From a virus, in IMG/VR virus record IMGVR_UViG_3300035698_014070, positions 10,229-74,228 of that record: a stretch of DNA of 64,000 nucleotides; one strand, written 5' to 3'. A program made the translations under genes and the position numbers. Positions within the stretch are counted from its first letter, which is position 1; each line of letters opens with the position of its first letter. Below the pieces are notes generated by a model. The model had not been told where the DNA came from. It did no database searches and worked only from the letters and a program-made list of their open reading frames with translations. Of this stretch, positions 1 through 64,000 are shown piece after piece.

Positions 1-1287
1 AATGAATCATTGGGATCTTTGTTTATCGCAGCATCAAAGCAGCAGGTGTCTTCATTTTTATCTGCACTGATTGTAGATATGAAGAATTCAAAGAGAGTTT
101 ATATTGTAGATATTCCTTTGTGGAAAGCGAAACCGCAAGCAAATTATAGTGGTGAAACATTTTATGTACATCTTGGAGATACACATACAGTACCAAAAAT
201 AATAAATGCTGATGAAGTGAGTAAAAGCGATGTGCGTACTGGTATAGTGATTGAAGTACCAGTAGAACATGAAGAAGCATTTGAACGTGACATTATTGGA
301 GCGCTTCGTGATATAGCTGGTCAAAGTTCTTCTCAAATACGTAAGTATAAATTGTTTAGTTCGATACAGTTTATTGAGGATTGTTATGATAAAGAAAAGT
401 TTGATCCAATTAAATCTCCATTAATAAAGACAGGATTAAAAGATAAAGTTGATTTGATTAAGCATTTTGATTTATCTAAAATACGCGTGCCTCGTCATGT
501 ACCGAGATATATTCATATGGATATAGCTTTTGCTGGTGCAGGTGATGCTCTTGGATTAGGAATGTCCTGTATTCGTGGTATAAAAGAAGTAGAAACACAA
601 CAAGAAGATGGTACGTTTACGCTTGAGAAAATGCCGATAGCAGAAACTGATTTTGCTGCAAAGATTGTAGCAGAACCTGGCGATGAAGTTCCTATTCATA
701 AGATAAGAAAGTTAGTACTAGATTTGAGAAGAGCTGGATTTAATATAGCAAAGTTTACTGCAGATTTACGATTAGCTTCAGCGGATACTTCTCAAATTTT
801 ACAAGACAGAGGGATTACTTGTGAATACGTTTCATTAGATAAAAAGTCAGAGCCATATAATTTATATAGAAATATGGTATTAGAGCAACGGTGGATTTGC
901 CATAGGCATGGATATTTACATTTTGAGTTAACTAATTTAGAATACAATAGAGACAAAGATAAGATAGATCATCCAGATAAAGTGGTTGAATTGGTGATGG
1001 ACGATACTGGTAATATGAAAGAGATAGTATTAAAAGGATCTAAAGATGTATCAGATGGAGTTGTTGGTTCAGTATACATGGCTGTAAAGGATTATAAGAT
1101 ACCTGTTGATTCTAAAGCTATGAAAAATATTATGGATAATTTAACTAAAGAAACTAAAGAGGAGTTAGATCCTTATTGGTGGATATCAGATATTATGACA
1201 TCTGCAAAGTCAGATAAAGAAGAAGATATAAAAGAAACAGATGATAAAGTTATGGATAAGTTTGCAAATCTTATAAAAAGAATGTAA
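1..1287 (+). CDS. terL: Terminase large subunit, C-terminal part (5' truncated by window edge)
   Basis: Frame is open from base 1. RNase H-like nuclease motifs HMDIAF..GDALGLGM, FTAD, KIDHP..GSKDVSDGV typical of large-phage TerL. Confidence 0.85.
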   Translation, partial: NESLGSLFIAASKQQVSSFLSALIVDMKNSKRVYIVDIPLWKAKPQANYSGETFYVHLGDTHTVPKIINADEVSKSDVRTGIVIEVPVEHEEAFERDIIGALRDIAGQSSSQIRKYKLFSSIQFIEDCYDKEKFDPIKSPLIKTGLKDKVDLIKHFDLSKIRVPRHVPRYIHMDIAFAGAGDALGLGMSCIRGIKEVETQQEDGTFTLEKMPIAETDFAAKIVAEPGDEVPIHKIRKLVLDLRRAGFNIAKFTADLRLASADTSQILQDRGITCEYVSLDKKSEPYNLYRNMVLEQRWICHRHGYLHFELTNLEYNRDKDKIDHPDKVVELVMDDTGNMKEIVLKGSKDVSDGVVGSVYMAVKDYKIPVDSKAMKNIMDNLTKETKEELDPYWWISDIMTSAKSDKEEDIKETDDKVMDKFANLIKRM

Positions 1288-1292
1288 TATGT

Positions 1293-1901
1293 ATGTTGGA
1301 TCAATATTATAAAGTTAGGTCACGTGCTATACGCGAATTGATTCGGCAATATAAACAGAATAAATCACAGCGTATATTCGCATTAATTCTTAAAAGAGTA
1401 GATGACCTTATATTTACAGTGCTATTTGAGTTAGTAAAGGTAGATACATATTTATTACATGTTGAATTAGAAGATTTATACCATACAGCTATAATTGGTT
1501 TACATGACGGTATAATGTCATTTTCAGAAGATGTTGACTATAAATATACAATTGCTCGTATAATCGCATATATTAAATGTTGCATTCGTCGTGAGTTTAA
1601 ATACCTACGTAAGTCTACATATCATGAAGTTTTGTCACCAAGTTTTGTGGATAATGAACGCGTAGATAATCCAAATATAGAACATACTGTAGATTTTATG
1701 CTAACGCTAGAAGTGTGGTGTAAAGATCTAGTTGATCGTAAAGTATTTAACAATGTAGATTTGTGCATATTGCGACTTAGATTTATAGAAGGAAAAACAT
1801 ACGTTAAGATAGGAAAAGCTATAGGATGTTCTACACAAAATGCTTGCGTTAGAACAAAACGTATTATGAGAGAATTACGTAGAGTAAAAAAATATAGCTG
1901 A
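1293..1901 (+). CDS. Phage sigma70-family RNA polymerase sigma factor
   Basis: Region 2-like EDLYHTAIIGLHDGIMSF; region 4 HTH ILRLRFIEGKTYVKIGKAIGCSTQNA. Confidence 0.75.
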   Translation: MLDQYYKVRSRAIRELIRQYKQNKSQRIFALILKRVDDLIFTVLFELVKVDTYLLHVELEDLYHTAIIGLHDGIMSFSEDVDYKYTIARIIAYIKCCIRREFKYLRKSTYHEVLSPSFVDNERVDNPNIEHTVDFMLTLEVWCKDLVDRKVFNNVDLCILRLRFIEGKTYVKIGKAIGCSTQNACVRTKRIMRELRRVKKYS

Positions 1902-1929
1902 TGTATATATTTATTATATAGAGAGTGTA

Positions 1930-2208
1930 ATGAAGCAATCACCAAAAAAAATGCGGTGTATATTTAATGGTAAAGAGTATGATTTATGTTTAGAAGAACT
2001 TGATGGGCTGTGTGATCCTCCTGATGGTAAAATAGATATACCATGTATTTATATAACAAAAGGATTTAACAACGACCAGCTTACATTGGAGTCACTCTTG
2101 CATGAGATGATACACGCTATACGCTGGAGATTAAATCATAATACATGCAAACAACTCGCTAAAGAAATGGCGCCAATTTTGTTTAAATTATATAAACCTA
2201 GGTTTTAA
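1930..2208 (+). CDS. Small HExxH zinc metallopeptidase-like protein
   Basis: LLHEMIHA motif preceded by a beta strand (IYI). Confidence 0.55.
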   Translation: MKQSPKKMRCIFNGKEYDLCLEELDGLCDPPDGKIDIPCIYITKGFNNDQLTLESLLHEMIHAIRWRLNHNTCKQLAKEMAPILFKLYKPRF

Positions 2209-2303
2209 AACGTTTAGCGCAGTACCTTGTTTGATGGCCACTGGATTGGTTTTGCATGAATCATAACAAGCAGCTTGGCAAGGTATTTTTAAAGAAAGGA
2301 ATT

Positions 2304-2954
2304 ATGATGAATAGTAGAAAGATTTGTGTAGCATGTGGAGATGAACAAAAGATAGAAAACTTTAGGTTTGTAAAAGATTGTTCTGGAAACAGAAGTAAAG
2401 TATGTAGGCAGTGTTATAAAAGCATGAAAGAGTATAATAGAAAAGAACTCTGTAATACTGCTAAAACGTATTCACAAAAGCTTTACTATTGTACTGCTAG
2501 TTTATGTAAATACGCAGGTACTGCTCAACCATCATATGATTTTAATAAATCTGTGATAGGTAGATTGAGTGAAAAAAATGGCGGTATGACTTGTAAGAGT
2601 TGTGCTGCTGTATTTGCAAAGAATCATAGTAAGCGTAAAAGTACTTATAATAAGAAATTAGATTTAGAACAGGTTTCTTCTGTGGCTAAAGAAGTAACAG
2701 GTTTTGTTTCAATAGCTGATGATTTATATGGGAATTGCCTACCAGAAATAGTACCAGGTATTAATTTAGCAGATTTAAGTAAGCAGTTTGTAGAAAAGCC
2801 TATATCTATTAGTAGAATTCAAGATATAAAAGATTTAGCAACACAAGGAATAAGACAAGCATCTCAAATGGGTGCATCTCAATTAGATTCTATTCGTTCT
2901 TTTTTATCTATTATAGATACGTGTGAAGAACTTATTAATGTTAAGGGCGAGTAA
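2304..2954 (+). CDS. Cys-rich (CxxC) hypothetical protein
   Basis: CVAC, CRQC, CKSC pairs. Start moved to ATG 2304 after AAGGAA SD-like sequence. Confidence 0.5.
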   Translation: MMNSRKICVACGDEQKIENFRFVKDCSGNRSKVCRQCYKSMKEYNRKELCNTAKTYSQKLYYCTASLCKYAGTAQPSYDFNKSVIGRLSEKNGGMTCKSCAAVFAKNHSKRKSTYNKKLDLEQVSSVAKEVTGFVSIADDLYGNCLPEIVPGINLADLSKQFVEKPISISRIQDIKDLATQGIRQASQMGASQLDSIRSFLSIIDTCEELINVKGE

Positions 2955-3314
2955 ATGCTTTGGATAAAGATTGGTATAAACAATAAAGAGATTCTTAAAG
3001 TAGACGCTATTAGAAAAAGCGATGATAGAACTTTCTGTGAATATGAAGTTACTTATAAAGGATCAGAAGTGCGTGAAGGTAACTTAGTTTTTAATGGAAG
3101 TATAAGTTATTATTTAAAGCATCCATTTGAAGCAGGGTTTATTCAGTTAGCAATAAGTATGTTAGAAGCAGTGAAGCAAGTATTTCCAAGCAAGTATCAA
3201 TTACCGTATAAAGAAGAAAAAGGTAGTGTAAAAACATTAGGTGAGTTACCTAGTCAATTATTAGCATATACAGAAGAAGATTTTTTAAATATGGAAGATG
3301 ATTGCGATGAATAA
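2955..3314 (+). CDS. Hypothetical protein
   Basis: ORF abuts neighbours in a tightly packed operon. Confidence 0.6.
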   Translation: MLWIKIGINNKEILKVDAIRKSDDRTFCEYEVTYKGSEVREGNLVFNGSISYYLKHPFEAGFIQLAISMLEAVKQVFPSKYQLPYKEEKGSVKTLGELPSQLLAYTEEDFLNMEDDCDE

Positions 3315-3702
3315 GAAATTTACAGTTAAATTACGTTTTAAGGTAGCGGATGAAATACTTTATTATAAAATGCATGATAGTATTGGTGATGGATATCCCG
3401 CTATAACTAATAGTGAAATAACTGATTTAGGATTATCACAGTTAAAAAAATATTTAAAACCAGGTAAACCATTTAGAAAAGTATGGGTACATATTTCTTT
3501 ACATAAAAAAGGAGATTATGTTGTAGAGAAAGTAAATGACTTTAGTTCTAATACTATATTTTTATACACGTATAAGCATAGAAACAATGATAGTATGAAG
3601 AGTCCATTCTGTTATGCTGGATTTACAGAAGTATTTCCAGAAGCAGAGAATTTAATAGAAGGTGTACCTGTTTGTTTTAATTTGTTTATTGAAGTGGAGT
3701 AA
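3298..3702 (+). CDS. Hypothetical protein
   Basis: ORF track; overlaps the upstream stop. Confidence 0.55.
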   Translation: MIAMNKKFTVKLRFKVADEILYYKMHDSIGDGYPAITNSEITDLGLSQLKKYLKPGKPFRKVWVHISLHKKGDYVVEKVNDFSSNTIFLYTYKHRNNDSMKSPFCYAGFTEVFPEAENLIEGVPVCFNLFIEVE

Positions 3703-3705
3703 GCT

Positions 3706-4017
3706 ATGTGTATTCTTAAAAAAAATGTACGTATATATATGGAAGATGGAACTATATGGGATATTCCTATAGAAGTTATTGCGAAGGATTATGCATACTA
3801 TCTTGCTTATACTGATGATGCAGATTCTTACGACGTTTTGGATGATGAAGTTATTTCAATATTTGAAGAGGATCATAAAGAGATACTAGAATGGTTGTCA
3901 GGTGATATGGATTGGGATGCGGTAGAATCAGTTGCTGAGTTAGTACAACCATCTTTGTTTGCTGATCCTAGTACATATAATGAAGGTATTACGAATGGGT
4001 TTAAGGAGATAGTATGA
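3706..4017 (+). CDS. Hypothetical acidic phage protein
   Basis: GGAG SD upstream; WDIPIEVIA...MDWDAV pattern seen in small phage proteins. Confidence 0.6.
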   Translation: MCILKKNVRIYMEDGTIWDIPIEVIAKDYAYYLAYTDDADSYDVLDDEVISIFEEDHKEILEWLSGDMDWDAVESVAELVQPSLFADPSTYNEGITNGFKEIV

Positions 4018-4232
4018 TGCGTGTACTTATAGATAATAGTAAGAAGTATGTTGGAAAGTTTGTAGCAACAGAGAATTTTAATACAACAAAAGTAATTGCG
4101 TCTGGAGATAGTTTTGATACAGTTATGTTGATGGCAAGAAATAATGGTTGTAGAGATGCTGTTGTATTTTATGTATCTAAGGAAGGAGAAGCAGTTAGAT
4201 CATATGCGAGTAATAAAGACAAAACAAAGTAA
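4014..4232 (+). CDS. DUF5678-like small protein
   Basis: KYVGKFVA...KVIASG...VFYV pattern; ATGA overlap. Confidence 0.5.
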   Translation: MMRVLIDNSKKYVGKFVATENFNTTKVIASGDSFDTVMLMARNNGCRDAVVFYVSKEGEAVRSYASNKDKTK

Positions 4233-4422
4233 AGGGCGTATTTTTGTAGCAGAGAGAAAGAAAGCATTATTTAATTTTAAAACAGATTATTCGTCTTATA
4301 TTGAAACAAATATTACTAATGTTGAAATAGATATATGGGATAAAGGATTTACTGAAGGATTTGAAGCAGGGTATAACGCGGCTATTACGTTGTTAGAAAA
4401 GAAAGAGAATTATGAAAAATAA
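4204..4422 (+). CDS. Hypothetical protein
   Basis: Downstream ATG of ORF 4144..4422, preceded by AAGGAG; WDKGFTEGFEAGY motif. Confidence 0.45.
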   Translation: MRVIKTKQSKGRIFVAERKKALFNFKTDYSSYIETNITNVEIDIWDKGFTEGFEAGYNAAITLLEKKENYEK

Positions 4423-4720
4423 GTTACTAGAAGAAGGTGATGTTATAATATTGCCATTGAATGTAAACGTATATGCGGAAGTACCTAAGTACTTTTTATA
4501 TAGCAATTGCAAAGGTGAGTTTAAAGAATGGTCTCGTGGTGAGATAGAGATATCTGGAGAGTTATCTTATTTTGCAAGTACGTATATTGTAGTAAATACA
4601 GTATCTGATGGTGGTGGAACTGGTATGGGACCAAATGATATATACCCTGATGGACATCATGTTTATTGTGAGATGAAAGGAAATAAAGAAGTAAAAGAAT
4701 ATAAAAGGAACTTGGCTTAA
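4412..4720 (+). CDS. Hypothetical protein, possibly 3' truncated
   Basis: ORF track; GGGTGMGPNDIYPDGHHVYC motif close to the end. Confidence 0.5.
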   Translation: MKNKLLEEGDVIILPLNVNVYAEVPKYFLYSNCKGEFKEWSRGEIEISGELSYFASTYIVVNTVSDGGGTGMGPNDIYPDGHHVYCEMKGNKEVKEYKRNLA

Positions 4721-4815
4721 ACTATTAGATAAAGATGGTATAGAACAGCTAACACTTATACAGTCAGAAGTAGTTGTATCTTCAGTTTCTTTAAATTAAA
4801 AAGTGAGACAAAGTA

Positions 4816-4983
4816 ATGAAATTGTTTAATAAAAATCGGCAATGTCTTAAGTGTGGCAGTAATTACGTTACTGTGAAGTATATTAAGCGTACAGATATTT
4901 TCTTACGAGAATGTTCATGTGGTTATAAGTGGAAGGAACTGCCATTAGATAGACCACAGTTAGATAGTGAAGGTAAGCAATGA
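4816..4983 (+). CDS. Small zinc-ribbon protein (55 aa, not in ORF track)
   Basis: Manual translation MKLFNKNRQCLKCGS...RECSCGYKW; ATGA overlap with the next ORF. Confidence 0.55.
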   Translation: MKLFNKNRQCLKCGSNYVTVKYIKRTDIFLRECSCGYKWKELPLDRPQLDSEGKQ

Positions 4984-5147
4984 GTGAGATATGCGAACGA
5001 AATAGTAGCGGAGAGCGGCTGTACATTGAATGTATTGGTGCAAAGTGTAATATTCGGGGAATGATAAGGTGGGAACCAGAATGGGTGGCGGTAATGTTTG
5101 AACAACTCATGGATAAGGTGGTGGAAAGCGAGGTAAGTGATGAGTGA
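4980..5147 (+). CDS. Small hypothetical protein (55 aa, not in ORF track)
   Basis: Manual translation MSEICERNSSGERLYIECIGAKC...; coupled to both neighbours. Confidence 0.45.
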   Translation: MSEICERNSSGERLYIECIGAKCNIRGMIRWEPEWVAVMFEQLMDKVVESEVSDE

Positions 5148-5310
5148 GAATGAAACCTGCGAAACTTGCATACATCACACGACAAGCAAGGGTAGTTATA
5201 TGGGCCAGACAGAATACTGGTGTCAGATACAAGCCGGTGTTAAGAACGAACATTATTGGTGCGTTATGTATGAGGCAGATACAAAGCCTGACGTGCCCGG
5301 AAGGAAGTGA
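5140..5310 (+). CDS. Small Cys-rich protein (56 aa, not in ORF track)
   Basis: Manual translation MSENETCETCIHH...YWCQ...HYWCVMYE; GAGG SD. Confidence 0.5.
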   Translation: MSENETCETCIHHTTSKGSYMGQTEYWCQIQAGVKNEHYWCVMYEADTKPDVPGRK

Positions 5311-5763
5311 GTGATGAGTAGAGAGATAAAATTCAGAGCGTGGGATATTCAAAAAAAAATAATGATTGATATCGAAGACGTAAAATTTAATTACATGAGA
5401 AACACTGAACCTGTTGGGTATGACAACGAAGGTATTGGAGGATTACAAGGATTACATATACTTCTTGAGCAGTACACCGGCCTGAAGGACGGCACTAAAT
5501 GGGATGATTTAACTTTAGGCGAACAGACAGACTGGGCAAGAGCCGGGAAAAAAGCAGAGGATTGGAACGGTAAGGAGATTTACGAGGGGGATAAGGTGTA
5601 CTGGGACGAGTTAAAGAAAACCTACCCAATTATATTTCAGGACGGTGCTTTCCGTATAGGTACCGGCGAGAAAATATACAACCTTCTCATTGTGGATGTA
5701 GCGGATGTCGTGGAAGTCGTCGGTAATATACACGACGAGGCGCGGCTGACGTGCCCGGAAGGA
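5288..5763 (+). repeat. 18-bp direct repeat CTGACGTGCCCGGAAGGA flanking the YopX gene
   Basis: Exact copies at 5288-5305 and 5746-5763. Confidence 0.9.
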
Positions 5764-5769
5764 GAGTAG
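5311..5769 (+). CDS. YopX family protein
   Basis: REIKFRAWD...QYTGLKD...GKEIYEGD...EVVGNIHD. Confidence 0.9.
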   Translation: MMSREIKFRAWDIQKKIMIDIEDVKFNYMRNTEPVGYDNEGIGGLQGLHILLEQYTGLKDGTKWDDLTLGEQTDWARAGKKAEDWNGKEIYEGDKVYWDELKKTYPIIFQDGAFRIGTGEKIYNLLIVDVADVVEVVGNIHDEARLTCPEGE

Positions 5770-5890
5770 GATGAAATACTTTAAAGATAAAGTTACGTAT
5801 GTACTTTTTAGTCTATATGTTTTGATTTGGATAGTTATAATCTGTACAGTGTATACTATTATACGTAAAGGTTGGTAGTAAGGAATTATT

Positions 5891-6148
5891 ATGAAATATA
5901 AAGAAGCAAAAGCAATTGGATTAAAGTGTGGATTAGAAAGACCGTATGAGTTTATTAATAATGTTACTATACATATTATGAATATATTTACTTACAAGGA
6001 AATACAGAAAGAATTAGATGAGTTGAGAGAAGATGCTAAAAAGGAGGGTATTTCTTTTAGTTCTGTTTGTAATCATGCTATTCCAAAAGATAGAGACACT
6101 GATAAGTTGTGTGATATGTGTGTTAAATTAGAGACATTGAATATGTAA
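5891..6148 (+). CDS. Hypothetical protein
   Basis: AAGGAA SD; ORF track. Confidence 0.55.
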   Translation: MKYKEAKAIGLKCGLERPYEFINNVTIHIMNIFTYKEIQKELDELREDAKKEGISFSSVCNHAIPKDRDTDKLCDMCVKLETLNM

Positions 6149-6160
6149 AAGCGAGTTTCC

Positions 6161-6415
6161 ATGAATTTACTCAGTGAAAAAATATTAGATGAGTTAGCAC
6201 TTAAATTTCTAAAAATAAAAGGACTTAAGTGTTGTTGCGGTAAAGCTTTTTGTTCATTTGAAGGAGAAGGTTATACGACTGGTTTTTATATTAAATGCAC
6301 TAATGATCCTGTTTGCGCGTCTTGTAGTAGAGTAGTAACTAATAAGTGGATAGTTACTACAAGAAAAGAATGGGAAGCTGAACGTATATATAAGTTAGGT
6401 TTACACGATTTTTAA
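6161..6415 (+). CDS. Cys-rich hypothetical protein
   Basis: ORF track. Confidence 0.5.
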   Translation: MNLLSEKILDELALKFLKIKGLKCCCGKAFCSFEGEGYTTGFYIKCTNDPVCASCSRVVTNKWIVTTRKEWEAERIYKLGLHDF

Positions 6416-6442
6416 AGAAAGTGAGGCGGGGGAATAAGTACT

Positions 6443-6649
6443 ATGACTAAAAGAGAAATGACACGTACAGAAATTCAAGCAGAATTAAAGCGAATGAATA
6501 TAGATATGAAGCCTATGTACGAGAAGTTAGGTATCTTATTACAGTTATATGGAGTAGGTCATGAAGATGAAATTAGTAGTGCTATTGCAGAAGAGATAAG
6601 AAAAGAAATAAGAAAGCATCTTAAGAAAGTAAGTTTAAGAGATTTTTAA
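6443..6649 (+). CDS. Small protein ending in SLRDF (tag variant)
   Basis: C-terminus KKVSLRDF*. Confidence 0.6.
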   Translation: MTKREMTRTEIQAELKRMNIDMKPMYEKLGILLQLYGVGHEDEISSAIAEEIRKEIRKHLKKVSLRDF

Positions 6650-6685
6650 TAGATATAAGTAAATAATTTTTCCTTTCCTCCTTTG

Positions 6686-6720
6686 AGCTCTCTGTCTTTA
6701 ATTAGGTAGCAGGCTTTTTT
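6686..6720 (+). terminator. Possible intrinsic terminator
   Basis: Imperfect stem (AGC..CTGTCT / AGGTAG..GGCT) followed by T6, at the end of the small-gene operon. Confidence 0.35.
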
Positions 6721-6873
6721 ACTAACTTTTGTTAATATAGATCTAACTTTCATTTATATATTATATAGATAGAGTATAAAGTGAAAAGTTAACAAGATAG
6801 AAAAAATAATGAGAAAAAAGAGTCATAAAGCTTTATGCAGTAAGTAGTTAAGGAACGTACAGGAGAACAAAGC

Positions 6874-7110
6874 ATGTGTAAAGAAAAAGAATTTTGTCCC
6901 TATTGTGGCACAGAATTAACAGAAAAGATGATTGAAAGTATAAATGTAGGGTATACAAATACATTGGATTTTGCGCATTTAGCTGATGAAGATGTACCTA
7001 GTTCTGATAGTGTTTATATAAGAATGAGAGATGCAGGATTGTTTAAGTCAGAAAAAGATTTGCAGAAAATAGAATCAGATGATATAGGTAGAGTTGAAGA
7101 TATATTATAA
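6874..7110 (+). CDS. Hypothetical protein with N-terminal CPYCG
   Basis: AGGAG SD; ORF track. Confidence 0.55.
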   Translation: MCKEKEFCPYCGTELTEKMIESINVGYTNTLDFAHLADEDVPSSDSVYIRMRDAGLFKSEKDLQKIESDDIGRVEDIL

Positions 7111-7316
7111 TGGAATCATTTGTAATAACTACAGAAGAAACAAACGATATTATACATTCAGCATGTATAGATACATACTTTTGCGCTAATACAATGCAGA
7201 ATGATATAGCAAGACAGATAGAGCATTGTGAGACACACATACCCTGGGATAGGCCTGAGTATTATAATCCATGGAACAGGCTAGCACCGCCACATCTTAA
7301 AGTTAAACGATGGTAA
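7110..7316 (+). CDS. Hypothetical protein
   Basis: TAATG overlap with the upstream gene. Confidence 0.5.
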   Translation: MESFVITTEETNDIIHSACIDTYFCANTMQNDIARQIEHCETHIPWDRPEYYNPWNRLAPPHLKVKRW

Positions 7317-7816
7317 TGAAGAGCTTAATAAAAGAATTACAGCAAGTACTGACAGAATCTACAGGACTGAAGAAAGGCGACACGGTGTACAATGTCTACA
7401 CGTCCAAAGATTTTGGTTCTATAAACGAAGGGCAGTTTTCTATAGTATTCTTTATAACAGAGCACAGTGAGGCTTTACTCTGGGCAAAAGAAAACGTAAG
7501 ATATAACAATGCCGATGCGGTTTACATACGTGAATGCGAATTGCTTACAGACAGAATTGCACAAGTAGAAGATATAATGCCATACATTGAAGAAGAGAGT
7601 GCATTTGAATCAGTGTGGAATGAAGATTATTTTCATGTAGGTACATGGGAAGATAAAGCTAGACATCTAATTAGCAGGATTAAGAGAAACTGGGATGCTA
7701 TAGAGTTTACGCGGCACCACGACGATATAGAAAATATGGTAATGGTATTTGATGTAGATAAGAATGTTAAGTTATTGAAAGAGCCGTATAAGTATAATAG
7801 TTTAAGAGATATATAG
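7310..7816 (+). CDS. SLRDI-tagged protein, possible ADP-ribosyltransferase-like fold
   Basis: Leader MKSLIKELQQVLTE; C-terminal YNSLRDI; VY..T..F / FFITE / WDAIEF / VMVFD pattern loosely resembles ART domains of polyvalent proteins. Confidence 0.6.
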   Translation: MVMKSLIKELQQVLTESTGLKKGDTVYNVYTSKDFGSINEGQFSIVFFITEHSEALLWAKENVRYNNADAVYIRECELLTDRIAQVEDIMPYIEEESAFESVWNEDYFHVGTWEDKARHLISRIKRNWDAIEFTRHHDDIENMVMVFDVDKNVKLLKEPYKYNSLRDI

Positions 7817-7827
7817 GAGAACTTAGT

Positions 7828-8196
7828 ATGAATGATAGTTTTGATTGGCCTAGTAGTAAGACATATGCAGATTTCTGTACAAGATTAAAAGAATTTAATG
7901 ATACAGATTCGTATATTAGCGGAGAACTTAATGTATGGCTTGGTGATGTTGATATGACTTTAAAGGTACATGATGGAGCGCATACTGTTTCTTTCTATTC
8001 AGAATTAGGTGCTCGTGAAGTATCAGAAACGAAAGCATCTGTAAAGAAAGATAAGATAAAAGATATGCTTGAACAAATGAAAGAAGGAATTAATATACTT
8101 ATAGACAACATTGATGAAGCAGTTGAAGAAGTAGTTAAACAGAATGCAGCATATAATGAGTGGGATAAAGAGTATACAGAAGAAAGTAAATTGTAA
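7828..8196 (+). CDS. Hypothetical protein
   Basis: AGGAG SD; coupled to the portal gene. Confidence 0.6.
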   Translation: MNDSFDWPSSKTYADFCTRLKEFNDTDSYISGELNVWLGDVDMTLKVHDGAHTVSFYSELGAREVSETKASVKKDKIKDMLEQMKEGINILIDNIDEAVEEVVKQNAAYNEWDKEYTEESKL

Positions 8197-9956
8197 TGCA
8201 GAATCCGCTGAATTTAATTGCTAAGATCTTCAAGAAACCTGGTTCTGTACCAGCTGCCGATTTGATTTCAGTAATGAGAGATCTGCAGAATAATCTTGCG
8301 CAGATGCAGACACCAGATAATAAGACTAAGATGTCTAAAGAAGATCTTAGTAAGATATTATTGATGGGTTCACCTTCCACTTCAATGGATGATACTGTAT
8401 TCAATAGCATGGTTATAAACTATGAGCGCAGATCTGTTTATAAAGAATTAGATTTAAGCTTATCCCACTGGATGATGTCATCTGCTCTCGAATGCTACAG
8501 CGATTACGCCACCGTATATTCGCCTATACATGATTCTACAGTCTGGTGTACAGGTGATACAAAGTATGTTTCTAAGATAACAAACATGTTAGATCAGATA
8601 GGAGTAGAAGAGAAGATATTTGATTGGGCATGGACAATTGCTGCATATGGAGATTTGTTTGTAGAGTTAGTAGCAGATCCATCGCTTGGTATTATAAACA
8701 TAATGGATGATGACCATCCTATTAATGTATCTAGACTTGATAGAAATGGAGTATTAAACGGATTCTTTAGAACACCATTAGGAGAAGTAGGGCAGGAAGT
8801 AACGGCACAATTATTGCCACCATGGAAGTTTGTGCACTTTAGATTGTTATCAACTAAAAGAAAGAGACCATTGTACGGTGATCCTAATTTCACAGAGTAT
8901 AGAACTATGCACTTATTGTCTCCTGATGCTAGAAGAATATCAACAGCATACGGAACAAGCGTATTGATGAACGCGTTGCCTATATATAAACGTTTACGTA
9001 TGGCTGAAGATAGTCTGTTACTTACACGTTTAACTCGCGGTATTAAACGTTACATATATAAGGTCAAGGTAGATGGCTCTAATATAGATTCTATTTCAGC
9101 CATTATTGATGGTTATAAATCATTGTTGAAGACGGCTAGAGCGATAAACAGCAGTTCTTCTAGTCCATACTTTGAAGAGCGGTATGACCCAATGGGTTCA
9201 TTAGAAGATTTAATTGTGCCAGTGTGGGATAATGTGAATGATTTAGAAGTAGAAGAAATTGGTGGTGATGCAGATATACGATGGATTGTGGATATAGAGG
9301 AACTTCGCAATCAATTAGCTTCAGCATTACGTACTCCTTTATCTTTGTTAGGTGGATTTGTAGATGAGGCAACTGGTGCTTTAGGCAGTTCATCTATAGA
9401 GAAGCTAGATATGCGGTTTGCTAGATCAGCTCGTCGTCTTCAGCGTGCTTTGATTGTTGGTATAACTAGAATGGCACAAATAGATTTAGCATATCAAGGG
9501 CTGGATCCAGATACAAAATTGTTTGATATACATATGCCTGAAACATCTACTGCAGAAGAAGAGCAATTAAGAGAGTCATTAGATACAGCAATAGATGTGG
9601 TTGATAAAGTATTAATGACGTACGAGTCTGTGTTTGGTAAAGACTTGAATAAAGCAAAGCTGTTAGATTATTTAAATCAGAAGTTTCTGAAACTCAGTGA
9701 TTTGAACTTAACTGATTATGTAACAGCGTATGAAGGAAGTGATAGAGATAAGCAATTGAGTTTGATTGATGATGCTAAAGACGAGTTAGTGCATAATAAG
9801 GGTAGGCTTGCTAGAACAGCTAAGTCATTAGATTTTAAAGCACTAACAGAAACAAAAGAAGGTAAAGCTTTGTGGGAATTGAATAACCCAGATCGTGCAA
9901 GTATTAAGATAAAGATAAACGCTTCTAAGAAAAGAACTAAAGGTTCAAAGAAATGA
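8196..9956 (+). CDS. Portal protein, T4 gp20-like
   Basis: YGDLFVEL, FVHFR, YGTSVL...YKRLRMAEDSLLLTRLTR..RYIYKV, LASALRTP, DMRFAR motifs. Confidence 0.9.
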   Translation: MQNPLNLIAKIFKKPGSVPAADLISVMRDLQNNLAQMQTPDNKTKMSKEDLSKILLMGSPSTSMDDTVFNSMVINYERRSVYKELDLSLSHWMMSSALECYSDYATVYSPIHDSTVWCTGDTKYVSKITNMLDQIGVEEKIFDWAWTIAAYGDLFVELVADPSLGIINIMDDDHPINVSRLDRNGVLNGFFRTPLGEVGQEVTAQLLPPWKFVHFRLLSTKRKRPLYGDPNFTEYRTMHLLSPDARRISTAYGTSVLMNALPIYKRLRMAEDSLLLTRLTRGIKRYIYKVKVDGSNIDSISAIIDGYKSLLKTARAINSSSSSPYFEERYDPMGSLEDLIVPVWDNVNDLEVEEIGGDADIRWIVDIEELRNQLASALRTPLSLLGGFVDEATGALGSSSIEKLDMRFARSARRLQRALIVGITRMAQIDLAYQGLDPDTKLFDIHMPETSTAEEEQLRESLDTAIDVVDKVLMTYESVFGKDLNKAKLLDYLNQKFLKLSDLNLTDYVTAYEGSDRDKQLSLIDDAKDELVHNKGRLARTAKSLDFKALTETKEGKALWELNNPDRASIKIKINASKKRTKGSKK

Positions 9957-10234
9957 AAGAGCTAATAGAACAATTAATAAATGTATTAGAATCAAAATAT
10001 GGAACAGGCGATGTTGTAGTATTTACTTTAAAAAATTTACATAGCTCTGCTTATGCGGGTACTAAAATGAAAGAGCATGATGGTAAAAAATGTACAATAG
10101 TTAAATATTTACATACAGATTATGATTTTAATGTTTCATTCTATGATATAGAATTTGATGATGGATATACTCTAAGTAACGCAGGTGATTACATGTTAAA
10201 GCCTTATGTAAATCCTAGTTTGAGAGATATATAA
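9953..10234 (+). CDS. SLRDI-tagged small protein, SH3/KOW-like
   Basis: Leader MKELIEQLINVLE; GDVVVF...GKKCTIV...YDIEFDDG; ends NPSLRDI. Confidence 0.7.
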   Translation: MKELIEQLINVLESKYGTGDVVVFTLKNLHSSAYAGTKMKEHDGKKCTIVKYLHTDYDFNVSFYDIEFDDGYTLSNAGDYMLKPYVNPSLRDI

Positions 10235-10509
10235 TGTCAGATGATAAGTTAGCACAGGATATACAGGATATTATACTAGGAAAGCGTGTGCTAACATCAG
10301 AGAGTGATCAAGTATATGACCAACCTATAATACGTAAAGAGAATACAAGTGACCAAGTAAATGAAGATATGTCTTTTGGAGAAATGTTAGAACAAGTTTG
10401 TAATGATAGTGTGCAGCAAAATAAAGAAGATGATAAGATAACTGATGAAATGTGTAATGAGGTTATAAGTAAATGTAACATGAGTCTTATGAAGGATTTA
10501 CTAAAATGA
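10234..10509 (+). CDS. Acidic hypothetical protein, putative head/core component
   Basis: Coupled ORF downstream of the portal. Confidence 0.55.
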   Translation: MSDDKLAQDIQDIILGKRVLTSESDQVYDQPIIRKENTSDQVNEDMSFGEMLEQVCNDSVQQNKEDDKITDEMCNEVISKCNMSLMKDLLK

Positions 10510-10736
10510 GTTTTGAAAATATCTATGGTAGTATTCAGAATGAAATTCTTACAGAGATAAAGGATCAGCTCCTTGTTTCTGTTACGTTACCGATAGATGC
10601 TTTAACAGAATCCGTTGGTGATATTTATGTAAGTGTTTCAGGAAATTGTAATGCTTGGTTACAACAAAATGAGAATAATAAAGATATCTTAGCAGAAGCT
10701 TTATTGAATTTAGCTGATCGTGTAATGAAAGAGTAA
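10506..10736 (+). CDS. Hypothetical protein
   Basis: ATGA overlap. Confidence 0.55.
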   Translation: MSFENIYGSIQNEILTEIKDQLLVSVTLPIDALTESVGDIYVSVSGNCNAWLQQNENNKDILAEALLNLADRVMKE

Positions 10737-11114
10737 ATGGATACATTGTTAGAACAAGTAAATAAAGCGTTTAGAGAAACTAACGAAGCTAGACCAGCTA
10801 ATGCAGCTGTAGTAAAAGCAGAATTAAAGCGCGTATTTATTGACGCGCAATATACGATACGTGATCTTCATGATAGTACTTCTCCAGCATTTGACGCAGT
10901 AGATAATTCTATGAATTTTATTATACCAGTAAGAAATAATAGAAAATATACTGAAGAAGTTTTAGCAGAAGTTGGTTTAGCAGAAGAATATACTGAACTT
11001 ATCTTTAAAAAACAGGTAATAGCGGATCAGCTAAAAGATACAGAAGATTTAGAAATATTCGCAATTAAATTAGATCAAGCAATAAAGAATATGAGTTCGC
11101 TTAGAGATATATAA
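10737..11114 (+). CDS. SLRDI-tagged helical protein
   Basis: Leader MDTLLEQVNKAFRETNE; ends MSSLRDI. Confidence 0.7.
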   Translation: MDTLLEQVNKAFRETNEARPANAAVVKAELKRVFIDAQYTIRDLHDSTSPAFDAVDNSMNFIIPVRNNRKYTEEVLAEVGLAEEYTELIFKKQVIADQLKDTEDLEIFAIKLDQAIKNMSSLRDI

Positions 11115-12487
11115 TGATATCACAGTTATTAGAATTTATAGATAAAGAATTAAACGAAGGACTGAAGTCTGCTCGTCGTACGTATTTAGATAGCGATAAG
11201 ATAGATCAAGCAGAGTTTGATTGGTGTGTATCTGCTGATCCTACATCTCAAAAGAAATACTTAGATTGGATATGCAAACAGTACATTACGCATGATGAAT
11301 TAGATTTAGAAGGTTTTAAAACACTTATTAAAGACTTTTATACATATTCTGAAGATAAGTTAATAGATAATCCTGATATATATACATATAAAACAATAGA
11401 GCAAGTTGCTGATGCTATAACTGCTGCTAAATCTAAAGTAACTAAGAAGAAGAAAAAAGAAAGCGCAATAAAGGGTGCAGCAGTTTCTTTTGAAACAGAT
11501 AAATATGTTGGTTATAATATTTATTCTAATGAAGCGTCAAAGAAGTATGGTGCAGGAGCTCCATGGTGTACTAGATCAGAGGAATCACCATCACATTGGT
11601 TTGACTATAGGTATAATGATAGAAAAAGTTTTATTTATATACTTAATAAGATTAAACCAAAAGATAAGTACGCTCTTGTGTATATAGATAATAAAATACA
11701 TGAATGTTGGGATATTATTAATGATAATATTGGATTTAGTCAAGCATTTGATAATATGCAAAAAGTAGATGATAGTATTACTGATAGTTATATAGAGTTA
11801 TTTAAAGAAGGTATACCTGAATCAGGTGAATTACGTGATCCTAAAGAAACTATTGATAATGAGTATGATTTTTTAACATCTAAAGTAAAACGAATAACAG
11901 ATAAATTGTTTTTACAATTGTCTGGTGTTAAATCAAGATATCTTCTTAAAGATCATGAGATGTACATGATAGATTTGAATAAGAATATGTCTTCAGAAAA
12001 ACTTGCACAGAATATTGTATCACAATTAATTGCTAGTGTTAAAGATGATACGTCTAATACGTTACGCTGGTCGCGTTGGTTAAATGATGATAGTATAAAT
12101 AATATACAAATAGATGATTCTCTTATAAATATAATTGAATCATTTGGTGGTATACATAGATTGAAAACATTAGAAGAAGCAGATAAGTTTCTTGAAAATA
12201 TAATTAGAAAAGTAACTACAGAAATAAATCATGATGATATACGTAATGTAAAATTGTGGTTAGATTTACTTGGCGATATTTTGATGAAGGGTTTTGTGGG
12301 TGTGTGTTATTACAAGACGAAAGCGCCACATCCAAAAGGAGCAGCGTATTATCCAGTGCGTACATCTGATTATACAAAAGCAGATTCATTTGTTGGTGAA
12401 ATTAAAGATAATCCAAAATGGGCTCAAGAAGAGTTCGAATACTTTTTAGATGCTGTAATGAATAAATACAAAATGTTTGAATTATGA
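11114..12487 (+). CDS. Putative virion-internal protein with YG-x-x-x-x-WCT (PcfJ-like) domain
   Basis: Leader MISQLLEFIDKELNE; DPT..KKYLDWI and EASKKYGAGAPWCT motifs, as in large-phage proteins. Confidence 0.6.
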   Translation: MISQLLEFIDKELNEGLKSARRTYLDSDKIDQAEFDWCVSADPTSQKKYLDWICKQYITHDELDLEGFKTLIKDFYTYSEDKLIDNPDIYTYKTIEQVADAITAAKSKVTKKKKKESAIKGAAVSFETDKYVGYNIYSNEASKKYGAGAPWCTRSEESPSHWFDYRYNDRKSFIYILNKIKPKDKYALVYIDNKIHECWDIINDNIGFSQAFDNMQKVDDSITDSYIELFKEGIPESGELRDPKETIDNEYDFLTSKVKRITDKLFLQLSGVKSRYLLKDHEMYMIDLNKNMSSEKLAQNIVSQLIASVKDDTSNTLRWSRWLNDDSINNIQIDDSLINIIESFGGIHRLKTLEEADKFLENIIRKVTTEINHDDIRNVKLWLDLLGDILMKGFVGVCYYKTKAPHPKGAAYYPVRTSDYTKADSFVGEIKDNPKWAQEEFEYFLDAVMNKYKMFEL

Positions 12488-12514
12488 GTATTAATAGAAC
12501 AACTTGAAGAAATA

Positions 12515-12802
12515 ATGCTTACTGAAGAAAGCAGAATAGAGTTACTTGATCAGTGGTTTTCGAAGTATGAACGGTGGACTGATGAAATAGAACGTTTTTC
12601 TAGAAGGTTGATGGATGATTTTTATTGGATGGTGAAAAAACCAGAGCTAGAAATGAATAATGATAAAGAATTAACTAAGGCAGTAAAAGATATACATGAT
12701 ACAGCACAAAAAATTAATTTAAGCACTAATCCTTTATTTGATATGATTCGTAAAACAGAAAAACAGTTTAAACAAAAAGCAGCTTCTTTAAGAGATATAT
12801 AA
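12515..12802 (+). CDS. SLRDI-tagged helical protein (leader LIEQLEEI encoded in frame upstream of the ATG)
   Basis: Ends AASLRDI; 12488-12514 translates in frame to VLIEQLEEI. Confidence 0.65.
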   Translation: MLTEESRIELLDQWFSKYERWTDEIERFSRRLMDDFYWMVKKPELEMNNDKELTKAVKDIHDTAQKINLSTNPLFDMIRKTEKQFKQKAASLRDI

Positions 12803-13179
12803 TGTTAGAATTAATAAACAAACTGTTGGCATATGAACGGCACTTTTCACATAGTCATGGTGACAAGATAGATTTAGCTAAGTCATTGTTTCTTGAGAAT
12901 AAACATGATGAGTGCAGAGATGTGCTTAATACATTTCCTTCACAAGAAGTACTGCTAGGACAGTTGACTGAAAAACTTAAAGGTAAAAGTGTTTATAAGA
13001 CGCTTAAGCTTATTGCAGAAGGCAAGTGCGAAAGTAAGGCAGCTGAGATGAAAGGTCTTTTTAGTTTAGGAACACATATAGCGATAGAGTGTGAAAAAGA
13101 AAATAGTGAGTACGGTTTGTTATTGCCATATGTGTATGAAAAGCTTGGTCAACTTATATTTAATAAAGAAATAGATTAA
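12802..13179 (+). CDS. Hypothetical protein with leader MLELINKLLAYE
   Basis: TAATG overlap. Confidence 0.6.
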   Translation: MLELINKLLAYERHFSHSHGDKIDLAKSLFLENKHDECRDVLNTFPSQEVLLGQLTEKLKGKSVYKTLKLIAEGKCESKAAEMKGLFSLGTHIAIECEKENSEYGLLLPYVYEKLGQLIFNKEID

Positions 13180-13182
13180 TGA

Positions 13183-13959
13183 ATGATAATTTTACAGGAG
13201 TTTACTATGAATAATTTGATGAGTTCACTGATGGAAAGCGCTATGCATGGCGCAAATGATGTGTTCACTGTGCAGAAGTTTCGGTTCAGTGGACAAATCG
13301 TTGATTCTATTTCCTTTAAAGAAAAGGATGTAGCTTTAGAGTTTGCTAGTGATGTGGTTAAGTCTATGCCTTCTTCTAAGTATTTTGTTGAGGTGCATGA
13401 AGTAACAGATGAAGGTGGTTCTAATACGCTTTGGAGTAGTGAAGCTAAAGATCCTGACAAGAAGACGAAGAAGCCTGGTAAGGTGCCGACTAAGACGGAT
13501 GCTGAAGGTGATGGATCAATAACAAATATAAAGGCACCCAACGAGGCTAAGTCTGGTGATAAAAAGGAAAAGAAACCTGGTAAGGTACCAGTGAAGACTG
13601 ATGCAAAAGATGATACAGGTAGTGTGAAGAATATTAAAGCACCGAATGAAGGTGTGTTACCAGATCATGCTGAGCCAACTGATAAGAAGATTCAGGCTAT
13701 GGTTGAAGAAGAAGATACTGAAGAGAAATGCGATGAAGAAAGTGAAGATGATGACGAAGAGAATGTTGATGAAGCAAGTAAAAAGCAAACATTAAGTGAG
13801 TTTACAGAGTATATTAAATCAATATATGGATTTGAAGAAGGAGAATCTGAAGAAGATTTTGATGAAGCGGTTTATGTTGCAATGAAAGAACTGCATGGCG
13901 ACGAAATTTACGATGCATTATTAGATGCGTTTACTGCTGGTAAGAATACTAATGGATAA
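13183..13959 (+). CDS. Acidic, internally repeated putative prohead core protein
   Basis: Two KKPGKVPxKTDA...NIKAPNE repeats; shares a 20-aa motif with 24633..25847. True start probably 13207 (CAGGAG SD). Confidence 0.6.
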   Translation: MIILQEFTMNNLMSSLMESAMHGANDVFTVQKFRFSGQIVDSISFKEKDVALEFASDVVKSMPSSKYFVEVHEVTDEGGSNTLWSSEAKDPDKKTKKPGKVPTKTDAEGDGSITNIKAPNEAKSGDKKEKKPGKVPVKTDAKDDTGSVKNIKAPNEGVLPDHAEPTDKKIQAMVEEEDTEEKCDEESEDDDEENVDEASKKQTLSEFTEYIKSIYGFEEGESEEDFDEAVYVAMKELHGDEIYDALLDAFTAGKNTNG

Positions 13960-14287
13960 GTTAATAGAACAACTTGAGAGAAGTTTAAATGAAGAAGGTG
14001 AATTGAATACACCTGAATCATACTTAATGAAACGAGCATCAGATATTTCAGATAAATTAGATACAATTGAAGATGCGCTTGCAGATATACACAATGATAT
14101 ATATGATATTACGATGGCTTTACCACCAGGTGGACCTACTTATAAAAAATGGGGTAATCAGTTTTACAATTTAAAAATAGAAGCAGGAAATGCTTTTGAA
14201 CATGGAGATAACTTTTTATACCGTTTGAATAAGTTTATAGATAAGTTTATGAGTGAGTACAAAGCTATCACATTGAGAGACATATGA
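13952..14287 (+). CDS. TLRDI-tagged helical protein
   Basis: Start reassigned to ATG 13952: MDKLIEQLERSLNEE; ends AITLRDI. Confidence 0.7.
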   Translation: MDKLIEQLERSLNEEGELNTPESYLMKRASDISDKLDTIEDALADIHNDIYDITMALPPGGPTYKKWGNQFYNLKIEAGNAFEHGDNFLYRLNKFIDKFMSEYKAITLRDI

Positions 14288-14658
14288 AAGAACTATTAGA
14301 AAAGTTAAGTAAAGTGATTAAAGCATCTCTTGATACAGATGCAGAGTATATAGAAGAGTATGTAGACGCTTTAGAAACTGTAATAGATCGGTATACTAAT
14401 GCACAATATAGTATAGAACGTGCGGTAAATGCACTATGTCATGCTGTTGATGGTGTGAAGATAGGGTTAGAAGATCGTAAAGATCAAAAGTCAATTGAGT
14501 TTATTGAAGAGGTTTTTGGTAACATCACTGAGATAGATAACAACAACGCTGATTTGGTTAACAATGAAAGACTTAAAATTATGGTTGAGTCTATAGATGG
14601 TATTAGAAAAGCTTTAGCTGATATGGTTTTAAGTAAGAAAAGTTTACGGGATATATAA
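14284..14658 (+). CDS. SLRDI-tagged helical protein
   Basis: Leader MKELLEKLSKVI; ends KKSLRDI. Confidence 0.7.
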   Translation: MKELLEKLSKVIKASLDTDAEYIEEYVDALETVIDRYTNAQYSIERAVNALCHAVDGVKIGLEDRKDQKSIEFIEEVFGNITEIDNNNADLVNNERLKIMVESIDGIRKALADMVLSKKSLRDI

Positions 14659-14787
14659 ATGCATAATTTATTTGTAATTAGAACTTGTTCGGCTCCAAGT
14701 TCTCCTTTCGCAGGCCGGCTGTTCACAAAGCAGTCGGTCTGTTTACATAATGAAAACAGTATGTTATAATACATAAAGGAATAAACA

Positions 14788-15132
14788 ATGGCGTTAGAAA
14801 ACATTTCAGATAATTATAAACCTACTGTTGAGCAGTCACCTGAGATTGTTATTACAGACGCGACAAAAACTACTGTTGTTGCTGCTATTACTAGTACAAG
14901 AATAAAAGTAGTAGATTTTAAGATAAGTTCAGATACTGCTGCAGAGTGGAAAATATATTCTGGAGACACTGTTATTTGGACATTATATGGTGGAGCAGAT
15001 TGGGGATGGTCTGAAAGATCTGAAATTCATTACCCAGTTTTTATTACTAATGTTGGAGAAGCCTTTTTTGTTGAAGGCAGTGTTGCCTCATTAAATGCTA
15101 GTGTTCACGTAAAATATATTGAAGTAGATTAA
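14788..15132 (+). CDS. Beta-rich virion structural protein candidate
   Basis: AAGGA SD; composition suggests a beta-sandwich. Confidence 0.55.
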   Translation: MALENISDNYKPTVEQSPEIVITDATKTTVVAAITSTRIKVVDFKISSDTAAEWKIYSGDTVIWTLYGGADWGWSERSEIHYPVFITNVGEAFFVEGSVASLNASVHVKYIEVD

Positions 15133-15190
15133 AAAGGAACATTTATTAATAATTATTATGCTGATTATAATATCGTAAACGGAGTTATTA

Positions 15191-16624
15191 ATGGGACGAA
15201 TAGATGATAGAGAAATTTGGCTTGTTGCAGATCATGCAGATGATAAAGAAAAGATTACTGTTATAGATGAATATGGTAACTTATTACAAGAAATTGTAAC
15301 CACGGCGGCCCAAGATAATATCTCGTGGGATTCTACTGATAAGACGCTTTGGCTAAACAAAGAACACGTTGCAGGAACGGACGATTATGTAAGTAATATT
15401 TATTCATCAGCGCAGGTACTTTCTAAAACCACCATTGATGCTGCTGACTTTGATCTGGAGGATGTTTGTCATGATCCGTCTGATGATTCTCTGTGGATGA
15501 TAAGTGATAACGCAGGAAATCTAGTTTTGCAGAACCGAAGCAAAGCTGCTCCTAATACGATTATTGCGTCTCACAACATTTCAACAACGATAGAAAGCCC
15601 ACAAGGGGTCGCGAGTGATCCGACTGATTTCACATTGTGGATATCAGATAATATTCCTTTTGCGGGGCGGGTTGGCTTAATTCATCATGTCGATAAAGGA
15701 GGTAATATTTTCACGGCGGATACGATTACAATCGTTGAGGCTTTGCACTCTTCTTTAACGGGGCAAGCAGGATTGTTGCAAGGAATTTGCGTGGATGATC
15801 GGGACGGAACACTTTGGTTTAGCGTCAGAAATACTTATATTTATCATCTCACTCGTACTGGTACTTTGATAAAGGTTGTGGCTACGCCTCTTACTGACCG
15901 AGGAGCTGCCAGTGGTCCAACAGGTTTATGCTTATGTCCATGGGGGACACGAGCATACGCGCTTCGTCCTATTGCTTCTTATCAATTATATGATGATCAA
16001 GAGAATGGGCATGTCACTGCAGAGGTTGGAACTAGTGCAACGTTGGAAGGAGGGGATGACACAGACGATAAGAGCGTGGTTGGACCCATTAGCAAGGGGT
16101 TTAATCTGAATGGTATTGATGATTATGTGGATTTTAATGATGTAGCTCTTACGGATAATACATGGTCAATCTCCTGTTGGCTGAACATTCCATCTCTTGC
16201 ATCGGCTATGGTACTTTTGGGTGATGCTGATAATGAAGATTGGATTAGGTTTAACTCAACTAGTGAGATTTTTTTCAAGTTTGCCAATATAAGTCAGACT
16301 CTTATGAATACTAGCATCGCTATTCCTATTGGTGAATGGTTCCACTTAGTGATTACAAGATGGGGAATCACTTATACGTCGGTTTATGTGAATGGAACGT
16401 TACAAGAAACAAAAACAATTGGTAGTGCTGCTCCATTTACACCAGAATTTCTTGGTCAAAAAGATGATAATGGTTGGTTGGCAGGCAAAGTGTCTAATTT
16501 AATGTTATTCAATTATACTCTTAATATAGTAGATATTGCTTATCTTTACAATGCCGGGGCAGGACAGGACATCATTACAGAAGAAGAAACTGCTGATCGT
16601 ACAAGTAACAATGCTTGGTGGTAG
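15191..16624 (+). CDS. Beta-propeller plus LamG/concanavalin-like protein
   Basis: Repeated D..D.TLW blades; C-terminal FNLNGIDDYV, WSISCW, GEWFHLVIT, VYVNG, LYNAG LamG motifs. Confidence 0.7.
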   Translation: MGRIDDREIWLVADHADDKEKITVIDEYGNLLQEIVTTAAQDNISWDSTDKTLWLNKEHVAGTDDYVSNIYSSAQVLSKTTIDAADFDLEDVCHDPSDDSLWMISDNAGNLVLQNRSKAAPNTIIASHNISTTIESPQGVASDPTDFTLWISDNIPFAGRVGLIHHVDKGGNIFTADTITIVEALHSSLTGQAGLLQGICVDDRDGTLWFSVRNTYIYHLTRTGTLIKVVATPLTDRGAASGPTGLCLCPWGTRAYALRPIASYQLYDDQENGHVTAEVGTSATLEGGDDTDDKSVVGPISKGFNLNGIDDYVDFNDVALTDNTWSISCWLNIPSLASAMVLLGDADNEDWIRFNSTSEIFFKFANISQTLMNTSIAIPIGEWFHLVITRWGITYTSVYVNGTLQETKTIGSAAPFTPEFLGQKDDNGWLAGKVSNLMLFNYTLNIVDIAYLYNAGAGQDIITEEETADRTSNNAWW

Positions 16625-16625
16625 G

Positions 16626-18506
16626 ATGAAATATAAAGTATGTTTGTTTATTATTTGTTTATTTATAGTTGGTTGTCAAAAACCAGAGATTATTTGTCAT
16701 CCACATGAAGAAGTAGAGGCAATAGATTGTTATGACATTAATAAAGATGGAAAGATTAATCTTATTGATTTTGCTGCTTTTCAGAGAGTGTGGTTACAAG
16801 GACAAGAGGAGCTTGTAGAAATGGCAGACACGCTGACACAATTCGGGATTACGTGGACGTTCGACAAACAGTTGACTGTGGACGGAGCGGGAGATACGTA
16901 TCAGTATGGTACTTTTGCTAATGGAGATTATTGGGTAGTTGGTTCTGTGAACATTATTGGTATTAGTCCCCTGTCTACAGATGTTGCTGGTCGTATTAAG
17001 AATGGCTCCATGATAAATCCTGATCCAACAATTACAGATCAAGGTTATGATAATAGTATGCTTTACAACGACTACAAGGTTGCTTTAAATGTAGCCTTAG
17101 ACGTGGCTGGCGGAAACCCATTAGAAGTTACGGCCAACAAGTCTTTAATTTCGTCAATTAGTGAGGATGAAGCAGGGAAATCTGTGGCGCAACTGAAATC
17201 AGCGTCCATCTTAACGGTGCTTAGCTCTGCTCCGGTGGCCAATAGTTTTCGGCCCTATTATTGTGGGACAGATAAGTCTATTTTATTCAACGTGAGTGAT
17301 TTGGATTATAGCGCTGTATCCAGTCTTACGGCTTTAGGCAGTGTTTTGACCTTACATAAGGATACCCTTGATGATGAAACTGATCAAGATGAAACAGTAG
17401 AGCGAATGTTTGAACGGCCTTGGATAGATCATATGCCTAATTACTACGCCCGCAACCTGCATCCCGCAGAGAATATGCCTAATTATGGCAGTCAGATGGC
17501 AGTGCAAGTTGGACAAGCTGGATTAATGCTTAACCTTAACTTTTCTAATGCTGACAAAGAAATTTTAATGATACGCTTTGTTCAGTTAGGACTTGACTTA
17601 TATGGCATAATTGAAAATGGAGGCAAAGGTAATTGGACAGCCAACGGTGGTCATACACGCGGCAGAAAGATGCCTATTTTATTTGCTTCATTAGTATTAG
17701 ATGATTCTACTATGCAGGCGATGTTTGCTCTAACTGGAGATCATTTATATAGCGGAGCTTATGAAGCCGGAAGTCCTCCTCCTGACCTGATACATTTTTC
17801 AGAAGATGACCAGACTTTTTATGTAAAGGCAGCGGATATTTATAGTTCTCCATATGATCTCAATTATAACGCTGCTGGTCAAACTGCTGGAACGGTAACT
17901 GTAACTAATGGCAGTGCTGTTGTTACCGGGGATGGTACGGGCTGGACAGACCCATCATCTGTTGAGTATTTTGGTGTTGTTGGTGGAGACGAAGCTGTGG
18001 CTGGAGTTGGCGGTTTTGACTTTAAGATTTTATCGTATGATTCTGAAATACAAGTAACTCTTGAAACTCCATATACAGGGAGTTCTGGTAGTGGGTTAAG
18101 TTACCGAATAACAGATAAGTTAAGTTTTGGGCACGGCCATATGGGCAACCTTAGAGATTACGAGGAATACACTAATACCCATTTAGATATGCCTGAATCT
18201 GGAATTAACCATGCAACGGCACCTTTTTGTGACGGCTTGGATTGGGACGCAACTTATAGATCTGGCCAATTTGTTGGTGGTAGCGTTCTTACTGTTCTGA
18301 TTATGGGTGCTAAGTCTCTATGGAATCATGATGCATTTTTTGATTACGAAGATAGATATGTTGCTGAAGCAAAAGAGGAAGTAGATCCTGATCCATGGTT
18401 TTGGACAGAATTTACTCGTGATATGTGGGATGAATACCGGACTGATTATGGCGTTGTATGGCCGGATGAAGAAACGACGGGATATTTAATAGGATACATG
18501 CAATGA
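16626..18506 (+). CDS. Lipoprotein with dockerin-like loop and large extracellular domain
   Basis: Start reassigned to 16626: MKYK + hydrophobic stretch + IVG-C lipobox; DINKDGKINLIDFAAFQRVWL dockerin/EF-hand-like loop. Confidence 0.65.
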   Translation: MKYKVCLFIICLFIVGCQKPEIICHPHEEVEAIDCYDINKDGKINLIDFAAFQRVWLQGQEELVEMADTLTQFGITWTFDKQLTVDGAGDTYQYGTFANGDYWVVGSVNIIGISPLSTDVAGRIKNGSMINPDPTITDQGYDNSMLYNDYKVALNVALDVAGGNPLEVTANKSLISSISEDEAGKSVAQLKSASILTVLSSAPVANSFRPYYCGTDKSILFNVSDLDYSAVSSLTALGSVLTLHKDTLDDETDQDETVERMFERPWIDHMPNYYARNLHPAENMPNYGSQMAVQVGQAGLMLNLNFSNADKEILMIRFVQLGLDLYGIIENGGKGNWTANGGHTRGRKMPILFASLVLDDSTMQAMFALTGDHLYSGAYEAGSPPPDLIHFSEDDQTFYVKAADIYSSPYDLNYNAAGQTAGTVTVTNGSAVVTGDGTGWTDPSSVEYFGVVGGDEAVAGVGGFDFKILSYDSEIQVTLETPYTGSSGSGLSYRITDKLSFGHGHMGNLRDYEEYTNTHLDMPESGINHATAPFCDGLDWDATYRSGQFVGGSVLTVLIMGAKSLWNHDAFFDYEDRYVAEAKEEVDPDPWFWTEFTRDMWDEYRTDYGVVWPDEETTGYLIGYMQ

Positions 18507-18844
18507 GTTTAATAGATACATATTACCAGAGACACTGCACTACTTATAGCAAACTTTCCATGAAGGAGTTGTTAAAGGTTCAACCATCAGGCCCGGTGGA
18601 GATGTGCGTTGCCTTGCGTAATTACGTACAGGATCGGGCGTTGACTTATTACCGCACCGAGTTTGCGAATGAAAACTCTCTGACGGTTAGCAAGTTACCT
18701 CTCCCCAAAAATGATGCGGCAATTGCAGCGTTATGGAAATTGAGGAAAGAGAAAGAGATACTCGAAGAAAATATATCTGTAGCCAAGGCACTTACTTTGA
18801 CAAATAAAGTTGATGGTAAAACAGATGTGGTGGTGGTTAAATGA
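18503..18844 (+). CDS. Hypothetical protein
   Basis: ATGA overlaps at both ends. Confidence 0.55.
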   Translation: MSLIDTYYQRHCTTYSKLSMKELLKVQPSGPVEMCVALRNYVQDRALTYYRTEFANENSLTVSKLPLPKNDAAIAALWKLRKEKEILEENISVAKALTLTNKVDGKTDVVVVK

Positions 18845-20340
18845 CGGTACATTTATGGACAAGAACTGATGGGAACGCTTTGTACGGTGGAATGTGGGAT
18901 GATGGTGATTTTACGTTCTCCGAAATGAATGTTGGCGGTGGCGGAATACCATTACACCAAGTAACAAATGACAATGATATTTGGTGGGACTTTTCTGATA
19001 TGAAAATTAAGGCCACTGGAAAATTTGCAGTAGATTTAACGGGTTGCTATGTGGCTGTTTGGGATAATCAAAATGCAATATTGGATGGACATTACCCAAT
19101 TACAGCGTCCGATGCGGATTCGATTACAATTGCTACAGATATTAGTGGGGCTGCCGGTGGAGGAGCTGCTGATGTGGGGCCAACGGTTGGTGGTGCATTT
19201 GATGTCTACATTGGTGGGGCGACACTGGCAGCAACAGCGGCAGATTTGTTCACTGTCAGTTCTATTATCGAAATGGAGAATGATGCTCAGTATGTTATCG
19301 ATGACAATGACTGCATTATGGAGATCACTCTTTCCACCGCAATTGAAACCGGCTCAATGATACGCGGCTTTGGCACCTCGCCTGGCGATGGGACACAAGC
19401 AATCTTGAACGCCGGGACGAATAGTCTGGCGGATGTGATTTTATGCCCGAATGCAGACGGGATTGCTTTTGTAGATTTACGGTTGACGGGGGCGAGTGAT
19501 TGTGGATTAGACGGAGCGGCCCTCGCAAATTATATCCACTTATATAATGTAACAATAGACGCGTGCGACTATGGCGTTAAGGGATATCATCAGTGGGTTA
19601 TATCTAATTGTACTATGCATACATGCGGTACTGCAATATATTTGGGATGGGCATTACATCTAAGTGATTGCAAAGTATATGGGATGATTACAGCTGGAGT
19701 CTATGCATGGTCGGCAATAGTGCTTAATAATTTATTTTACAATATTGTGGGGTATAGCTTACAAATTAGTAGTCAATATAAATGGAGCGCTATTATCGGA
19801 AATACATTTGACGGTGACAATACTGCTAATACAGTAGCAGCCTATTTAGATAACACTTCGACATATCAAATGTTACTAATCGAAAACAATGTATTTTACG
19901 ATTTTGACAGAGCCATAAAATCAGATTCTCTTATAGACAATGACGCCTGCAAACAATTTTTCCGCAACAACTGTTTTAACAGCAATACCAACGCCAACAC
20001 CAATATAGATGCTACCGGTTTTGATGCTGTAACGGCTGCCCCCGCCTTCGAGAACGAGGGAACCAGAGATTACACGCCGGGATTATTGTCCCCATTACGA
20101 GGAGCGGCCACAGACGGCGGCGATATCGGGGCGATACAGCGGGATGAGGATTATCCGGCCATCGGTAACGTGACTGAGGATGACACGTCAGACGGAGAGA
20201 CGGGCACCTACCACGAGGCAACTGAAGCCGAGGTGCAGGATACGGTACAGTTTGGGGAAGACGGTACGGAATACACAGGATCGTATGCTGGCGGAGGTGG
20301 CGGTGGAAGTCCAGTATTTAATAGTTCTATATTTGGATAA
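18841..20340 (+). CDS. Right-handed parallel beta-helix (pectin lyase-like) protein
   Basis: Repeated I.NC / NN.F / GNTF / ENNVF coils; DY...SPLRGA...DIGA C-terminal motif. Confidence 0.7.
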   Translation: MTVHLWTRTDGNALYGGMWDDGDFTFSEMNVGGGGIPLHQVTNDNDIWWDFSDMKIKATGKFAVDLTGCYVAVWDNQNAILDGHYPITASDADSITIATDISGAAGGGAADVGPTVGGAFDVYIGGATLAATAADLFTVSSIIEMENDAQYVIDDNDCIMEITLSTAIETGSMIRGFGTSPGDGTQAILNAGTNSLADVILCPNADGIAFVDLRLTGASDCGLDGAALANYIHLYNVTIDACDYGVKGYHQWVISNCTMHTCGTAIYLGWALHLSDCKVYGMITAGVYAWSAIVLNNLFYNIVGYSLQISSQYKWSAIIGNTFDGDNTANTVAAYLDNTSTYQMLLIENNVFYDFDRAIKSDSLIDNDACKQFFRNNCFNSNTNANTNIDATGFDAVTAAPAFENEGTRDYTPGLLSPLRGAATDGGDIGAIQRDEDYPAIGNVTEDDTSDGETGTYHEATEAEVQDTVQFGEDGTEYTGSYAGGGGGGSPVFNSSIFG

Positions 20341-20349
20341 TGGTGAGAT

Positions 20350-23300
20350 ATGTATTTAGGATCATATGATGAAAGTGCAACGGTTCCTATACCAATAACA
20401 TTGCACGATGTAGATACTGGTGGACAGGAAGATCCTACTGGAAATGTCGAGTGGGATATAGTTAATTCAGCATCTTCTGTTATGGCATCTGGTATATCTG
20501 GATTTAATGAATTGAATTTAAGTAGTAATGTTAATGGCTGTTATCAGATGAATTATGCATTAACAGCTGCGTATTTTGCTGGAAATACTTATATTGTTTA
20601 TGTGAATGTTACAGTAGATGGTGTAACTGCAAATACAGCACATTCATTTCAAGTAAGAGCAGCTGTTAATTCCAATTTGATGGAAATAAACGGAGATTCA
20701 GTAGCAGGAAACGCCGCTACATTAACACTTAAACAGTTAGACATTCAAAATAGCGCAGGTACAGCGTTTGTTGCTAAGTCTACTGGCAGTAATGGTCATG
20801 GAATGGACGTAGCAGGTAATGGTTCTGGTGAAGGTGTTGTATTAACTGCTGGTGCAACTGGTTATGGTCTTCATATTCTTGGTGGTGGAACAAGCGGTGA
20901 TGCGGTTCATATTGAAGCACAGAATGGTAACGCATACGGTATATATTGTATTGGTAATGGTGGTGGAGAAGGTGTTGTAGTTGTTGGTGGAGATACTGCG
21001 AATGGATTAGAGTGTCGTGGTGGAGCATCAGGTGGTGCGGGTATTTACGCGTTTGCACAAACATCTAATCATGGCATTATGGTATTAGGTAAAGGTGTGG
21101 GTCATGGTATTCATGCAACTGGTGGAGATGGTGGTGGAGCAGGTATCAATGCTGTTGGATCAACTTCAAATGCTTCTGGTATTGTTGCAACTGGTGATGG
21201 GTCTGGTAGTGGAATAGATGCGGTTGGTGGAGATAGTGGTGGTGATGGTATAAGTGCCCGAGCTACTACTGCAAGTGGACATGGTATTCATGCTACAGGC
21301 CATACTGCCGGCGTTGGAATATTAGCAGCTGGTGGAACAGGTGGTAGTGGACTGAGTGTTACTGGTCAAGGCGCTCTTCCTGGAATGTTAATTACTGGTG
21401 GCGATACTGATGCAGATGCTTTATCTTTAGTTCCTGGTGGGACTGGCGATTATATTACAGATGGATTTATTAAGTCAACCAGTTTTGCTGCTGGTGCTAT
21501 TAACGCTGCAGCTATTGCAGATGCTGCTATTGATAATGCTACATTTGCTGCAGACGTAGGTTCTACCGCTTATGCTACTAATATTGTAGCACTAGCTGTA
21601 AGAAAGGCTCTTGATGAGATTAAGTTAGACCACTTAGTAGCTATAGCAGATGCAGATGATGTTGTTAATGATTCTATTATGGCTAAATTAGCATCAACCA
21701 CAGGTGACTGGAGTACATTCGTAGATACGACTGATAGTTTACAGTCAAATCGAGATAATCAAGGAACAGCACAAACTGGTGACGCTTATGCTATTGTAAA
21801 TAATGGGACATACGGTAATGCATATTTAGTTCGATCAACTACTCCTGCTAATACATTAACAGTAGCAGCAGACGGTTCAGTTACAGCTGATACATCTGGT
21901 ACGCAAACCGCTTGTGAAGATGCGATTGATGCTAAATTTACTTTTGATTCGAATGGGTATATAGACGTAAACGTTATGACTGTACTTGATGTAACTCCTA
22001 TATCTAACGCGGATATTCAAAGTGAATGTGAAGATGCGATTGATGCTAAGATAAATACAACAGCAGGAGTTGTTGAAACAGATGTTGTATCTATATCAGG
22101 AGATACGACTGCTGCTGATAATATGGAGTTAGCTTTTGATACAACAGGATATGCGTTTACTGGTTGTTCTATGCCTTCAGTAACAGGCGCAGTCGGTTCA
22201 GTTACTGGTGCAGTGGGTTCAGTGACTGGCGCAGTAGGTAGTGTAACAGGATTAACTATAGCAAATGGAGCAGCTGAAGCTAACATTACATATATTCATG
22301 GAACTGCTCTTACAGAAACACCAGGGCAACTTGCAGCTAGTTTTAAGAAATTCTTTGATGTATCTGCTCCAACGGGAACAGTTAATAGTATTCCAGATGC
22401 AGTAGCAGGTGCAACTGGCGGTATATTTATTGCAGGAACAAACGCTGCTACTAGTATAACTACAGCATTAACTGCAAATATTACTGGAACTATAACTGGT
22501 AATATAGAAGGAGATCTCAATGGTTCTGCTGCTTCAGTAACCAATGCAGTAGGTAGTGTAGCTGGAAATGTAGATGGTGATGTATCAGGTTCAGTTGGAT
22601 CAGTAACTGGTGCAGTGGGTTCAGTAACAGGTGCTGTAGGATCTGTCACTGGTGCCGTTGGTAGTGTAGCTGGTAATGTAGATGGTAATGTAACTGGTTC
22701 AGTAGGATCAGTAGCAGATATGTCGGGTGTTCAAGAAGAGTGCGAAGATGCTATTGATGCTAAGTTCGTGTTTGATTCAAATAACTACGTATACATTGCA
22801 AATGCTGAATCAAGTACGTTAACAGCACAACAAATTTGGGAATACGCTACAAGAGTATTAACAGATAAGAGTGACTTTAATTTAGCTGCAGATCAAGGTA
22901 CTGTAACAATAGGAGTTTGCTCTGTAAATACTGATATGGTTGGTACAGATAATGCAGCTTTAGCTGCAACCGCTTTAAGTACAGCTCAGTGGACAAATGC
23001 ACGCGCAGGTTATTTAGATGAATTAGCTGCAGCAAATCTTCCTACAGATGTTAGTAATATACCAACTAATCCTATGTTAAATACAGAAGATGGTTCTAGT
23101 TTCATTGCTATTCCTTGGAACAGTAGCTGGAATACTGAAGTACAATCAGAGTGTGATGATGCAATTCAAGCAGCATTTGTTTTTGATTCATCCAATTATG
23201 TGTACGCTGCAAATACTGGTAGTACTATTACTCCACAGCAGATTTGGGAATATACAACGCGTATTTTAACAGCTGCTACTAATATTACATCAGATGATAG

Positions 23301-23982
23301 TCAAATTAATATAACTACTGGACGAGTTGATGCTAATCTTAAATCTATAAATAGTGATCTTCAAAGTTGTATTGATTTTAAAGACTTTGCTGATAATGGG
23401 TATGATCCTATAACAAACAAAGTACAAGGAGTAATAAAAACTGATACAGCTTCTACAGTTACAGATGGAGCTAAATCAGCGACAGCTTTATCTACTGCTA
23501 CATGGACGGCTGCTAGGGCTGGATATCTTGATAATCTTCTTGCAACTAATGGAGTAACATTAGCAAGTGCACAGGGATTATACGCACCAGCTAAAGCAGG
23601 TGATTTGATGGGTCTTGCAGATACAGCTATTACTGCAGCTAAGTTTGATACAGATGCAATAGCAGCTGCCGTTATTTCTGCTGATGCAGTAACCAAGATA
23701 CAAGCTGGATTAGCTACAACAGTAGCGCTTGCGACAGTACAAACAGGCATAACAGCTATTCAAGCAACAACAACTAAATTAGATACTACAGTAGAATTAG
23801 ATGGAGTTGTTTATAAATTTACAGAAACTGCTTTAGAAGAAACACCAAGCGGTTCTGGTGGAGATGCTTCAAAGGAAAATCAAGAAACTATGATAACATC
23901 TCTTGCGGCGTTAATTATAACTACTGATACAATTGATGCTAACACTGATAGTGCAAGTTCAGATATGGACTTTGGAGAGTAA
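20350..23982 (+). CDS. Large Gly/Ala/Thr-rich repetitive fibre or decoration protein
   Basis: G(I/L)xxxG repeats, tandem GAVGSVT repeats, four ECEDAIDAK-like repeats, duplicated QQIWEY.TR and ATALSTA.WT.ARAGYLD blocks. Confidence 0.7.
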   Translation: MYLGSYDESATVPIPITLHDVDTGGQEDPTGNVEWDIVNSASSVMASGISGFNELNLSSNVNGCYQMNYALTAAYFAGNTYIVYVNVTVDGVTANTAHSFQVRAAVNSNLMEINGDSVAGNAATLTLKQLDIQNSAGTAFVAKSTGSNGHGMDVAGNGSGEGVVLTAGATGYGLHILGGGTSGDAVHIEAQNGNAYGIYCIGNGGGEGVVVVGGDTANGLECRGGASGGAGIYAFAQTSNHGIMVLGKGVGHGIHATGGDGGGAGINAVGSTSNASGIVATGDGSGSGIDAVGGDSGGDGISARATTASGHGIHATGHTAGVGILAAGGTGGSGLSVTGQGALPGMLITGGDTDADALSLVPGGTGDYITDGFIKSTSFAAGAINAAAIADAAIDNATFAADVGSTAYATNIVALAVRKALDEIKLDHLVAIADADDVVNDSIMAKLASTTGDWSTFVDTTDSLQSNRDNQGTAQTGDAYAIVNNGTYGNAYLVRSTTPANTLTVAADGSVTADTSGTQTACEDAIDAKFTFDSNGYIDVNVMTVLDVTPISNADIQSECEDAIDAKINTTAGVVETDVVSISGDTTAADNMELAFDTTGYAFTGCSMPSVTGAVGSVTGAVGSVTGAVGSVTGLTIANGAAEANITYIHGTALTETPGQLAASFKKFFDVSAPTGTVNSIPDAVAGATGGIFIAGTNAATSITTALTANITGTITGNIEGDLNGSAASVTNAVGSVAGNVDGDVSGSVGSVTGAVGSVTGAVGSVTGAVGSVAGNVDGNVTGSVGSVADMSGVQEECEDAIDAKFVFDSNNYVYIANAESSTLTAQQIWEYATRVLTDKSDFNLAADQGTVTIGVCSVNTDMVGTDNAALAATALSTAQWTNARAGYLDELAAANLPTDVSNIPTNPMLNTEDGSSFIAIPWNSSWNTEVQSECDDAIQAAFVFDSSNYVYAANTGSTITPQQIWEYTTRILTAATNITSDDSQINITTGRVDANLKSINSDLQSCIDFKDFADNGYDPITNKVQGVIKTDTASTVTDGAKSATALSTATWTAARAGYLDNLLATNGVTLASAQGLYAPAKAGDLMGLADTAITAAKFDTDAIAAAVISADAVTKIQAGLATTVALATVQTGITAIQATTTKLDTTVELDGVVYKFTETALEETPSGSGGDASKENQETMITSLAALIITTDTIDANTDSASSDMDFGE

Positions 23983-23983
23983 A

Positions 23984-24388
23984 ATGAGTAGTAAGAAATT
24001 GATAGAACTTGAAGAAATAACAAAATCATTACCAAATTTTGCAAAGATGGTTGCAGAAACAACTGTTGGAGAAACACAGACATTTAATATGGATAGTGGT
24101 ACAGGTATTCAGATAGCTATGTTTAATGACAAAGATATAGCTATTGCTAGAGGCTTCTTTTCTAAAGGATCTCTGTGCTCAATTCATTCACATAGTGAAA
24201 AAGAAATAATAATAGTATATGAAGGTTGTATGGAAATAAGGTTTGATGATGGATCATCTAAAATATTAAATCAGTATGATCATATATCTATACAGCCACA
24301 GATTGGGCACTGCGGTTATGCTGTAGAAGATACTTGGTTTGTTGCAATAACTTTGCCTGCTTCAAAGGAGTGGCCGCATGCCAAGTAA
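23984..24388 (+). CDS. Cupin-domain protein
   Basis: IHSHSEKEIIIVYEG and HISIQPQIGH cupin motifs; start reassigned to ATG 23984. Confidence 0.8.
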   Translation: MSSKKLIELEEITKSLPNFAKMVAETTVGETQTFNMDSGTGIQIAMFNDKDIAIARGFFSKGSLCSIHSHSEKEIIIVYEGCMEIRFDDGSSKILNQYDHISIQPQIGHCGYAVEDTWFVAITLPASKEWPHAK

Positions 24389-24617
24389 TTTGGGTACATG
24401 GAATGAATGGGCAAGGTTCGTAATAGAGGAATTAAAAAGACTTGATAAGGAAACAGAAGATTTAGATAGTGAAATAAAAACATTAGGTAAAAAAATAGTT
24501 AAAATTGAAACAGAGTTACGTATAAAGTCTGGTGTGTGGGGATTGCTTGGTGGCATAATTCCATCCACTATACTTATAATTGTTTATGTGTTAAAAGAAC
24601 TTGTATTTAGTAAATGA
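24378..24617 (+). CDS. Small coiled-coil protein with C-terminal TM helix (holin-like candidate)
   Basis: Coiled coil followed by GVWGLLGGIIPSTILIIVYVL. Confidence 0.5.
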   Translation: MPSNLGTWNEWARFVIEELKRLDKETEDLDSEIKTLGKKIVKIETELRIKSGVWGLLGGIIPSTILIIVYVLKELVFSK

Positions 24618-24632
24618 CCTAGGAGATAGATC

Positions 24633-25847
24633 ATGAGTAGTGAACTTTTAAAAAGAATTGTAGAGAATAGAGATACCATTTTTGGAGAAATTAATAATAC
24701 GTTATCTCCAAGGCAAATTAGAGAACATATTCGTAGTATGTATAAAAAGGTTGCAGAAGATGTTGGTTTAACTTCAGAAGAAGTAAAGTACTTTGTTCAT
24801 TATATGTCCAAGAACTTTGCTAATGATTTTACAAAAATATCTGAAGATAAGATATATCATTATGCATCGTTATTGCTTGAAGGTAAACTTCCTAATCATG
24901 CTGAACCTACTGATAAAAAGGTTCAAGCTATGATAGAAAAAGATGATGATGAAGAGGAAGAAGAAGAAGAAGAGGTTATTGATGATGAAGTAGAAGATGA
25001 TGAAAGTGATGAAGAGCTTCCACCTGAAGGTGCTAGTTTACGTGATATAGATAGTGAAGGCGGTGGTGGCGATGCTCCTGATATGAGTGATGCAGAACCA
25101 AGTGGTGCTGAAGAAGAAGTCGAAATAGATAAAGAGTACTTTGGTAGTACTGGTGATGATGGCTTTTATTACATGGTTGGCTCTGAAGAAGAAGGTGCTG
25201 ATGATATTAAAATACTGAACCAAGAAGGTGATGAAGTTTATTCTGCAATTGCTAAAGAAATGGATATACAAGATATTACTGCAGTGATTGTAGATGCAAT
25301 TACAGATCTTGAAATGGATGCAGTATCATATGATATTATTGTGAAGTATATTTTCCCGAAACTTCAGGATGATGATGAAGAAAAAGAAGATGAAGAAGAA
25401 GTTCCTACTGATGAGGAAATGCCTACTGACGAAGAGATGCCTGAAGAAGATGAAGAAATTCCTATGGAATCAGTGAATAAGGCGAATGAAACTAAAAAAG
25501 CTGATAAAGCTAAGAAAGATAAAGCTGATAAAATTAAGAAAGATAAGAAAGACAAAGCTGATAAAGTCAAAAAAGATAAAAAAGATAAGGCTGAAAAAGC
25601 TAAAGCTAAGAAAGCTAAAAAAGATGAGAGTGTAATAGAACACGAAGTTAATGGTGAAAAACATACTGGATGTATTTTAGAAAATACTTCTGATTTTACT
25701 CGTGTTAAAGTAGATAACAAAGAATATAAATTAAACGTACCTTTTGCTGAAGTATATAAAGACGAACACGGTAACATTACTAACGAGTGCATGAAAGAAT
25801 TGATTGAAGATTTTGTAGCTCTTAGTGTTACATCTGAAAGTAAGTAA
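24633..25847 (+). CDS. Putative prohead scaffold/core protein
   Basis: Very acidic tracts plus a K/D/A repeat; lies just upstream of the protease; internal GASLRDI. Confidence 0.55.
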   Translation: MSSELLKRIVENRDTIFGEINNTLSPRQIREHIRSMYKKVAEDVGLTSEEVKYFVHYMSKNFANDFTKISEDKIYHYASLLLEGKLPNHAEPTDKKVQAMIEKDDDEEEEEEEEVIDDEVEDDESDEELPPEGASLRDIDSEGGGGDAPDMSDAEPSGAEEEVEIDKEYFGSTGDDGFYYMVGSEEEGADDIKILNQEGDEVYSAIAKEMDIQDITAVIVDAITDLEMDAVSYDIIVKYIFPKLQDDDEEKEDEEEVPTDEEMPTDEEMPEEDEEIPMESVNKANETKKADKAKKDKADKIKKDKKDKADKVKKDKKDKAEKAKAKKAKKDESVIEHEVNGEKHTGCILENTSDFTRVKVDNKEYKLNVPFAEVYKDEHGNITNECMKELIEDFVALSVTSESK

Positions 25848-25864
25848 TAATAGGAGATATAAAG

Positions 25865-27466
25865 ATGACTCAGTTACGCGAAGACATTATAGAAAATTAT
25901 CAGTTACTTGAAACTGATACAACTAAGCTGCCTGATGGTGTGTTATGTCGAGTGCAATATCCAATATGCAATATTGGTATATTGAATCGCAATAACCGGG
26001 TGTATGAGAAGGAATTGTGGGATGGTGTGTTAGCTAATAAAGAAGTAGCGCAAAAGCTAGAGAAGCGTTCTCTTTATGGTCAGGCTGAACATCCCAAAGA
26101 AACACAGAGTAATCTTGAAAAGACTTCTCATGTCATACATAGTATGAATGTAAACGAAGATGGATCTAAAATTTCTCAGACTATGGATGTTTTGGATACA
26201 CCATATGGACGGATTATAGACACACTCTTACGTGCAGGTTGTGGTGTTGGCGTATCTACACGAGCAGAAGGTGAATTAGAAGAATGCACTGATGAAAGTA
26301 ATGGAAGTAAATATTTTCGCGTAAAACCTGAGTCATATGATTATGTTACAACCGATTTTACGGCTGATCCTAGTACTATTGATCCATATCCTGAGTCTGT
26401 GCAGCGCGATGTTGTTAGAGAAATAGCAAAAGACTTACATGATAATAGTATAGATAGAGCTTTTGCAATGCCTTTACTTGAATCAATGCAAGTAGATGAA
26501 GCAAAAGAATTGTTGAAAGAAAATAAAGAAAAACCTTTGTTTGAAGACTTTGACAGTGCTTTTGATTGGTTTAAAGATTATTTTAATACCATGGAAGAAG
26601 GAAAAGATAAAGATAAAATTCGTGAAATAATTACTGAAAGCAACTTTGATCCTAATGAAATAATTCCAGCACAAGCATCAACATCTATTGAAGATACAGA
26701 AAAAGAAATAGAAGAAGTAGAAGATGAAGTTGAGAAAGATATTAAAGATGGTGAAACTCAGAAAGATACGACTGAAGAAACTGTTGATGATGCTGAAGAA
26801 TCTATAAATCCATTACTAGCTGTGAAAGATGCACTTATTAAAGAAGCATCTACTCGTGCTGAATTAGAAAAAGCAATAGAGATTATTGAAGAACATCAGT
26901 GCGATGAAAATAATGTAGCTATTGCAGTTTGTAAGATTAAAAATCTACAACAGAAATTAAAAGAACATAGTAAATCATATGATGCAAGAACGAAAGCATT
27001 ACAAACTGCGCTAACTTGTAATGATAAGAAAACAGTTAAAAAAGTAAACGCTTTAAAGATTTCTTTAAAAGAATATTTTAATAAATATAAAACACTTGAT
27101 GAAGTTACAAAAAAGAAATTAGATAAATTAGAACAATGTAATAAAAAAATTGTAACAGAACATAAAGATCGTGTTATAATGATACAAGAAGAATGTGATA
27201 AGAAGATTGTTTCTAGTTACATCACTATGAAATTAGAGCAATCTGGTTTAAAACTGGCAGATAAATCTCGAGCACTTCTTGAAGATTGTAAAACTGTTGG
27301 TGAAGCGGAAACTATGTTGTCTGACTTACGATATACTATGCGTGAAAATGCCCTTCATCATCATTCAGGTGTATCTGAAGAAGCGATTATTATTGAATCG
27401 ACAACTAGTAAATTAGAAGATGAAATCGTAAAGAATGTTAGGTCTTCTTTGGCCGGCATGTCTTGA
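25865..27466 (+). CDS. Prohead protease (T4 gp21-like) fused to a coiled-coil scaffold region
   Basis: NRNNRVYE, GQAEHP, SHVI, LDTPYGRI, GVSTRAEG, DFTADPS motifs. Confidence 0.9.
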   Translation: MTQLREDIIENYQLLETDTTKLPDGVLCRVQYPICNIGILNRNNRVYEKELWDGVLANKEVAQKLEKRSLYGQAEHPKETQSNLEKTSHVIHSMNVNEDGSKISQTMDVLDTPYGRIIDTLLRAGCGVGVSTRAEGELEECTDESNGSKYFRVKPESYDYVTTDFTADPSTIDPYPESVQRDVVREIAKDLHDNSIDRAFAMPLLESMQVDEAKELLKENKEKPLFEDFDSAFDWFKDYFNTMEEGKDKDKIREIITESNFDPNEIIPAQASTSIEDTEKEIEEVEDEVEKDIKDGETQKDTTEETVDDAEESINPLLAVKDALIKEASTRAELEKAIEIIEEHQCDENNVAIAVCKIKNLQQKLKEHSKSYDARTKALQTALTCNDKKTVKKVNALKISLKEYFNKYKTLDEVTKKKLDKLEQCNKKIVTEHKDRVIMIQEECDKKIVSSYITMKLEQSGLKLADKSRALLEDCKTVGEAETMLSDLRYTMRENALHHHSGVSEEAIIIESTTSKLEDEIVKNVRSSLAGMS

Positions 27467-27484
27467 TATTAAGAGGTGATTATT

Positions 27485-28410
27485 ATGGGTATGGACTTAC
27501 GCGCTGCTATGAAAGGGCGTCTTGAAGAAGAAACGATGAAGCGTAATCGCTTAATTGAACGATGGAGTTCAATGATTACGGCTGTTGATAAATATTTACA
27601 AGAGGATCAAAACAGATCTTTAACTTTTTATGACAAACAGAATATTGCACAGTGCTTAGAAAACGCTTTGCTTGAGAATGGTCTTAAAGCTGGTAATAGA
27701 ATGTTTGAAGCAACTAATATGGACAATGTTGAATTCATGGCAATTCAACTTCCTGTTATTGCTGCATTGCTGCCTTCTTTATGTCTTAATAAAGTCTCGA
27801 CGGTACAGGCTTTGGATAGACGTCAAGGAGCTGTATTTTTCTTAGATTTGCAATATGGTACTGCTAAGGGAAATATTGCTGTTGGTGATACGATGATATC
27901 TGCAACTACTGGTCATAACGCCACTGCTGCAAATCTTCGTTATGCTGTAACTACAGCTGACAGTGAAAGTCTTTCTGGTGCTGCTTTAACTTCTAGTGTA
28001 TTGGCTGGTACGTTAACTTATCAACCAATGTTGGGTACAGTTAGTATTGTAGTTACCGATGGCTCTACGTATACAGATAATGTTAATCCTGGTCAAATTG
28101 AGGATTCTAGCGGAAATGTTCTTGGCTGGGTAAAAGTTTCTGGAGCATATGAAATTGATTTTACTGGTGAGTCTGTGATTCCTGATTCTGGTGGTGAAGT
28201 TGCCGCTACGTATTGTTATCAGTATGATCAAGCTGGTGGAGATGATACTCCCACAGTTAATGAAGTCAATATTGATCTTCGCAGTGAAATGATTACCGCA
28301 CAAGATTTCCCGCTGAAAGCTATTTATTCTATGGGCGCATCAATAGATTTACAAAAAGCCCATGGTCTGGTTTTAGAGGACGAGCTTGTTAAGTTCCTTG
28401 GTGGCGAGAT
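27485..28410 (+). CDS. Major capsid protein (T4 gp23-like), exon 1
   Basis: LIERWS, IAQCLEN, LPVIAALLP, VQAL..GAVFFL, LKAIYSM...DLQKAHGL..EDEL; GAGGTG SD before ATG 27485. Confidence 0.9.
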
Positions 28411-29518
28411 TGATTTTGGTCTCGCGTCGTTAGCAATAGCGGCATAGTTAAAACTACTCAATTGCTGGGACACCCTAACAAGTAGTGTTGAGGGCAATCA
28501 GCAGCTGCTAGTATGAAAAGTAAAATGATTAGTGAAAATATAAAATATTGTGAATGTGGTTGTGGAACGCCGATTAAGCCAGCAAATAGATTTGTTAGTG
28601 GTCATAATCGACGTGGAACTAAAAATACTCCTGAGCATAATTTAGCGATAAGTCAGTATAATAAACTCCATAATCCAGCTACAAATAAAGAAACAGCAGT
28701 AAAGATTTCAAAAGCATTGACTGGAAAAAAACAATCATTAGAAACTAGATTAAAAAGATCTAAGTCTTTAACAAATAATCCTAAAGTTATTGCTTCTAGA
28801 ATAGGTAATCAAAATAGAAAAGGAACAACTACAAGTAGCAAAGCTCGTAAGAATATGAGTAATAGTGCTAAAAATAAAGCTTTTTCTGATTCACACAAAG
28901 AAGCAATAAGTAATGGATTGATTAAGTATTTTTCAGTTATAGAGAATAGAATAAAAAGAGTAAAAGAAATTAGTAATAGAATTCAACTTAAAGGTTATCA
29001 GTATAAAAATGGATACTTAAAAATGTCTAATTTTAACCGCAAGTTGTTTTACCGTTCTTCTTATGAAAAGCTAGCTCTTATTATTCTTGATACTAAGTAT
29101 AATGAAATAAAAGATATTTTCACAGAATGTATTCATATTCCATATAAAAACGCAGATGGTTCAACGCGTGTTTACACTCCTGATATTTTTGTTAAAATGA
29201 ATAAAGGGAAAGATATACTTATTGAAGTAAAACCAAATTGCTTTGTTAATAATTCTGATGTTGTTAGAAAAACAGAAGCAGGAATTTTTTGGGCAAAGCA
29301 AAACAACGTTACGTTTTGTATATGGACTGAAGATATTCTTCATAATAGTAGTTCAACGACTACGTGTTTACAAGAGATTGTAAATGCTACGGTAGTCTAC
29401 CCACGTGGTAGAAGGTATAGTCTGAACTCAATGGAAACATTGAGAAGGGAGCAGAAATGACTCTCTCGCTTATTAATATTTTAGCGACTTTGTTAATAAG
29501 TTTACAAGTAACAGATTG
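28411..29518 (+). mobile_element. Group I intron (1108 nt) in the major capsid gene
   Basis: P1: exon GCGAGAT pairs with IGS GTCTCGC (28419-25) with U-G at the splice site. P AATTGCTGGGA (28460), Q AATCAGCAG (28496), R GTTCAACGACTA (29351), S AAGGTATAGTCT (29412), GAAA-capped P9, terminal G 29518. Splicing restores GGE-I-KFEIDR in frame. Confidence 0.92.
28513..29460 (+). CDS. Intron-encoded endonuclease: CECGCG + NUMOD3-like repeats + TnsA N-terminal-like PD-(D/E)xK domain
   Basis: YCECGCG; ISKALTGKKQSLETRLKRS; YRSSYE...IPY...YTPDIFV...LIEVKP. Confidence 0.8.
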   Translation: MKSKMISENIKYCECGCGTPIKPANRFVSGHNRRGTKNTPEHNLAISQYNKLHNPATNKETAVKISKALTGKKQSLETRLKRSKSLTNNPKVIASRIGNQNRKGTTTSSKARKNMSNSAKNKAFSDSHKEAISNGLIKYFSVIENRIKRVKEISNRIQLKGYQYKNGYLKMSNFNRKLFYRSSYEKLALIILDTKYNEIKDIFTECIHIPYKNADGSTRVYTPDIFVKMNKGKDILIEVKPNCFVNNSDVVRKTEAGIFWAKQNNVTFCIWTEDILHNSSSTTTCLQEIVNATVVYPRGRRYSLNSMETLRREQK

Positions 29519-30074
29519 CAAGTTTGAAATTGATCGCTATGGGCTTACTGCTATTGCAGCTGCTGCGACTGGTTCGAGTGCTGCGACAGCGATTGGTACT
29601 TGGACTGGTACTCCTACTACTGGTGAGTCTTGGGTATTCAAGAAATACGAGTGGTTGGATAAATTGGAAGTAGGTAATAACAATATTATCAGCAAAACAA
29701 AGAGAGCTAATGCTAACTTTATTATCTGCGGTAATAATGTTGCTCGTCTGATTCGTCAGATGGAAGGGCATTTTGTTCCTGCTTCTGGTCTTGATAAGAA
29801 TATTCCTACTGGTCCATTTGAGTTAGGTACATTGAATGGTCGTATGGTTATACAAGATCCGTTTATGACGACAGATCGTTATATCATGGGATTCCGCGGT
29901 GATAACTATCTGTTTGCTGGCGCTATATACGCTCCGTATATTCCGCTGTTTGCAACGCCTACAGTTATTCTTGGAAATCTGCAAGCACAAAAGGGCTTTA
30001 TGAGTTCTGCTGGTTTCAAGGTAATTAATGCGGGTATGTATACGTATGGTGATATCGATTTGTCCGGTATTTAA
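29519..30074 (+). CDS. Major capsid protein, exon 2
   Basis: KFEIDR, ANFIICG, GTLNGR..V.QDP, GFRG, AGAIYAPYIP (gp23 C-terminal motifs). Spliced protein is 493 aa. Confidence 0.9.
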
Positions 30075-30083
30075 AAATTAATA

Positions 30084-30125
30084 GTTGTGGAGTAGTTTAC
30101 TAAATATATGTAGCTACTCCACAAC
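30084..30125 (+). terminator. Stem-loop after the capsid gene (terminator or RNA stabiliser)
   Basis: Perfect 12-bp inverted repeat GTTGTGGAGTAG / CTACTCCACAAC; no U-tract. Confidence 0.55.
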
Positions 30126-30148
30126 ATACTATTACGAAAGGTAGAGCA

Positions 30149-30604
30149 ATGATCGAACGTATTGTTAAAGCAAGAAAGAATGTGTCGTTAAAAACACGTA
30201 TAGATATATACGAATTAGAAAAAGATGAAATTGCAATAATAGGATTTAACAATTTAAAAGAATATAAAACAATAATGAGTTTACATCATGTCATTGGTCC
30301 AGCAACTAATGAGGAACTAAGTATATGGAAAAAACAATTTTTACCAATTATACCAAGTAATATAGATAACTTTGATCAAACAATTGTTAAAGAAGTTACA
30401 AATATAAAACCAGTAAAACCTATAGTTCCAGTAAAGGTTGAAGAAGTAAAACCTATAGTTCCAGTAAAGATTGAAAAGGTAGAGGCTGAAGAGCCAATTC
30501 ATGTAAGTGGTATTTCTGTATGTCCTGTTTGTGGAAGAAGGAAAGCAAAAAGCAGAACGTATTGTAAAAAGTGCTCTGAAAAATTAGAAGATAGCAAAGA
30601 GTAA
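30149..30604 (+). CDS. Hypothetical protein with VKPIVPVK duplication and C-terminal zinc ribbon
   Basis: CPVCG...YCKKC. Confidence 0.6.
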   Translation: MIERIVKARKNVSLKTRIDIYELEKDEIAIIGFNNLKEYKTIMSLHHVIGPATNEELSIWKKQFLPIIPSNIDNFDQTIVKEVTNIKPVKPIVPVKVEEVKPIVPVKIEKVEAEEPIHVSGISVCPVCGRRKAKSRTYCKKCSEKLEDSKE

Positions 30605-30607
30605 ATT

Positions 30608-31720
30608 ATGTCTATTACTGTAAATAGTGATTCATCATCATTTGTTGATAAAGATTTAAGTGATTCAATACAGTTAATTTCTTTTGTTGCTGATAAAGAA
30701 TATATTGTATCTATTCGTGCAGATTTAGGTAGTACAAGTGAATCTACTTCTGGTCCACTAAACACAAACAGTGGTGATACAACTTATATAATCAAAGCAA
30801 AAATAACACACACTGATTTATCTGTGTCAGAAACATTTGTAAAGACTGTTACAAAAGAATCTGAATTAACTCAGATTTCATACAACTTTGATAGAACTAT
30901 ATATTTACAAGAGAATGAAACGTTAACAGTGTGGGCTGAGTCAAGCGATGCGACAGATACATCTATTAGTGGTGATATATATATTGCAGCAGTAAGAGCC
31001 GCAGGTGGTGGCGCTCTTTTATCAATGGAACGCGCCGATGTTTTAGGTTGGTTAGAAATAGAATTTGCTCCATTAACACTAGCTACTCCTGATGATACTA
31101 TTTATCAGATTGTAGAAAACGCTATTAGATATTGGAATACACATTCTGCTTATAAAATTAGTCGTGTATATGATTATGATATTACTAACAGCAGATACAG
31201 AATGCAGCTAGATACAGATTTTAAAAATGTGTTTGAAGTATATCCAACAACGTCTACTACATGGATATGGAATAATCATCCTATGTGGACATTACTAGGA
31301 TTAACTATTCTTGATAATGTAACATCTGATTTGATTATAATGTCAGAAGCATTTAAAAATTATAAGAAATATGTTGGATCAAATTTTGCATGGAAATGGG
31401 AACGTTCTACAGATTCATCAACTGGCGGTTATTTATATGTAGATAATGTACCATCAGGTGTTAGTTCTTTGTTTGTTGTAGGCAGCAAACGAATTCGCAG
31501 TACTGATAGTATTCAAGATGATTATATTCTTGATTGGATACTGAATTATTCAAAAGCTTTGTTGAAACAAATTGAAGGAAACACTTTACGTAAAGGCGAT
31601 CTTATTGGATTGCACAATGATGGTGGTGATATGATAAGTGAAGGAAAAACTGAACAAGAAGAAATGAAAGAATCACTAGCAAGAGAGGGACGCTGGGCGG
31701 CGCTAGCTGCGCGTTTTTGA
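30608..31720 (+). CDS. Neck protein (T4 gp13-like) with an extra N-terminal beta domain
   Basis: WILNYSKALLKQIEG..LRK...DGGDMISEGKTE resembles the gp13 C-terminal region. Confidence 0.65.
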   Translation: MSITVNSDSSSFVDKDLSDSIQLISFVADKEYIVSIRADLGSTSESTSGPLNTNSGDTTYIIKAKITHTDLSVSETFVKTVTKESELTQISYNFDRTIYLQENETLTVWAESSDATDTSISGDIYIAAVRAAGGGALLSMERADVLGWLEIEFAPLTLATPDDTIYQIVENAIRYWNTHSAYKISRVYDYDITNSRYRMQLDTDFKNVFEVYPTTSTTWIWNNHPMWTLLGLTILDNVTSDLIIMSEAFKNYKKYVGSNFAWKWERSTDSSTGGYLYVDNVPSGVSSLFVVGSKRIRSTDSIQDDYILDWILNYSKALLKQIEGNTLRKGDLIGLHNDGGDMISEGKTEQEEMKESLAREGRWAALAARF

Positions 31721-31732
31721 GAAAGCAGTAAA

Positions 31733-31820
31733 ATGTCTATAGGTACATACAAAAGAACAGTTGAACATAAGAAAAGAATTTGATATATTAAGAGATAAAA
31801 GTTCTTTAAGAGATATTTAA
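31733..31820 (+). pseudogene. Deletion remnant: NUMOD3-like N-terminus plus orphan SLRDI tail
   Basis: MSIGTYKRTVEHKKRI* (31733-31783); overlapping other frame reads ...FDILRDKSSLRDI* (to 31820). Confidence 0.45.
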
Positions 31821-32455
31821 TGATACAATTTATTAATATTATTATTGAAGCTACTCATGGTGAGATACAGCAAAAGCAGCGTACTATAACAAAGTTGTTT
31901 CCACAGTTTCCTGATAGGTTACAAAAAGTAGCAGATAATGGTGGTGTTAAATTAGAAGAAATGGAGCCAGATAAGTGGCACTTTTATGTAGCAAGTGGTA
32001 CAGAAAAAGGAACAGAGTATCATAATTATGTGAAGTTTGTAAACCTGAAACCATTGCTTCGTAAATATATTGCGAGTGACGCTGTATGGAATAAAGCAGG
32101 TAGTGCAGTTGATTATCAAAAGTTAGCACGTTTGTTATTAGATAATATGGATTTAAGATTATTATGCACGTGTCCCGCGTTTCAATATTGGGGATCTGCT
32201 TATACATTAAGTCGTTCTAAATATGATGCAAAGTATGGTAGAAGAGAGCGTAGACCTCCAAATATACGAAATCCTAAAGAACATGGTTCTATGTGTAAAC
32301 ATATGCACCAAGTTATGCGCGTGTTACCATTTTATAATAGTACATTCGCAAAATATTTAAAAGAGTATCATAAAACTTATATTGAACAACTTACTAAGAA
32401 AGCTTTAAAGCTAAAAGAAAAGCCAGAAGAAGATAAAGAGAAAAAAGAAAAGTAA
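31820..32455 (+). CDS. SWIM-type zinc finger protein
   Basis: CTCPAFQYWG...RNP...MCKH. Confidence 0.7.
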   Translation: MIQFINIIIEATHGEIQQKQRTITKLFPQFPDRLQKVADNGGVKLEEMEPDKWHFYVASGTEKGTEYHNYVKFVNLKPLLRKYIASDAVWNKAGSAVDYQKLARLLLDNMDLRLLCTCPAFQYWGSAYTLSRSKYDAKYGRRERRPPNIRNPKEHGSMCKHMHQVMRVLPFYNSTFAKYLKEYHKTYIEQLTKKALKLKEKPEEDKEKKEK

Positions 32456-32475
32456 ATCTTTAAGAGATATTTAAT

Positions 32476-33849
32476 ATGATAAATATACATGAACTATTAC
32501 AACGAGTATTTGAAGCAGATATTGTACAACCAGAGCGTCCTCAACCAATAGCTCCACCTGCTCCTAATAGAACTACACCACCTGAGCGTAGAAAAAGTCC
32601 TATTAAACCTATACCTGGTAAACATCCAAAACCTAAAGGTAATAAAGATGTAGAGCTGTTTTTAAAGAAACGCGGTATTGTAAATGAGATGGCTTTTGAT
32701 CCAGGTGCGTTTAAAGATATTACTGATCCAAGCAAACGAGCGTGGATAGAAACCGGTACAGAAGATCTTAGTGAGATATTACCAGATGCAACAGATTCGC
32801 AACAAAGTTATCTTGAGATGGTTACATCAAAATCATATATAGAAATGTTAAATCGTGTTGAACGTTATACTGGCTTAAATGTGGATGATATTGATGTTCC
32901 TCAATTAATTGGTTTATTGTTTCAATCAATGAATACTGCTGCAGAAATAGAAAAAAACAATATTAATGCTTTAGAAAATATTGCGTTAATGAGCGTATTA
33001 AGTTTAGACGAATTTTCAATGGTGAAAGATTTATATGATAACGATGAAGTAAAATTTGATATAGAATTAATGAGTAGAGATAAACCGCTTGATATTGACT
33101 TAATGCAGCAGCATGACGAAGAACAAAATCCAGATGATAATGGATTGACAGACAATGAAGAAACAAATCTAGAATTGGCAGATGAGCTTATTAGTTCTGA
33201 TAACACTAAAATGAAAAGACGTTTAGCAGATCTTTTAATACAAGGAAATGCTGTAAGTAAATTGTATCTATTTAATGTAGTTCGTGATAAATTGAATGCT
33301 ATAGACGAAAGACTTCCTGCTTTATATGGAATAGCTGCTACAATGACGCAGCTTGGTTATTGGGTAACTCCATTTGGTATTGAAGAAATGTCAGCATCAG
33401 CAGAAGAAATGACAGGTGGAGCAGAAGAAGTAATTCCTAGTGGAGATATATACGTAATTAAAGCACGTGGACAAATATTTCCAATGTTAGTGCATGAAAT
33501 TGTTAAAGGAATATATGAATACATTTCTTTAAACAATGATATTGGTACAGCCAGTGGTGGGTTACGTCAAGAAACCGAAGATATTATTGTTGGACCAGAG
33601 ATTGCGAAGACATTAAAATCTTATGTTCCACTTGATCAGCAAGAGTTATTGCCATTAGTTCATAAATTATTTTTAGAACTATCACAATCTGATATTAAGA
33701 ATGTACTCGCAAAAAATTCACAAGGTAAAAGTACTATGGATGAATTGCTTAAACAGGCTGAAGAGCAGTGGGATGAATATAATAAAGAAGAAAATGAGTA
33801 TGAAGATGAAGGTGAAGAACCCGAAGAGTTTGGAGAACAAGGTGAATAA
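32476..33849 (+). CDS. Putative head-associated hypothetical protein
   Basis: Leader ..HELLQRVFE; Pro-rich linker; RRLADLLIQG and IKARG..FPMLVHEIVKG. Confidence 0.6.
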   Translation: MINIHELLQRVFEADIVQPERPQPIAPPAPNRTTPPERRKSPIKPIPGKHPKPKGNKDVELFLKKRGIVNEMAFDPGAFKDITDPSKRAWIETGTEDLSEILPDATDSQQSYLEMVTSKSYIEMLNRVERYTGLNVDDIDVPQLIGLLFQSMNTAAEIEKNNINALENIALMSVLSLDEFSMVKDLYDNDEVKFDIELMSRDKPLDIDLMQQHDEEQNPDDNGLTDNEETNLELADELISSDNTKMKRRLADLLIQGNAVSKLYLFNVVRDKLNAIDERLPALYGIAATMTQLGYWVTPFGIEEMSASAEEMTGGAEEVIPSGDIYVIKARGQIFPMLVHEIVKGIYEYISLNNDIGTASGGLRQETEDIIVGPEIAKTLKSYVPLDQQELLPLVHKLFLELSQSDIKNVLAKNSQGKSTMDELLKQAEEQWDEYNKEENEYEDEGEEPEEFGEQGE

Positions 33850-34727
33850 TGAGTGTATATAGTATTGCAAATAATGTTGTTGAAAATATGAAAGTAAAAG
33901 AAGCAACTAGTATGAGTAACATTGCATATGTAGCAGGCGGATTTGGAACAGTTAAAACAGCTTTAAAAATATTATCACAAATGAAAGATGATTGGGGAGT
34001 TGAAGTATTAGAAGGAGAAGAAGAAACATATAATGTAAAGATAGAAGATTCTTTAATAATATCAGTACCTAAAGATTTGTGGGAAGAATTTGCTATAGAA
34101 ATGTTTGGTAATAAAATCAATGTAAAAAATATGAATTTAGCAAAATATTTAGAAGAATCTATAGTAGATTGTAATAAAGATTTACTTCGTAAAGTAAAAG
34201 CATCTGTAAAAAAATTGTATAAACAAAAACCGTATTCTATTATGGAGAGAAACATAAAAATATGGAGAGCTTTATTTGGAGCAACTCGATTTATTACAAC
34301 TCCAAAAACATGTATACCTGTAGAATCAAAAATTAAATCTTCTAAGTATCTTTGCAAAACTATTGAAAGTGCTTATGGTAAAGACAGAGGTATGCTTGAA
34401 ATGCTTTTATCCGCACTGTCTAAAGGGAAAAGTTTAATAGATTTTGATGTGTTTGAAAATTATGATAAAATAACTGGTACTGTTATTTATATTCGTAAAG
34501 ATAATACTGTTTTTACATATGAATCTTCTATAGATTTAAATGGAAAGTTAACTGAAACAATTAGAGTAACTGATAAAGACGTGCTTGAATCATTAAAAGA
34601 ATCTAGATTTGGAAGACGAAATAAAAACATTGTTTCACCAAAGGGAGATTTTTTTACAAATAAAGAATTTAAAAACTTTAAAGCAATTATACAGGATGTA
34701 AATGATGAAACAAATAACAGAAGCTAA
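33849..34727 (+). CDS. Hypothetical protein
   Basis: Long coupled ORF. Confidence 0.6.
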   Translation: MSVYSIANNVVENMKVKEATSMSNIAYVAGGFGTVKTALKILSQMKDDWGVEVLEGEEETYNVKIEDSLIISVPKDLWEEFAIEMFGNKINVKNMNLAKYLEESIVDCNKDLLRKVKASVKKLYKQKPYSIMERNIKIWRALFGATRFITTPKTCIPVESKIKSSKYLCKTIESAYGKDRGMLEMLLSALSKGKSLIDFDVFENYDKITGTVIYIRKDNTVFTYESSIDLNGKLTETIRVTDKDVLESLKESRFGRRNKNIVSPKGDFFTNKEFKNFKAIIQDVNDETNNRS

Positions 34728-35145
34728 AGACGTCACTATTTACAAGAACTTGCTTCGTCAACTTGGAGATTACGCTACATCAAATCAAATGACTGGTGTA
34801 TCTAAGTTGTTTCAGCAAGTTATAGATGGTGGAATAAAGGTATTACCAAAAGATGATAGAGCTTTATCAATTATTGATAGAACAATTATATCTGCAGCAA
34901 ATCCAGCTTCTTCAGTGCAGAAGTTTTTAAATGTACGTTTTTCAGATTTGTCTATTGATTTACGTCCTATTGTTAAAAATGGCCGTAGAAAAGAAGTTGC
35001 TTTTTGGTGTCGTAATGGTGAAGTATTTGATAAGGTTTGTGATCTTATTAGCTTTAGTGGTAAGGGCAGATCAGGGTACTGGTGTAATATTCGCGGTGAC
35101 AAAATGGAACTATTGGATATCAGTTTTGAAGAAGTGGTGGTATAA
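34702..35145 (+). CDS. Hypothetical protein
   Basis: ORF track; starts MKQITEA. Confidence 0.55.
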   Translation: MMKQITEAKDVTIYKNLLRQLGDYATSNQMTGVSKLFQQVIDGGIKVLPKDDRALSIIDRTIISAANPASSVQKFLNVRFSDLSIDLRPIVKNGRRKEVAFWCRNGEVFDKVCDLISFSGKGRSGYWCNIRGDKMELLDISFEEVVV

Positions 35146-35146
35146 C

Positions 35147-36679
35147 ATGGGTAATCAAATAAATCCAGCTGATTTAATTTCGTACTTAAATGAAAATATT
35201 TCTTTTGAATCTAAGAAGCGGGTTAGTGAAACGCGTGGAGAAGGTAGAGGAGTAGGTGGTCCTACACAGCGTGATGGTGGTACGACTGTTTGTGTATGTC
35301 CACAATGTGGTAGTGAATGGAATCATCAGAAAGGTACTCCATGTTCACAGCAGCTTTGTCCTACTTGTAATGTTAAACTTCAAGGAAAAGCTTTTCATGA
35401 AATAAGCGCACCTATTAATAAAAAGTCTGTTGAATCTAAAACAGAAGAAAGCGCTGAAAAAAAGAAAGAAGAAGCAATTACACTTTCTTTTAACAAGAAA
35501 GCAAAAGGAACTGGTTTTACTTTAGAAAAATTAAAAAAAGGTTCGGGATATGAAATAAAGTATGATATTAATTCAGATAATTTTAATAAGAAAACAAAAG
35601 AAAGTGCTGAAAAAGAAGAAAAATCTGATACACAAAGTATAGGCATATCTTCCAGTGAATCTGTTTGGCAGTGTAATGAATGTGGAGAGGTACTTGAGTA
35701 TAGTTATTTAATTGATCCAAAGATTATGATATGTACTGAATGTAACAGTAAATCGCTTACATTAGTATATCCATTACGCGAGCAGAGAGGTGAGAGTGGT
35801 CTTCCAGATAAAGAGTATTTCTTTTTGCTTGGAATGATTGATGATAAGATTGATGAGATTACTCGTACAATGTACGATGATTATAAATTTGATAACGCTA
35901 TTTCACCAGATGCGGTTGTAGAATGGATTATGGATAATAAGTTAGAGGATATTGAAATACTTCGTAAAGAAGATAGATTAGCTGATGCAGCAGAATTTGT
36001 AATAGATGCCATGGTTGGCGTAGGAGCGGCCTTGCCAAAAGGAAGTATAGAACCTAAAGAAGAGGAAGAAGCACCAGCTGAGGGTGACCAGGATGATGAG
36101 TCAGAACCTGAAGAGCCAGTTGATGAAGAACCAGCACAAAATGATGAAGAAAAACCTGAAGAATCAGTAAAAGAAGCAGATACTGATAATATGAAAGTAA
36201 TTGCTAGAGGTATTCCTAATAAAGATGCTGCTGAAGATATTGCAAAGAATCACGTTGGCGCAGTTGTATCTACAGACGATAAAGATCCAAAGATGTTGAT
36301 GGTGTTAATTAAAGAAGTTAATGAAAAAGAAATAAAAGAAAGTTCAGAAAGCACATATACATATAATGTTGAAGTAGAAGTATTTGGTGGACCAAATGGA
36401 GTAGAGCAAGTTAATCCATCAGTAAGTATAGATTACATGATTGAACAAGAATATCGTAGTTGGGGCATTAAAGAAATAGAAGTATCTATTATAACTAATC
36501 CTATTACATTTTGGATGAAAGATGGAGAAAGGGATATAAAAGTTCAAGTACCTTCTGAAAATATAGATATTGATTGGATGCCAGGAACAGCGTATGTTCC
36601 TGATAATATAGAAGTGCATTTAAATGCTGATGGTAAATATGAAAATTGTACTTTAAATATGTACTACTTAAAGAAGTAA
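35147..36679 (+). CDS. Multi-domain acidic protein with two Cys-rich modules
   Basis: Start reassigned to ATG 35147; CVCPQCG..H..GTPC...CPTC and CNECG...CTEC. Confidence 0.65.
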   Translation: MGNQINPADLISYLNENISFESKKRVSETRGEGRGVGGPTQRDGGTTVCVCPQCGSEWNHQKGTPCSQQLCPTCNVKLQGKAFHEISAPINKKSVESKTEESAEKKKEEAITLSFNKKAKGTGFTLEKLKKGSGYEIKYDINSDNFNKKTKESAEKEEKSDTQSIGISSSESVWQCNECGEVLEYSYLIDPKIMICTECNSKSLTLVYPLREQRGESGLPDKEYFFLLGMIDDKIDEITRTMYDDYKFDNAISPDAVVEWIMDNKLEDIEILRKEDRLADAAEFVIDAMVGVGAALPKGSIEPKEEEEAPAEGDQDDESEPEEPVDEEPAQNDEEKPEESVKEADTDNMKVIARGIPNKDAAEDIAKNHVGAVVSTDDKDPKMLMVLIKEVNEKEIKESSESTYTYNVEVEVFGGPNGVEQVNPSVSIDYMIEQEYRSWGIKEIEVSIITNPITFWMKDGERDIKVQVPSENIDIDWMPGTAYVPDNIEVHLNADGKYENCTLNMYYLKK

Positions 36680-36688
36680 AGATATATT

Positions 36689-37618
36689 GTGGATTATGAA
36701 TTATATAAAAAATTGTTTTACACAGTAAATGAGCAGACATCTGATTCTAATTATGAACCTTCTCGTGATTTTTTAGATGGAGTAGATAAAATATTTTTGT
36801 CTTTTTCAGAAGAAGAGTGCGAATGGATAGAACAAAACCGCTACTTTTTTTCTGCTAGTAAAATGATTGCTGGCAGTAAAAAAAATGAAGATGGAACATA
36901 TGATTCTAATGTAGATTTAGATTTTAGCAATAAAAAATTTAAAGATGGGAAGTTACCGTTTAAATTAAATAAAGTAAATGGCAGTTTTAAAGTTTTTGAT
37001 TGTGGATTAACAACATTAGAAGGTTGTCCTAAAATAGTTACTAAATTGTTTAGTTGTTTTAAAAATAATCTTACATCATTAAAAGGAGGTCCTGAAGAAG
37101 TTGGAATGCACTATTCTTGCATGGCAAATAAACTTAAATCTTTAGAGTTTCTTCCTAAAAAACTTAGGAGTTTAGATTGTTCAATTAATAAATTACGTTC
37201 ATTAGATAATTTTGTTCCTAATGAATTATCTTCTTTTAGTTGTTTTAAAAATAATCTTACATCATTAAAAGGTAGCCCAACAAAAATAATTAGTTATTTT
37301 GATTGCAGTAGCAATAAACTAACTTCATTAGAAGATGGACCTAGATACGTAGGTGGGGGTTATATTTGTGCAAGAAATAAATTAATATCTTTAAAAGGAG
37401 CTCCTAAATCTATTACTGTAAGTGAAGGGTTTAGTAATTTTAATTGTTCGCATAATGAGTTAACATCATTAGAATTTGCTCCACAATACGTATCTGGAAC
37501 TTTTGATTGTAGTAAAAATAAACTAACTTCTTATGAATTTATACCTAAAAAAGTAAAAAAAGTTATTAGTAAAGGTAATCCAATAACATACGAACAATGG
37601 ATAAAACAAAATGAGTAA
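36689..37618 (+). CDS. Leucine-rich repeat protein (LTSLxGxPxxV type)
   Basis: About 9 divergent 20-26 aa repeats F.C..N.LTSL.G.P. Confidence 0.85.
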   Translation: MDYELYKKLFYTVNEQTSDSNYEPSRDFLDGVDKIFLSFSEEECEWIEQNRYFFSASKMIAGSKKNEDGTYDSNVDLDFSNKKFKDGKLPFKLNKVNGSFKVFDCGLTTLEGCPKIVTKLFSCFKNNLTSLKGGPEEVGMHYSCMANKLKSLEFLPKKLRSLDCSINKLRSLDNFVPNELSSFSCFKNNLTSLKGSPTKIISYFDCSSNKLTSLEDGPRYVGGGYICARNKLISLKGAPKSITVSEGFSNFNCSHNELTSLEFAPQYVSGTFDCSKNKLTSYEFIPKKVKKVISKGNPITYEQWIKQNE

Positions 37619-37979
37619 AAAAAATCCAATACAAAGAAAACCATATGAGCCTGATAAAAGTGAATATCAAATAGCGGTAGATTCGCGTAATTACTTCGTG
37701 GTAAGTCCAAAAACAATAAACGCTGCTATTTTTTTTGGTAAAGGCACTAATTGGAGTATTTCTACACCTGATTTAAAATACAATACATTATATGATGGAT
37801 TTATGCTTTTTGAAAAATATTATATTGTAATTAGAAAACACGATGCTAGAAAATGGTTAGTTATAGCGTTTTCTGATGGAGCTACCGAAACTTATGATGA
37901 GCACTTTACAAGTATTGATGATTATTTAATGATAATAAAAGCAGTAAATCAAGATATAGATGCTGATAAGCGCAAATAA
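37611..37979 (+). CDS. Small paralog of the WCT-type domain in 11114..12487
   Basis: AAIFFGKGTNWSIS resembles EASKKYGAGAPWCT. Confidence 0.5.
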   Translation: MSKKNPIQRKPYEPDKSEYQIAVDSRNYFVVSPKTINAAIFFGKGTNWSISTPDLKYNTLYDGFMLFEKYYIVIRKHDARKWLVIAFSDGATETYDEHFTSIDDYLMIIKAVNQDIDADKRK

Positions 37980-37988
37980 AATTAATAA

Positions 37989-40439
37989 ATGTTTAATGAA
38001 TTATACGAAAATTTAGCTTCTGTTTTAGAGAATAATGGGCATGAGTACTCTAATGTTCAGATAACAATAACAGGTGAACTTTCTAAAAAAATGCTTGATT
38101 ATGGTAAAAGTATACCTGATGAAGAAATTTATACTGATGAGAATGATCCATCGTATGGTAGAGAAAAAGATACACATGTTACTGTGCGGTATGGATTAAC
38201 AACAGACAATCCATCTGAATTACAAAAAGCTTTTACAGATTTTGGCATAATAAAATTAAAAATGAATAATATATCTGTTTTTGAGACAGATGATTATGCT
38301 ATAATTAAAATAGATATTGATAGCAATGATTTACATAAAGCGAATGAATTAGTTGGTGAAACAGAAGATGTACCTGGTGAAACATATAAAGAGTACAAAC
38401 CGCATGCTACAATTGCTTATGTAAAGAAAGGTGCTGGAAAGAAATACATTGATAATAAAACATTTAATGGTGAAGAAATAACTGTTAATACAATTGAATT
38501 GAATGATAGGAACGATACTAAACACACGATAAATTTATCTCGAGATATGTCTGCAGAATGTAAGTTGCAGAAGATCCATAAGGCGACTGTGAGTGAAAAT
38601 GCAGACATTAACGAATTAGATTGGAAAAAGACAGCTAAGGTTGCGGCTGCTACAACAGCAGTAGGATTGGTTGGATTGCTAGGCCAGCAAAAAGCATATA
38701 GAAATTATGATAAAGGACTTATAGCGAACCAATCTGCTTCTGCTGTTACTAAATCTGCTGAGCAACCTGAAGTTCAGCAGAAACTGGCAAAGGAAACTAA
38801 CGTAAATGAAATAGATATAGATAAGATTGCACAAATAGAGTCATCTAATAATCCTACCGCTGTTAATAAAAGAACAGGTACACGCGGGTTATGCCAGTTT
38901 ATGGAGCCAACTTGGAATGATGTTATTAAAAAGATGAAAGTTGATTGGACATGGGAAGATGCTTTTGATCCTAATAAAAACAGAACAGCAGCTGAGTTTT
39001 ATATAAACAAAGACATACCACGTATGTTACAATATTATAAGATAGAGGATACAAATGAAACAAGACTTGCGTCTTATAACTGGGGTATTGGTAATGTGAA
39101 AAAAGCAGTTCGTAAGTATGGAAAAGATTGGATTAATCACATTCCTACAGAAACTCGTAATTATATTCAGAAGTATAATGCATTACAAGAAGTAATTCAG
39201 CATGATGGTGGAAACTTTCAGCACTTTTTTGTTGATGCAAAAGGTTACGCAATACAAGTAGCAAGTCATGTAGAGTATGTAAAGAAAAAACTTGGTACTA
39301 ATTATGCTGATGAAAAAGCAGTTAATAAGTATATGAAAAAGAATAAACTGATACGTTTAGGGCAGACTGAAGATGTTTTGTTTTTCGTATCAGTTGCCAG
39401 TAAAGTAACAGATGTTCAAATAAAAGTATTAAGAAAGCTTCTTCGTTCTGGTACAACATTGTATTACGATATATTTAAAGGAACTAAACGTATTAATTCT
39501 GGTTCAGGATTTAAAGAGTTTTTAGAAGATCTTGAATATTATAAAATGTATAAGCCTAAAACAAACGAATCTACTATTGATTTTCCTAGAGAAGATTTAC
39601 CTACGGAGATATGGACAAAAGAGAATGGTGAATATGTTTTAAGAGATGATGTGTATAATAAGATCGTGAAAACACTGGCACAATATCCTAACGTTGATTT
39701 AAATAAATTAGCTACAACGATGCACATAACTGGTTCAATCGGGACTAATCAGCATGATGATGATTGTGATTTGGATGTACATATATTACCATTAGAAGGT
39801 AAAGCAGATAATCATTTACAAAAAGATGTATTTAAGTGGTTTAATGAAAACAGAGACAAAATTGATGGATACGTTGGTGAACATCCTATTGAAGTATATA
39901 TTCAGTTAGATCCACAGCAAGAATTGTTTGCAGATGCGGCGTATGATGTTGGTAATAAGAGATGGTTAAAGGGTCCTAAGAAAGCTGCTTCGTCTTATAA
40001 TCCGTATGAAGAGTTTAAAGAATTGTTAGTAGATGTAGTAAGTGATGCAGAAGAAGCTGATAAGGTATTGGGTGAACTTAAGCGAGATACAATAGATTAT
40101 ACAACTATTGTTCGCGCGATGCGCTACCTAAGTACAGGTGATAAAGAACACTTACACGATATGCTATTATCAAAGTCGGTTGAGATTGATGCAGATATAC
40201 GTGCGTTGATTAAACAAAAAGGAGAGTGGACAAACGCTCGCCATATGTCATCGCAAGCCACACCCGAAGATGCCTTAAAAGATGTAGACATTGCTAAAAG
40301 ATGGAAAGATGAAAATGCAAAATTTAAATTTATGAATCGCTACAATTACGTCAAGCTTATAAAAGATCTTGAAGATATGATTAAAGATGAAGAGCTTTCT
40401 GATAGAGAAATAAATCTTATACAAAGAACTTTAACATGA
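37989..40439 (+). CDS. Polyvalent protein: 2H phosphoesterase (Acb1/gp57B-like) + SLT lytic transglycosylase + nucleotidyltransferase-like domain
   Basis: THVTVRYG / PHATIAY (two HxT); QIESS..P.A..GLCQFM..TW, SYNWG, ETRNY; ITGS...DLDVHI...PIEVY. Confidence 0.75.
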   Translation: MFNELYENLASVLENNGHEYSNVQITITGELSKKMLDYGKSIPDEEIYTDENDPSYGREKDTHVTVRYGLTTDNPSELQKAFTDFGIIKLKMNNISVFETDDYAIIKIDIDSNDLHKANELVGETEDVPGETYKEYKPHATIAYVKKGAGKKYIDNKTFNGEEITVNTIELNDRNDTKHTINLSRDMSAECKLQKIHKATVSENADINELDWKKTAKVAAATTAVGLVGLLGQQKAYRNYDKGLIANQSASAVTKSAEQPEVQQKLAKETNVNEIDIDKIAQIESSNNPTAVNKRTGTRGLCQFMEPTWNDVIKKMKVDWTWEDAFDPNKNRTAAEFYINKDIPRMLQYYKIEDTNETRLASYNWGIGNVKKAVRKYGKDWINHIPTETRNYIQKYNALQEVIQHDGGNFQHFFVDAKGYAIQVASHVEYVKKKLGTNYADEKAVNKYMKKNKLIRLGQTEDVLFFVSVASKVTDVQIKVLRKLLRSGTTLYYDIFKGTKRINSGSGFKEFLEDLEYYKMYKPKTNESTIDFPREDLPTEIWTKENGEYVLRDDVYNKIVKTLAQYPNVDLNKLATTMHITGSIGTNQHDDDCDLDVHILPLEGKADNHLQKDVFKWFNENRDKIDGYVGEHPIEVYIQLDPQQELFADAAYDVGNKRWLKGPKKAASSYNPYEEFKELLVDVVSDAEEADKVLGELKRDTIDYTTIVRAMRYLSTGDKEHLHDMLLSKSVEIDADIRALIKQKGEWTNARHMSSQATPEDALKDVDIAKRWKDENAKFKFMNRYNYVKLIKDLEDMIKDEELSDREINLIQRTLT

Positions 40440-40516
40440 AAAAATTAATTGAACAACTTGAAAAATGTGTTACTGAAATAAATCCTATAAGTGAAAAGGT
40501 GAAAATTTATGGATAA
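40436..40516 (+). CDS. 26-aa mini-ORF consisting of leader plus duplicated tail
   Basis: Manual translation MKKLIEQLEKCVTEINPISEKVKIYG*; overlaps both neighbours. Confidence 0.45.
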   Translation: MKKLIEQLEKCVTEINPISEKVKIYG

Positions 40517-41159
40517 GTTAGTTGAATATCTTATTAAAGAAGTAGAGAAGCAAGCTTCAGATGAAGAGTTTTTAGATAAAGTTGTTGATGGAACATACAC
40601 ATTAAACTCTGATGGCAGTTATGATGTAGTTGGTAATGTAAAAGTGTTTAAAACGCAATCAACTTTTATTTTTGTAAAATTTAGAAAAGTAAGTGGAAAT
40701 TTTATTTGTAGTTATAATGACTTAACAACATTAGAAGGCGCACCTAAAGAAGTAGGTGGAAATTTTACTTGTAACAACAATATCTTAACAACATTAGAAG
40801 GCGCACCTAAAGAAGTAGGTGGAAATTTTACTTGTAGTTATAATGACTTAACAACATTAGAAGGCGCACCTAAAGAAGTAGGTGGAAATTTTACTTGTAG
40901 TTATAATGACTTAACAACATTAGAAGGCGCACCTAAAGAAGTAGGTGGAAATTTTACTTGTAAAAACAATTACTTAACAACATTAGAAGGCGCACCTAAA
41001 GAAGTAGGTGGAAATTTTACTTGTAAAAACAATGACTTAACAACATTAGAAGGATTAAATTATGTTAAAGGTAAAATTATTTATAATAATAATCCTATGA
41101 ATTGTGAAGAAGAAATAAAAAAGCACAAACAAAGAAAAGCATCACTTAGAGATATATAA
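40509..41159 (+). CDS. SLRDI-tagged leucine-rich repeat protein
   Basis: Leader MDKLVEYLIKEVE; 22-aa repeats; ends KASLRDI. Confidence 0.85.
   Translation: MDKLVEYLIKEVEKQASDEEFLDKVVDGTYTLNSDGSYDVVGNVKVFKTQSTFIFVKFRKVSGNFICSYNDLTTLEGAPKEVGGNFTCNNNILTTLEGAPKEVGGNFTCSYNDLTTLEGAPKEVGGNFTCSYNDLTTLEGAPKEVGGNFTCKNNYLTTLEGAPKEVGGNFTCKNNDLTTLEGLNYVKGKIIYNNNPMNCEEEIKKHKQRKASLRDI
40694..41053 (+). repeat. Near-perfect 66-bp coding tandem repeat, about 5.5 copies
   Basis: Unit GGAAATTTTACTTGT-(12 variable nt)-TTAACAACATTAGAAGGCGCACCTAAAGAAGTAGGT. Confidence 0.95.
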
Positions 41160-41160
41160 A

Positions 41161-41631
41161 ATGTCTAAAATGATTCCTAATAGATCTATTGCAGCGTTTA
41201 GAAATTTTAATGACGTAAGCGTAAATAATTTCGGCTTTGAAGTAGATTTGTATATACCTAATAATGTATACGCAGATGTTGAAGATAATGATGCGTACTC
41301 TAAACCTGGAGATTACGAATACGATCATTATACTGCTATGGTATTTATAGATTGGTCGCCAAACATATATAGATTACGAAATATTGGTATGTATACAGAA
41401 GGTGAGTTACCTATACTAGCTCGTTTTAAAACAACAGCGACTAATGATACAGGCGTGTCTGAAAGTGTTGATATTGTAAGGCATAGTTATATTAAGGTAC
41501 CAACACAGTACGTGCCTGATAAAACGAGTGTCACTGATGAGTTTGATATAGTAGATGTATTGACATTTAATATGCATGATGCGGCGTTAGCTAAACAGTA
41601 CAAGTTGGCGCCAAGGAGAACGTTAGACTAA
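41161..41631 (+). CDS. Possible head-closure/neck protein
   Basis: Position before tail-completion and sheath genes; beta-rich. No firm motif. Confidence 0.4.
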   Translation: MSKMIPNRSIAAFRNFNDVSVNNFGFEVDLYIPNNVYADVEDNDAYSKPGDYEYDHYTAMVFIDWSPNIYRLRNIGMYTEGELPILARFKTTATNDTGVSESVDIVRHSYIKVPTQYVPDKTSVTDEFDIVDVLTFNMHDAALAKQYKLAPRRTLD

Positions 41632-41834
41632 TGCAGAAAGTAACAAACTTAACGAATGAAAGTATACATTTATATATTTCAGGAATGGTTAAGCTAATTC
41701 TTGGTCCACATGAGAGTATAACTGTGGATATTAGTGGTATAATGAATTTGCCTGAAATACGCTCTAAGATTTTGATTGGTGAAAACTTGACAGAAGTAAA
41801 TCCAGTAAGTGGAAAGATGCCTTTGTATGGATAA
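41631..41834 (+). CDS. Small hypothetical protein
   Basis: KVTNLT...I.L......LILGPHES pattern; coupled ORF. Confidence 0.55.
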   Translation: MQKVTNLTNESIHLYISGMVKLILGPHESITVDISGIMNLPEIRSKILIGENLTEVNPVSGKMPLYG

Positions 41835-42267
41835 GTTAATTAAACAATTAATCGATGAAATGGCAAAATCCAGTAAAAAAACATTAGCTCAAATGGATTT
41901 AAAAGAAATTCCAGAGATAAGTAAAGTGAAACATTTAAATCAATTAGCTGTGTGGGCAGCTAGACTTGGTTATCCAGAGCTTATTCATCTTGCATTAGAT
42001 AATGGAGCTAAGTTAGAACAAAAAGATATTGAACAATTAGCTATGCACGCGCTAAGATATAAATCTATTCCTATGGCTGAAATAGCAGCAGATTTAGGTT
42101 GGGACAAAGATATGGATATTGCTGATGATAGAGCTGGATTAGATTCTGAAAATATTGATTGGCAAATAAAAAAGTGTAAAAATAATAAAACATCAAATAT
42201 TGATTTTTACATATGGTTACGTGATAAATTTAATATAGTACCACTTGGTAGTTTAAGAGATATTTAA
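41827..42267 (+). CDS. SLRDI-tagged ankyrin-repeat-like protein
   Basis: Start reassigned to 41827: MDKLIKQLIDE; LAVWAARLGYPELIHLALDNGA ankyrin-like; ends GSLRDI. Confidence 0.65.
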   Translation: MDKLIKQLIDEMAKSSKKTLAQMDLKEIPEISKVKHLNQLAVWAARLGYPELIHLALDNGAKLEQKDIEQLAMHALRYKSIPMAEIAADLGWDKDMDIADDRAGLDSENIDWQIKKCKNNKTSNIDFYIWLRDKFNIVPLGSLRDI

Positions 42268-42959
42268 TGTCGAGTAGTTTTTTAAAATGTATCGATGAAG
42301 GTTTGCGAGCATTATTGTTCACAAAGTTTCAAACCATAATGGGTTTAACAGCGTCAAATGACGCAGAAGAAACGTCTGTTATTATATTCCCAAAACGTGT
42401 AGCACAACGTATGATGGCAGAAAAGAGAGGACGCCACGAACTAGAGTTTATAAATTTATGGAGATCAACTGAGCAGTTTGATTGGAGTAGACAAAGAAGT
42501 TTTGTTGCACGTAATGGAATGCATTTAGAATATACGGATAGCAACACTAATTCAATTGTTACAATAAAAGGTATTCCAGTTGTACTTCCATATAGTATTT
42601 GGTTTTGGAGTACGGATTTTGATAAACTTAATAATGTAAAAATAGAATATTTATTTTGGCAGCATGAGAATCCATATTTAAGTTTATCTTATAATGATAG
42701 TTACCCTGTTGAAATGGACTTACATTTTGGAGATATTGTTGATGAGTCTGATATTGAAAATATGTTTAATGTAGGTAAGTATCATGTAATTATGATGCCT
42801 ATAACTATAGATGGTTGGGTGTTTAAAACTACAAATCCTGGCGTAGTACAGAAAATTGTGGTTACTATATATGATCAAGATAGCATTGAAGATAGAACTG
42901 AATTTTTAGCTTCTCCAAATACAGAGTTGCAGTTGTATCAAGAAGAAATAGAAGAATAA
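42267..42959 (+). CDS. Tail terminator/completion protein candidate (gp15-like position)
   Basis: Immediately upstream of the sheath; IPVVLPYSIWFW and ITIDGW pattern. Confidence 0.5.
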   Translation: MSSSFLKCIDEGLRALLFTKFQTIMGLTASNDAEETSVIIFPKRVAQRMMAEKRGRHELEFINLWRSTEQFDWSRQRSFVARNGMHLEYTDSNTNSIVTIKGIPVVLPYSIWFWSTDFDKLNNVKIEYLFWQHENPYLSLSYNDSYPVEMDLHFGDIVDESDIENMFNVGKYHVIMMPITIDGWVFKTTNPGVVQKIVVTIYDQDSIEDRTEFLASPNTELQLYQEEIEE

Positions 42960-42975
42960 TATAAGGAGTTATATA

Positions 42976-44637
42976 ATGGGCTTTTATATGTCACCCGGTG
43001 TTTATAGTAAAGAGAAAGATATTTCTAATATCATTCCTACCATTTCGTCTACTACAGCTGCTTTAGTTGGATGTTCTGTAAAGGGTAGTTTAGATGTTAC
43101 GAGTGTTACTAATTCTCAGCAGTTTATAGAAGAGTATGGTAAACCTGTACCAGGAAATTATTTCCACTATACTGCATTAGCATTTTTAGAAAACGGAAAT
43201 AGTTTATACTGTAAACGGGTAATTAATGCAGCACTATACGGTGGAATGGATGTGTATGAAGCAGATGCTGGAACAAATATAGCATTTACTTCTGGTGAAA
43301 CAACTGCTGAGTTTACCTATGCATCTTCAGAAGATGAAGTAATATTGCAAATATTTGGTAAAGATCCAGGTGTGTGGGATAATCGTATTAGTATTAATAT
43401 TGGAAATGTTCAAGAAACTATAGATACTACATATAAAGATAGTGATGAAGAAGATATCGCACTTCCAACTGTTGAACAGTATACATTTAGTATTGAAGTA
43501 TGGTATGAGAACGATGAAGGAACAGATGAATTAGTTGAATCATGGAAAGTTAGTCGTAAAACAAAAACAGATGGTAATGGACGACAGCTATATCTTGAAG
43601 ATGTAATAAATGGTTATAGTAAATATATTCTTGTATATGATAATACAGATATTGCTGATACAAGTTTACCTGAAAGTAATGGTACATTAGGTGTTGTAAC
43701 AGACGCAGTTACTTTAGGTGGTGGAAGTGATGGTGGTACAGTTACAGCGGCTGCTAAAGTTTTAGGATGGACAGAATTTGAAAATCCAGATGATGTAGAT
43801 ATTCGAATTATGTTAAACGGCGGTGAAACAGATGTATCTGTTCAAACTGAAATGAAGCGCGTTGCAGAAGCTCGTAAAGATTGTTTTGCTATTTTAGATA
43901 TACCGTATGCACAACTTTCTAGTATTACGAATATGCTTACATGGAGAATGAGTACGCAAAATTTTGATTCTAGTTACACAGCTTTATATGCACCGTGGGT
44001 AAAAGCTTATGATGCGTATAATGATGTGCTTCTCGAATTGCCGCCTTCTGGATATGTTGGTTCGCAGTATGTTTATAATGATTTTAATGCTGAAGTGTGG
44101 TACGCCCCTGCTGGTCATACTCGAGGTAAATTAAATGTATTAAGTTTGACAGATGTATTTACACAAGGTGAGCGTGATCAATTATATCCAAGACAAATTA
44201 ATCCACTACAAACATTCCGTGGTCGTGGTAATGTTATATGGGGACAAAAAACACAGCAGTTTAAAGCATCCGCACTTAGTAGTGTCAATGTTCGTAGGCT
44301 TTTGATTATAATAGAAAAAGCAGTAGCTATTGCAATGCAGGACTTTGTGTTTGAACCAAATAATGATTTGACGCGTTTTAAAGTTGAAGCAGTTATTACT
44401 GAATATATGGATAATCTTTCAGCAAAAGGAGCGTTTCAAACTGAAGCTGGTGATGATGGATATGCAGTAATATGTAATACGACAAACAATACGCCTGCGA
44501 TTATTGATTTAAATGAACTACATGTAGATATATTTGTAAAGCCTTCACGCGCCGCAGAGTATATTCAGTTACAAACTATTATCACACCGACTGGAGCATC
44601 ATTTAATGAGTTAATAAGTCGTGGAGTTTTGTTATAA
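42976..44637 (+). CDS. Tail sheath protein
   Basis: SPGVYSKEKD, RKDCFAILD, SSYTALYAPW, PPSG, WYAPAG..RG, INP, WGQKT, VNVRRL, FEPN. Confidence 0.95.
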   Translation: MGFYMSPGVYSKEKDISNIIPTISSTTAALVGCSVKGSLDVTSVTNSQQFIEEYGKPVPGNYFHYTALAFLENGNSLYCKRVINAALYGGMDVYEADAGTNIAFTSGETTAEFTYASSEDEVILQIFGKDPGVWDNRISINIGNVQETIDTTYKDSDEEDIALPTVEQYTFSIEVWYENDEGTDELVESWKVSRKTKTDGNGRQLYLEDVINGYSKYILVYDNTDIADTSLPESNGTLGVVTDAVTLGGGSDGGTVTAAAKVLGWTEFENPDDVDIRIMLNGGETDVSVQTEMKRVAEARKDCFAILDIPYAQLSSITNMLTWRMSTQNFDSSYTALYAPWVKAYDAYNDVLLELPPSGYVGSQYVYNDFNAEVWYAPAGHTRGKLNVLSLTDVFTQGERDQLYPRQINPLQTFRGRGNVIWGQKTQQFKASALSSVNVRRLLIIIEKAVAIAMQDFVFEPNNDLTRFKVEAVITEYMDNLSAKGAFQTEAGDDGYAVICNTTNNTPAIIDLNELHVDIFVKPSRAAEYIQLQTIITPTGASFNELISRGVLL

Positions 44638-44656
44638 TTAATATAGGAGAAGTATA

Positions 44657-45175
44657 ATGTCCAAAATGTCTACCGATAATCTTCGTAACAATCTAACAAA
44701 TCTGCAAAGAACTTATCTTTGGGATGTACTTATTCCAAATCCTTTAGGTGGTGGAGATCCTGATACGATTTCTATTCGCGCAAGGGCGATGCCATTACCA
44801 GGTTGGAGCTTTGGTCAAATACTTGTACCGTATAAACAAAGTCCAGGTGTTGTATATCCAGGTAAATTGGCATTTTCACATGATTGGGTGTGTACATTTA
44901 TTGAAGGTGAAGATCATGCAGTATTTGATATTATTTATGACTGGCGTCAGTTAATTGTACATGATAAAACAAATATAGGTACGACAGATGTTGCAATTAA
45001 AAGTGATATTTATTTAAAGCTATTGAAAACTGACGGTGACGAAAGTATGAAAATTCGTATGGTTGGTTGTTTTCCAAGAATAGGTGATGATGTTCCTATG
45101 TCATATGATGATGAGAGTACAGTGCTATATTCGGTAACTTGGTCATACGATCGCTGGGAAAAAGTAGCAGAATAA
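44657..45175 (+). CDS. Tail tube protein (T4 gp19-like)
   Basis: Follows the sheath; R.YLWDV, PGK, GCFP, YSVTWSYDRW. Confidence 0.85.
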   Translation: MSKMSTDNLRNNLTNLQRTYLWDVLIPNPLGGGDPDTISIRARAMPLPGWSFGQILVPYKQSPGVVYPGKLAFSHDWVCTFIEGEDHAVFDIIYDWRQLIVHDKTNIGTTDVAIKSDIYLKLLKTDGDESMKIRMVGCFPRIGDDVPMSYDDESTVLYSVTWSYDRWEKVAE

Positions 45176-45176
45176 T

Positions 45177-45812
45177 ATGAGTTTATCAGATATAGTAAAA
45201 GCCAATATTCCTGGTGTAAGTAATCCGCGTGCACTACTTGATAATTTTGTTGGTGGTGCGAAGACAACTATATTTGACAGTACATTTGGTTTTAATAAAA
45301 CATTACCAATGCAGCGAACGTATAATTGGGATATATTTATGTGGTTTACATATAATGGTATTCCAGGTCCGCTGTTATCAAAATACTGTCAGAGTATCAA
45401 ATTTGGTAATTACAATATAGCAGATGTAACAGAGTTTAAAACTGGAGCATTTAAACAGTTTTACGCGGGTTTGTTTTCTATTGACTCTGTAACTATGTCT
45501 TTTGTTGTACCAATACCTGATATGATTACAAGTTTTTTCTTAGGATGGCGAAACCATATTGTTGATGAAATGGGAAATTATGGGTTAAAATCGAATTACT
45601 CTCATAATATTTATATTCTTTTAAATAATTTAACGGGAATACCATTTAGTAGAGTACGTTTAGAAGGGGCGTTTCCTAGAACGTACCCTGTTGCAGATTT
45701 ATCATATGAAAATGAAGGACTACTTAAATATAATATAGATATTTCAGTAGATAAAATTAAACCGTTAACTGGACCAACAGTTGTAAAGGATATTATTGGC
45801 GCAGTTATCTAG
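45177..45812 (+). CDS. Second tube-like protein (tube initiator/paralog)
   Basis: QRTYNWD, GAFP, LSYE motifs paralogous to the preceding gene. Confidence 0.7.
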   Translation: MSLSDIVKANIPGVSNPRALLDNFVGGAKTTIFDSTFGFNKTLPMQRTYNWDIFMWFTYNGIPGPLLSKYCQSIKFGNYNIADVTEFKTGAFKQFYAGLFSIDSVTMSFVVPIPDMITSFFLGWRNHIVDEMGNYGLKSNYSHNIYILLNNLTGIPFSRVRLEGAFPRTYPVADLSYENEGLLKYNIDISVDKIKPLTGPTVVKDIIGAVI

Positions 45813-45829
45813 AACAATGGAGCAGAACA

Positions 45830-46561
45830 ATGAACAATAACCTTGAATACCAAGTCATAAAGTTGCCTTCTAAATGCATTCCATATAAAGATGTAGATCC
45901 AGCGTCTATACAAATACGGCCACTAAAGGCAAAAGATGAAGCACTAATTGCTGAAATTAATGATAATAATATTGAGCGTAAAACAAAAATACTATTTGAT
46001 AGTGTTTTGCTTGGTATAAAATCAAAAGATTTAACTTTAGGTGATCGATTATACTTGCTATTATGGGAAATGATGAACTCATACAATGATGAAATAGAAG
46101 TACAATTTGTATGCGATACTTGTTTTGAAAAAATTCGCAATTATCCTATTAAAATATCTGAAATAAATTCAGTTGAGCTTTCTGATTCATACGAAGAACC
46201 ATATACAATAAATTTATCATGTACAAATATTAATACAAGATTAATGCGTATATCAGATGAAATAGAAATAGCATTATTTACTAAATCTAAAAATAATACA
46301 TATTTATATCAGTACGCTTTAACTATTATTGATGATAAATTAAATACATTAGAAAAAGTAAAAATTCTTGAAGAATTAGATACAAAAGATCTTGCGAAAA
46401 TACGAGCATTTCATGAACAGTTTGCGCATGGTCCTGATATGATTATTAAATATGTTTGTCCTATATGTAATGAGGAGGGAAGCTTTATATTACCCTTTCA
46501 GTTCAGTACATTTTTTCCGCAAGGTGAAGCCCTTATCAGAAATTTTGGAAATAGAGTTTAA
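45830..46561 (+). CDS. Baseplate hub assembly/tail chaperone (T4 gp26-like)
   Basis: IKLPS...Y, IRPLKAKDE, LTLGDRLYLL, CxxC pairs, terminal FF. Confidence 0.7.
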   Translation: MNNNLEYQVIKLPSKCIPYKDVDPASIQIRPLKAKDEALIAEINDNNIERKTKILFDSVLLGIKSKDLTLGDRLYLLLWEMMNSYNDEIEVQFVCDTCFEKIRNYPIKISEINSVELSDSYEEPYTINLSCTNINTRLMRISDEIEIALFTKSKNNTYLYQYALTIIDDKLNTLEKVKILEELDTKDLAKIRAFHEQFAHGPDMIIKYVCPICNEEGSFILPFQFSTFFPQGEALIRNFGNRV

Positions 46562-46682
46562 ATTAATGTATCAATTACATATGTCAAGATATGATTTTGC
46601 AAATAGTTTTACGCGTGATATTACATGGATATGTAACAGACTTGAAGTACAGAAGGCAAAAGAAAAAGAAGCAAGAAAGTAA
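46515..46682 (+). CDS. Chaperone C-terminal extension (gp51-like), probably reached by frameshift
   Basis: EIEFKLMYQLHMS...WICNRL..QK in the +1 frame after TTTTTTC; no clear SD/start of its own. Confidence 0.5.
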   Translation, partial: FRKVKPLSEILEIEFKLMYQLHMSRYDFANSFTRDITWICNRLEVQKAKEKEARK

Positions 46683-46685
46683 ATT

Positions 46686-48113
46686 GTGGCAAAACGTAAA
46701 GTAGTAAAATCTGAATATAGTAAATGGGGTCCATCAGGACTTGATTTATATACATTAGAAACTCTACAAGATATTCAACGTAAAATGACAAAAGACACAT
46801 TGCCATATTTAAAGTTAATAATAGATCAATATGGTGATGCAGATTTAGGTAAACAAGCTAAAATTTTACATAATAAAGCAAAAGCATCTGTTGCTATAAT
46901 TTCAAAAATGCGTGGATTATATGGCAAATCTGCAACAAAAGATGAAATTGAAAAGCTTGTTACATTATTAGATGATTTATCTGTAGGTATTTCTGTTTTA
47001 AATGATAACGTTGATCCTGTTAATGAAAATATAGAGCAACTGCAAGAAGCACTAACAGAAACGCATACTAAAATAGCAGAATTTGCTAGTAAAGGAATGG
47101 AAATATCGCAACAAGCTCATAAGCATAGACTTAAAGATGCTGCCTGGTCTGCAATAAAAGGTATGGGAGCTCGCGCACTATACTCTTTTATAGGTTATAG
47201 TGGAGCCGCTGCTTATGGTATGGGTAAAAAAGCAATTGGTGGATGGAAAGAAGGTAAACAAGCCAGAAAAAAAGCAGCTTTAGAAACATCTTTGAATGTG
47301 AGTAGTGCTTTTGGTGGTGGAGAATTTGACAAAAGTAATTTTGGTGGTGGAGGAGGTATAGGCGGTAGTGGAATTAACGTAGCTGCTACTGCAGTTTCAA
47401 TTGGAATGCATATGTTTTATCAAAAAGGTGCGTATTCTGCACATTACACACGTGAAATGATGAAACATATACGCCATATGTCTGGCGCGCCTTGGGGAAT
47501 TACTGGAGATGCTTATGGTCTTACAAGTACAGTAGAAAGTGTAAAAGATACAGTAGAAGTAGCAATAGGAACAGCTGCTTCAAGAATAATTGGTGGTTCA
47601 ATATCAAAATCAATACTTGGTTTTTTAGGAAAAGCAGGATTAGTAACAGTTGTTGCAGGAACAGCATATCTTCTTGGTAGCAAATATATTGCACCATACG
47701 CTGTTAAAGGTGTAGATGCTTTATTTGATTGGGTGTTTCCAGCAAACGATCCAGCTGGGATTAACCCAAAAAAACCTAGCGCTAACGATGTAATTGTTTT
47801 AAGTCCACTTCAAGCAATGCAACAATTTCCCAGTATGGTAACAGATCCAAATAGTTCTTTTGTTATTCCAAATAGCTTAAGCAATACTGGATTAACTCAA
47901 GAACAAATTAGTACAGCAGTAACAGGAAATTCAAAAGATTTTATAAAACAAAATAGTTCAGTAGATAATGTTCCATCAAGAGTATGGGAAGAAATGGCAA
48001 ACACACTTAAAAAAATAAGTATTAATACTGATCCAAATAATCCATATGTAAATAAGCAAAGTGTTTTTCCAGAACCAAGTAATATTAGTGAATTTTCAGA
48101 ACCGAGTAATTAA
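46686..48113 (+). CDS. Tape-measure-like protein
   Basis: Follows the chaperone; helical and Gly/Ala-rich with hydrophobic segments. Confidence 0.55.
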   Translation: MAKRKVVKSEYSKWGPSGLDLYTLETLQDIQRKMTKDTLPYLKLIIDQYGDADLGKQAKILHNKAKASVAIISKMRGLYGKSATKDEIEKLVTLLDDLSVGISVLNDNVDPVNENIEQLQEALTETHTKIAEFASKGMEISQQAHKHRLKDAAWSAIKGMGARALYSFIGYSGAAAYGMGKKAIGGWKEGKQARKKAALETSLNVSSAFGGGEFDKSNFGGGGGIGGSGINVAATAVSIGMHMFYQKGAYSAHYTREMMKHIRHMSGAPWGITGDAYGLTSTVESVKDTVEVAIGTAASRIIGGSISKSILGFLGKAGLVTVVAGTAYLLGSKYIAPYAVKGVDALFDWVFPANDPAGINPKKPSANDVIVLSPLQAMQQFPSMVTDPNSSFVIPNSLSNTGLTQEQISTAVTGNSKDFIKQNSSVDNVPSRVWEEMANTLKKISINTDPNNPYVNKQSVFPEPSNISEFSEPSN

Positions 48114-48115
48114 CT

Positions 48116-48916
48116 ATGGCAGATAAAGATATATTTGAAATTAGAAATTATAAAGTTAATACAGAATCAGTAGATGATCCTAAAGATGTAAATACAAAAA
48201 CAGATGAATCAGAAATTGTTGGCAGCGCTTGGATGGAAAATAAGATATCTGAAAATTATCTTGTAAAAATATATAGTTCAGCACTTAATTGCGAAGTAGT
48301 TGGAGTATTACAAGATAACTTTGTTGAAGAAGTTGCGAGTAGTTGGAACCCTATTGCCGGATTTGAAAGAGCAAAAAATATTGGAAATAGTCTTGTTTTT
48401 CAAAAAATCTTTGGTGTCGTTGGTGTTGTTCCATGGATGTCAAGAAGAAAATGGGAAGGTACCACTCCAGTATCAATTACACTAAATTTAATGTTCCAAG
48501 CAAATTCTAATCCAATGAATGAAGTAGTTAAACCATGTTTACGATTAAAACAAATGGTATTGCCTGGGCATGGAACTAAATATAAAGAAGGTAAAACAGA
48601 TGATAAGAGTTATTTTCTTGTACCACCTGGTCCATCTCCGATAGGGTGGTTCGAAGAAAATAATGCTAAAACAGATCAAATAGAAATATCAATAGGAAAT
48701 CTTGTTACATATGAAAGCGTCATAGTTAAAAATGTAAGAACAGAAATAGAACCTAAGTTTGATAAAAACGGAAATCCAATTATGGCAAAAGCCACTATTG
48801 GTTTTGAATCATATGAGATTATGACGAAAGATAGTATAGGTAGTGCGTACGGAAATAAAAGCTTACCTACTGGTTTTTTAGAAGAAGCTAATACTACTAT
48901 AAATGGATCTAAATAA
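48116..48916 (+). CDS. Baseplate tube-initiator-like protein
   Basis: WEGTTPVSITLNLMF, LVPP, ISIGN, PIMAKATIGF; synteny. Confidence 0.55.
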   Translation: MADKDIFEIRNYKVNTESVDDPKDVNTKTDESEIVGSAWMENKISENYLVKIYSSALNCEVVGVLQDNFVEEVASSWNPIAGFERAKNIGNSLVFQKIFGVVGVVPWMSRRKWEGTTPVSITLNLMFQANSNPMNEVVKPCLRLKQMVLPGHGTKYKEGKTDDKSYFLVPPGPSPIGWFEENNAKTDQIEISIGNLVTYESVIVKNVRTEIEPKFDKNGNPIMAKATIGFESYEIMTKDSIGSAYGNKSLPTGFLEEANTTINGSK

Positions 48917-49101
48917 TGAAAGAAACGTTAAGAGCAATAGTTATGTTTTTGTTTGTTTTACCGACACTTTTAATAGTAGGAACTATACTTGGTTCAGCTG
49001 TAGCTCCAGTAATAGGTACTATTATTGGTTTTGTGAGTGGTATTGTTATTTTTTGTAAGTGGCTAGATGATGGTTTTGGCAGTTTGTTTTTTGATGATTA
49101 A
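48916..49101 (+). CDS. Small two-TM membrane protein
   Basis: Two hydrophobic helices. Confidence 0.5.
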   Translation: MKETLRAIVMFLFVLPTLLIVGTILGSAVAPVIGTIIGFVSGIVIFCKWLDDGFGSLFFDD

Positions 49102-49119
49102 AAATGGATTATTAGTAAT

Positions 49120-49599
49120 ATGAATAGAACAAGATTTTTTAATAAAGCAATTGTTACACGTAAAGAATATTCTGTATCGTGGAAAGCGATAAATGATAGT
49201 GGTAAACTTATTTCTAAAACGAGAGTATACAGTTCTAAAAGTAATTTAAATACAAAAATAGTAAGTTTACGTAGTACATTAGATGGTGAAAAAGGTGAAG
49301 AAATAATTACTATTAATTTAGATATTGAAAAGAAAGTAAAAGAATTAGATTTTATTGATAATAATCTTTCTAACTTTTCTATTAATTTTGATCCTATTTA
49401 TTATCGATTAAGCTCTAGTGATAGAAAACGACCAGATATAATTAGTTTTAATAATTATGAAACTGTAAAATATTGGTGGCTAACTTGTTTAGTAAATGGT
49501 ATAGAAGATCCTTTTTTTGAAACAGTAATTGGTAAAGTAATGATTATACCAGATATACAAGATATTTTTTCTTTTTACAGAAATCACGCAGTAAGATAA
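49120..49599 (+). CDS. Baseplate wedge protein (gp53/LysM-like)
   Basis: RPDIIS...Y....YWWL...NGIEDPF....G..IIP. Confidence 0.75.
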   Translation: MNRTRFFNKAIVTRKEYSVSWKAINDSGKLISKTRVYSSKSNLNTKIVSLRSTLDGEKGEEIITINLDIEKKVKELDFIDNNLSNFSINFDPIYYRLSSSDRKRPDIISFNNYETVKYWWLTCLVNGIEDPFFETVIGKVMIIPDIQDIFSFYRNHAVR

Positions 49600-49600
49600 T

Positions 49601-50932
49601 ATGGTTGATATTGCAGGGACATACCATTTACGATTAACATTTAACAATGGAAAGCTTGTTGTGGAGCTTAATCCACAAGCGATTCATATATTTGAAATAA
49701 CACAGGAAATTAATAATTTACTTCCTACGGTTATACTAGAAGTAGAAGAACCAAACGGTGAAATTGGAATGCTTTTGCCATTTGATAATAAGCTTGCAAA
49801 TATGCAAGTAGAATTTTGTGGTGCTAAAAATATAAATGATTCAGAAGAGTACAATCAGTTTAACTTTGTTATTACTAAAAAAATAACAATAAGTGATGGT
49901 AGACTTCGTTTAGAAGGAGAATTAAGTATACATGGATTATTTTCTCCAAAGCATAGTCGTGGTTTTCCAATATCAGGAACTACAGATATTACAATAAAAA
50001 AGTATATAGAAAAAATTGCAACAACCGAAATATCTATATTTAGCAATACTGAAGATCGAAGTAATAAGTATATTAATGCAGAAGTAAGTTCGTATTTAGA
50101 ATATGAAAAAACTTTAATACAACCACGATGGACTAATGCACAATTTTTAAAATATTTACGTGACAATATTATTGGTACAGTAGATGAAGCTGGATTTTTT
50201 TGTTTTGTTTGTGTAAAGAATAGAAAAACAACACTCGTTTTTAAATCTGCACGAGATTTTTATGATGAGCCAATTAGTCAACGTTTTGTTGTATATGATG
50301 AAATTCGTAAAGGAAGTTTTCCTGTTTATAAATTTTTATCATACGATTATTTTAATGGCGGTAATAAAGAACTTAAAAGTAAACAAGAATATTCTTATTA
50401 CAACTATAATGATACAGAATACGTAGATGCATATGTAGATTATACAACATATCATTCTTTATCTAAACATATACTGATTGATAAAAATGAAGATACAAAT
50501 TCAAACGATATCGATAATCTTGGACGATCAAATGATTTTACATCAGATTTTCTTGGAAAGATAAAAGGTGCTTATACTAAAAAGTTGTTAGGATTATCTC
50601 GTTTTTGGATAACGACAGATGGTTTACAAAATATTACTCCAGGTAAGCTTGTTTATATTCATTTTCCTGCAAAAGTGATGCAAGAAGAAGCGATCGTAAT
50701 TACATATAGCGGATATTGGATGATTGAAAAAGTTGTACACGCATTTAGAGATGTTTATTTGACACGTTTATTATTAACACGACCTGGAATTGATACTGCG
50801 ATGGATACAGAATTATTAGTTGCTCCAGTATTTAAAGTAGATCAATCTAAAGAAGTACTGAAAACGCAAAAAGCGCAAAATAAATCGCAAAAGCGAATAT
50901 CTACATCATCTGATATGGACATAATAACATAA
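49601..50932 (+). CDS. Baseplate hub protein (gp27/gpD-like)
   Basis: Synteny; G...ITPGKLV, YSGYWMIEKVVH...TRLLLTR. Confidence 0.7.
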   Translation: MVDIAGTYHLRLTFNNGKLVVELNPQAIHIFEITQEINNLLPTVILEVEEPNGEIGMLLPFDNKLANMQVEFCGAKNINDSEEYNQFNFVITKKITISDGRLRLEGELSIHGLFSPKHSRGFPISGTTDITIKKYIEKIATTEISIFSNTEDRSNKYINAEVSSYLEYEKTLIQPRWTNAQFLKYLRDNIIGTVDEAGFFCFVCVKNRKTTLVFKSARDFYDEPISQRFVVYDEIRKGSFPVYKFLSYDYFNGGNKELKSKQEYSYYNYNDTEYVDAYVDYTTYHSLSKHILIDKNEDTNSNDIDNLGRSNDFTSDFLGKIKGAYTKKLLGLSRFWITTDGLQNITPGKLVYIHFPAKVMQEEAIVITYSGYWMIEKVVHAFRDVYLTRLLLTRPGIDTAMDTELLVAPVFKVDQSKEVLKTQKAQNKSQKRISTSSDMDIIT

Positions 50933-51537
50933 TGGATAGTGTTGAAAAAATTTATGGTAACTATCGTGGAAAAGTACTTGGTACAGATAGTAGTGAATCG
51001 TCAAAATCTGGTCGTATTAAGGTAGAAGTATATCCATTTTTTGAAAGCATTGATAAAGATTTTATTCCATGGGCAGTTCCTGCTATGCCCCTGTTTGATG
51101 GTGCAGGAAGCGGATACGGTTGTTTAAGTATACCTACTGTTGGATCATACGTGTGGGTATTTTTTGAAGCGGGAGATATTTACCAGCCCGTTTATTTTGC
51201 AGAAGCGCAAACTCCTGATGTTGGAATACCATCAGAAGCATCTACAAATTACCCTAAAAGAAAAGTGTTAAAAACAAGCGGCGGTGTTACAATATATATT
51301 GATGATACTAGTGATTCTATTGTTATAGAAAATGATGAAGGTAATAAAATACAAATAGATGATGAAATTTTATTAACTCATTCTAGTGGCGCAAAAATAG
51401 TAATAGATAGCTCTGGTAATATAGAAGTTAATGGAACCAGCTTATTATTGACTAATGCTATAGGATCTGGTTATATTGATATAGACGCGGCTGGTGCAAT
51501 GATTATAGAGGGCGTCACTGTCAACGTAAATCCATAA
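50932..51537 (+). CDS. Baseplate spike (gp5/gpV OB-fold)
   Basis: YRGKV...GRIKV...WA.P...PTVGSYVWVFFEAGD..QPVY. Confidence 0.9.
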   Translation: MDSVEKIYGNYRGKVLGTDSSESSKSGRIKVEVYPFFESIDKDFIPWAVPAMPLFDGAGSGYGCLSIPTVGSYVWVFFEAGDIYQPVYFAEAQTPDVGIPSEASTNYPKRKVLKTSGGVTIYIDDTSDSIVIENDEGNKIQIDDEILLTHSSGAKIVIDSSGNIEVNGTSLLLTNAIGSGYIDIDAAGAMIIEGVTVNVNP

Positions 51538-51545
51538 GGTTTTAT

Positions 51546-51878
51546 ATGGCTAAAGCAATAACAATATTTCCAAGTGATTTGAGATTTACAGAAGGACCAG
51601 ATGGAGATATACTTTTTTCTGGTCAAGATGGCAGATTTAAAGTAGCTGGAGAAGAAGTTGCTGTATGTGTTCCTGGAGCAAAACAAGTAGATCCAGATAA
51701 TCATACAAAAAGACATTTAAATCCTGTTACTGTTAGAACGTTTTGTAATGGTTATCCAATCTGTACTGGAGGTCTTCCTAATGCTAATGCCGCTTATGTG
51801 CTGTACTATAGTCCTTCAAAAACATCGTATATAACATCACCACAAAAAGTTCCTGATCCTAAAGTGTACGTGGAGTAA
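51546..51878 (+). CDS. PAAR-like spike tip candidate
   Basis: Position after the spike; TFCNGYPIC..G and terminal KVYVE. Confidence 0.45.
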   Translation: MAKAITIFPSDLRFTEGPDGDILFSGQDGRFKVAGEEVAVCVPGAKQVDPDNHTKRHLNPVTVRTFCNGYPICTGGLPNANAAYVLYYSPSKTSYITSPQKVPDPKVYVE

Positions 51879-51881
51879 ATT

Positions 51882-52280
51882 ATGGCAGTATCAAGTACAA
51901 GTATAGGTGTAGTGTGGAGTGAACTTGATCATCGTTTTGAAAAAGATATAAGAGGTAGGTTAAAAAAGGCGATTAATTTTGATGCACTAGTTAGTTCTAT
52001 AGATAATATTTTACGAACTGGACGAGGTGAACGAGTTATGCTTCCGTCTTTTGGATTAGGTTTAACAAATGTGTTTGAACCAATGAGTAAGTTATCTGGT
52101 GCTCAATATGCAAGAAAGATAAAAGAAGCGATTACACGTTGGGATGATCGTATTATTATACACGCAGTAGATTGTGTACAGCGACCAAATCAATCGCAAG
52201 TAGAATTTAAAATACAATTAGGTGTACGCGGTTTTTCCGAAATATTTGAGCACAAACTTACTACATCTATTGGAGATTAG
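51882..52280 (+). CDS. Baseplate wedge gp25-like protein
   Basis: SIDNILRT..GERVMLPSFG...FEP...AITRWDDRI. Confidence 0.9.
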   Translation: MAVSSTSIGVVWSELDHRFEKDIRGRLKKAINFDALVSSIDNILRTGRGERVMLPSFGLGLTNVFEPMSKLSGAQYARKIKEAITRWDDRIIIHAVDCVQRPNQSQVEFKIQLGVRGFSEIFEHKLTTSIGD

Positions 52281-54112
52281 TGATGGGCAATCTTTTAAAT
52301 TACACAAACTATGATTTTGAGGATTTAGTTGAGCAACTTCAAAATCGATTAAAAACAAGAAAATCATGGATAGATACATATCGTTCTGGTACAGGCCAAA
52401 TGATGATAGAATTCTATGCATATGTAGCTAATCTTGTTTTATATTATTTAGAACGGCGCGCAGAAGAATGTTTTATTGATACAGCTCAACTTCGTTCAAG
52501 TGTTATCAATTTAGTTAAACTACTAAACTATTTGCCAAAGCGCCAAACATCTTCGTTAGGTACACTAACTTTTTCTGTATCTTCTGCACACACTGTTGAT
52601 ATTATATTACCTGCAAAAACAGTTATTAAAACTGGAGATGATTTGTATTTCTTTGTAGGTAAAAAAGAAACAGATGATACATCTGGAGATTATACAGGAA
52701 ATATTGTTGGTGCTAGTACGTTACTTACTGGTGAAACATCAGTTACAGTAAATGCAATTCAAGGTGAAGTTATTGAAAAAGAAATTATTTCTGATGGATC
52801 TGCAAGTCAAAATTATAATATAGAAGAAACAAATGTAGAGAATGATTTGTTCGCCGTGTTTGTAGACAGCATTGCTTGGACACAAGTATCTAGTTTTGTT
52901 AGTTCAGAATCTGATGATTCTCATTATATGATACGGCAAAATAAAGATAACTCATTGCGTATTATTTTTGGTGATGGTATTAAAGGTGATATTCCTGATG
53001 AAGATTCTGTTGTAAAACTTCAATACGTTTTAACAGATGGGTTAGATGGAAATGTTTACACTGGTGATTCTATCATAAATATTGTAAGTACGATTTATGA
53101 TACAGATAGTAATACCGTTTCTGATATTAGTGTAACAAATTCTTCTACAGTTGATGCTGTTTCTGGAAACATTCAGGGTGCTTTTGTTGGTGGTGATGAA
53201 GAAGAATCAATTGAAGAAATAAAATACGAAGCACCACGAGTATTTGCTACTGGCGATAGACTTATTACAAAAGCAGATTTTATAGCAGTTATAGAAAATT
53301 ATAGTGGTGTTGGTAGTGCAAATGTATGGGGAGAATACGAAGAAGATGATGATGCTGCATATTATAATCATCGAATTAATTTATGTATTTTGATGCAAGA
53401 AAATGATGACAACGATTGGCCAAATCCTACTACAGCATTTAAGACAGAATTAACTGATTACTTGTACCTTAAATCTGTAATGACTGTAAAATATGAATAC
53501 GTTGTTGCTGTTCAATTAAATGTAATACCTACACTTACATTAGTTGTTTCTAAAAATTATTCTATTACACAGGCTCAAGCTGACATTAATACATTAATGA
53601 CTGATCAATTTGAATTGGGTGTCACGACTAAGCTGGGCACTGCTCTACGATATTCTAACTTAGTTAACTTAGTAGATTCATTAGATGCTGTCTCCTATCA
53701 CCAGCTAATTCTGGAGATACGCAAAGATCTTGTAGAAGATTATGGTTCAAATGGGGAGTACGGTGAAGCACTAGATGCAGTTAGTGTTAAGAAAAGAAGC
53801 GTTCGAGTATTTGTAGATGATGGTACAACGGAAACACAAGTAGCAATGGACGATGGAGATGGTGCGTTAACAACAACAGATGAAGATTCTGAGTCATTTT
53901 CTGATTATACTGTAACAGGAACAGTAGATTATACAACAGGCGTAATTGAGCTAGATATTGATCCAGATCCATCTTCTTTATTTTCAATGTTTGTACGATA
54001 TCAGCAAGATTCTGCTGATTACCCGTTTAATGAAGGTGATATTGTTCCAACGTATAGACAAATTAGTAAACTTTATGACGTAGAATTTGCATCTGTAACA
54101 CAAGCGAGTTAA
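52280..54112 (+). CDS. Baseplate wedge gp6/J-like protein
   Basis: YTNYDFE, TAQLRSSV, FGDG..G, GG.EEES.EEIK..AP, RLITKADF. Confidence 0.9.
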   Translation: MMGNLLNYTNYDFEDLVEQLQNRLKTRKSWIDTYRSGTGQMMIEFYAYVANLVLYYLERRAEECFIDTAQLRSSVINLVKLLNYLPKRQTSSLGTLTFSVSSAHTVDIILPAKTVIKTGDDLYFFVGKKETDDTSGDYTGNIVGASTLLTGETSVTVNAIQGEVIEKEIISDGSASQNYNIEETNVENDLFAVFVDSIAWTQVSSFVSSESDDSHYMIRQNKDNSLRIIFGDGIKGDIPDEDSVVKLQYVLTDGLDGNVYTGDSIINIVSTIYDTDSNTVSDISVTNSSTVDAVSGNIQGAFVGGDEEESIEEIKYEAPRVFATGDRLITKADFIAVIENYSGVGSANVWGEYEEDDDAAYYNHRINLCILMQENDDNDWPNPTTAFKTELTDYLYLKSVMTVKYEYVVAVQLNVIPTLTLVVSKNYSITQAQADINTLMTDQFELGVTTKLGTALRYSNLVNLVDSLDAVSYHQLILEIRKDLVEDYGSNGEYGEALDAVSVKKRSVRVFVDDGTTETQVAMDDGDGALTTTDEDSESFSDYTVTGTVDYTTGVIELDIDPDPSSLFSMFVRYQQDSADYPFNEGDIVPTYRQISKLYDVEFASVTQAS

Positions 54113-54114
54113 AT

Positions 54115-54621
54115 ATGAGTATTATAAAAAAACACAAATTTTTCGAAGGACTTTGGGAAATTACATATACTAATAAAGATGGTGAAGAAGTTTGGAAAAA
54201 AACAATACAAAATGCATTAGTTGATCAAGGTGAATATATTCTTTTAAGTACTTTTTTTAGAAATTATCTTTCTCCAGCTTCTTTTTATATTGGATTAGCT
54301 AATGGAGATATGAATGATGAAAGTACGCTTACTAGAATACCAAATGAACCAACTGTTGCTGGATATTCTAGACAAACTTTAGGTAGATCTGTTTCTAATT
54401 TTCCTTTAATGGAAAAAATAGACGGAGATTGGGCAATACGAACTGGTGCAATAACATTTACAGCAGGAGCTGTTGCAATTGGTCCAGTAGATAAAGCGTT
54501 TATGGCAACAGGAAGTGCTGGTTCAGGATATTTAATTAGTTATGTTTCTATGCCAGCTGGAGAAGTTACAGTACAACCAGGTGATTCTCTTAGTTTTTAC
54601 ATACGTATAAAGGCAATGTAA
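54115..54621 (+). CDS. Baseplate/fibre-attachment structural protein
   Basis: NALVDQG, YIGL, EP...GYSRQ pattern. Confidence 0.55.
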   Translation: MSIIKKHKFFEGLWEITYTNKDGEEVWKKTIQNALVDQGEYILLSTFFRNYLSPASFYIGLANGDMNDESTLTRIPNEPTVAGYSRQTLGRSVSNFPLMEKIDGDWAIRTGAITFTAGAVAIGPVDKAFMATGSAGSGYLISYVSMPAGEVTVQPGDSLSFYIRIKAM

Positions 54622-54622
54622 A

Positions 54623-55837
54623 ATGAGATTAGAATTTGAAATAATTGCAGATAAGTCTAGGTCGCTTGATTTACTTCAGTTGATTCCGTCAAAGTTTCAT
54701 AATAGTGAAATGCTGAAAGACCTTATCGTTGAACTAAATCCATTAATTGGTGGATGGCTTCAAAGTATTGAAGATATAAGTAAGCTGCTTGATCCAGATG
54801 AAGTTAGTTTTGAATATTTACATCATCTTGGAAATCTGCTTGGAATAGAATTGCCTGATCCAGAAGAATCAAATGAAACAGCACTACGAAAAGAGTTAAT
54901 AAATGCAGTTGATTGGTTTAAATTAAAAGGTACATATGATGCGTTTAAAATAATCGCATATGTTATGAATATAGAAGCTGATTTTTACGATATGTACACA
55001 GCAGATTATTCTACATTTTATACAAAAGAATGGTTTGTTGGTGATGAAGATGAAAATCCAACTGGATTAGATTCAACATATTATAAATCACCACATTTTG
55101 GATTTGAAATATCATTAGAGCGCATTCGCGAAATTGTTGATGGTGTAGAATATTTATGGAAAGCAGGAACACTTGCAAATTTAATTAAATATGTAGAGCA
55201 AATTAGACCAGCTCATACTGTTCCACATTATATACTTCGTTTGGAATTACCTATTAATCCTCCATCACCCACATATCGATCATACATTGGTACATCAGAA
55301 TCAGATTTAATTGATGAAGATTACGGTTGTGATCCTGATTCTGGTATAGCTTGGCATCGGTATAAAGATACAACACCAAGAAATAGATTTGATGAACGAT
55401 TTACAGAAGAAGGGCGAGTTGTTCGTTTTGATGATAGTACTAACTTATGGCGATTTGATTCACATGATAGTTCGGTTATAACAGATGTAGCAACATGGAA
55501 AGTTGGTACAGGAAATAAAGTATCTGGATGTACTCTTAGAACCAGTTTAATGCTAGCTACAGATTTTGATTTAGAAACAGTGGTTGATTCAGGACTTTCT
55601 ACAGATTCTGAATTTGCATTAGATACAGATGCTGATGGAAATACAATATACTATGTAATTGATGATGCTACATATGTTATGATGTATTTAACATTACAAG
55701 GATCTGCATCATTACATGGGTTATCTGAAGCAGCATTATATGGTGGTGCTGGTGAATTGCTATATGCATGGTTATTTCCAAACGTTGATGCAGAAGCTGG
55801 ATTAGAAGTTAAATTGCCATTTACAATATTTATATAA
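54623..55837 (+). CDS. Baseplate wedge protein (P2 gpI/T4 gp7-like)
   Basis: LDPD....YL.HLG..LG, A..WFKLKGT, IRPAHT. Confidence 0.75.
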   Translation: MRLEFEIIADKSRSLDLLQLIPSKFHNSEMLKDLIVELNPLIGGWLQSIEDISKLLDPDEVSFEYLHHLGNLLGIELPDPEESNETALRKELINAVDWFKLKGTYDAFKIIAYVMNIEADFYDMYTADYSTFYTKEWFVGDEDENPTGLDSTYYKSPHFGFEISLERIREIVDGVEYLWKAGTLANLIKYVEQIRPAHTVPHYILRLELPINPPSPTYRSYIGTSESDLIDEDYGCDPDSGIAWHRYKDTTPRNRFDERFTEEGRVVRFDDSTNLWRFDSHDSSVITDVATWKVGTGNKVSGCTLRTSLMLATDFDLETVVDSGLSTDSEFALDTDADGNTIYYVIDDATYVMMYLTLQGSASLHGLSEAALYGGAGELLYAWLFPNVDAEAGLEVKLPFTIFI

Positions 55838-55850
55838 GAGGTAAGTTGTC

Positions 55851-57041
55851 ATGAGTGATGCTGCTAGTATTGGAACTAATTTTAATGTTGCCACTAGGTA
55901 TTATGATTTTGTAGATTCTGATAAAGTCAACAGAAGGTTTAATAATATACGGCCAGTGGGTGTGTATTCTGGCGGATTGATGTATTACAGTGGTAGTAAT
56001 ATTATTATATCACCGTTAGTTTGCGAAGTTGGATATACTACAGGAGGAGTATATTATCAAATTCGATTTGAAACAACTGCTGCTGTTACATTAACACAAA
56101 GTGTTGCTGCAAATAAATATATTGTAGTAAGATGGACACGAGCAGAAGCCTATGCTACAGATATACCAACAATAGTAGCTGATACAGAAATTAAAACTAA
56201 TGATGTAGTATTAGGTATTGGTGATTTAAATGGTACAAGTATTAGTTATTGGGAAAGCGCTAGTGCAAAAAGAACTAATCCAGATCTTTCAGAGTATAAA
56301 CTTAAAGTTGTGCCTAGTCCAATTGGTGGTAGAAATGTAGTCATTCTTGGTGGATATGCTGAATTTGATAGCGGTATTGTATATGTGCGTACACAAGATT
56401 ATTTAATAAATACTTCTGGCACGGTATATGTATTTGCAGCAGTTACTAGTGCAGGACAACTTGATGAATATGGTGTTAACGAATTAGTCGCAGGTGAAAT
56501 AGAAGATGAAGCAACAACAGGATCATTGCATAAAGCAAGTATACTATTAGCACAAATAAGTAGTGATGCAGCTATTGTTAGTAGTTCTATTACAGATATG
56601 CACGCGTATTTAAAAGCAACACCACGTACATGGGTTTCAGATTGGATTGCGGTAACTTCTGAAGGTCATTACGATGGAGCTGTGTCTGGAGTAACAGATG
56701 AAGCAGGTAATGCAATTGATTTAACTCATGATCTTGGTAGTAATGTTGTTACAATAAATATGTTATGGTGTTATGATTCAAATAGTCCAGCATCAAATGG
56801 TAAACCAAGTGGAAGTGTATGGACTGGACCTAATATAACGGCAGTGCATCAACAACACGGAGTTTACTTACAAGGAAGCACTAGTCTTGAACGCGGAATA
56901 ATACTTACAGATATAAGTACTACTACATTTGTTTTACAATGTTTAAAAAACAGTGTTGCTTCATCTTGGGAAGCAGATGGTGATGTAGATAATAATATTA
57001 AATACGCATGGGTTAAACTTATACTTACACGGGTTCAATAA
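55851..57041 (+). CDS. Tail fibre/receptor-binding protein candidate
   Basis: Follows the baseplate genes; GVYSGG, SDW, LTHDLG motifs. Confidence 0.55.
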   Translation: MSDAASIGTNFNVATRYYDFVDSDKVNRRFNNIRPVGVYSGGLMYYSGSNIIISPLVCEVGYTTGGVYYQIRFETTAAVTLTQSVAANKYIVVRWTRAEAYATDIPTIVADTEIKTNDVVLGIGDLNGTSISYWESASAKRTNPDLSEYKLKVVPSPIGGRNVVILGGYAEFDSGIVYVRTQDYLINTSGTVYVFAAVTSAGQLDEYGVNELVAGEIEDEATTGSLHKASILLAQISSDAAIVSSSITDMHAYLKATPRTWVSDWIAVTSEGHYDGAVSGVTDEAGNAIDLTHDLGSNVVTINMLWCYDSNSPASNGKPSGSVWTGPNITAVHQQHGVYLQGSTSLERGIILTDISTTTFVLQCLKNSVASSWEADGDVDNNIKYAWVKLILTRVQ

Positions 57042-57574
57042 TGAGTGCAAAAAAATATAATGTTTGTTGTGAATATATTGTAAAAGAAGAAGAGATTCTT
57101 GTATTTACTGATCCTACTTCATCAACTACCACAACTACCACAACTACAACTACAACCACTACGACCACCACAACTACGACTACAACTACCACAACTACGA
57201 CTACAACTACCACAACTACGACTACAACTACCACAACTACAACATCTTCTACAACAACTCCTACAACAACTCCATATATACCTACTTTATGCTGTCCTGA
57301 TTCTATAGAACAACCATTTATAATGCCAACAAGTACATGTAGTGAAAGTGAATGTTTGTTTGAATGTGAATATTATTCGTTTATTTCTTCATGTGAGAGT
57401 TTCGGACATCCAAACGAAGAAATGTGTTGCGCAGAATTTACTTGTGAATATGATGAAAGTTACTGTTATAAAATAGATGATTGTTGGAGTGTTTGGTGTA
57501 TTGATCCTGAATGTTGGATTTGTATTCAAGAAATGCTTTATAATACATGTGTTGATTGTATTATTATTGATTAA
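57041..57574 (+). CDS. Mucin-like protein: 40 consecutive Thr plus Cys-rich acidic domain
   Basis: ACN codons at 57125-57244, partly as a 21-nt tandem unit. Confidence 0.7.
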   Translation: MSAKKYNVCCEYIVKEEEILVFTDPTSSTTTTTTTTTTTTTTTTTTTTTTTTTTTTTTTTTTTTTTTTSSTTTPTTTPYIPTLCCPDSIEQPFIMPTSTCSESECLFECEYYSFISSCESFGHPNEEMCCAEFTCEYDESYCYKIDDCWSVWCIDPECWICIQEMLYNTCVDCIIID

Positions 57575-57589
57575 TACTAGGAGATTTAA

Positions 57590-58009
57590 ATGCTTTCATG
57601 TCAAGATATACATAAAAGAGAAGGAGTGTTTATTTGTAAAATAGCTGCTAATATTACAGGTATTCCTGTAGGATGTACTGAAAATTTATGTAATATCTGT
57701 AATGGAACTAATCAAGATGTTATAAAAAAAGTTTGTTTACTTGGAATGAAAATTGGAATAATTCATCCTATAAATAAATTAAAAGAAAGAGGAAGATTTA
57801 TATCAAAAGAAAAAGAATTAGAGTGGGAAGATACAGTTTTAAAAGCTAGAGAATTTTATACTTTATTAAAAGAAGTCCGTAATGATAATAAAAAGGCTAA
57901 ATCTGAAATGCAAGGAACTTTATTAATAGCAGCTAAACATGGTGTAAATGAAATTAGTTTAATGAATATAACTAAAGATTTAAAATTAGATAATAAAGGA
58001 AGTATTTAA
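57590..58009 (+). CDS. Cys-containing hypothetical protein
   Basis: AGGAG SD. Confidence 0.55.
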   Translation: MLSCQDIHKREGVFICKIAANITGIPVGCTENLCNICNGTNQDVIKKVCLLGMKIGIIHPINKLKERGRFISKEKELEWEDTVLKAREFYTLLKEVRNDNKKAKSEMQGTLLIAAKHGVNEISLMNITKDLKLDNKGSI

Positions 58010-59205
58010 TGAGTTTTTCTGATGAATTAAAATCAGCTATAAAAGCACATAATGAAGGAAGAACGCCCAGTATTCAAAAAATGGGTATAAATTATGCACA
58101 ATATATGACATCAAAATATATACGTAAATTGTTAGGTAAAGAAACTAAAGCAAATTCTAAAGATTATAAACAAAAAATGGAAATATGCAAAAATTGTTCT
58201 GATGGAGTTGAAGAAGAAGATGGAAAAATACGATGCAAGTACTGTGGGTGTAATATGGGTGAAAAAAATAAATACGTATATTCTATATGTAAACATCCAA
58301 ATGGATCAAAGTTTATGTTAGATGATTTAGTTAGTATAATTATTCCAGTGTATAATGAACCATATATAGAAAAGACAATAGATAGTTTATTTGAAACAGC
58401 AATAGGACAAATAGAAGTAATAGTAGTAATTGATGGAACAAAAGAAAAAATTAAAAAAAGAGAAGGAGTAAAAATAGTTAGACTTAAAAAAAATATGGGT
58501 GAACGTTATGTAGTTAATAAAGGAGTTAAAAAAGCTTCTGGAAAATATTTATTCAGAGTAGATGCACATTGTAAAATGGACACAATTGGTTGGGATTTAA
58601 AATTAAAAGAAGTATGCGAAGAAAAAACAATAGTTACATGTAGATTATTAGCATTAAATAAAAAAGCGTGGAAAAATGATGTGAATCATTATTACGGTTT
58701 TGTTTATATGAGTACAGATTTTGAAGAAAAATGGAATAATGGAGATATGAAAATAATTCCATATTCAAAAGATGTATATGAGCAGATGTGTTTTACTGGA
58801 TGTGGTTGGATGATTCGTAAAGATTATTATTGGGAATTAGGTGGTCATGATGAAGCACTATACCGTTTTGGCAGAATTGGTCCAGAATGGTGTTTAAAAA
58901 CATGGTTAACTGGAGGAAAAATATTATATAGAGATGATATTTGGCTTGGACATTCATTTACAGAAGCAGATGAAAATGGAGAATATCCACCAGATCCAGT
59001 TCATGGACCAAATGTTATAAAAGTATCACAAGATTTGTGGCATAAATGGGTTTTACAATATCAACCAAATCAAATTCACGGTATAGAATGGCTGATTGGA
59101 AAATTTGAACCAACTGGATGGGAAAAATCTCATATAAGTGTAGCATTAACTCCTGTAGGAATAACTATACAAAGAACCATAAAAGTAGAACAAAAAAGTG
59201 ATTGA
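58009..59205 (+). CDS. GT-A glycosyltransferase resembling polypeptide GalNAc transferases, with N-terminal Cys-rich domain
   Basis: SIIIPVYNE, FRVDAHC (DxH), WMIRKDYYWELGGHD...WLTGG...GHSF. Confidence 0.8.
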   Translation: MSFSDELKSAIKAHNEGRTPSIQKMGINYAQYMTSKYIRKLLGKETKANSKDYKQKMEICKNCSDGVEEEDGKIRCKYCGCNMGEKNKYVYSICKHPNGSKFMLDDLVSIIIPVYNEPYIEKTIDSLFETAIGQIEVIVVIDGTKEKIKKREGVKIVRLKKNMGERYVVNKGVKKASGKYLFRVDAHCKMDTIGWDLKLKEVCEEKTIVTCRLLALNKKAWKNDVNHYYGFVYMSTDFEEKWNNGDMKIIPYSKDVYEQMCFTGCGWMIRKDYYWELGGHDEALYRFGRIGPEWCLKTWLTGGKILYRDDIWLGHSFTEADENGEYPPDPVHGPNVIKVSQDLWHKWVLQYQPNQIHGIEWLIGKFEPTGWEKSHISVALTPVGITIQRTIKVEQKSD

Positions 59206-59957
59206 TGATTTCAAATAATTTACAAGTTACAGTTATTTGTTTAACTTATGGTGATCATAAGCGTTTAACTGAAGAAGCAATACAATCTGTTTTATTACAA
59301 AATTATCCTTATGTACATTTTATGCTATGTAATACTCACATTGATCCTGTTGTAATTAATACAAAACATCAAAATATTACTATTTTTAATATAAAAGATG
59401 TTTTTACTACGTTACGTGCTAAATATTTATACATGCTAAAAAAAATAACAACTCCTTTTTGGTGCGTTTTAGATGATGACGATATTATATTACCTCATTT
59501 TATTTCCGTGTTAGTGCGTTCATTCAAAAAACAACAAGTAGCTATAAGCAGCGAAGAAAAACTTTTACGAATTGGATATAATCACCATTATTTTATGAAT
59601 TCAAATAAAATAACAAAGCGTAATGCAACTTGGACATCATATATATATGAAAAACCAAATAATTTTTTATTAAATTATTTACAAAATTCGTTAAATACAG
59701 ATAAAAAAGTGAATGGCTTTGATCAAATTTTATTTAATTGGAAGAATTGGAATACGCTAGATTCAATAAAAGAAAAAATATGTGGTTATATTTACCGTTG
59801 GGGAACAGGCTCTTTTCATATTTCTGGTTCTGGAGGGCACAAAGAAGTGTATGATATAAATAGAAAAAAAGTAAGCACAAATAGAATAAAAGAATCTTTT
59901 CAACCGCATTGGGATATAGATTATAATAAAAAAATATTAGAATGGGAAAATTTATAA
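59202..59957 (+). CDS. GT2-like glycosyltransferase
   Basis: VICLTY, EAIQSVLLQNYP, LDDDD, YIYRWG. Confidence 0.75.
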   Translation: MMISNNLQVTVICLTYGDHKRLTEEAIQSVLLQNYPYVHFMLCNTHIDPVVINTKHQNITIFNIKDVFTTLRAKYLYMLKKITTPFWCVLDDDDIILPHFISVLVRSFKKQQVAISSEEKLLRIGYNHHYFMNSNKITKRNATWTSYIYEKPNNFLLNYLQNSLNTDKKVNGFDQILFNWKNWNTLDSIKEKICGYIYRWGTGSFHISGSGGHKEVYDINRKKVSTNRIKESFQPHWDIDYNKKILEWENL

Positions 59958-59970
59958 AAAATAATTTTAT

Positions 59971-59998
59971 TTTACTTTTTTATTTTTCAGTGTATAAT
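59971..59998 (+). promoter_or_regulatory. Possible sigma70-type promoter
   Basis: TTTACT-16 nt-TATAAT in an AT-rich intergenic gap. Confidence 0.4.
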
Positions 59999-60015
59999 TA
60001 ATATAAAGTAGAACT

Positions 60016-60843
60016 ATGAACATAGTATTTCCAAAAAATAATGGTCAACATTATTATAATATACATTATAGATATATATTAAATATTTTACGTAATATTC
60101 CAGAAGTAAACATTTCATTAACTGAACTTCCTGAAGATTTAGGCAATACTGCCTTTAAATGTTATATAGACGGTAAATTAGTTATCTTTAGTTTTACTGA
60201 TAATATGTATCGTTTTGGAAATTCAGAACAAACAGCATTAAATTTAATTACTGATATTCCAATATTTAAATTTCATTACGGTGTTGATAATAACTTTTCA
60301 GATAACGTTATACCTTTTACACCAGTGAGTTTTCATAATTGGAAAGTGTTTTTTGAAAATGCTAATGAAATTAACTATAGTTGCAATTCAAATATTATAT
60401 TAAATAATCAAGCTCTTTCTGGTGGAGCGAAACAAAGACGAGAATTTGTCAGAGTATTATTAAAACAAAAGTATATGGATTTAGTTGATATTTCAATATA
60501 TCCAAAATTAGATTATTGGAAAAAAATTAATAACTGTCTTGTTTCTGTATGTGTTCCTGGTTATTGTAATAATATGTTAGATCGAGGTCATATTCAGTTT
60601 ATGGCTTTTGGTGCATGTACCATATCTCCACACTTACCTGAAATTCTTCCTTTTAATGCTACTTTAATTCCTGATGTTCATTATATAATGTGTAAAGATG
60701 ATTATTCAGATCTTATAAGTAAAATTGAATGGTGTAAAAATAATACGTCTTCTTGTGTTGAAATCGGTAATGCTGCTAGCAAATTATTTAATCAGATTGG
60801 AACTCCTAATAATCTTTGGAATTGGATAATTAAAAATGTCTGA
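60016..60843 (+). CDS. GT-B-like glycosyltransferase (CgeB-type C-terminus)
   Basis: VPG...DR...MAFG...P.VHYI..K.DYSDL..KIEW.....IG..A. Confidence 0.65.
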   Translation: MNIVFPKNNGQHYYNIHYRYILNILRNIPEVNISLTELPEDLGNTAFKCYIDGKLVIFSFTDNMYRFGNSEQTALNLITDIPIFKFHYGVDNNFSDNVIPFTPVSFHNWKVFFENANEINYSCNSNIILNNQALSGGAKQRREFVRVLLKQKYMDLVDISIYPKLDYWKKINNCLVSVCVPGYCNNMLDRGHIQFMAFGACTISPHLPEILPFNATLIPDVHYIMCKDDYSDLISKIEWCKNNTSSCVEIGNAASKLFNQIGTPNNLWNWIIKNV

Positions 60844-61486
60844 TAGTATATACGTTATTGGTGGTGGACCATCTTTATTGAATTTTGATTTTAATCGTCT
60901 TAGATACAAAAATACTATTGTTATAAACAACGCTATTTTTAATGTTCCATTAGCTAATTATTTTATTACACTGGATTATACATTTTTCAGAAAAATAGAT
61001 ATATCAAAGTTTAATGCATATAAAACAAAAGAAAATATTTTCGTGTATAATTTTTCTAATTCTGATTTACAACAAGCAGAAACTGGAGTATTTGATTCGC
61101 GATGTAAAATAAAATATGACTTTACAAATAAACAAATAAATTCATTTGTATCTAGTAATGAAGTAACTGGCTTTGGTTATTCATATGAAGATTTTAGAAA
61201 TGGAGATAACAGTGGATATTGCGGTTTACAACTTGCAATTATATTAGGATACAAAGAAATAAAACTACTGGGATTTGATTTAAATTTTAGCGAAAACATA
61301 ACGCATTTTCATACTAATTATAGAACAAACGCAGTAAGATTTAAAGATAAATTAGATATGTATTACAAAACTTTTGTAACTGGTTTATCTCAATTACATG
61401 GTACTGATATCAATGTTTATTCATTAACAGAAAATGGAAGATTAAATAACGTTATACCATATATATCTGTTGAGGATGATTTATGA
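60836..61486 (+). CDS. Maf/DUF115-like (sialyltransferase-fold) transferase
   Basis: VIGGGPSL, IVIN, NSGY..LQLAIILGYKEIKLLGFD, HFH. Confidence 0.7.
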   Translation: MSDSIYVIGGGPSLLNFDFNRLRYKNTIVINNAIFNVPLANYFITLDYTFFRKIDISKFNAYKTKENIFVYNFSNSDLQQAETGVFDSRCKIKYDFTNKQINSFVSSNEVTGFGYSYEDFRNGDNSGYCGLQLAIILGYKEIKLLGFDLNFSENITHFHTNYRTNAVRFKDKLDMYYKTFVTGLSQLHGTDINVYSLTENGRLNNVIPYISVEDDL

Positions 61487-62547
61487 ATGTTGTAACTATT
61501 ACTGGAATACGCCCTGATTTTATAAGAATGTCTGAAATATTTAAGAAATTAGATAAAAATTTCAAACATACGCTTATTCATACAGGTCAGCATTATGATA
61601 AGATGTTATCAGAAATATTTTTTCATGAATTAGATATACGAAAACCAGATTATCAGTTAACTATGGGTGGAGCTAATAAAGAACATTTTCATCAACTGAG
61701 CTATTTATCTACAGCTATTATAGAATTATTTAGATCTGAAAATATAAAACCAGATATAGTTTTATTTTTAGGTGATTCTAATTCTGTGTGTGCAGCATTA
61801 CCATTAAAAAAAGAAGGATACAGAATTGGTCACATAGAAGCAGGTATGCGAAGTGGTGATAAGCGTATGCTAGAAGAAATAAACAGAATTACATGTGATC
61901 ATTGTAGTGATATTTTGTTTACATATCATAATAATTATACAACTAATTTAATACGTGAAAACATAAGTAGTTGTAATATTTACAACGTTGGCAATAATAT
62001 TGTAGAACCATGTAAGAAAATTATAGATAAATATTTAATTGAACCAGTTACGTGTGATTACATATTAGTAGATATACATAGACCAGAAAATTTTCTGTAC
62101 AAAAATCGATTAGTAAAAATAATAGAATTTGTAAAAGAAGCATCATATAAGTTTAAAGTGCCTATTAAGATGGTGAGGTTTAAACGTACGTTTGAGTGTA
62201 TTGAAAAATATAATATTGATATGAGTGGAATTGACGTATATGGTCTTATGTCATATGTGAACTTCATTAAGGCACAGTATAATAGTTTATTTATAATATC
62301 AGACTCCGGCACTGCTCAGGAGGAACCAGCCCTATTAAACACGCCTGTATTAGTTCCGCGTGATTACACAGAAAGACCAGAATCTATAGAGCACAATTGT
62401 TCTAAAATGGTAGATGTATTTAATGATACTAATAAATATATGTCATTACAGTGGATTTCTAGTCAGTTAAATGTTTCAAGAATAGATTCATCGTGGTTAG
62501 GCAACGGGTGTACATCCGATTTAATTGTAGAACGGTTAAAAAGATAA
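61483..62547 (+). CDS. wecB: UDP-N-acetylglucosamine 2-epimerase
   Basis: GIRPDFIRM, HTGQHYD, GDSNS, HIEAGMRS, EEINR, HRPEN, SDSGTAQEE, RDYTERPE. Confidence 0.92.
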   Translation: MNVVTITGIRPDFIRMSEIFKKLDKNFKHTLIHTGQHYDKMLSEIFFHELDIRKPDYQLTMGGANKEHFHQLSYLSTAIIELFRSENIKPDIVLFLGDSNSVCAALPLKKEGYRIGHIEAGMRSGDKRMLEEINRITCDHCSDILFTYHNNYTTNLIRENISSCNIYNVGNNIVEPCKKIIDKYLIEPVTCDYILVDIHRPENFLYKNRLVKIIEFVKEASYKFKVPIKMVRFKRTFECIEKYNIDMSGIDVYGLMSYVNFIKAQYNSLFIISDSGTAQEEPALLNTPVLVPRDYTERPESIEHNCSKMVDVFNDTNKYMSLQWISSQLNVSRIDSSWLGNGCTSDLIVERLKR

Positions 62548-63290
62548 TGTTGTCAATATTAATCACATCATTTAATAGATCACAACTTTTAACTATACAT
62601 TTAAATCGATTAGTTGAACAAGTAAAGAATTTTGAATATGAAATTATTGTAATAAATGATGGTATTGAAGATGAAACAAAAAAACTGTGCGATAAATATA
62701 CAGATAAATTAAATATTAAATACTTATTTACAGGACAAAGAAATGATAATGGATTAATATGGAGAGTTCCTGGTTTTCCTCTTAATATTGGTTTTAAGTA
62801 CTGTTGCGGAGAATACGTAATTATTACATGTGCTGAGATGTACCCAGTTGAAGATGATGTAATACAATGTATATATGATACATTAGTAAGCAACCCCCGT
62901 TGTCTTGTACACACTGAAGGTAGAATGGATGGTGGTAGATACTTACGTAATCTTATACAAAACAATAATCATAGTCAAGAAATATATGATAATCTTATGA
63001 GTTTACATACACAATATCCGTTTTACGTAGGTTTACCTAAAAAAGAAGCATTAGATATAGGCGGATACGATGAAGATTTCACAGGTGTTGGATGGGATGA
63101 TACAGATTTTATAAGAAGATTAGTACAAAATGGAAGTAAATGGGAATTTGTGTATAGAAAAGTAGTACATTTAAAGCATAAAAGAAAACGCGTTATAGGT
63201 TGTCCAGCGTGGAAATATAATGAAGCACTTTATAAGCATAGAGAAAATGTAATTGTTAGAAATACTGGGCGTGAATGGGGCGTGTTATGA
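62547..63290 (+). CDS. GT2 glycosyltransferase
   Basis: Start reassigned to 62547; SILITSFNR, EIIVINDG, IGGYDEDF.GVGWDDTDF. Confidence 0.85.
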   Translation: MLSILITSFNRSQLLTIHLNRLVEQVKNFEYEIIVINDGIEDETKKLCDKYTDKLNIKYLFTGQRNDNGLIWRVPGFPLNIGFKYCCGEYVIITCAEMYPVEDDVIQCIYDTLVSNPRCLVHTEGRMDGGRYLRNLIQNNNHSQEIYDNLMSLHTQYPFYVGLPKKEALDIGGYDEDFTGVGWDDTDFIRRLVQNGSKWEFVYRKVVHLKHKRKRVIGCPAWKYNEALYKHRENVIVRNTGREWGVL

Positions 63291-64000
63291 AAATGTCTAT
63301 ATTAATAACTTGTTTTCAAAGAAGTCATTTATTACGCTGGCATTTTGATCGTTTAATAAAACAGCATGGTATAGAAGATTGTGAAATAATTGTATTAAAT
63401 GATGGAATACAAGATAGTACTGAACAGGTGTGTATAGAATTTAATGATAGATTAAATATAAAATACATTTTTACAGGACAACGAAATACTCCAACTATAA
63501 AATGGAGAATTCCTGGATTTTGTTTAAATGTAGGAATAAAACAAGCTTCTTATGATTTTATGATAATTAGTTGCGCTGAAATGTATTTAGTTGAAGATGA
63601 TATAATACAAGCAATATTTGATACATTATCAATAAACAGTAGACAACTTGTTATTACTGAAGGTAAAGAAGATAGAAAAAGATATTTTCTTAAATATTTA
63701 GAACAAACAAACGGTATGTATAGTGCAAATATATATAATAAATTATGTGGATTAGGTACATTTCTTCCATTTTATATGGGTTTGTCAAAAAATGAGTTGA
63801 TGCATATTGGGGGATTTGACGAAGATTTTATTGGTAATGCTTGGGATGATAACGATATAATAAGTAGACTTCAAAAAGTTGGATGTATGTATAATAAACT
63901 TGATAATAAACATGTTGTTCATTTATATCATAAAAGAAGGCACTCTATGGTTGGTCACGACATTAATAAAAAATTATATGAAGATAGAATAAATACAATA
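63287..64000 (+). CDS. GT2 glycosyltransferase paralog (3' truncated, not in ORF track)
   Basis: Manual translation MKMSILITCFQRS...EIIVLNDG...WRIPGF...IGGFDEDFIGNAWDDND. Confidence 0.85.
   Translation, partial: MKMSILITCFQRSHLLRWHFDRLIKQHGIEDCEIIVLNDGIQDSTEQVCIEFNDRLNIKYIFTGQRNTPTIKWRIPGFCLNVGIKQASYDFMIISCAEMYLVEDDIIQAIFDTLSINSRQLVITEGKEDRKRYFLKYLEQTNGMYSANIYNKLCGLGTFLPFYMGLSKNELMHIGGFDEDFIGNAWDDNDIISRLQKVGCMYNKLDNKHVVHLYHKRRHSMVGHDINKKLYEDRINTI

Follow-up and report, generated by a model that had tools for sequence, protein, structure and literature searches.

The window analysed here comprises 64,000 nucleotides of an uncultivated phage with a T4-type head (IMG/VR record IMGVR_UViG_3300035698_014070, positions 10,229 to 74,228), in which about a dozen mostly unrelated head-region proteins share a short amphipathic peptide at their N-terminus. 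The genes that carry it all fall within 7.3-42.3 kb, between those for the portal and the sheath, and the 13 N-terminal peptides listed by an earlier note on this DNA were all located at true or near-true starts of open reading frames (ORFs) on the + strand, from 7316 to 41859. Most of the starts given there were right, with the correction that three genes begin at an internal Met (7316 instead of 7310, 13952 instead of 13925 and 41827 instead of 41809); two of the peptides (40436 and 12488) are relics, and a further leader at 36689 had been overlooked. Several carriers also end in the pentapeptide S-L-R-D-I (SLRDI). The features are listed below by window position, a slash marking the proposed cut, and proteins are named hereafter by their first position.

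7316..7357, + strand: strict leader of a 166-aa ORF with an SLRDI end, terminating L-T-E/S
9953..9991, + strand: strict leader of a 93-aa ORF with an SLRDI end, terminating V-L-E/S
10737..10778, + strand: strict leader of a 125-aa ORF with an SLRDI end, terminating F-R-E/T
11114..11158, + strand: loose leader, longer by one residue, on an untagged ORF of 457 aa, terminating L-N-E/G
12488..12526, + strand: start-less leader-like peptide; the ORF ends in SLRDI
12802..12837, + strand: weak leader on a core gene (125 aa) that has orthologues in 24 loci
13952..13993, + strand: strict leader of a 111-aa ORF ending TLRDI, terminating L-N-E/E
14284..14346, + strand: strict leader start of a 124-aa ORF with an SLRDI end
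24633..25847, + strand: scaffold-like acidic/basic protein encoded immediately before the protease, with an amphipathic start ending I-V-E/N
25865..27466, + strand: S77 prohead protease of 533 aa, its C-terminus much extended (Pfam PF03420, phrog_207)
27701..27709, + strand: codons for M-F-E at residues 76-78 in the gp23-like capsid protein, where a maturation cut before A-T is predicted
31820..31849, + strand: 10-residue hydrophobic leader of a conserved head-module protein, ending I-I-E/A-T
32476..32514, + strand: loose leader of a 457-aa untagged ORF, terminating V-F-E/A
33849..33902, + strand: 18-residue N-terminal stretch ending K-E/A-T-S
36689..36733, + strand: leader of the 37989 sub-type on a 309-aa repeat protein, GTG start
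37989..38030, + strand: loose leader of an 816-aa fusion protein, ending V-L-E/N
39561..39584, + strand: internal T-N-E/S-T-I-D-F junction of the 816-aa protein
40436..40477, + strand: best-scoring leader, on a 26-codon relic ORF
40509..40541, + strand: strict leader of a 216-aa repeat protein with an SLRDI end, terminating I-K-E/V
41827..41859, + strand: strict leader of a 146-aa ORF with an SLRDI end, terminating I-D-E/M

The leaders span residues 1 to 11-15 of their ORFs (mostly 13-15 residues) and hold two candidate Glu sites, L-I-E at residue 6 and a second at residue 11-15. The latter ends the leader in 11 of 13 copies, with mostly L, I, V or F at P3 and a non-hydrophobic residue there at some proposed junctions (T-N-E in 37989, A-Y-E in 12802). 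With leave-one-out scoring, the strict profile M-x-x-L-[ILV]-[EK]-x-[LV] was matched by 8/13 N-termini, five or six others matching loosely, and the strict motif was found at 8-9 of the 41 gene starts within 7300-42300 but at none of the 60 others (p = 2e-4 to 5e-4). Eight of nine strict leaders scored 6.9-24.4 in a leave-one-out PSSM, the 99th percentile of 395 internal-Met peptides being about -2; 12802 failed this scoring, and 11114, 32476 and 37989 were only loose matches. An untrained rule (helical hydrophobic moment of at least 0.5, no Pro or Gly, and hydrophobic-x-E ending at residue 7-16) marked 10 of the 41 head-module genes vs. none of the 60 in the rest of the 74-kb contig (p = 6e-5), T4's own known propeptides lying below this amphipathicity cut-off (0.23-0.45). 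The hydrophobic moment averaged 0.60 over the leaders, as against 0.28 over the remaining 97 N-termini (p = 5e-8). Short acidic amphipathic helices are a common feature. An AF2 single-sequence model of the 9953 protein placed a helix at residues 3-16, with a mean pLDDT of only 39. The leader is conserved at the protein level, since Leu codons vary between copies (TTA, CTA, CTT, TTG), and all-against-all BLASTP of the bodies found the mature parts mostly unrelated, except for 36689 with 40509 (E = 3e-30); in the same comparison 13207 and 24633 had one 19-residue peptide in common.

The gp21-like protease that the earlier note had recognized at 25865 was recovered with PF03420 (28.8 bits, cut-off 27) and phrog_207 (E = 2.5e-27). 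It is about 30% identical to the T4 enzyme over the catalytic domain, the phage being only distantly related to T4, and its His and Ser blocks (G-x-A-E-H-P and G-V-S-T-R-A-E-G) are invariant across 13 homologues; more than 100 homologues were found in metagenomes, on contigs of up to 141 kb. Its own N-terminus carries I-I-E ending at residue 10, and a cluster of hydrophobic-x-E motifs lies at residues 206-227, behind the catalytic domain. In the capsid protein, a site [LIM]-x-E/[AT]-T is kept at about residue 78 in about 30 relatives, and by alignment offset its Glu occupies the position of T4 gp23 L-T-E65/A; from this conserved site we infer a hydrophobic-x-E specificity for the protease. The same pattern recurs in the 31820 family, where the leader-ending Glu is invariant in 16 orthologues and followed by A-T, and where an AF2 model with a mean pLDDT of 82 gave residues 1-14 values below 50. 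The 33849 family continues, behind its 18-residue stretch, like a mature capsid-protein N-terminus, and its member here may be a vertex paralogue. The scaffold-like 24633 protein has an internal SLRDI and a C-terminal peptide resembling the leader; amphipathic helices of this kind are also present at one end or at both in many orthologues.

Across 32 related metagenomic phage loci, 46 of 659 N-termini were leader-like, whereas only 35 of 2802 internal-Met peptides were (odds ratio 5.9, p = 2e-14), and a leader-like start was kept in 11114 orthologues from six of them. The consensus differs from phage to phage, two loci (L012 and L023) carrying repeated leaders of their own, and leader identity reached 4.3-6.6 of 10 residues when compared by genome and 2.2-2.8 of 10 by protein family. 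The 816-aa 37989 protein joins a 2H phosphoesterase, an SLT transglycosylase and a nucleotidyltransferase. In two relatives (L002 and L032) the nucleotidyltransferase stands alone behind its own leader ending E/S-S-I-D-Y-P, which aligns with the internal T-N-E/S-T-I-D-F-P of the window protein; domains that relatives encode singly, each behind a leader, are fused behind Glu junctions in the 37989 protein. In another (L003), the 2H domain lies with its leader within the protease ORF, directly behind the catalytic domain, where it is physically tied to a prohead component. In L003 the counterpart of the 37989 leader is an internal segment, so that this leader could also act as a linker or belong to the fold.

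The reading that best accommodates these patterns, to which we assign a probability of roughly 60%, is that the leaders are propeptides of T4 type, for capsid targeting or for the prohead core, which the S77 protease would trim. The earlier note had proposed cleavable targeting leaders, and the capsid-protein site, the invariant Glu of 31820, the aligned junctions and the tendency of the leader to follow the phage rather than the protein family all fit; the proposal is supported in part, as some of the small carriers may be core parts and two copies are relics. We infer a sequence of docking, cleavage and ejection, in which an amphipathic helix of 10-15 residues, hydrophobic at positions 4, 5, 8 and 12, would dock the new protein onto the assembling prohead core before shell closure, where its partner might be the propeptide of the capsid protein, the extension of the protease or the scaffold-like protein. 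The S77 protease would then cut after Glu in hydrophobic-x-Glu, at residue 6 or 11-15, and release the mature protein within the head, from which large leader proteins such as the 2H phosphoesterase/transglycosylase/nucleotidyltransferase fusion would be ejected with the DNA. Some of the small helical leader proteins beside the portal gene may instead be parts of the prohead core or scaffold, degraded like T4 gp67 and gp68, and not cargo. Two leaders count against cleavage: 14284 has L-L-E at residue 6, its next Glu site at residue 21 and no Glu at residues 12-16, and 12802 fails the profile and has a Glu that is not conserved among orthologues. The non-hydrophobic P3 at some junctions, the internal alignment of the 37989 leader in L003, the commonness of short acidic amphipathic helices and the low hydrophobic moments of T4's own propeptides also weigh against the reading.

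These two exceptions would be expected if the helix were a permanent docking or oligomerisation element, kept uncleaved in the mature virion, through which the leader proteins would form an inner core as a bundle or attach to the portal or shell. The leader is indeed a regular amphipathic helix, the terminal helices of the scaffold-like protein and of many orthologues point the same way, and the paper on P1 DarB, which has an N-terminal packaging signal, reports no cleavage of it (PMC9024508). We nonetheless consider a permanent helix unlikely, given the Glu that ends 11/13 leaders behind a mostly hydrophobic P3, the invariant Glu of the 31820 family with the A-T of the capsid-protein site behind it, and the detachment of residues 1-14 from the 31820 fold. 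Rather more unlikely, in our judgement, is that the shared ends chiefly record gene turnover, with the leader, its flanking DNA and the SLRDI-stop-ATG junction serving as homology patches for the duplication and swapping of cassettes, so that similarity would owe less to selection by a shared receptor than to gene conversion or recombination in the recent past. Several features speak for this reading. The 40436 leader is a relic, because its 26-codon ORF overlaps the next gene; the 12488 copy has GTA right behind the in-frame TGA of gene 11114 and no usable start codon; an SLRDI fragment of 25 codons lies at 31743-31820 and an out-of-frame SLRDI follows 32455; and a 70-nt repeat of 71% identity (40472-40541 and 41790-41859) takes in the leader together with the last part of the small ORF before it. 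Gene conversion would also yield leaders that track the genome and not the family. However, DNA identity between the leaders is low, with Leu and Ser codons differing from copy to copy, the amphipathic periodicity and terminal Glu persist where residues differ, and the leader is clade-wide and found on conserved single-copy genes; recombination accounts for its spread, but not for its retention in the head module alone.

A feature of the mRNA or of translation start in late genes, namely an A-rich, unstructured 5' coding region whose peptide has no role, would suit the A/T-rich leader codons and the many carrier genes that are translationally coupled through TAATG or ATGA overlaps. We hold it to be highly improbable, as synonymous codons vary while the hydrophobic positions are fixed, the signal is a helical periodicity at the protein level, and the sheath, tube, baseplate, portal and capsid protein genes, of the same strand and module type, are without the leader.

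As regards the C-terminal tag, the earlier note had suggested a two-ended address formed by leader and SLRDI, with some cargo carrying the leader only. Co-occurrence was statistically clear within 7300-42300, where 8/8 tagged genes have a leader vs. 5/33 untagged ones (p = 1e-5); the evidence for a joint address does not go beyond this association, and SLRDI was absent from all 32 related loci. A modular address is a tentative and rather doubtful proposal. The clade-wide leader would dock on the prohead core and be clipped after Glu, while the lineage-specific SLRDI would bind a second site, possibly the shell interior, as encapsulin cargo peptides or scaffold C-termini do, or alternatively a partner mimicked by the internal SLRDI of the scaffold-like protein. 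The two ends would mark small, fast-evolving proteins for packaging and injection beside pre-made effectors (the 2H phosphoesterase, the nucleotidyltransferase and repeat proteins), and the conserved gene ends would double as recombination joints for the swapping of cargo cassettes.

Should the leaders function like those of T4, sequence would directly reveal which proteins of an entire uncultivated clade are packaged and possibly injected, candidate anti-defence enzymes included, and the short peptide would lend itself to the loading of foreign proteins into these capsids. Other phages and compartments offer partial parallels. Encapsulin cargo peptides are likewise short and portable and send unrelated cargo inside an HK97-fold shell, but they are C-terminal, bind the shell directly and are not removed; the leader, being N-terminal, was not assigned to this type, which is relevant, if at all, to the separate C-terminal SLRDI tag. 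In phage P1, 30 or fewer N-terminal residues of DarB load a reporter into a myovirus head, the cargo being an anti-defence protein; the P1 capsid protein is cut after Glu, as is predicted for the one here, whereas the Dar proteins have no common consensus and cleavage of their signal is not reported (PMC9024508). Ejection proteins of phiKZ, 201phi2-1 and SPN3US carry long N-terminal propeptides cut after Glu by a gp21-type protease, and paralogues with identical first 15 residues, for which a targeting role was proposed, recall the leaders (PMC5694885, PMC10052503). A long-propeptide type was nevertheless rejected, as theirs are mostly over 100 residues and end A/S/G-x-E, while the leaders here have 11-15 residues and a mostly hydrophobic P3.

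The closest parallel is T4 itself, whose gp21 removes an N-terminal targeting peptide after Glu, as the earlier note had stated, with a length of 10-19 residues in the literature (PMC9026906). In this capsid-targeting sequence, residues 4 and 7 have a role in targeting, while processing involves residues 8 and 10, and T4 Alt is processed at both ends (PMC9026906). In both phages an extreme N-terminal peptide (10-19 residues in T4) is common to proteins with unrelated mature parts, early hydrophobic residues serve targeting and a hydrophobic-x-Glu end serves the S77 protease, roles that are here predicted from sequence, and the carrier genes are hypervariable between related phages. The T4 propeptides (gp67, gp68, gp22, gp21, gp24 and Alt), read from the T4 genome, have similar N-termini, such as M-x-x-L-I-E in gp67 and M-E-L-I-T-E in Alt, a similarity too short to prove homology, and the T4 core genes lie directly behind the portal gene, as the 9953-14658 cluster does here. 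The likeness to T4 N-termini is also too short for statistics. T4 differs in that its peptides have no single repeated consensus, whereas the peptide here is longer (mostly 13-15 residues), more amphipathic and provided with two candidate Glu sites, is found on about 12-14 genes vs. 3-4 in T4, and is combined in most small carriers with a C-terminal SLRDI; we know of no shared C-terminal pentapeptide in T4. The principle is thus most likely a known one, the label by which T4 loads proteins into the capsid and then clips them, and the comparison suggests that both the hydrophobic-x-Glu rule and the short targeting helix long predate the T-even phages and extend far beyond them. What is distinctive in the present phage is the independent lineage, together with the unusual pairing of the leader with a C-terminal tag.

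The N-terminal amphipathic leaders of M-x-x-L type, ending in hydrophobic-x-Glu, which an earlier note had described on head-region proteins and taken for cleavable targeting peptides, were recovered in full, every listed peptide being found at an ORF start, and the observation of shared leaders is confirmed. The best-supported reading, to which we give a probability of about 0.6, is that they would be cleavable capsid-targeting or prohead-core propeptides. The window represents the last 64 kb of one 74,228-base viral contig, its plausible genes all lie on the + strand, and the head module is T4-like by gene content:

8196-9956, + strand, gp20-type portal (PF07230, E = 8e-25)
25865-27466, + strand, S77 prohead protease (PF03420; phrog_207, E = 2.5e-27)
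from 27476, + strand, gp23-type capsid protein (PF07068)
42976-44637, + strand, tail sheath

The gp23-like capsid gene is split (27476-30074): homologues match it over 27497-28417 and, in another frame, over about 29481-30056, with a 315-aa ORF carrying a TnsA-like endonuclease domain between the two parts (28513-29460). In the related locus L005 a homologous segment is in frame within the capsid ORF, and no Rfam intron model matched. Between the portal-side leader cluster and the scaffold and protease genes lies a block of five large ORFs (15191-23982; 477, 656, 113, 499, and 1210 aa), one of them with a Laminin_G_3/concanavalin-like domain, whose G+C content is 0.41 vs. 0.30-0.35 elsewhere. 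Rfam and tRNA scans of the whole window found nothing. No near relative was present in the phage collection (no megablast match; tblastn at most 32% identity), nor did a single-protein scan of IMG/VR for relatives give any match, and a profile scan returned 32 distant related loci. Metagenomic homologues of the protease number more than 100; their catalytic domains are 50-60% identical and their contigs reach 141 kb. Among the closest is P0002, with 40% identity, on a 109-kb contig. Two others, P0013 and P0107, lie on contigs deposited as Candidatus Thorarchaeota MAGs and, since the SLT murein transglycosylase encoded in the window points to a bacterial host, these bins may contain phage contamination.

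The strict pattern M-x-x-L-[ILV]-[EKN]-x-[LV] occurs in nine copies (genes and ORFs are named here by their start), eight of which scored 6.9-24.4 under leave-one-out scoring, against a 99th percentile of about -2 among 395 internal-Met peptides; the copy at 12802 failed. The copies at 11114, 12488, 32476, and 37989, together with one at 36689 that was absent from the earlier list, rank in the top 0.5% of the background as loose fits only, and the best score of all belongs to a relic leader on the 26-codon ORF at 40436. An untrained rule, drawing on no sequence information from the leader peptides (a helical hydrophobic moment >= 0.5 for residues 2-13, absence of Pro and Gly, and a hydrophobic-x-Glu with its end at residue 7-16), marked 10 of the 41 genes of the head module (7.3-42.3 kb) and 0 of the 60 other contig genes (p = 6e-5). 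One outcome that had been named against the proposal, equal frequency of the leaders on non-structural genes, was therefore not seen and does not refute it.

The leaders are strongly amphipathic, with a hydrophobic moment of 0.60 vs. 0.28 ± 0.13 for other N-termini (p = 5e-8). Leu codons vary from one leader copy to another, so that selection acts on the peptide, and an explanation at the DNA level was rejected, as the copies do not use the same codons for Ser, Leu, and Ile. The mature parts of the leader proteins are unrelated by BLASTP, with the exceptions of the repeat proteins 36689 and 40509 and of one 19-residue peptide. Pfam and PHROGs gave no name for any small leader protein, and the AF2 single-sequence model of the 9953 protein (pLDDT 39) was too poor for use.

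The protease specificity of this clade can be inferred from the capsid protein, its most reliable substrate. In about 30 relatives the capsid protein retains [LIM]-x-E and then [AT]-T immediately ahead of its most conserved stretch, and the window version is M-F-E78/A-T (a slash marks the predicted cut). T4 gp23 and the window capsid protein share a sole significant local alignment, offset by 13 residues, which places the known T4 cut L-T-E65/A, as read from the T4 genome, on window residue 78. Protein 31820, conserved in the head module, has a leader of ten residues that closes with the same E/A-T junction; in its family the leader-ending Glu is invariant across 16 orthologues and the preceding residues vary in sequence and length. 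In an AlphaFold model built on the orthologue alignment (mean pLDDT 82), residues 1-14 fall below 50 and are unpacked on the body; a Foldseek search of this good model against the PDB gave no match. The family (31820-32455, 23 of the 32 loci) also carries invariant C-x-C ... C-K-H residues, a SWIM-like zinc motif. In the 33849 family a variable N-terminal stretch ends in E/A-T-T-M-S-A-I and continues S-F-L-P and, because this resembles the N-terminus of the mature capsid protein, the 33849-34727 protein may be a vertex-protein paralogue like T4 gp24. The 12802 family was rejected as a further case of a conserved Glu junction, its Glu not being conserved among orthologues. L-I-E at leader residue 6 is a second candidate cut site.

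In the leader-bearing 37989 protein (816 residues, 37989-40439), a 2H phosphoesterase is fused with an SLT transglycosylase and with a nucleotidyltransferase. The last is a separate protein in loci L002 (19043-20008) and L032 (11542-12510), with its own amphipathic leader ending in E/S-S-I-D-Y-P, a junction that aligns with the internal T-N-E/S-T-I-D-F-P of the 37989 protein, where the residues ahead of the site are still leader-like. In locus L003 (9986-12685), the 2H domain and a segment homologous to the 37989 leader lie inside the protease ORF, directly after the catalytic domain and behind a conserved L-E/S site found in every protease of the clade. When fused to the prohead protease, a cargo domain necessarily enters the prohead, and this fusion supports the view that the free-standing, leader-bearing 2H form would also be head-internal. 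The 2H phosphoesterase and nucleotidyltransferase domains are candidate packaged effectors; the former matches the Acb1 and 2'-5' RNA ligase families weakly, at scores under the cut-off of each.

Eight complete genes of the region end in the C-terminal pentapeptide [ST]-L-R-D-I (SLRDI tag), and 8 of 8 have a leader vs. 5 of 33 untagged genes (p = 1e-5). As its Ser and Leu codons vary, the tag too is selected as a peptide. It was found in none of the 32 related loci, and the only tagged protein with homologues there, 40509, has untagged ones; the tag is therefore specific to this lineage and was added to a leader system that is older. That leader and tag form a 'two-ended address', as the earlier note had put it, stands as a hypothesis; a literature search for SLRDI returned nothing relevant. 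An internal S-L-R-D-I also occurs within an acidic linker of the scaffold-like protein 24633 (25035-25049), whose last 18 residues (25791-25844) start with the leader-resembling M-K-E-L-I-E-D-F. Many of its orthologues end in an amphipathic L-L-x-x-L-L helix, and this C-terminus was discarded as a conserved leader copy for want of a consistent match to same-genome leaders.

Relic leaders, an SLRDI fragment, an out-of-frame SLRDI, and a 70-nt repeat show duplication, truncation, and recombination of leader and tag genes at their conserved ends. The copy at 12488 (region 12473-12526), a relic lacking a start codon, directly follows the TGA of gene 11114 in the same frame, and this leader-like peptide opens a 104-codon ORF with SLRDI at its end. 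The TGA is overlapped by an ATG in another frame, and removal of one base would yield a normal M-V-L-I-E-Q-L start, an arrangement that read-through, an indel, or an error in sequencing might each explain. A 25-codon frame at 31743-31820, close behind the 370-aa gene 30608-31720, has no start codon, ends in S-L-R-D-I-stop, and resembles what would be left of the 3' end of a tagged gene since lost. The frame of gene 31820-32455 closes with TAA, and S-L-R-D-I-stop lies in the +1 frame behind the A-rich run G-AAAAAA-G-AAAA-G (32434-32474); a homopolymer error in sequencing, decay of a tag, or a programmed frameshift could each account for this. The 70-nt direct repeat (40472-40541 and 41790-41859, 71% identity) spans the last 12 codons of a small upstream ORF and the first 11 of the next leader gene, indicating a duplicated segment with an exchanged body. 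Such turnover explains the spread of the labels, but not their retention in the head module only.

Leader-like peptides make up 46 of 659 N-termini in the 32 related loci, vs. 35 of 2802 peptides that start at an internal Met (odds ratio 5.9, p = 2e-14). One repeated leader stands on about ten genes of locus L012, and a different one on four to five of L023. Leaders of the repeat-protein family share 4.3-6.6 of 10 identities with the leaders of unrelated proteins in their own genome and 2.2-2.8 of 10 with their homologues' leaders in other genomes. Such tracking of the genome would be expected of a label read by a genome-specific receptor, and gene conversion would give the same pattern. Within this family, tagged protein 40509 contains eight tandem 63-nt units (40619-41116), i.e., 21-residue leucine-rich-like repeats; its paralogue 36689 has related repeats at 36967-37398, and homologues are multi-copy in L012.

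In the literature searched, a comparable leader system was found described only for T4, P1, and the phiKZ group. The propeptides of giant phages are much longer, with a small P3 residue (PMC5694885), and P1 DarB has an N-terminal packaging signal with no shared consensus (PMC9024508). The T4 capsid-targeting sequence comprises 10-19 residues, of which 4 and 7 serve targeting and 8 and 10 processing (PMC9026906), and it loads foreign proteins into heads (PMC9026906, PMC3012670). Starts of T4 prohead proteins, as read from the genome, resemble the leaders (gp67 M-x-x-L-I-E, Alt M-E-L-I-T-E), as do those of gp24, cut at L-R-E10, gp22 (I-A-E9), and gp21 (L-I-E9), and the T4 order of portal, small core proteins, protease, scaffold, and capsid protein is close to that in the window. 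Given these likenesses, the small, helical leader proteins encoded at 9953-14658 may belong to the core, as gp67 and gp68 do, instead of being cargo.

Follow-up and report, generated by a model that had tools for sequence, protein, structure and literature searches.

The closest known system to the locus described here is that of the T-even internal-protein (CTS) loci. The T4 internal proteins share only an N-terminal leader and are encoded in polymorphic loci that differ between related phages (PMC12373910; PMC3012670). Ten residues are enough for targeting, the protease gp21 has LIE near its own N-terminus, and Alt, which is processed at both termini, sets a two-ended precedent (PMC9026906). 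Addressing from the other protein end is found in encapsulins, where a short C-terminal cargo-loading peptide sends unrelated cargo inside an HK97-fold shell (PMC8346489).

We analysed 64,000 nucleotides (the window) of a 74-kb virus record from an uncultured salt-lake myovirus. The part considered here is a head and neck module with the T4-type head assembly genes: a gp20 portal, a gp21 S77 protease and a gp23-like capsid protein (Pfam Gp23, 3.8e-9; PHROG 138). Eight to about ten otherwise unrelated genes that carry a common C-terminal tag, and mostly a common N-terminal leader, lie among them. The preliminary description had placed such genes after the portal and between core genes; the portal assignment holds, and the tagged genes are accessory, alternating with conserved head genes. 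No close relative was found in any collection searched, and the comparison phages are distant relatives only, with portals 44–62% identical. The features are as follows.

6443–6649, + strand: small ORF ending in VSLRDF and a stop (a tag variant), without a typical leader
7316–7816, + strand: tagged gene 1, MKSLIKEL ... NSLRDI with a TAG stop, upstream of the portal gene
8196–9956, + strand: core gene for the portal protein, T4 gp20 type (Pfam Portal_T4, 7.6e-25; phrog_1497)
9953–10234, + strand: tagged gene 2, MKELIEQL ... PSLRDI, its stop overlapping the next ATG
10737–11114, + strand: tagged gene 3, MDTLLEQV ... SSLRDI, with Ser as TCG and Leu as CTT
12488–12802, + strand: tagged gene 4, ... 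ASLRDI, with the leader-coding 17-mer at 12491–12507
12802–13179, + strand: untagged, conserved head-module gene for a 125-aa protein that begins like the leader (MLELINKL)
13952–14287, + strand: tagged gene 5, MDKLIEQLE ... ITLRDI, with Asp as GAC and the 17-mer at 13961–13977
14284–14658, + strand: tagged gene 6, MKELLEKL ... KSLRDI, with Arg as CGG, at the end of a translationally coupled block
25035–25049, + strand: internal SLRDI, with Arg as CGT, in an acidic scaffold-like protein (24633–25847) just upstream of the protease gene
25865–27466, + strand: prohead protease, T4 gp21/Peptidase_S77 type (phrog_207, 2.5e-27; Pfam PF03420, 1e-6)
31743–31820, + strand: orphan tag remnant, 25 codons ending in SSLRDI, its stop overlapping the ATG of gene 31820–32455
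32457–32474, + strand: SLRDI and stop, placed just after the end of gene 31820–32455 and in the +1 frame, with a 19-mer identical to the one at 31803
36689–37618, + strand: untagged LRR paralogue of tagged gene 7 (blastp 7e-32), ending 9 residues earlier without SLRDI
40436–40516, + strand: 26-aa mini-ORF (repeat family D14), leader MKKLIEQLEK (17-mer at 40445–40461) joined to a tail that shows homology with the last part of ORF 41631–41834
40509–41159, + strand: tagged gene 7, MDKLVEYL ... ASLRDI, the cargo being an LRR domain of 21-residue repeats
41827–42267, + strand: tagged gene 8, MDKLIKQL ... GSLRDI, with ankyrin-like cargo

The preliminary description had also set tagged genes ahead of putative neck and tail-terminator genes. 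ORFs 41161–41631 and 42267–42959, which match no Pfam or PHROG family, lie directly upstream of the sheath gene (42976–44637; phrog_23, 1e-79).

Pentapeptides of the form [ST]LRD[IF] occur 13 times between 6632 and 42264, all on the + strand, and the record's other 10 kb contains none. A stop follows directly in 12 of the 13, and SLRDI followed by a stop ends eight to nine ORFs; to judge from the internal copy in the scaffold-like protein, the motif may not need to stand at a free C-terminus. The 3′ ends AAGAGATAT(A/T)TAATG, first recognized as shared DNA, lie where they had been reported, are commoner than chance and code for this C-terminal SLRDI and stop. The accompanying observation that the stop overlaps or abuts the next start was also borne out, an ATG overlapping the stop or lying within 4 nt of it in 8 of 12 cases (TAATG, ATATGA, TAAAATG, TAATATG). 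The codons of the tag vary: Ser is AGT, TCT, TCG or TCA, Leu is TTA, TTG or CTT, Arg is AGA, CGG or CGT, Asp is GAT or GAC and Ile is ATA or ATT. Since the codons for Ser, Leu and Arg each come from more than one codon family, selection on the tag acts on the peptide, and it is at this level that the tag is kept.

These codon switches also bear on the reading that the 3′ motif is an RNA or DNA signal (a ribosome-binding site, coupling signal or late promoter), with SLRDI accidental and its frame set by the TAATG overlap. The residues persist where a change of codon family alters the putative signal (TCG CTT, TTA CGG, TTA CGT); Ser and Leu are invariant even though their codons lie outside the Shine–Dalgarno (SD) region, the peptide is kept without a following gene (14641) and inside a protein (25035), and promoter-like sites between 6000 and 16000 are no commoner than chance. 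Such a reading is highly improbable, even though AAGAGATAT is suitably spaced and similar to AGGAGAT, the window's SD sequence, the tags favour AGA, and the motif recurs in the intergenic remnant at 31803 and out of frame behind a stop at 32457.

An SD-like contribution is nevertheless visible on top of the peptide. In a codon-permutation test, the tags had 179 identical codon pairs where 132 were expected (p=0.003), and the excess vanished when the Arg codon was left out (134 against 115, p=0.10). Arg is AGA in 10 of 12 tags, compared with 37% usage in the window's genes. The strong genes of the window place AGGAGAT at −13 to −7, and the tag gives AAGAGAT at −12 to −6. Little of the DNA identity goes beyond the effect of the peptides and of codon bias, and what does is chiefly Arg as AGA, forming the SD-like AAGAGAT for the overlapping next start. 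AGA is present in all eight tags coupled to a downstream start and in two of four uncoupled tags, a difference that is not significant alone (Fisher p about 0.09).

At the other end, the leader consensus is M-x-x-L-(I/L/V)-E-x-L, with L-I-E, L-L-E, L-V-E or I-K-E at residues 4–7 in most copies, and M-x-x-L-[ILV]-[EK]-x-L starts occur on eight to ten ORFs. The form M-[DK]-[KE]-L-[IVL]-[EK]-[QYK]-L is encoded by TTAATAGAACAACTTGA and ATGGATAAGTTA DNA. We recovered the reported 17-mer TTAATAGAACAACTTGA exactly at 12491 and 13961 and with one mismatch at 40445 (three matches against 0.04 expected), and ATGGATAAGTTA starts exactly at 13952, 40509 and 41827. Two of the 17-mer positions stand but require a different annotation. 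The copy at 12491 does not share the reading frame of the nearest ATG (12484) but that of an upstream TGA stop and of the ATG at 12515, and the copy at 40445 belongs not to a tagged gene but to the 26-aa mini-ORF, which overlaps both neighbours (ATGA, ATGGATAA). Leaders share 77 identical codon pairs against 59.5 expected (codon-permutation test, p=0.035), and the rarer Leu codon CTT is used in three of four LIEQL copies; the excess is marginal, and a limited role for gene conversion, or for recent shared ancestry of the leader DNA, is possible. Taking both ends together, the claim of conserved DNA ends is right in that the DNA is shared, but the three permutation comparisons above show that this sharing follows mostly from selection on the peptides, from codon bias and from the SD-like AGAGAT.

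The relatives have an excess of this leader pattern behind the portal, where 12 of 90 ORFs show it compared with 2 of 204 upstream, and they lack SLRDI. Judged from these sequences, the leader appears to be common to the relatives of the clade and the tag to be lineage-specific.

Between the common ends the cargoes are unrelated: no pair of tagged proteins reaches blastp E<0.1 outside the ends, and none of the tagged proteins has a family in Pfam or PHROG. The kinds of cargo are LRR, ankyrin-like and small helical ORFans. Tagged gene 2 is an ORFan that matches only itself among 5.8 billion proteins. For tagged gene 1 the ESM Atlas pointed to phage clusters of the ART-PolyVal type (23% of members), and the AF2 model was unusable (pLDDT 36). 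Atlas matches of tagged gene 8 are ankyrin clusters; its AF2 model has a pLDDT of 65, and the top Foldseek matches are all ankyrin or DARPin, with weak E values of about 0.25. The LRR family of tagged gene 7 is very large (15,972 representative clusters at E<=1e-3), and among 20 clusters read SLRDI was seen only in the cluster of tagged gene 7 itself.

The small ORFans invite the view that one ancestral small head protein was duplicated in tandem, its copies diverging past recognition in the middle and keeping their functional ends. Five tagged proteins are similar in size (93–125 aa) and have a helical or coiled-coil look from weak matches to coiled-coil families; there is a tandem cluster at 9953–14658, and duplication of a junction is documented (see below). 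We regard such an origin as improbable, given the lack of similarity between any tagged pair, an ankyrin-like cargo of another fold, an LRR family that is huge and found elsewhere without these ends, and slot genes in the relatives that are different and non-homologous.

Turnover at the gene ends is observed directly. In an independent metagenome run (X2), the cargo of tagged gene 3 (10749–11069, 321 nt) is deleted in frame, leaving an 18-aa leader-tag ORF; at the site of tagged gene 4 an X2 contig crosses without an indel. The deletion fuses the leader to an internal site, 14 codons ahead of the tag stop, through the microhomology TTAGA(A/T)CAAG, a 9 of 10 nt match that the leader and this internal site share by chance, and tag DNA was not used. 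A 70-nt junction is duplicated before the LRR and ankyrin-like cargoes (40472–40541 and 41790–41859, 71% identity). A further junction patch of 35 nt (12784–12818 and 31802–31836, 86% identity, repeat family D16) precedes unrelated cargo at each place and takes in the end of the orphan tag remnant, and gene 31820–32455 is bracketed by an identical 19-mer. Tagged and untagged LRR paralogues part about 12 codons before the stop. Orphan and frameshifted tags are present, and the stop/start overlap is kept in all three collapsed cassettes. The deletion, the duplicated junction and the point of LRR divergence place rearrangement joints at leader or tag boundaries, as anticipated.

On a longer time scale, the slot between the portal gene and the 125-aa gene holds 1 to 8 non-homologous ORFs (0.3–2.9 kb) in the five relatives with both borders. 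Homologues of the 125-aa gene in L001, L009, L020, L025 and L029 (1e-9 to 2e-28) make it the right border of this variable slot. The slot is thus polymorphic both among distant relatives, in its non-homologous ORFs, and within the population, by cargo deletion. A homologue of the LRR cargo lies behind the portal of one distant relative, L024, in a different slot and with L024's own leader.

The preliminary description had gone further, proposing that the end DNA (tag, stop/start and leader junction, 15–35 nt) is a substrate for homologous or microhomologous recombination, by which cargo is swapped between slots and phages with frame and coupling kept. Junction patches followed by unrelated cargo, the identical 19-mer on both sides of one gene, the natural deletion through a microhomology, the different slot of the LRR cargo in L024 and the CTT codon common to three LIEQL leaders are what this would produce. 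Shuffling via conserved flanking sequences was also once proposed for the T-even internal-protein loci, reportedly by Repoila et al. (1994, cited in PMC3012670). We nevertheless judge the proposal unlikely. Identity of the end DNA is close to that predicted from peptide and codon bias, and the 66 tag pairs include a single identical 15-mer pair, no more than would be expected on an estimate from codon usage. Patches of 15–35 nt at 70–86% identity are poor substrates for homologous recombination, selective survivorship alone would leave the same breakpoints at module borders, and the sole event observed is a deletion that made no use of tag DNA. No cargo replacement was seen in four independent runs, whose contigs hide rare variants. 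What is seen is gene loss and duplication at the ends; cargo exchange between slots is a candidate process, though not one that we expect.

The explanation we favour, with moderate confidence, is that unrelated accessory proteins carry two address labels, the N-terminal leader and the C-terminal SLRDI, that the end DNA is chiefly peptide-driven, and that the look of cassettes comes from selective survivorship. Prohead proteases of the gp21 type cut at L/I-x-E, a motif that the leader holds; by analogy, the leader would be cleaved and probably act like the T4 capsid targeting sequence, and we infer packaging into the head. SLRDI-COOH would be the second label, probably a docking motif for a prohead component. 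Shared end DNA would then be chiefly a consequence of peptide constraints in an AT-rich codon background, and the 3′ tag DNA, AAGAGATAT-ATA-ATG, would supply the following, translationally coupled gene with its SD region, spacer and start. The tagged genes occupy hyperplastic slots and turn over by deletion, duplication and fusion; since the survivors are the variants that keep leader, tag and coupling junction, the array looks like cassettes. A propeptide cut after LIE would have six residues and be shorter than the T4 CTS, which counts against this explanation.

A bolder form of two-ended addressing is decidedly unlikely. Here the L-R-D-I tail would mimic the L-x-E site of the protease with Asp at P1, complementing a cleavable L-I-E leader, and the tag-stop/start-leader junction would be at once a portable address, ribosome-binding site and recombination patch, so that one cargo could take the place of another in frame and with no polar effect. 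Asp at the P1 position of the T4 CTS prevents cleavage and still allows targeting (PMC9026906).

If the tags load proteins into the head, T4-like viruses would be able to direct cargo by labels at both ends of the protein, and DNA that encodes an address could also serve the following gene as its translation start region. Such a dual function would account for the survival of emptied cassettes as tiny leader-tag ORFs. The arrangement would also offer a compact design by which capsids could be filled with foreign proteins, and it would help to locate anti-defence proteins that uncultured phages inject. As a caution, selection on peptides together with codon bias can produce short stretches of identical DNA at the ends of genes, and such identity alone is no evidence for a recombination mechanism.

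Among known systems, integron gene cassettes likewise array unrelated promoterless genes with recurring border sequences. However, attC sites are imperfect inverted repeats, whereas the borders here are coding direct repeats; the attI/Pc arrangement is absent, no tyrosine recombinase (PF00589) was found in the 74-kb record, which is only about 44% complete, and the array is not an integron member. Encapsulins share with this locus a conserved C-terminal peptide on unrelated cargo, a functional analogy only; their consensus is another, and they are not phages and have neither portal nor protease. The T4 leader is MKTYQEFIAE, from which the leader here differs, and no leader or cargo homology to the T4 internal proteins emerged from the Pfam and PHROG searches; sequence identity between the T4 head proteins and those of this phage is remote. 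T4 internal-protein genes occupy separate loci with their own promoters and a 70-bp flanking promoter or inverted-repeat element, which is absent here, whereas translational coupling links the tagged genes, which lie inside the late operons for head and neck. An invariant C-terminal pentapeptide like SLRDI-COOH, present on the tagged proteins, is unknown in T4. The likeness to the T-even internal proteins (IPI, IPII, IPIII, Alt) lies in a T4-type portal, gp21-type protease and gp23-type capsid, and in proteins that are similar only in a short N-terminal leader with L/I-x-E and are encoded in non-essential, variable loci.

The tagged genes had been proposed, from the sequence alone, to be exchangeable cassettes with conserved DNA ends, and the shared ends themselves lie where the preliminary description placed them. 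At the 5' side, a 17-mer recurs unchanged at 12491 and 13961 and with a single mismatch at 40445 (0.04 expected), and ATGGATAAGTTA is found without mismatch at 13952, 40509 and 41827. In frame, these motifs encode the N-termini of small proteins (MDKLIEQLE, MKKLIEQLE, MDKLVEYL, MDKLIKQL), and looser versions of this leader peptide begin the genes at 9953 (MKELIEQL), 10737 (MDTLLEQV), 14284 (MKELLEKL) and 7316 (MKSLIKEL). The common 3' motif is likewise real and codes for a C-terminal pentapeptide, SLRDI, here called the tag. In the whole record [ST]LRD[IF] occurs 13 times, always on the + strand and between 6632 and 42264, with a stop directly after it in 12 cases, a count and position that confirm the earlier observation. 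An exact scan of IMG/VR with the 17-nt tag junction returned 19 single matches, close to the chance estimate, and no contig with more than one tag.

The window has a G+C content of 33% and every real gene is on the + strand. The source record is linear, 74,228 nt long and about 44% complete according to CheckV, and near-identical DNA was found in salt-lake metagenomes only. Landmarks along the window are as follows.

8196-9956, + strand: portal, T4 gp20-like (Pfam, 7.6e-25)
25865-27466, + strand: prohead protease, gp21/S77-type
27476-28447, + strand: gp23-like capsid protein, N part (Pfam Gp23 positions 5-182)
28513-29460, + strand: ORF with a TnsA-like endonuclease N-terminal domain (PF08722, 9e-13), between the two gp23-like pieces
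29457-30074, + strand: gp23-like capsid protein, C part (phrog_138 positions 269-402)
42976-44637, + strand: tail sheath

The split of the gp23-like gene (27476-30074) is consistent with an intron or another kind of intervening element. The portal gene has tagged genes on both sides (7316, 9953, 10737, 12488, 13952 and 14284), and others come shortly before the sheath region (40509 and 41827). Of the proposed interleaving with core genes, the contact with a T4-type portal holds, but the genes named as neck and tail terminator matched no family in our search. Scanning 6000-16000 for promoters and terminators gave nothing above shuffles, and no promoter per cassette.

Repeats are also present in other genes. 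The gene at 20350-23982 has numerous tandem repeats of 21 nt (7 residues) of the G-S-V-T-G-A-V type (families D3, D4 and D11), and its 1,210-aa product probably serves as a fibre or in decoration; the ORF at 57017-57574 has a long poly-threonine run from ACN repeats. A 127-nt stretch (72% identical) is common to 13647-13773 and 24878-25004, within the genes for acidic head-module proteins at 13183-13959 and, scaffold-like, at 24633-25847; in protein terms the stretch shows 56% identity across 46 residues (E=9e-13).

The shared ends could reflect selection on DNA or on peptide. The tag is spelled with Ser as AGT, TCT, TCG or TCA, Leu as TTA, TTG or CTT, Arg as AGA, CGG or CGT, Asp as GAT or GAC and Ile as ATA or ATT; its retention through switches of codon family is a signature of selection on the peptide. 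We then counted identical codon pairs and compared them with the number expected when the same peptides are given codons drawn by the usage of the window's own genes.

Table. Identical codon pairs in tags and leaders
Tags, all five codons: 179 observed, 132 expected, p=0.003
Tags without the Arg codon: 134 observed, 115 expected, p=0.10
Leaders: 77 observed, 59.5 expected, p=0.035

Arg is encoded by AGA in 10 of 12 tags, compared with a usage of 37%. The AGA-bearing tag DNA reads AAGAGAT and falls at -12 to -6 relative to the next ATG; the window's strongly signalled genes (scaffold-like protein, protease, sheath and tube) have AGGAGAT at -13 to -7. Four tags have no coupled gene downstream, and both non-AGA tags (14641 and 25035) belong to this group, together with two AGA tags (6632 and 7799). 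We conclude that what was described as a DNA end on the 3' side is a peptide tag. To judge by its sequence and position, the tag-coding DNA would also serve the next, overlapping gene as its ribosome-binding region. On the 5' side the 'DNA end' is the leader, and its DNA likeness is only marginally above what the peptide requires.

Between leader and tag, the cargoes are unrelated and accessory. All-against-all blastp of the tagged proteins revealed no likeness outside the ends, and none matched a family in Pfam or PHROG. The product of gene 40509 is an LRR protein whose family is very large (15,972 representative clusters at E<=1e-3) and has quite varied termini; in it the SLRDI end was seen only in the query's own 94% cluster (20 members read). 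Several short members of this family from other sources share a different recurring end, AGF(x)(x)NA(R/K)W and a stop (P0080, P0096 and P0151), which may be an address or partner-binding tail of another lineage. Two weak routes agree that gene 41827 is ankyrin-like. The 93-aa product of gene 9953 matched only itself among 5.8 billion proteins, and for the 7316 protein AF2 yielded no usable model (pLDDT 36). The 457-aa protein encoded mid-array at 11114-12487 has a leader-like start, MISQLLEF; the only distant relatives it has carry PF13306 (BspA-type LRR), and the 5.8-billion-protein search returned one 58% fragment and two weak matches.

Turnover at the gene ends was caught directly in one metagenome run, X2, which differs from the probable source in both sample and year. 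One contig of 1,379 nt matches the window perfectly on either side of a joint from 10748 to 11070, skipping 321 nt, so that tagged gene 10737-11114 loses its cargo in frame and MDTL is fused to LDQAIKNMSSLRDI, with the stop/start overlap with the next gene retained. The full-length form is covered in the same run. The joint sits in a 9-of-10-nt microhomology, TTAGA(A/T)CAAG, whose copies encode the leader's L-E-Q on one side and an L-D-Q 14 codons before the stop on the other; tag DNA was not used.

Related traces are found within the window. The 26-aa mini-ORF 40436-40516 joins a leader to the C-terminal 14 residues of a homologue of ORF 41631-41834, and the 70-nt junction 40472-40541 is duplicated at 41790-41859 (71% identical), followed by the LRR and the ankyrin-like cargo, respectively. 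Gene 31820-32455 is bracketed by two tags, one orphaned (31743-31820) and one out of frame (32457-32474), that share an identical 19-mer, and junctions 12784-12818 and 31802-31836 are 86% identical. Tagged and untagged LRR paralogues (the latter at 36689-37618) match until about 12 codons before the stop, where the tagged copy continues to SLRDI. The leader at 12491, in the fourth tagged gene, is one base out of frame with the ATG at 12484 and follows the TGA stop of the 457-aa gene directly and in frame. An assembly slip is not the cause, since an X2 contig spans 12484-12515 with no indel reported; the TGA may be read through, a +1 shift may occur, or the leader may be decaying, with the start at 12515.

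In the contig-covered parts of the window, population variants in runs X2, X3 and X5 comprise the loss of 1 nt at 13191, close to where gene 13183 is annotated to start, a -1/+1 pair at 14316/14323 in which the shift is compensated, and a substitution cluster in tagged gene 14284-14658, with variants within 14316-14465. Further joints (8654>9256, 9044>9255 and 13760>12192) and islands (9256-9328, 10115-10169, 11485-11526 and 14173-14209) were set aside as pieces of other phages or repeats; their sides are short or they were placed at 80% likeness.

A close relative for slot-by-slot comparison was absent from all collections searched (phage GenBank, IMG/VR, JGI metagenomes and 5.8 billion proteins). 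No DNA match to the window came from the phage GenBank collection, portal scans of IMG/VR and JGI metagenomes recovered portals only 36-62% identical, the tagged LRR and ankyrin-like proteins found no matches in IMG/VR, and the 90% protein clusters held near-identical population variants only, with 1-2 substitutions. The untagged 125-aa gene at 12802-13179 is kept in five relatives, like the portal, protease and capsid genes, and marks the far border of the slot behind the portal. In five phages with 44-62% identical portals and both borders, this slot holds 1-8 ORFs over 0.3-2.9 kb, non-homologous to those of the window and mostly to one another. In the relatives, leader-type starts occur in 12 of 90 ORFs behind the portal, as against 2 of 204 before it, and none of these ORFs has an SLRDI end; the leader is therefore clade-wide, whereas the C-terminal tag is lineage-specific. 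In the distant relative L024, an LRR homologue (6e-34) without SLRDI lies directly behind the portal and carries L024's own 17-residue leader, also present on the neighbouring gene.

Overall, the genes are modular, composed of leader, cargo and tag, and dispensable, and have been gained, lost, duplicated and fused. Joints fall at module borders, and every collapsed cassette retains the coupling junction. In these respects the findings agree with the cassette reading, but they do not establish the shared end DNA as the driver of exchange. Likeness of the end DNA hardly exceeds what the peptides impose, recombination is poorly served by patches of 15-35 nt at 70-86% identity, and the single event caught is a deletion at chance microhomology. 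The same border bias is expected from selection on leaders, tags and downstream translation. An integron-like system fails because the 74,228-nt record (about 44% complete) has no tyrosine recombinase and no inverted-repeat sites.

Among known systems, the internal proteins of T-even phages come nearest. As summarized in two later papers that cite Repoila et al., 1994 (PMC12373910; PMC3012670), the Ip1-3 genes occupy two polymorphic hot spots with at least 10 alternative genes, and an N-terminal packaging leader is their sole common part. Ten residues are enough for targeting by the T4 capsid targeting sequence; gp21 cleaves after the Glu of L/I-x-E and has its own LIE near the N-terminus, Alt is trimmed at both ends, and Asp at the cut position blocks cutting while targeting is retained (PMC9026906). 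The window's leaders K-L-I-E, T-L-L-E and E-L-L-E fit L/I-x-E, whereas its C-terminal SLRDI is without a T4 counterpart. SLRDI functionally recalls the C-terminal targeting peptides that load the HK97-fold shell of encapsulins (PMC8346489), and one might speculate that it is such a peptide or, equally speculatively, that L-R-D-I is an uncuttable look-alike of the protease site. To the theme of capsid targeting and internal proteins, the array would add a C-terminal tag, and a second role for the tag DNA as the putative ribosome-binding region of the next gene.

Follow-up and report, generated by a model that had tools for sequence, protein, structure and literature searches.

A three-gene fusion located between the capsid and tail sheath genes

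The window analysed here, a 64,000-nucleotide stretch of a viral contig from IMG/VR, carries on its + strand an open reading frame (37989..40439) for a protein of 816 aa plus stop, hereafter P0001, with no internal stop codon. It consists of a 2H phosphoesterase gene, an SLT lytic transglycosylase gene and a gene for a middle domain and nucleotidyltransferase (NTase), all fused. All the elements listed in a preliminary description of this DNA were found, namely a leader, an HxT/HxT 2H domain, a hydrophobic segment, an SLT domain, a middle domain and an NTase domain with a GS...DLD motif. The seam between the 2H and SLT modules is spanned by contigs from runs X1, X2 and X3, and the two later seams by contigs from X1 and X4, with zero differences. 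Since these contigs represent independent salt-lake metagenomes and together span every seam, the fusion is real DNA and not an assembly artefact. The same description had presented the protein as several enzymes joined in one chain, and it is indeed a true fusion, end to end, of modules that exist elsewhere as genes or proteins in their own right. These are reshuffled independently of one another: the 2H domain is missing from P0002, P0003 has only aa 527-816 in common with P0001, and in P0005 the 2H domain sits on a Mu gpI-like protease/scaffold protein. Among 50,697 GenBank phages, no match was found to the whole ORF by blastn or to the NTase domain by tblastn, and phmmer comparison of whole P0001 with PDB sequences gave a single marginal match, to the SLT only.

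The window encodes a T4 gp21-type prohead protease (25865..27466, + strand; PF03420, 28.8 bits against a cut-off of 27; phrog_207, 2.5e-27), as had been proposed. A portal of T4 type and a capsid protein of gp23 type are encoded by the phage as well, the latter with an [LM]-x-E/[AT]T site that is conserved in the lineage (the slash, here and below, marks the junction). No Rfam family reached its gathering score in the window, which holds a split capsid gene. Downstream of the fusion lie g41161, g42267 and the tail sheath gene (41161..44637, + strand; sheath phrog_23, 1e-79). Related loci were collected with a 10-sequence alignment of the NTase, and 80 IMG/VR loci were compared. Their gene order is protease, capsid, g30608, g33849, g34931, (SLT), NTase, g41161, g42267 and sheath, with further genes after g30608, g33849 and g41161. 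The last three, g41161, g42267 and the sheath, occur in 54-57 of the 80 loci, and together mark the syntenic slot of the SLT and NTase genes. Within this slot SLT (182-205 aa) and NTase (about 300-330 aa) are often separate adjacent genes and sometimes fused, and a 2H domain is found in none of the 80 loci. The NTase is thus a positionally conserved gene of the lineage and not a free accessory, a point absent from the preliminary description, and P0001 is a fusion of three neighbouring late genes of a salt-lake myovirus with a T4-like head.

The 2H phosphoesterase domain

Motifs, profiles and predicted structure identify aa 17-185 (38037..38543, + strand) as a 2H phosphoesterase, with the two H-x-T/S motifs of the superfamily (H63xT65 and H139xT141) on a duplicated alpha+beta fold. 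PF13563 scores P0001 at 19.8-22.7 bits, below its gathering score of 27 bits, and matches 10 of 10 relatives (best E-value 3.5e-12). Judged by sequence, the domain belongs to a clade whose members are joined to portals, scaffolds and "polyvalent" proteins; its closest relatives are portal fusions and a protein with LPD23, which is characteristic of large polyvalent proteins.

The domain had previously been labelled a putative anti-CBASS enzyme of the Acb1 type. This label is not established. The Acb1 family PF23474 gives only 18.4 bits with the whole protein and 21.4 bits with the domain alone, against a gathering score of 27 bits, and the nearest structural matches are LigT-type/CPDase RNA-end enzymes. 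PF02834 (LigT/ThpR) has no match in P0001, and 5 of 10 relatives match it weakly (best 6.8e-5). A tentative possibility is that the domain is nevertheless Acb1-like, and would destroy cyclic oligonucleotide signals (CBASS, possibly also type III CRISPR/Thoeris) at DNA entry. Iyer et al. (2017) predicted such a role for the 2H domains of polyvalent proteins, and several observations point the same way. All 10 relatives match PF23474 (best 1.4e-8), and in a sequence-profile search of solved structures the best matches are Acb1 proteins (9q2g, E-value 0.0047; 7t26, 0.21). In hhalign, T4 Acb1 (gp57B; PDB 7T26), which shares the 2H fold and HxT/HxT tetrad, scores better (E-value 0.0018 over 51 columns) than E. 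coli ThpR (0.056, probability 1%), although its own probability is only 15%. The Acb1 fold is described as having stacking aromatics Y12, W74 and F107 and a C-terminal lid with W147 and E141 (Hobbs 2022, PMC9117128). Two of the four base-stacking positions have aromatic counterparts in P0001, T4 W74 and F107 aligning with the invariant F98 and with Y133. On the other hand, no counterpart of the lid residues W147 and E141 was identified in the P0001 domain, which is full-size (about 170 aa) compared to the compact Acb1 fold of about 150 aa. For virion-borne 2H domains, motif evidence alone is therefore insufficient for the label "Acb1-like".

The SLT domain and its hydrophobic segment

The SLT lytic transglycosylase domain (aa 264-399; 38778..39185, + strand) is assigned by PF01464 (8e-15; 54.9 bits against a cut-off of 21.3, over aa 264-380), and its catalytic Glu-Ser as well as its GLxQ and AYNxG-like motifs were located as E284-S285, GLCQ300 and YNWG363. 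PHROG matches include lytic tail protein, internal virion protein (phrog_342) and endolysin families. An SLT that is part of a virion-module protein and presumably opens peptidoglycan at entry is also found in lytic tail proteins and in internal virion proteins of the T7 gp16 type (phrog_342); here, by contrast, the context is that of a myovirus, a weakly hydrophobic segment precedes the SLT, and an NTase lies next to it or is fused to it. This Ala/Gly/Thr-rich segment (aa 214-233; 38628..38687, + strand) is conserved in SLT relatives, is only weakly hydrophobic (Kyte-Doolittle mean of 1.17 over 19 aa), and is possibly a membrane anchor or a SAR-like (releasable signal-anchor) segment. It would be unusual in soluble head cargo, and counts against packaging of P0001 in the head, as does the location of the SLT/NTase slot next to tail-completion and sheath genes instead of scaffold and protease.

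The protein might not be head cargo: the SLT could be a SAR-type endolysin or a tail/neck lysin, the enzymes fused to it late cytoplasmic proteins, and the "leaders" discussed below ordinary helices. The free SLT relatives, at 182-205 aa and with an N-terminal Gly/Ala-rich weakly hydrophobic segment, do have the size and layout of SAR endolysins, and the endolysin and lytic tail families among the PHROG matches as well as the adjoining tail genes fit such a role. An exported endolysin flanked on both sides by cytoplasmic-type enzymes would be topologically awkward, however, and elsewhere the fusion partners of the 2H clade are portals and a Mu-like scaffold/protease. One NTase relative has an ADP-ribosyltransferase (ART) domain typical of polyvalent proteins. 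Together with the distribution of leaders (see below), this makes a role outside the head rather improbable.

The middle domain and the nucleotidyltransferase

The middle domain (aa 402-520; 39192..39548, + strand) is poorly conserved and has low pLDDT, and in relatives corresponds to a variable N-terminal extension of NTase proteins. A PD-(D/E)xK-like identity was considered and rejected, as ESM Atlas leads reached just 0.80-0.83 and the alignment lacks a conserved D...(D/E)xK.

The C-terminal part of P0001 (aa 528-816; 39570..40436, + strand), preceded by T-N-E527, comprises a Pol-beta-type NTase and a C-terminal helical bundle. In its motif ITG582S583IGTNQHDDDCD594LD596VHI the G, D and D are invariant across 127 sequences, and E635 (HPIEVY), invariant in the closer set, provides the third carboxylate expected of Pol-beta-type enzymes; the sequence thereby agrees with the superfamily signature, hG[GS]-x(9-13)-Dh[DE]h plus that carboxylate. 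A Pfam search with the P0001 domain gave no match; the relative P0034 matches PF01909 (25.5 bits against a cut-off of 21), and PF01909 is found in 25-58% of the members of neighbouring ESM Atlas clusters. A profile search of the PDB gave weak matches only (2rff at 0.019, DrrA at 0.06), and Foldseek found nothing below 1e-3 in the PDB. To judge from its sequences, this is a large uncharacterised phage family with intact catalytic motifs, which at 50% identity forms at least 478 clusters and occurs in at least 530 loci of IMG/VR.

Fusions of its members to two kinds of cell-wall hydrolase recur, among them SLT+NTase fusions (P0002, P0030, P0042, L019 and L020), and so do fusions to two unrelated cyclic-phosphate-processing domains, 2H and cRec. 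The latter (PF20274), a predicted cyclic-phosphate-processing domain unrelated to 2H (PMC7824862), is joined to the NTase in 3 of 152 proteins (P0155, P0157 and P0167). In P0135 the NTase is joined to a LigD Prim-Pol and an ATP-dependent ligase, and the ART domain mentioned above is ART-PolyVal, the ADP-ribosyltransferase domain of polyvalent proteins.

These partners invite another reading of the 2H and NTase pair. RNA cut by metal-independent host RNases, HEPN or anticodon nucleases for instance, is left with 2',3'-cyclic phosphates. The 2H enzyme might open such ends and the NTase re-extend them, so that both would act on damaged RNA 3' ends; alternatively, the NTase might nucleotidylate and thereby neutralise HEPN/anticodon-nuclease toxins, as MNT antitoxins do. 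Either activity would amount to a pre-emptive, virion-delivered counter to RNA-targeting abortive infection. The independent fusions to cRec are in keeping with this, as are the end-repair enzymes in P0135, the coupling of 2H with a PolyA_pol/CCA-type NTase in the 2H relative P0189, the LigT/CPDase-type structural matches of the 2H domain, and the resemblance of the NTase core to minimal MNT-type and PAP/TUTase-type enzymes. Still, the proposal is doubtful: such fusions are few, no RNA ligase or kinase was seen in the 74-kb contig, structural matches of the NTase are all weak, and the NTase is present without any 2H domain in 80 of 80 loci, which argues for a function of its own.

The leader and candidate cleavage sites at the module seams

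P0001 begins with an amphipathic leader resembling capsid-targeting sequences (aa 1-14, MFNELYENLASVLE; 37989..38030, + strand), which ends in V-L-E and is predicted as a detached low-confidence helix (pLDDT <50). Similar leaders are present on the free 2H relatives P0017 and P0023, on middle-domain+NTase relatives and on free NTases. Free SLT, NTase and 2H relatives have capsid-targeting-like leaders ending in hydrophobic-x-Glu, in agreement with the proposed targeting. Leaders of this style also mark many head-region ORFs of the window, as well as its protease and scaffold-like protein, which speaks against the leaders being ordinary helices of proteins outside the head. Loosely defined, leader-like N-termini are enriched in the head region (17 of 38 ORFs, against 9 of 48 outside it; p = 0.017), although the nine outside are compatible with that alternative. 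P0001 lacks the C-terminal SLRDI tag present on other putative cargo of the window, which counts against its being cargo.

The preliminary description had placed domain boundaries at x-x-E sites, naming Glu residues at aa 14, 203/209, 274, 401 and 527. This stands only in part. As Glu makes up 8% of the residues of P0001, x-x-E by itself is trivial, and VNE274 lies outside the module seams and is not conserved in P0002. The stricter pattern [LIVMF]-x-E occurs at 16 sites, and three of the four module seams carry one (p = 0.042 in a random-placement simulation).

Seam 1 forms, with the linker before it (aa 186-209; 38544..38615, + strand), a segment of pLDDT <50 that contains M187, VSE203 and INE209; disordered in the model, this segment and the leader would be accessible to a protease. 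Free SLT proteins begin with M.ELLEQLL...[VILM]-x-E/[LF]D.KK, and this start is homologous to ADINE209/LDWKK of P0001, so that INE209 matches the point at which the leader gives way to the mature protein in nine SLT proteins, free or N-terminal (h-x-E/[LF]D.KK). M187 is possibly a vestigial SLT start; no Shine-Dalgarno sequence was found before the ATG of the ORF or that of M187. At seam 2 (Q400-E401, completing L-Q-E; 39186..39191, + strand), the SLT genes that are free in relatives end right after the position matching L399. LQE401 arose at the fusion seam itself and could be fortuitous, which counts against a cargo function. TNE527 is atypical in having Thr three positions before the cut, a residue found there in only 4 of 124 family members. 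The family-wide h-x-E/S before the NTase domain is no proof of a cleavage site, since Glu-Ser is kept even in leaderless members with 2-4 upstream residues (MKTES..., MLES...); the Glu may be structural.

P0001 might also be packaged or injected as one unprocessed polyvalent chain, losing at most its leader. The seam Glu residues would then not be cleavage sites, and the hydrophobic segment would anchor the chain in the inner membrane, its SLT facing the periplasm. Transfer without cleavage is described for N4 vRNAP and for a number of conjugative polyvalent proteins (PMC5512222), SLT+NTase fusions recur, and neither the conservation of Glu527 in leaderless members nor the lack of conservation of VNE274 suggests processing. 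We consider this unlikely in view of the conserved junction at INE209, where the propeptide of relatives ends, and of the disordered linker at that seam. Moreover, a chain spanning the membrane once would have its NTase on the periplasmic side together with the SLT, in a compartment devoid of NTPs.

A candidate multi-enzyme cargo of the phage head

Taken together, it is plausible from these features that P0001 is loaded into the capsid, trimmed by the protease and ejected with the DNA. The best explanation, which we favour with moderate confidence, is a natural fusion of three late genes that is targeted to the head by its leader, processed by the gp21-type protease and ejected as multi-enzyme cargo. 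The first module would be a horizontally acquired 2H phosphoesterase that brought its own capsid-targeting-like leader, the second the SLT lytic transglycosylase of the lineage along with the weakly hydrophobic segment, and the third the lineage's conserved Pol-beta-type NTase with its variable N-terminal middle domain. The amphipathic leader would dock P0001 to the prohead scaffolding core and be cut off after VLE14 by the gp21-type protease, which probably also cuts exposed seams, at INE209 and perhaps at LQE401 and TNE527, freeing up to three enzymes within the head. At infection these would exit with the DNA; the SLT would then open the peptidoglycan, and the 2H enzyme and NTase would, once in the cytoplasm, target the nucleotide or RNA-end chemistry of the host.

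The proposed route has its precedent in phage T4, in which both native and foreign proteins enter the head by means of capsid-targeting sequences of about 10-20 aa; gp21 cleaves these off after Glu, and the cargo reaches the cell (PMC9026906, PMC7411985). A leader of this type is indicated in P0001 by V-L-E at aa 14, by the gp21-type protease of the phage and by homologous leaders on relatives. Like IPI-III and Alt of T4, P0001 has a short amphipathic N-terminal leader ending in hydrophobic-x-Glu; as with T4, the phage has a gp21-type protease, T4-type portal and gp23-type capsid protein, and the predicted cargo is enzymatic, like Alt. Unlike in T4, three putative cargo genes form one chain with candidate internal sites, and the leader sequences are not homologous to those of T4.

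A second comparison is with phage polyvalent proteins that contain lysozyme, 2H and NTase domains and are predicted to be packaged and injected, some with 2H fused to MuF or portal (Iyer, Burroughs, Anand, de Souza and Aravind 2017; PMC5512222). P0001 likewise combines unrelated enzymatic domains, here a peptidoglycan hydrolase, 2H and a Pol-beta NTase, in one polypeptide encoded by a late gene between the capsid and sheath genes, in line with the definition of such proteins by at least two disparate domains. Its closest 2H relatives are portal-fused or LPD23-bearing, and one NTase relative has ART-PolyVal. It differs in lacking a portal, MuF or zincin metallopeptidase module, and in the proposed targeting and processing by a T4-type leader and prohead protease. 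Its NTase also differs from the minimal Firmicute/ArdC-linked NTase of PMC5512222, being a member of an approximately 290-aa family with a helical bundle and a conserved position in a myovirus lineage. P0001 may thus be described as a "polyvalent" ejected protein that would use the T4 capsid-targeting route instead of a portal/MuF anchor. The principle of fusion and cargo is already known; the set of enzymes and the large predicted transferase family are new.

Ejected virion proteins act before any phage gene expression, and so provide the first phage counter to host defences. P0001 offers a compact, testable case in which capsid-targeting leaders, and not portal/MuF anchors, appear to load a multi-enzyme fusion. 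It is tempting to speculate, as an improbable extension, that the NTase represents a new class of virion-delivered enzyme which, with a cyclic-phosphate-opening partner (2H or cRec) and a wall hydrolase that brings it in, repairs or pre-empts abortive infection by host RNases (HEPN or anticodon nucleases) within the first seconds. P0001 would then be a self-contained "enter, heal, re-extend" cartridge set free by the capsid protease, and the cyclic-phosphate-opening partner would have been recruited at least twice independently, as 2H in P0001 and as cRec elsewhere. The repeated linkage of the NTase family to wall hydrolases and cyclic-phosphate domains suggests a function amenable to direct assay.

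Genomic context and integrity of the fusion gene

The window takes up the greater part of one 74,228-bp contig of about 32% GC, with all genes on the + strand. Among the products encoded are a T4-type portal (PF07230) and a gp23-type capsid protein whose gene is in two parts with a TnsA-like endonuclease ORF between them; the tail sheath gene follows the fusion gene 2.5 kb downstream. The prohead protease presumed in the preliminary description is indeed present and of gp21 type (PF03420, 28.8 bits with the cut-off at 27; phrog_207, 2.5e-27). The closest portals of cultured phages (Maribacter, Bacillus SP-15 and Flavobacterium phages) are about 25-28% identical, and no DNA match was found among GenBank phages. 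The capsid gene pieces (27476-28447 and 29457-30074) correspond to positions 5-182 and 183-347 of the Pfam Gp23 profile, respectively, with the endonuclease ORF at 28513-29460; no intron was detected in this region (27476-30074) by Rfam at gathering score. The gene is also split in two related IMG/VR loci (L027, L013) and whole in L007, L014, L021 and L032.

The fusion gene (37989-40439, + strand) comprises 816 uninterrupted codons. As first proposed, several enzyme domains occur in this one ORF: two HxT motifs of 2H type, an SLT lytic transglycosylase (aa 264-380; Pfam 54.9 bits against a cut-off of 21.3) with motifs E284-S, GLCQ300 and YNWG363, and a C-terminal Pol-beta nucleotidyltransferase (NTase) signature, ITG582-S583...D594-L-D596-V-H. 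Residues 214-233, rich in Ala, Gly and Thr, are weakly hydrophobic (Kyte-Doolittle mean 1.17). The ORF is a true fusion and not an assembly chimera, since independent contigs from salt-lake metagenome runs cross its seams without a single difference, those of runs X1, X2 and X3 at the 2H/SLT seam (nt ~38601-38615) and those of X1 and X4 at nt ~39190 and ~39568. Sequence near-identical to 37800-40600 recurs in salt-lake runs of nine studies (2017-2019), indicating a phage population persistent in that habitat. Paralogous LRR-like proteins (phrog_21719/phrog_7816) are encoded on either side of the gene (36689-37618 and 40509-41159); their position and copy number vary within the conserved block (L001, L005, L007, L013, L049, L058), and they appear to behave like movable cassettes.

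Origin from neighbouring genes

The modules also occur as separate units. Among related proteins, P0002 (611 aa) matches aa 207-809 and is devoid of the 2H domain, P0003 (723 aa) resembles it over aa 527-816 alone, its N-terminal part being unrelated, a Mu gpI-like protease/scaffold protein (P0005) begins with the 2H domain, and P0004 carries that domain C-terminally. Exhaustive HMMER searching, with aa 400-816 as query, yielded at least 478 cluster representatives, 86 with E <= 1e-30; nearly all matches begin near query position 125 (aa ~524), and many are stand-alone proteins of about 300 aa. A pattern scan of IMG/VR gave at least 530 loci, 80 of which were retrieved and their ORFs compared with the window proteins by phmmer. 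Of these 80 loci, 57 contain the sheath and 54 contain each of the neighbour genes g41161 and g42267; the capsid protein and protease are present in every locus with a flank long enough to include them, and no locus gave a match to the 2H domain. The conserved order is protease, capsid, g30608, ..., g33849, ..., g34931, [SLT], NTase, g41161, ..., g42267, sheath. SLT (182-205 aa) and NTase are separate adjoining genes in L012, L008, L001, L040 and L031, and fused in L009/P0030, L019, L020, P0002 and P0042. The ORF thus unites two neighbouring genes of the lineage, with an imported 2H gene placed in front. No Shine-Dalgarno-like sequence precedes the ATG of the ORF (37960-37991) or the internal ATG at M187 (38530-38549), which may be the vestigial start of a once-separate SLT gene (MSAECKLQKIHKATVSENADINE|LDWKK).

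The 2H domain

The N-terminal enzyme had been described as a putative anti-CBASS phosphoesterase, with reference to T4 Acb1. Its 2H character is borne out by the invariant H63xT65 and H139xT141 motifs; an identification with Acb1 is not secured. Matches of aa ~51-149 to PF13563 and PF23474 (Acb1) are sub-threshold, and PHROGs gives phrog_755, 'RNA ligase'. All ten 2H relatives match PF13563 (best 3.5e-12) and PF23474 (best 1.4e-8), and five match LigT_PEase. Against PDB sequences, the clade profile ranks Acb1 entries first but weakly (9q2g, E 0.0047; 7t26, E 0.21; YjcG, E 0.37), and hhalign likewise places T4 Acb1 (E 0.0018, probability 15%) before E. coli ThpR (E 0.056, probability 1%). Comparison of the predicted structure points the other way, with LigT-type enzymes nearest (TT0787, 1iuh, at 15.7, the CPDase of D. 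radiodurans at 15.4 and LigT of E. coli at ~15), followed by YjcG (14.9), Usb1 (14.0) and then Acb1 (7t26, 12.2, 134/137 residues aligned); Usb1 and the penguinpox cGAMP PDE rank top in Foldseek. The domain is thus predicted to be a full-size 2H enzyme whose family-level placement, and hence substrate, is ambiguous between these two lines of evidence.

Its closest relatives (<=57% identity) lie within proteins of 500-1,900 aa, among them portal fusions of three kinds (PF04860, PF06074, PF05136), a PolyA_pol fusion and a protein bearing LPD23, which is characteristic of large polyvalent proteins. It belongs to the clade that Iyer et al. (2017) reported from polyvalent proteins with a MuF or portal fusion, and for which they proposed a role as RNase or nucleotide-signal degrader (PMC5512222). 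Acb1-like signal degradation would agree with the latter role and with the profile ranking, and is opposed by the structural one.

A large family of predicted nucleotidyltransferases

Across 127 NTase sequences, G582, D594 and D596 never vary and S583, H598, H632 and P633 hardly do; within the closer set, E635 is also invariant. In the modelled aa 529-816 (pLDDT 96-98), a bundle of five helices follows an alpha/beta core. One relative (P0034) exceeds the PF01909 cut-off, others touch PAP/TUTase, Polbeta and adenylate-cyclase-N models, and the neighbours in the ESM Atlas are viral clusters, 25-58% of whose members carry PF01909. BFVD matches are all uncharacterised Caudovirales proteins, and matches to solved structures are all weak (minimal NTases, DrrA, Trf4, CdnC/CdnD, MntA, ANT).

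The most informative new clue to the function of this family is its domain linkages. Fusion partners among 152 representatives were Hydrolase_2 cell-wall hydrolase (13, ten of them with LysM), SLT (6), cRec (PF20274; 3), ART-PolyVal (1) and, in a 2,290-aa protein, LigD Prim-Pol with ATP-dependent ligase (1). This ties the family to wall hydrolases carrying either of two Pfam domains, and to cyclic-phosphate processing through two unrelated domains, 2H in the fusion and cRec elsewhere, the activity of cRec being a predicted one (PMC7824862). These linkages raise the alternative that 2H and NTase act jointly on RNA 3' ends; RNA-end repair or toxin neutralisation would be the functional rivals of Acb1-like signal degradation. 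In distant members (P0121, P0123, P0125, P0128, P0143, P0147, P0149, P0155, P0157, P0167, P0135) Hydrolase_2 and LysM are C-terminal, sometimes with cRec in between, and the 2,290-aa protein with LigD Prim-Pol and ATP-dependent DNA ligase is one of them.

Leaders, glutamate sites and a proposed route into the capsid

In T4, capsid-targeting sequences of 10-20 aa bring native and foreign proteins into proheads and are cut off after Glu by gp21, and the cargo reaches the cell (PMC9026906, PMC7411985). Free SLT proteins of the present lineage carry an amphipathic N-terminal leader (e.g. MNELLEQLLQETDSRVNE, MRELLEKTLAVNE), which in 9/9 N-termini examined ends in [VILM]-x-E followed by [LF]D.KK and a hydrophobic segment; ADINE209|LDWKK of the fusion is homologous to this junction. 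Free SLT genes end at the residue aligned to L399, which places LQE401 exactly on the second seam. Leaders such as MRELLEKMLRADE precede the middle domain and NTase in P0037, P0059, P0026 and L005, and similar ones occur in free 2H relatives (P0017, MEDLLNKLLE; P0023). Near residue 79 of the lineage's capsid protein (27476-27720; L007, L014, L021, L027, L032) lies a conserved [LM]-x-E|[AT]T, a likely maturation cleavage site that fits T4-like protease specificity. In the model, leader (aa 1-15) and linker (aa 186-205) have pLDDT <50, the 2H core >90.

Glu sites had been reported to coincide with the domain boundaries. With the motif [LIVMF]-x-E, of which the protein has 16 copies, three of the four seam windows contain a site (p = 0.042), and leader-like N-termini are found in 17/38 head-region ORFs against 9/48 elsewhere (p = 0.017), so that statistical support for the pattern is modest. 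At the site before the NTase domain, Glu precedes the invariant Ser in 111/124 family members, with L/V/I/M/F at the third position before the cut in 102/124, where the fusion has a rare Thr. Members with merely 2-4 upstream residues retain Glu-Ser (MKTES..., MLES...), suggesting that this Glu may be part of the NTase domain itself. A rival reading, a polyvalent chain left unprocessed, would accommodate such a residue; the leader junction retained at INE209 favours processing. The PHROGs matches of the SLT part include internal virion protein families as well as endolysin and lytic tail proteins; the last two would suit another rival, in which the SLT module acts outside the head.

The best-supported account, which we consider slightly more probable than even, is that of a polyvalent capsid-targeted cargo assembled by gene fusion, which the prohead protease would trim at the leader at least and probably also at INE209, and which would be ejected at infection. 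The principle is already in the literature: T4 capsid-targeted cargo is one published case, and polyvalent proteins that combine 2H, lysozyme and NTase domains are another. What is new is a three-enzyme fusion using the proposed leader route, its derivation from adjoining predicted cargo genes with seam Glu sites kept, and a large conserved family of predicted NTases with convergent domain partners.

A further terminal motif was noted in the window (6443-42267), where nine otherwise unrelated small ORFs, ending at 6649, 7816, 10234, 11114, 12802, 14287, 14658, 41159 and 42267, have SLRDI, TLRDI or SLRDF immediately before the stop. Unlike the 816-aa fusion, which has a leader and lacks this tail, most of them combine the tail with an amphipathic N-terminal leader.
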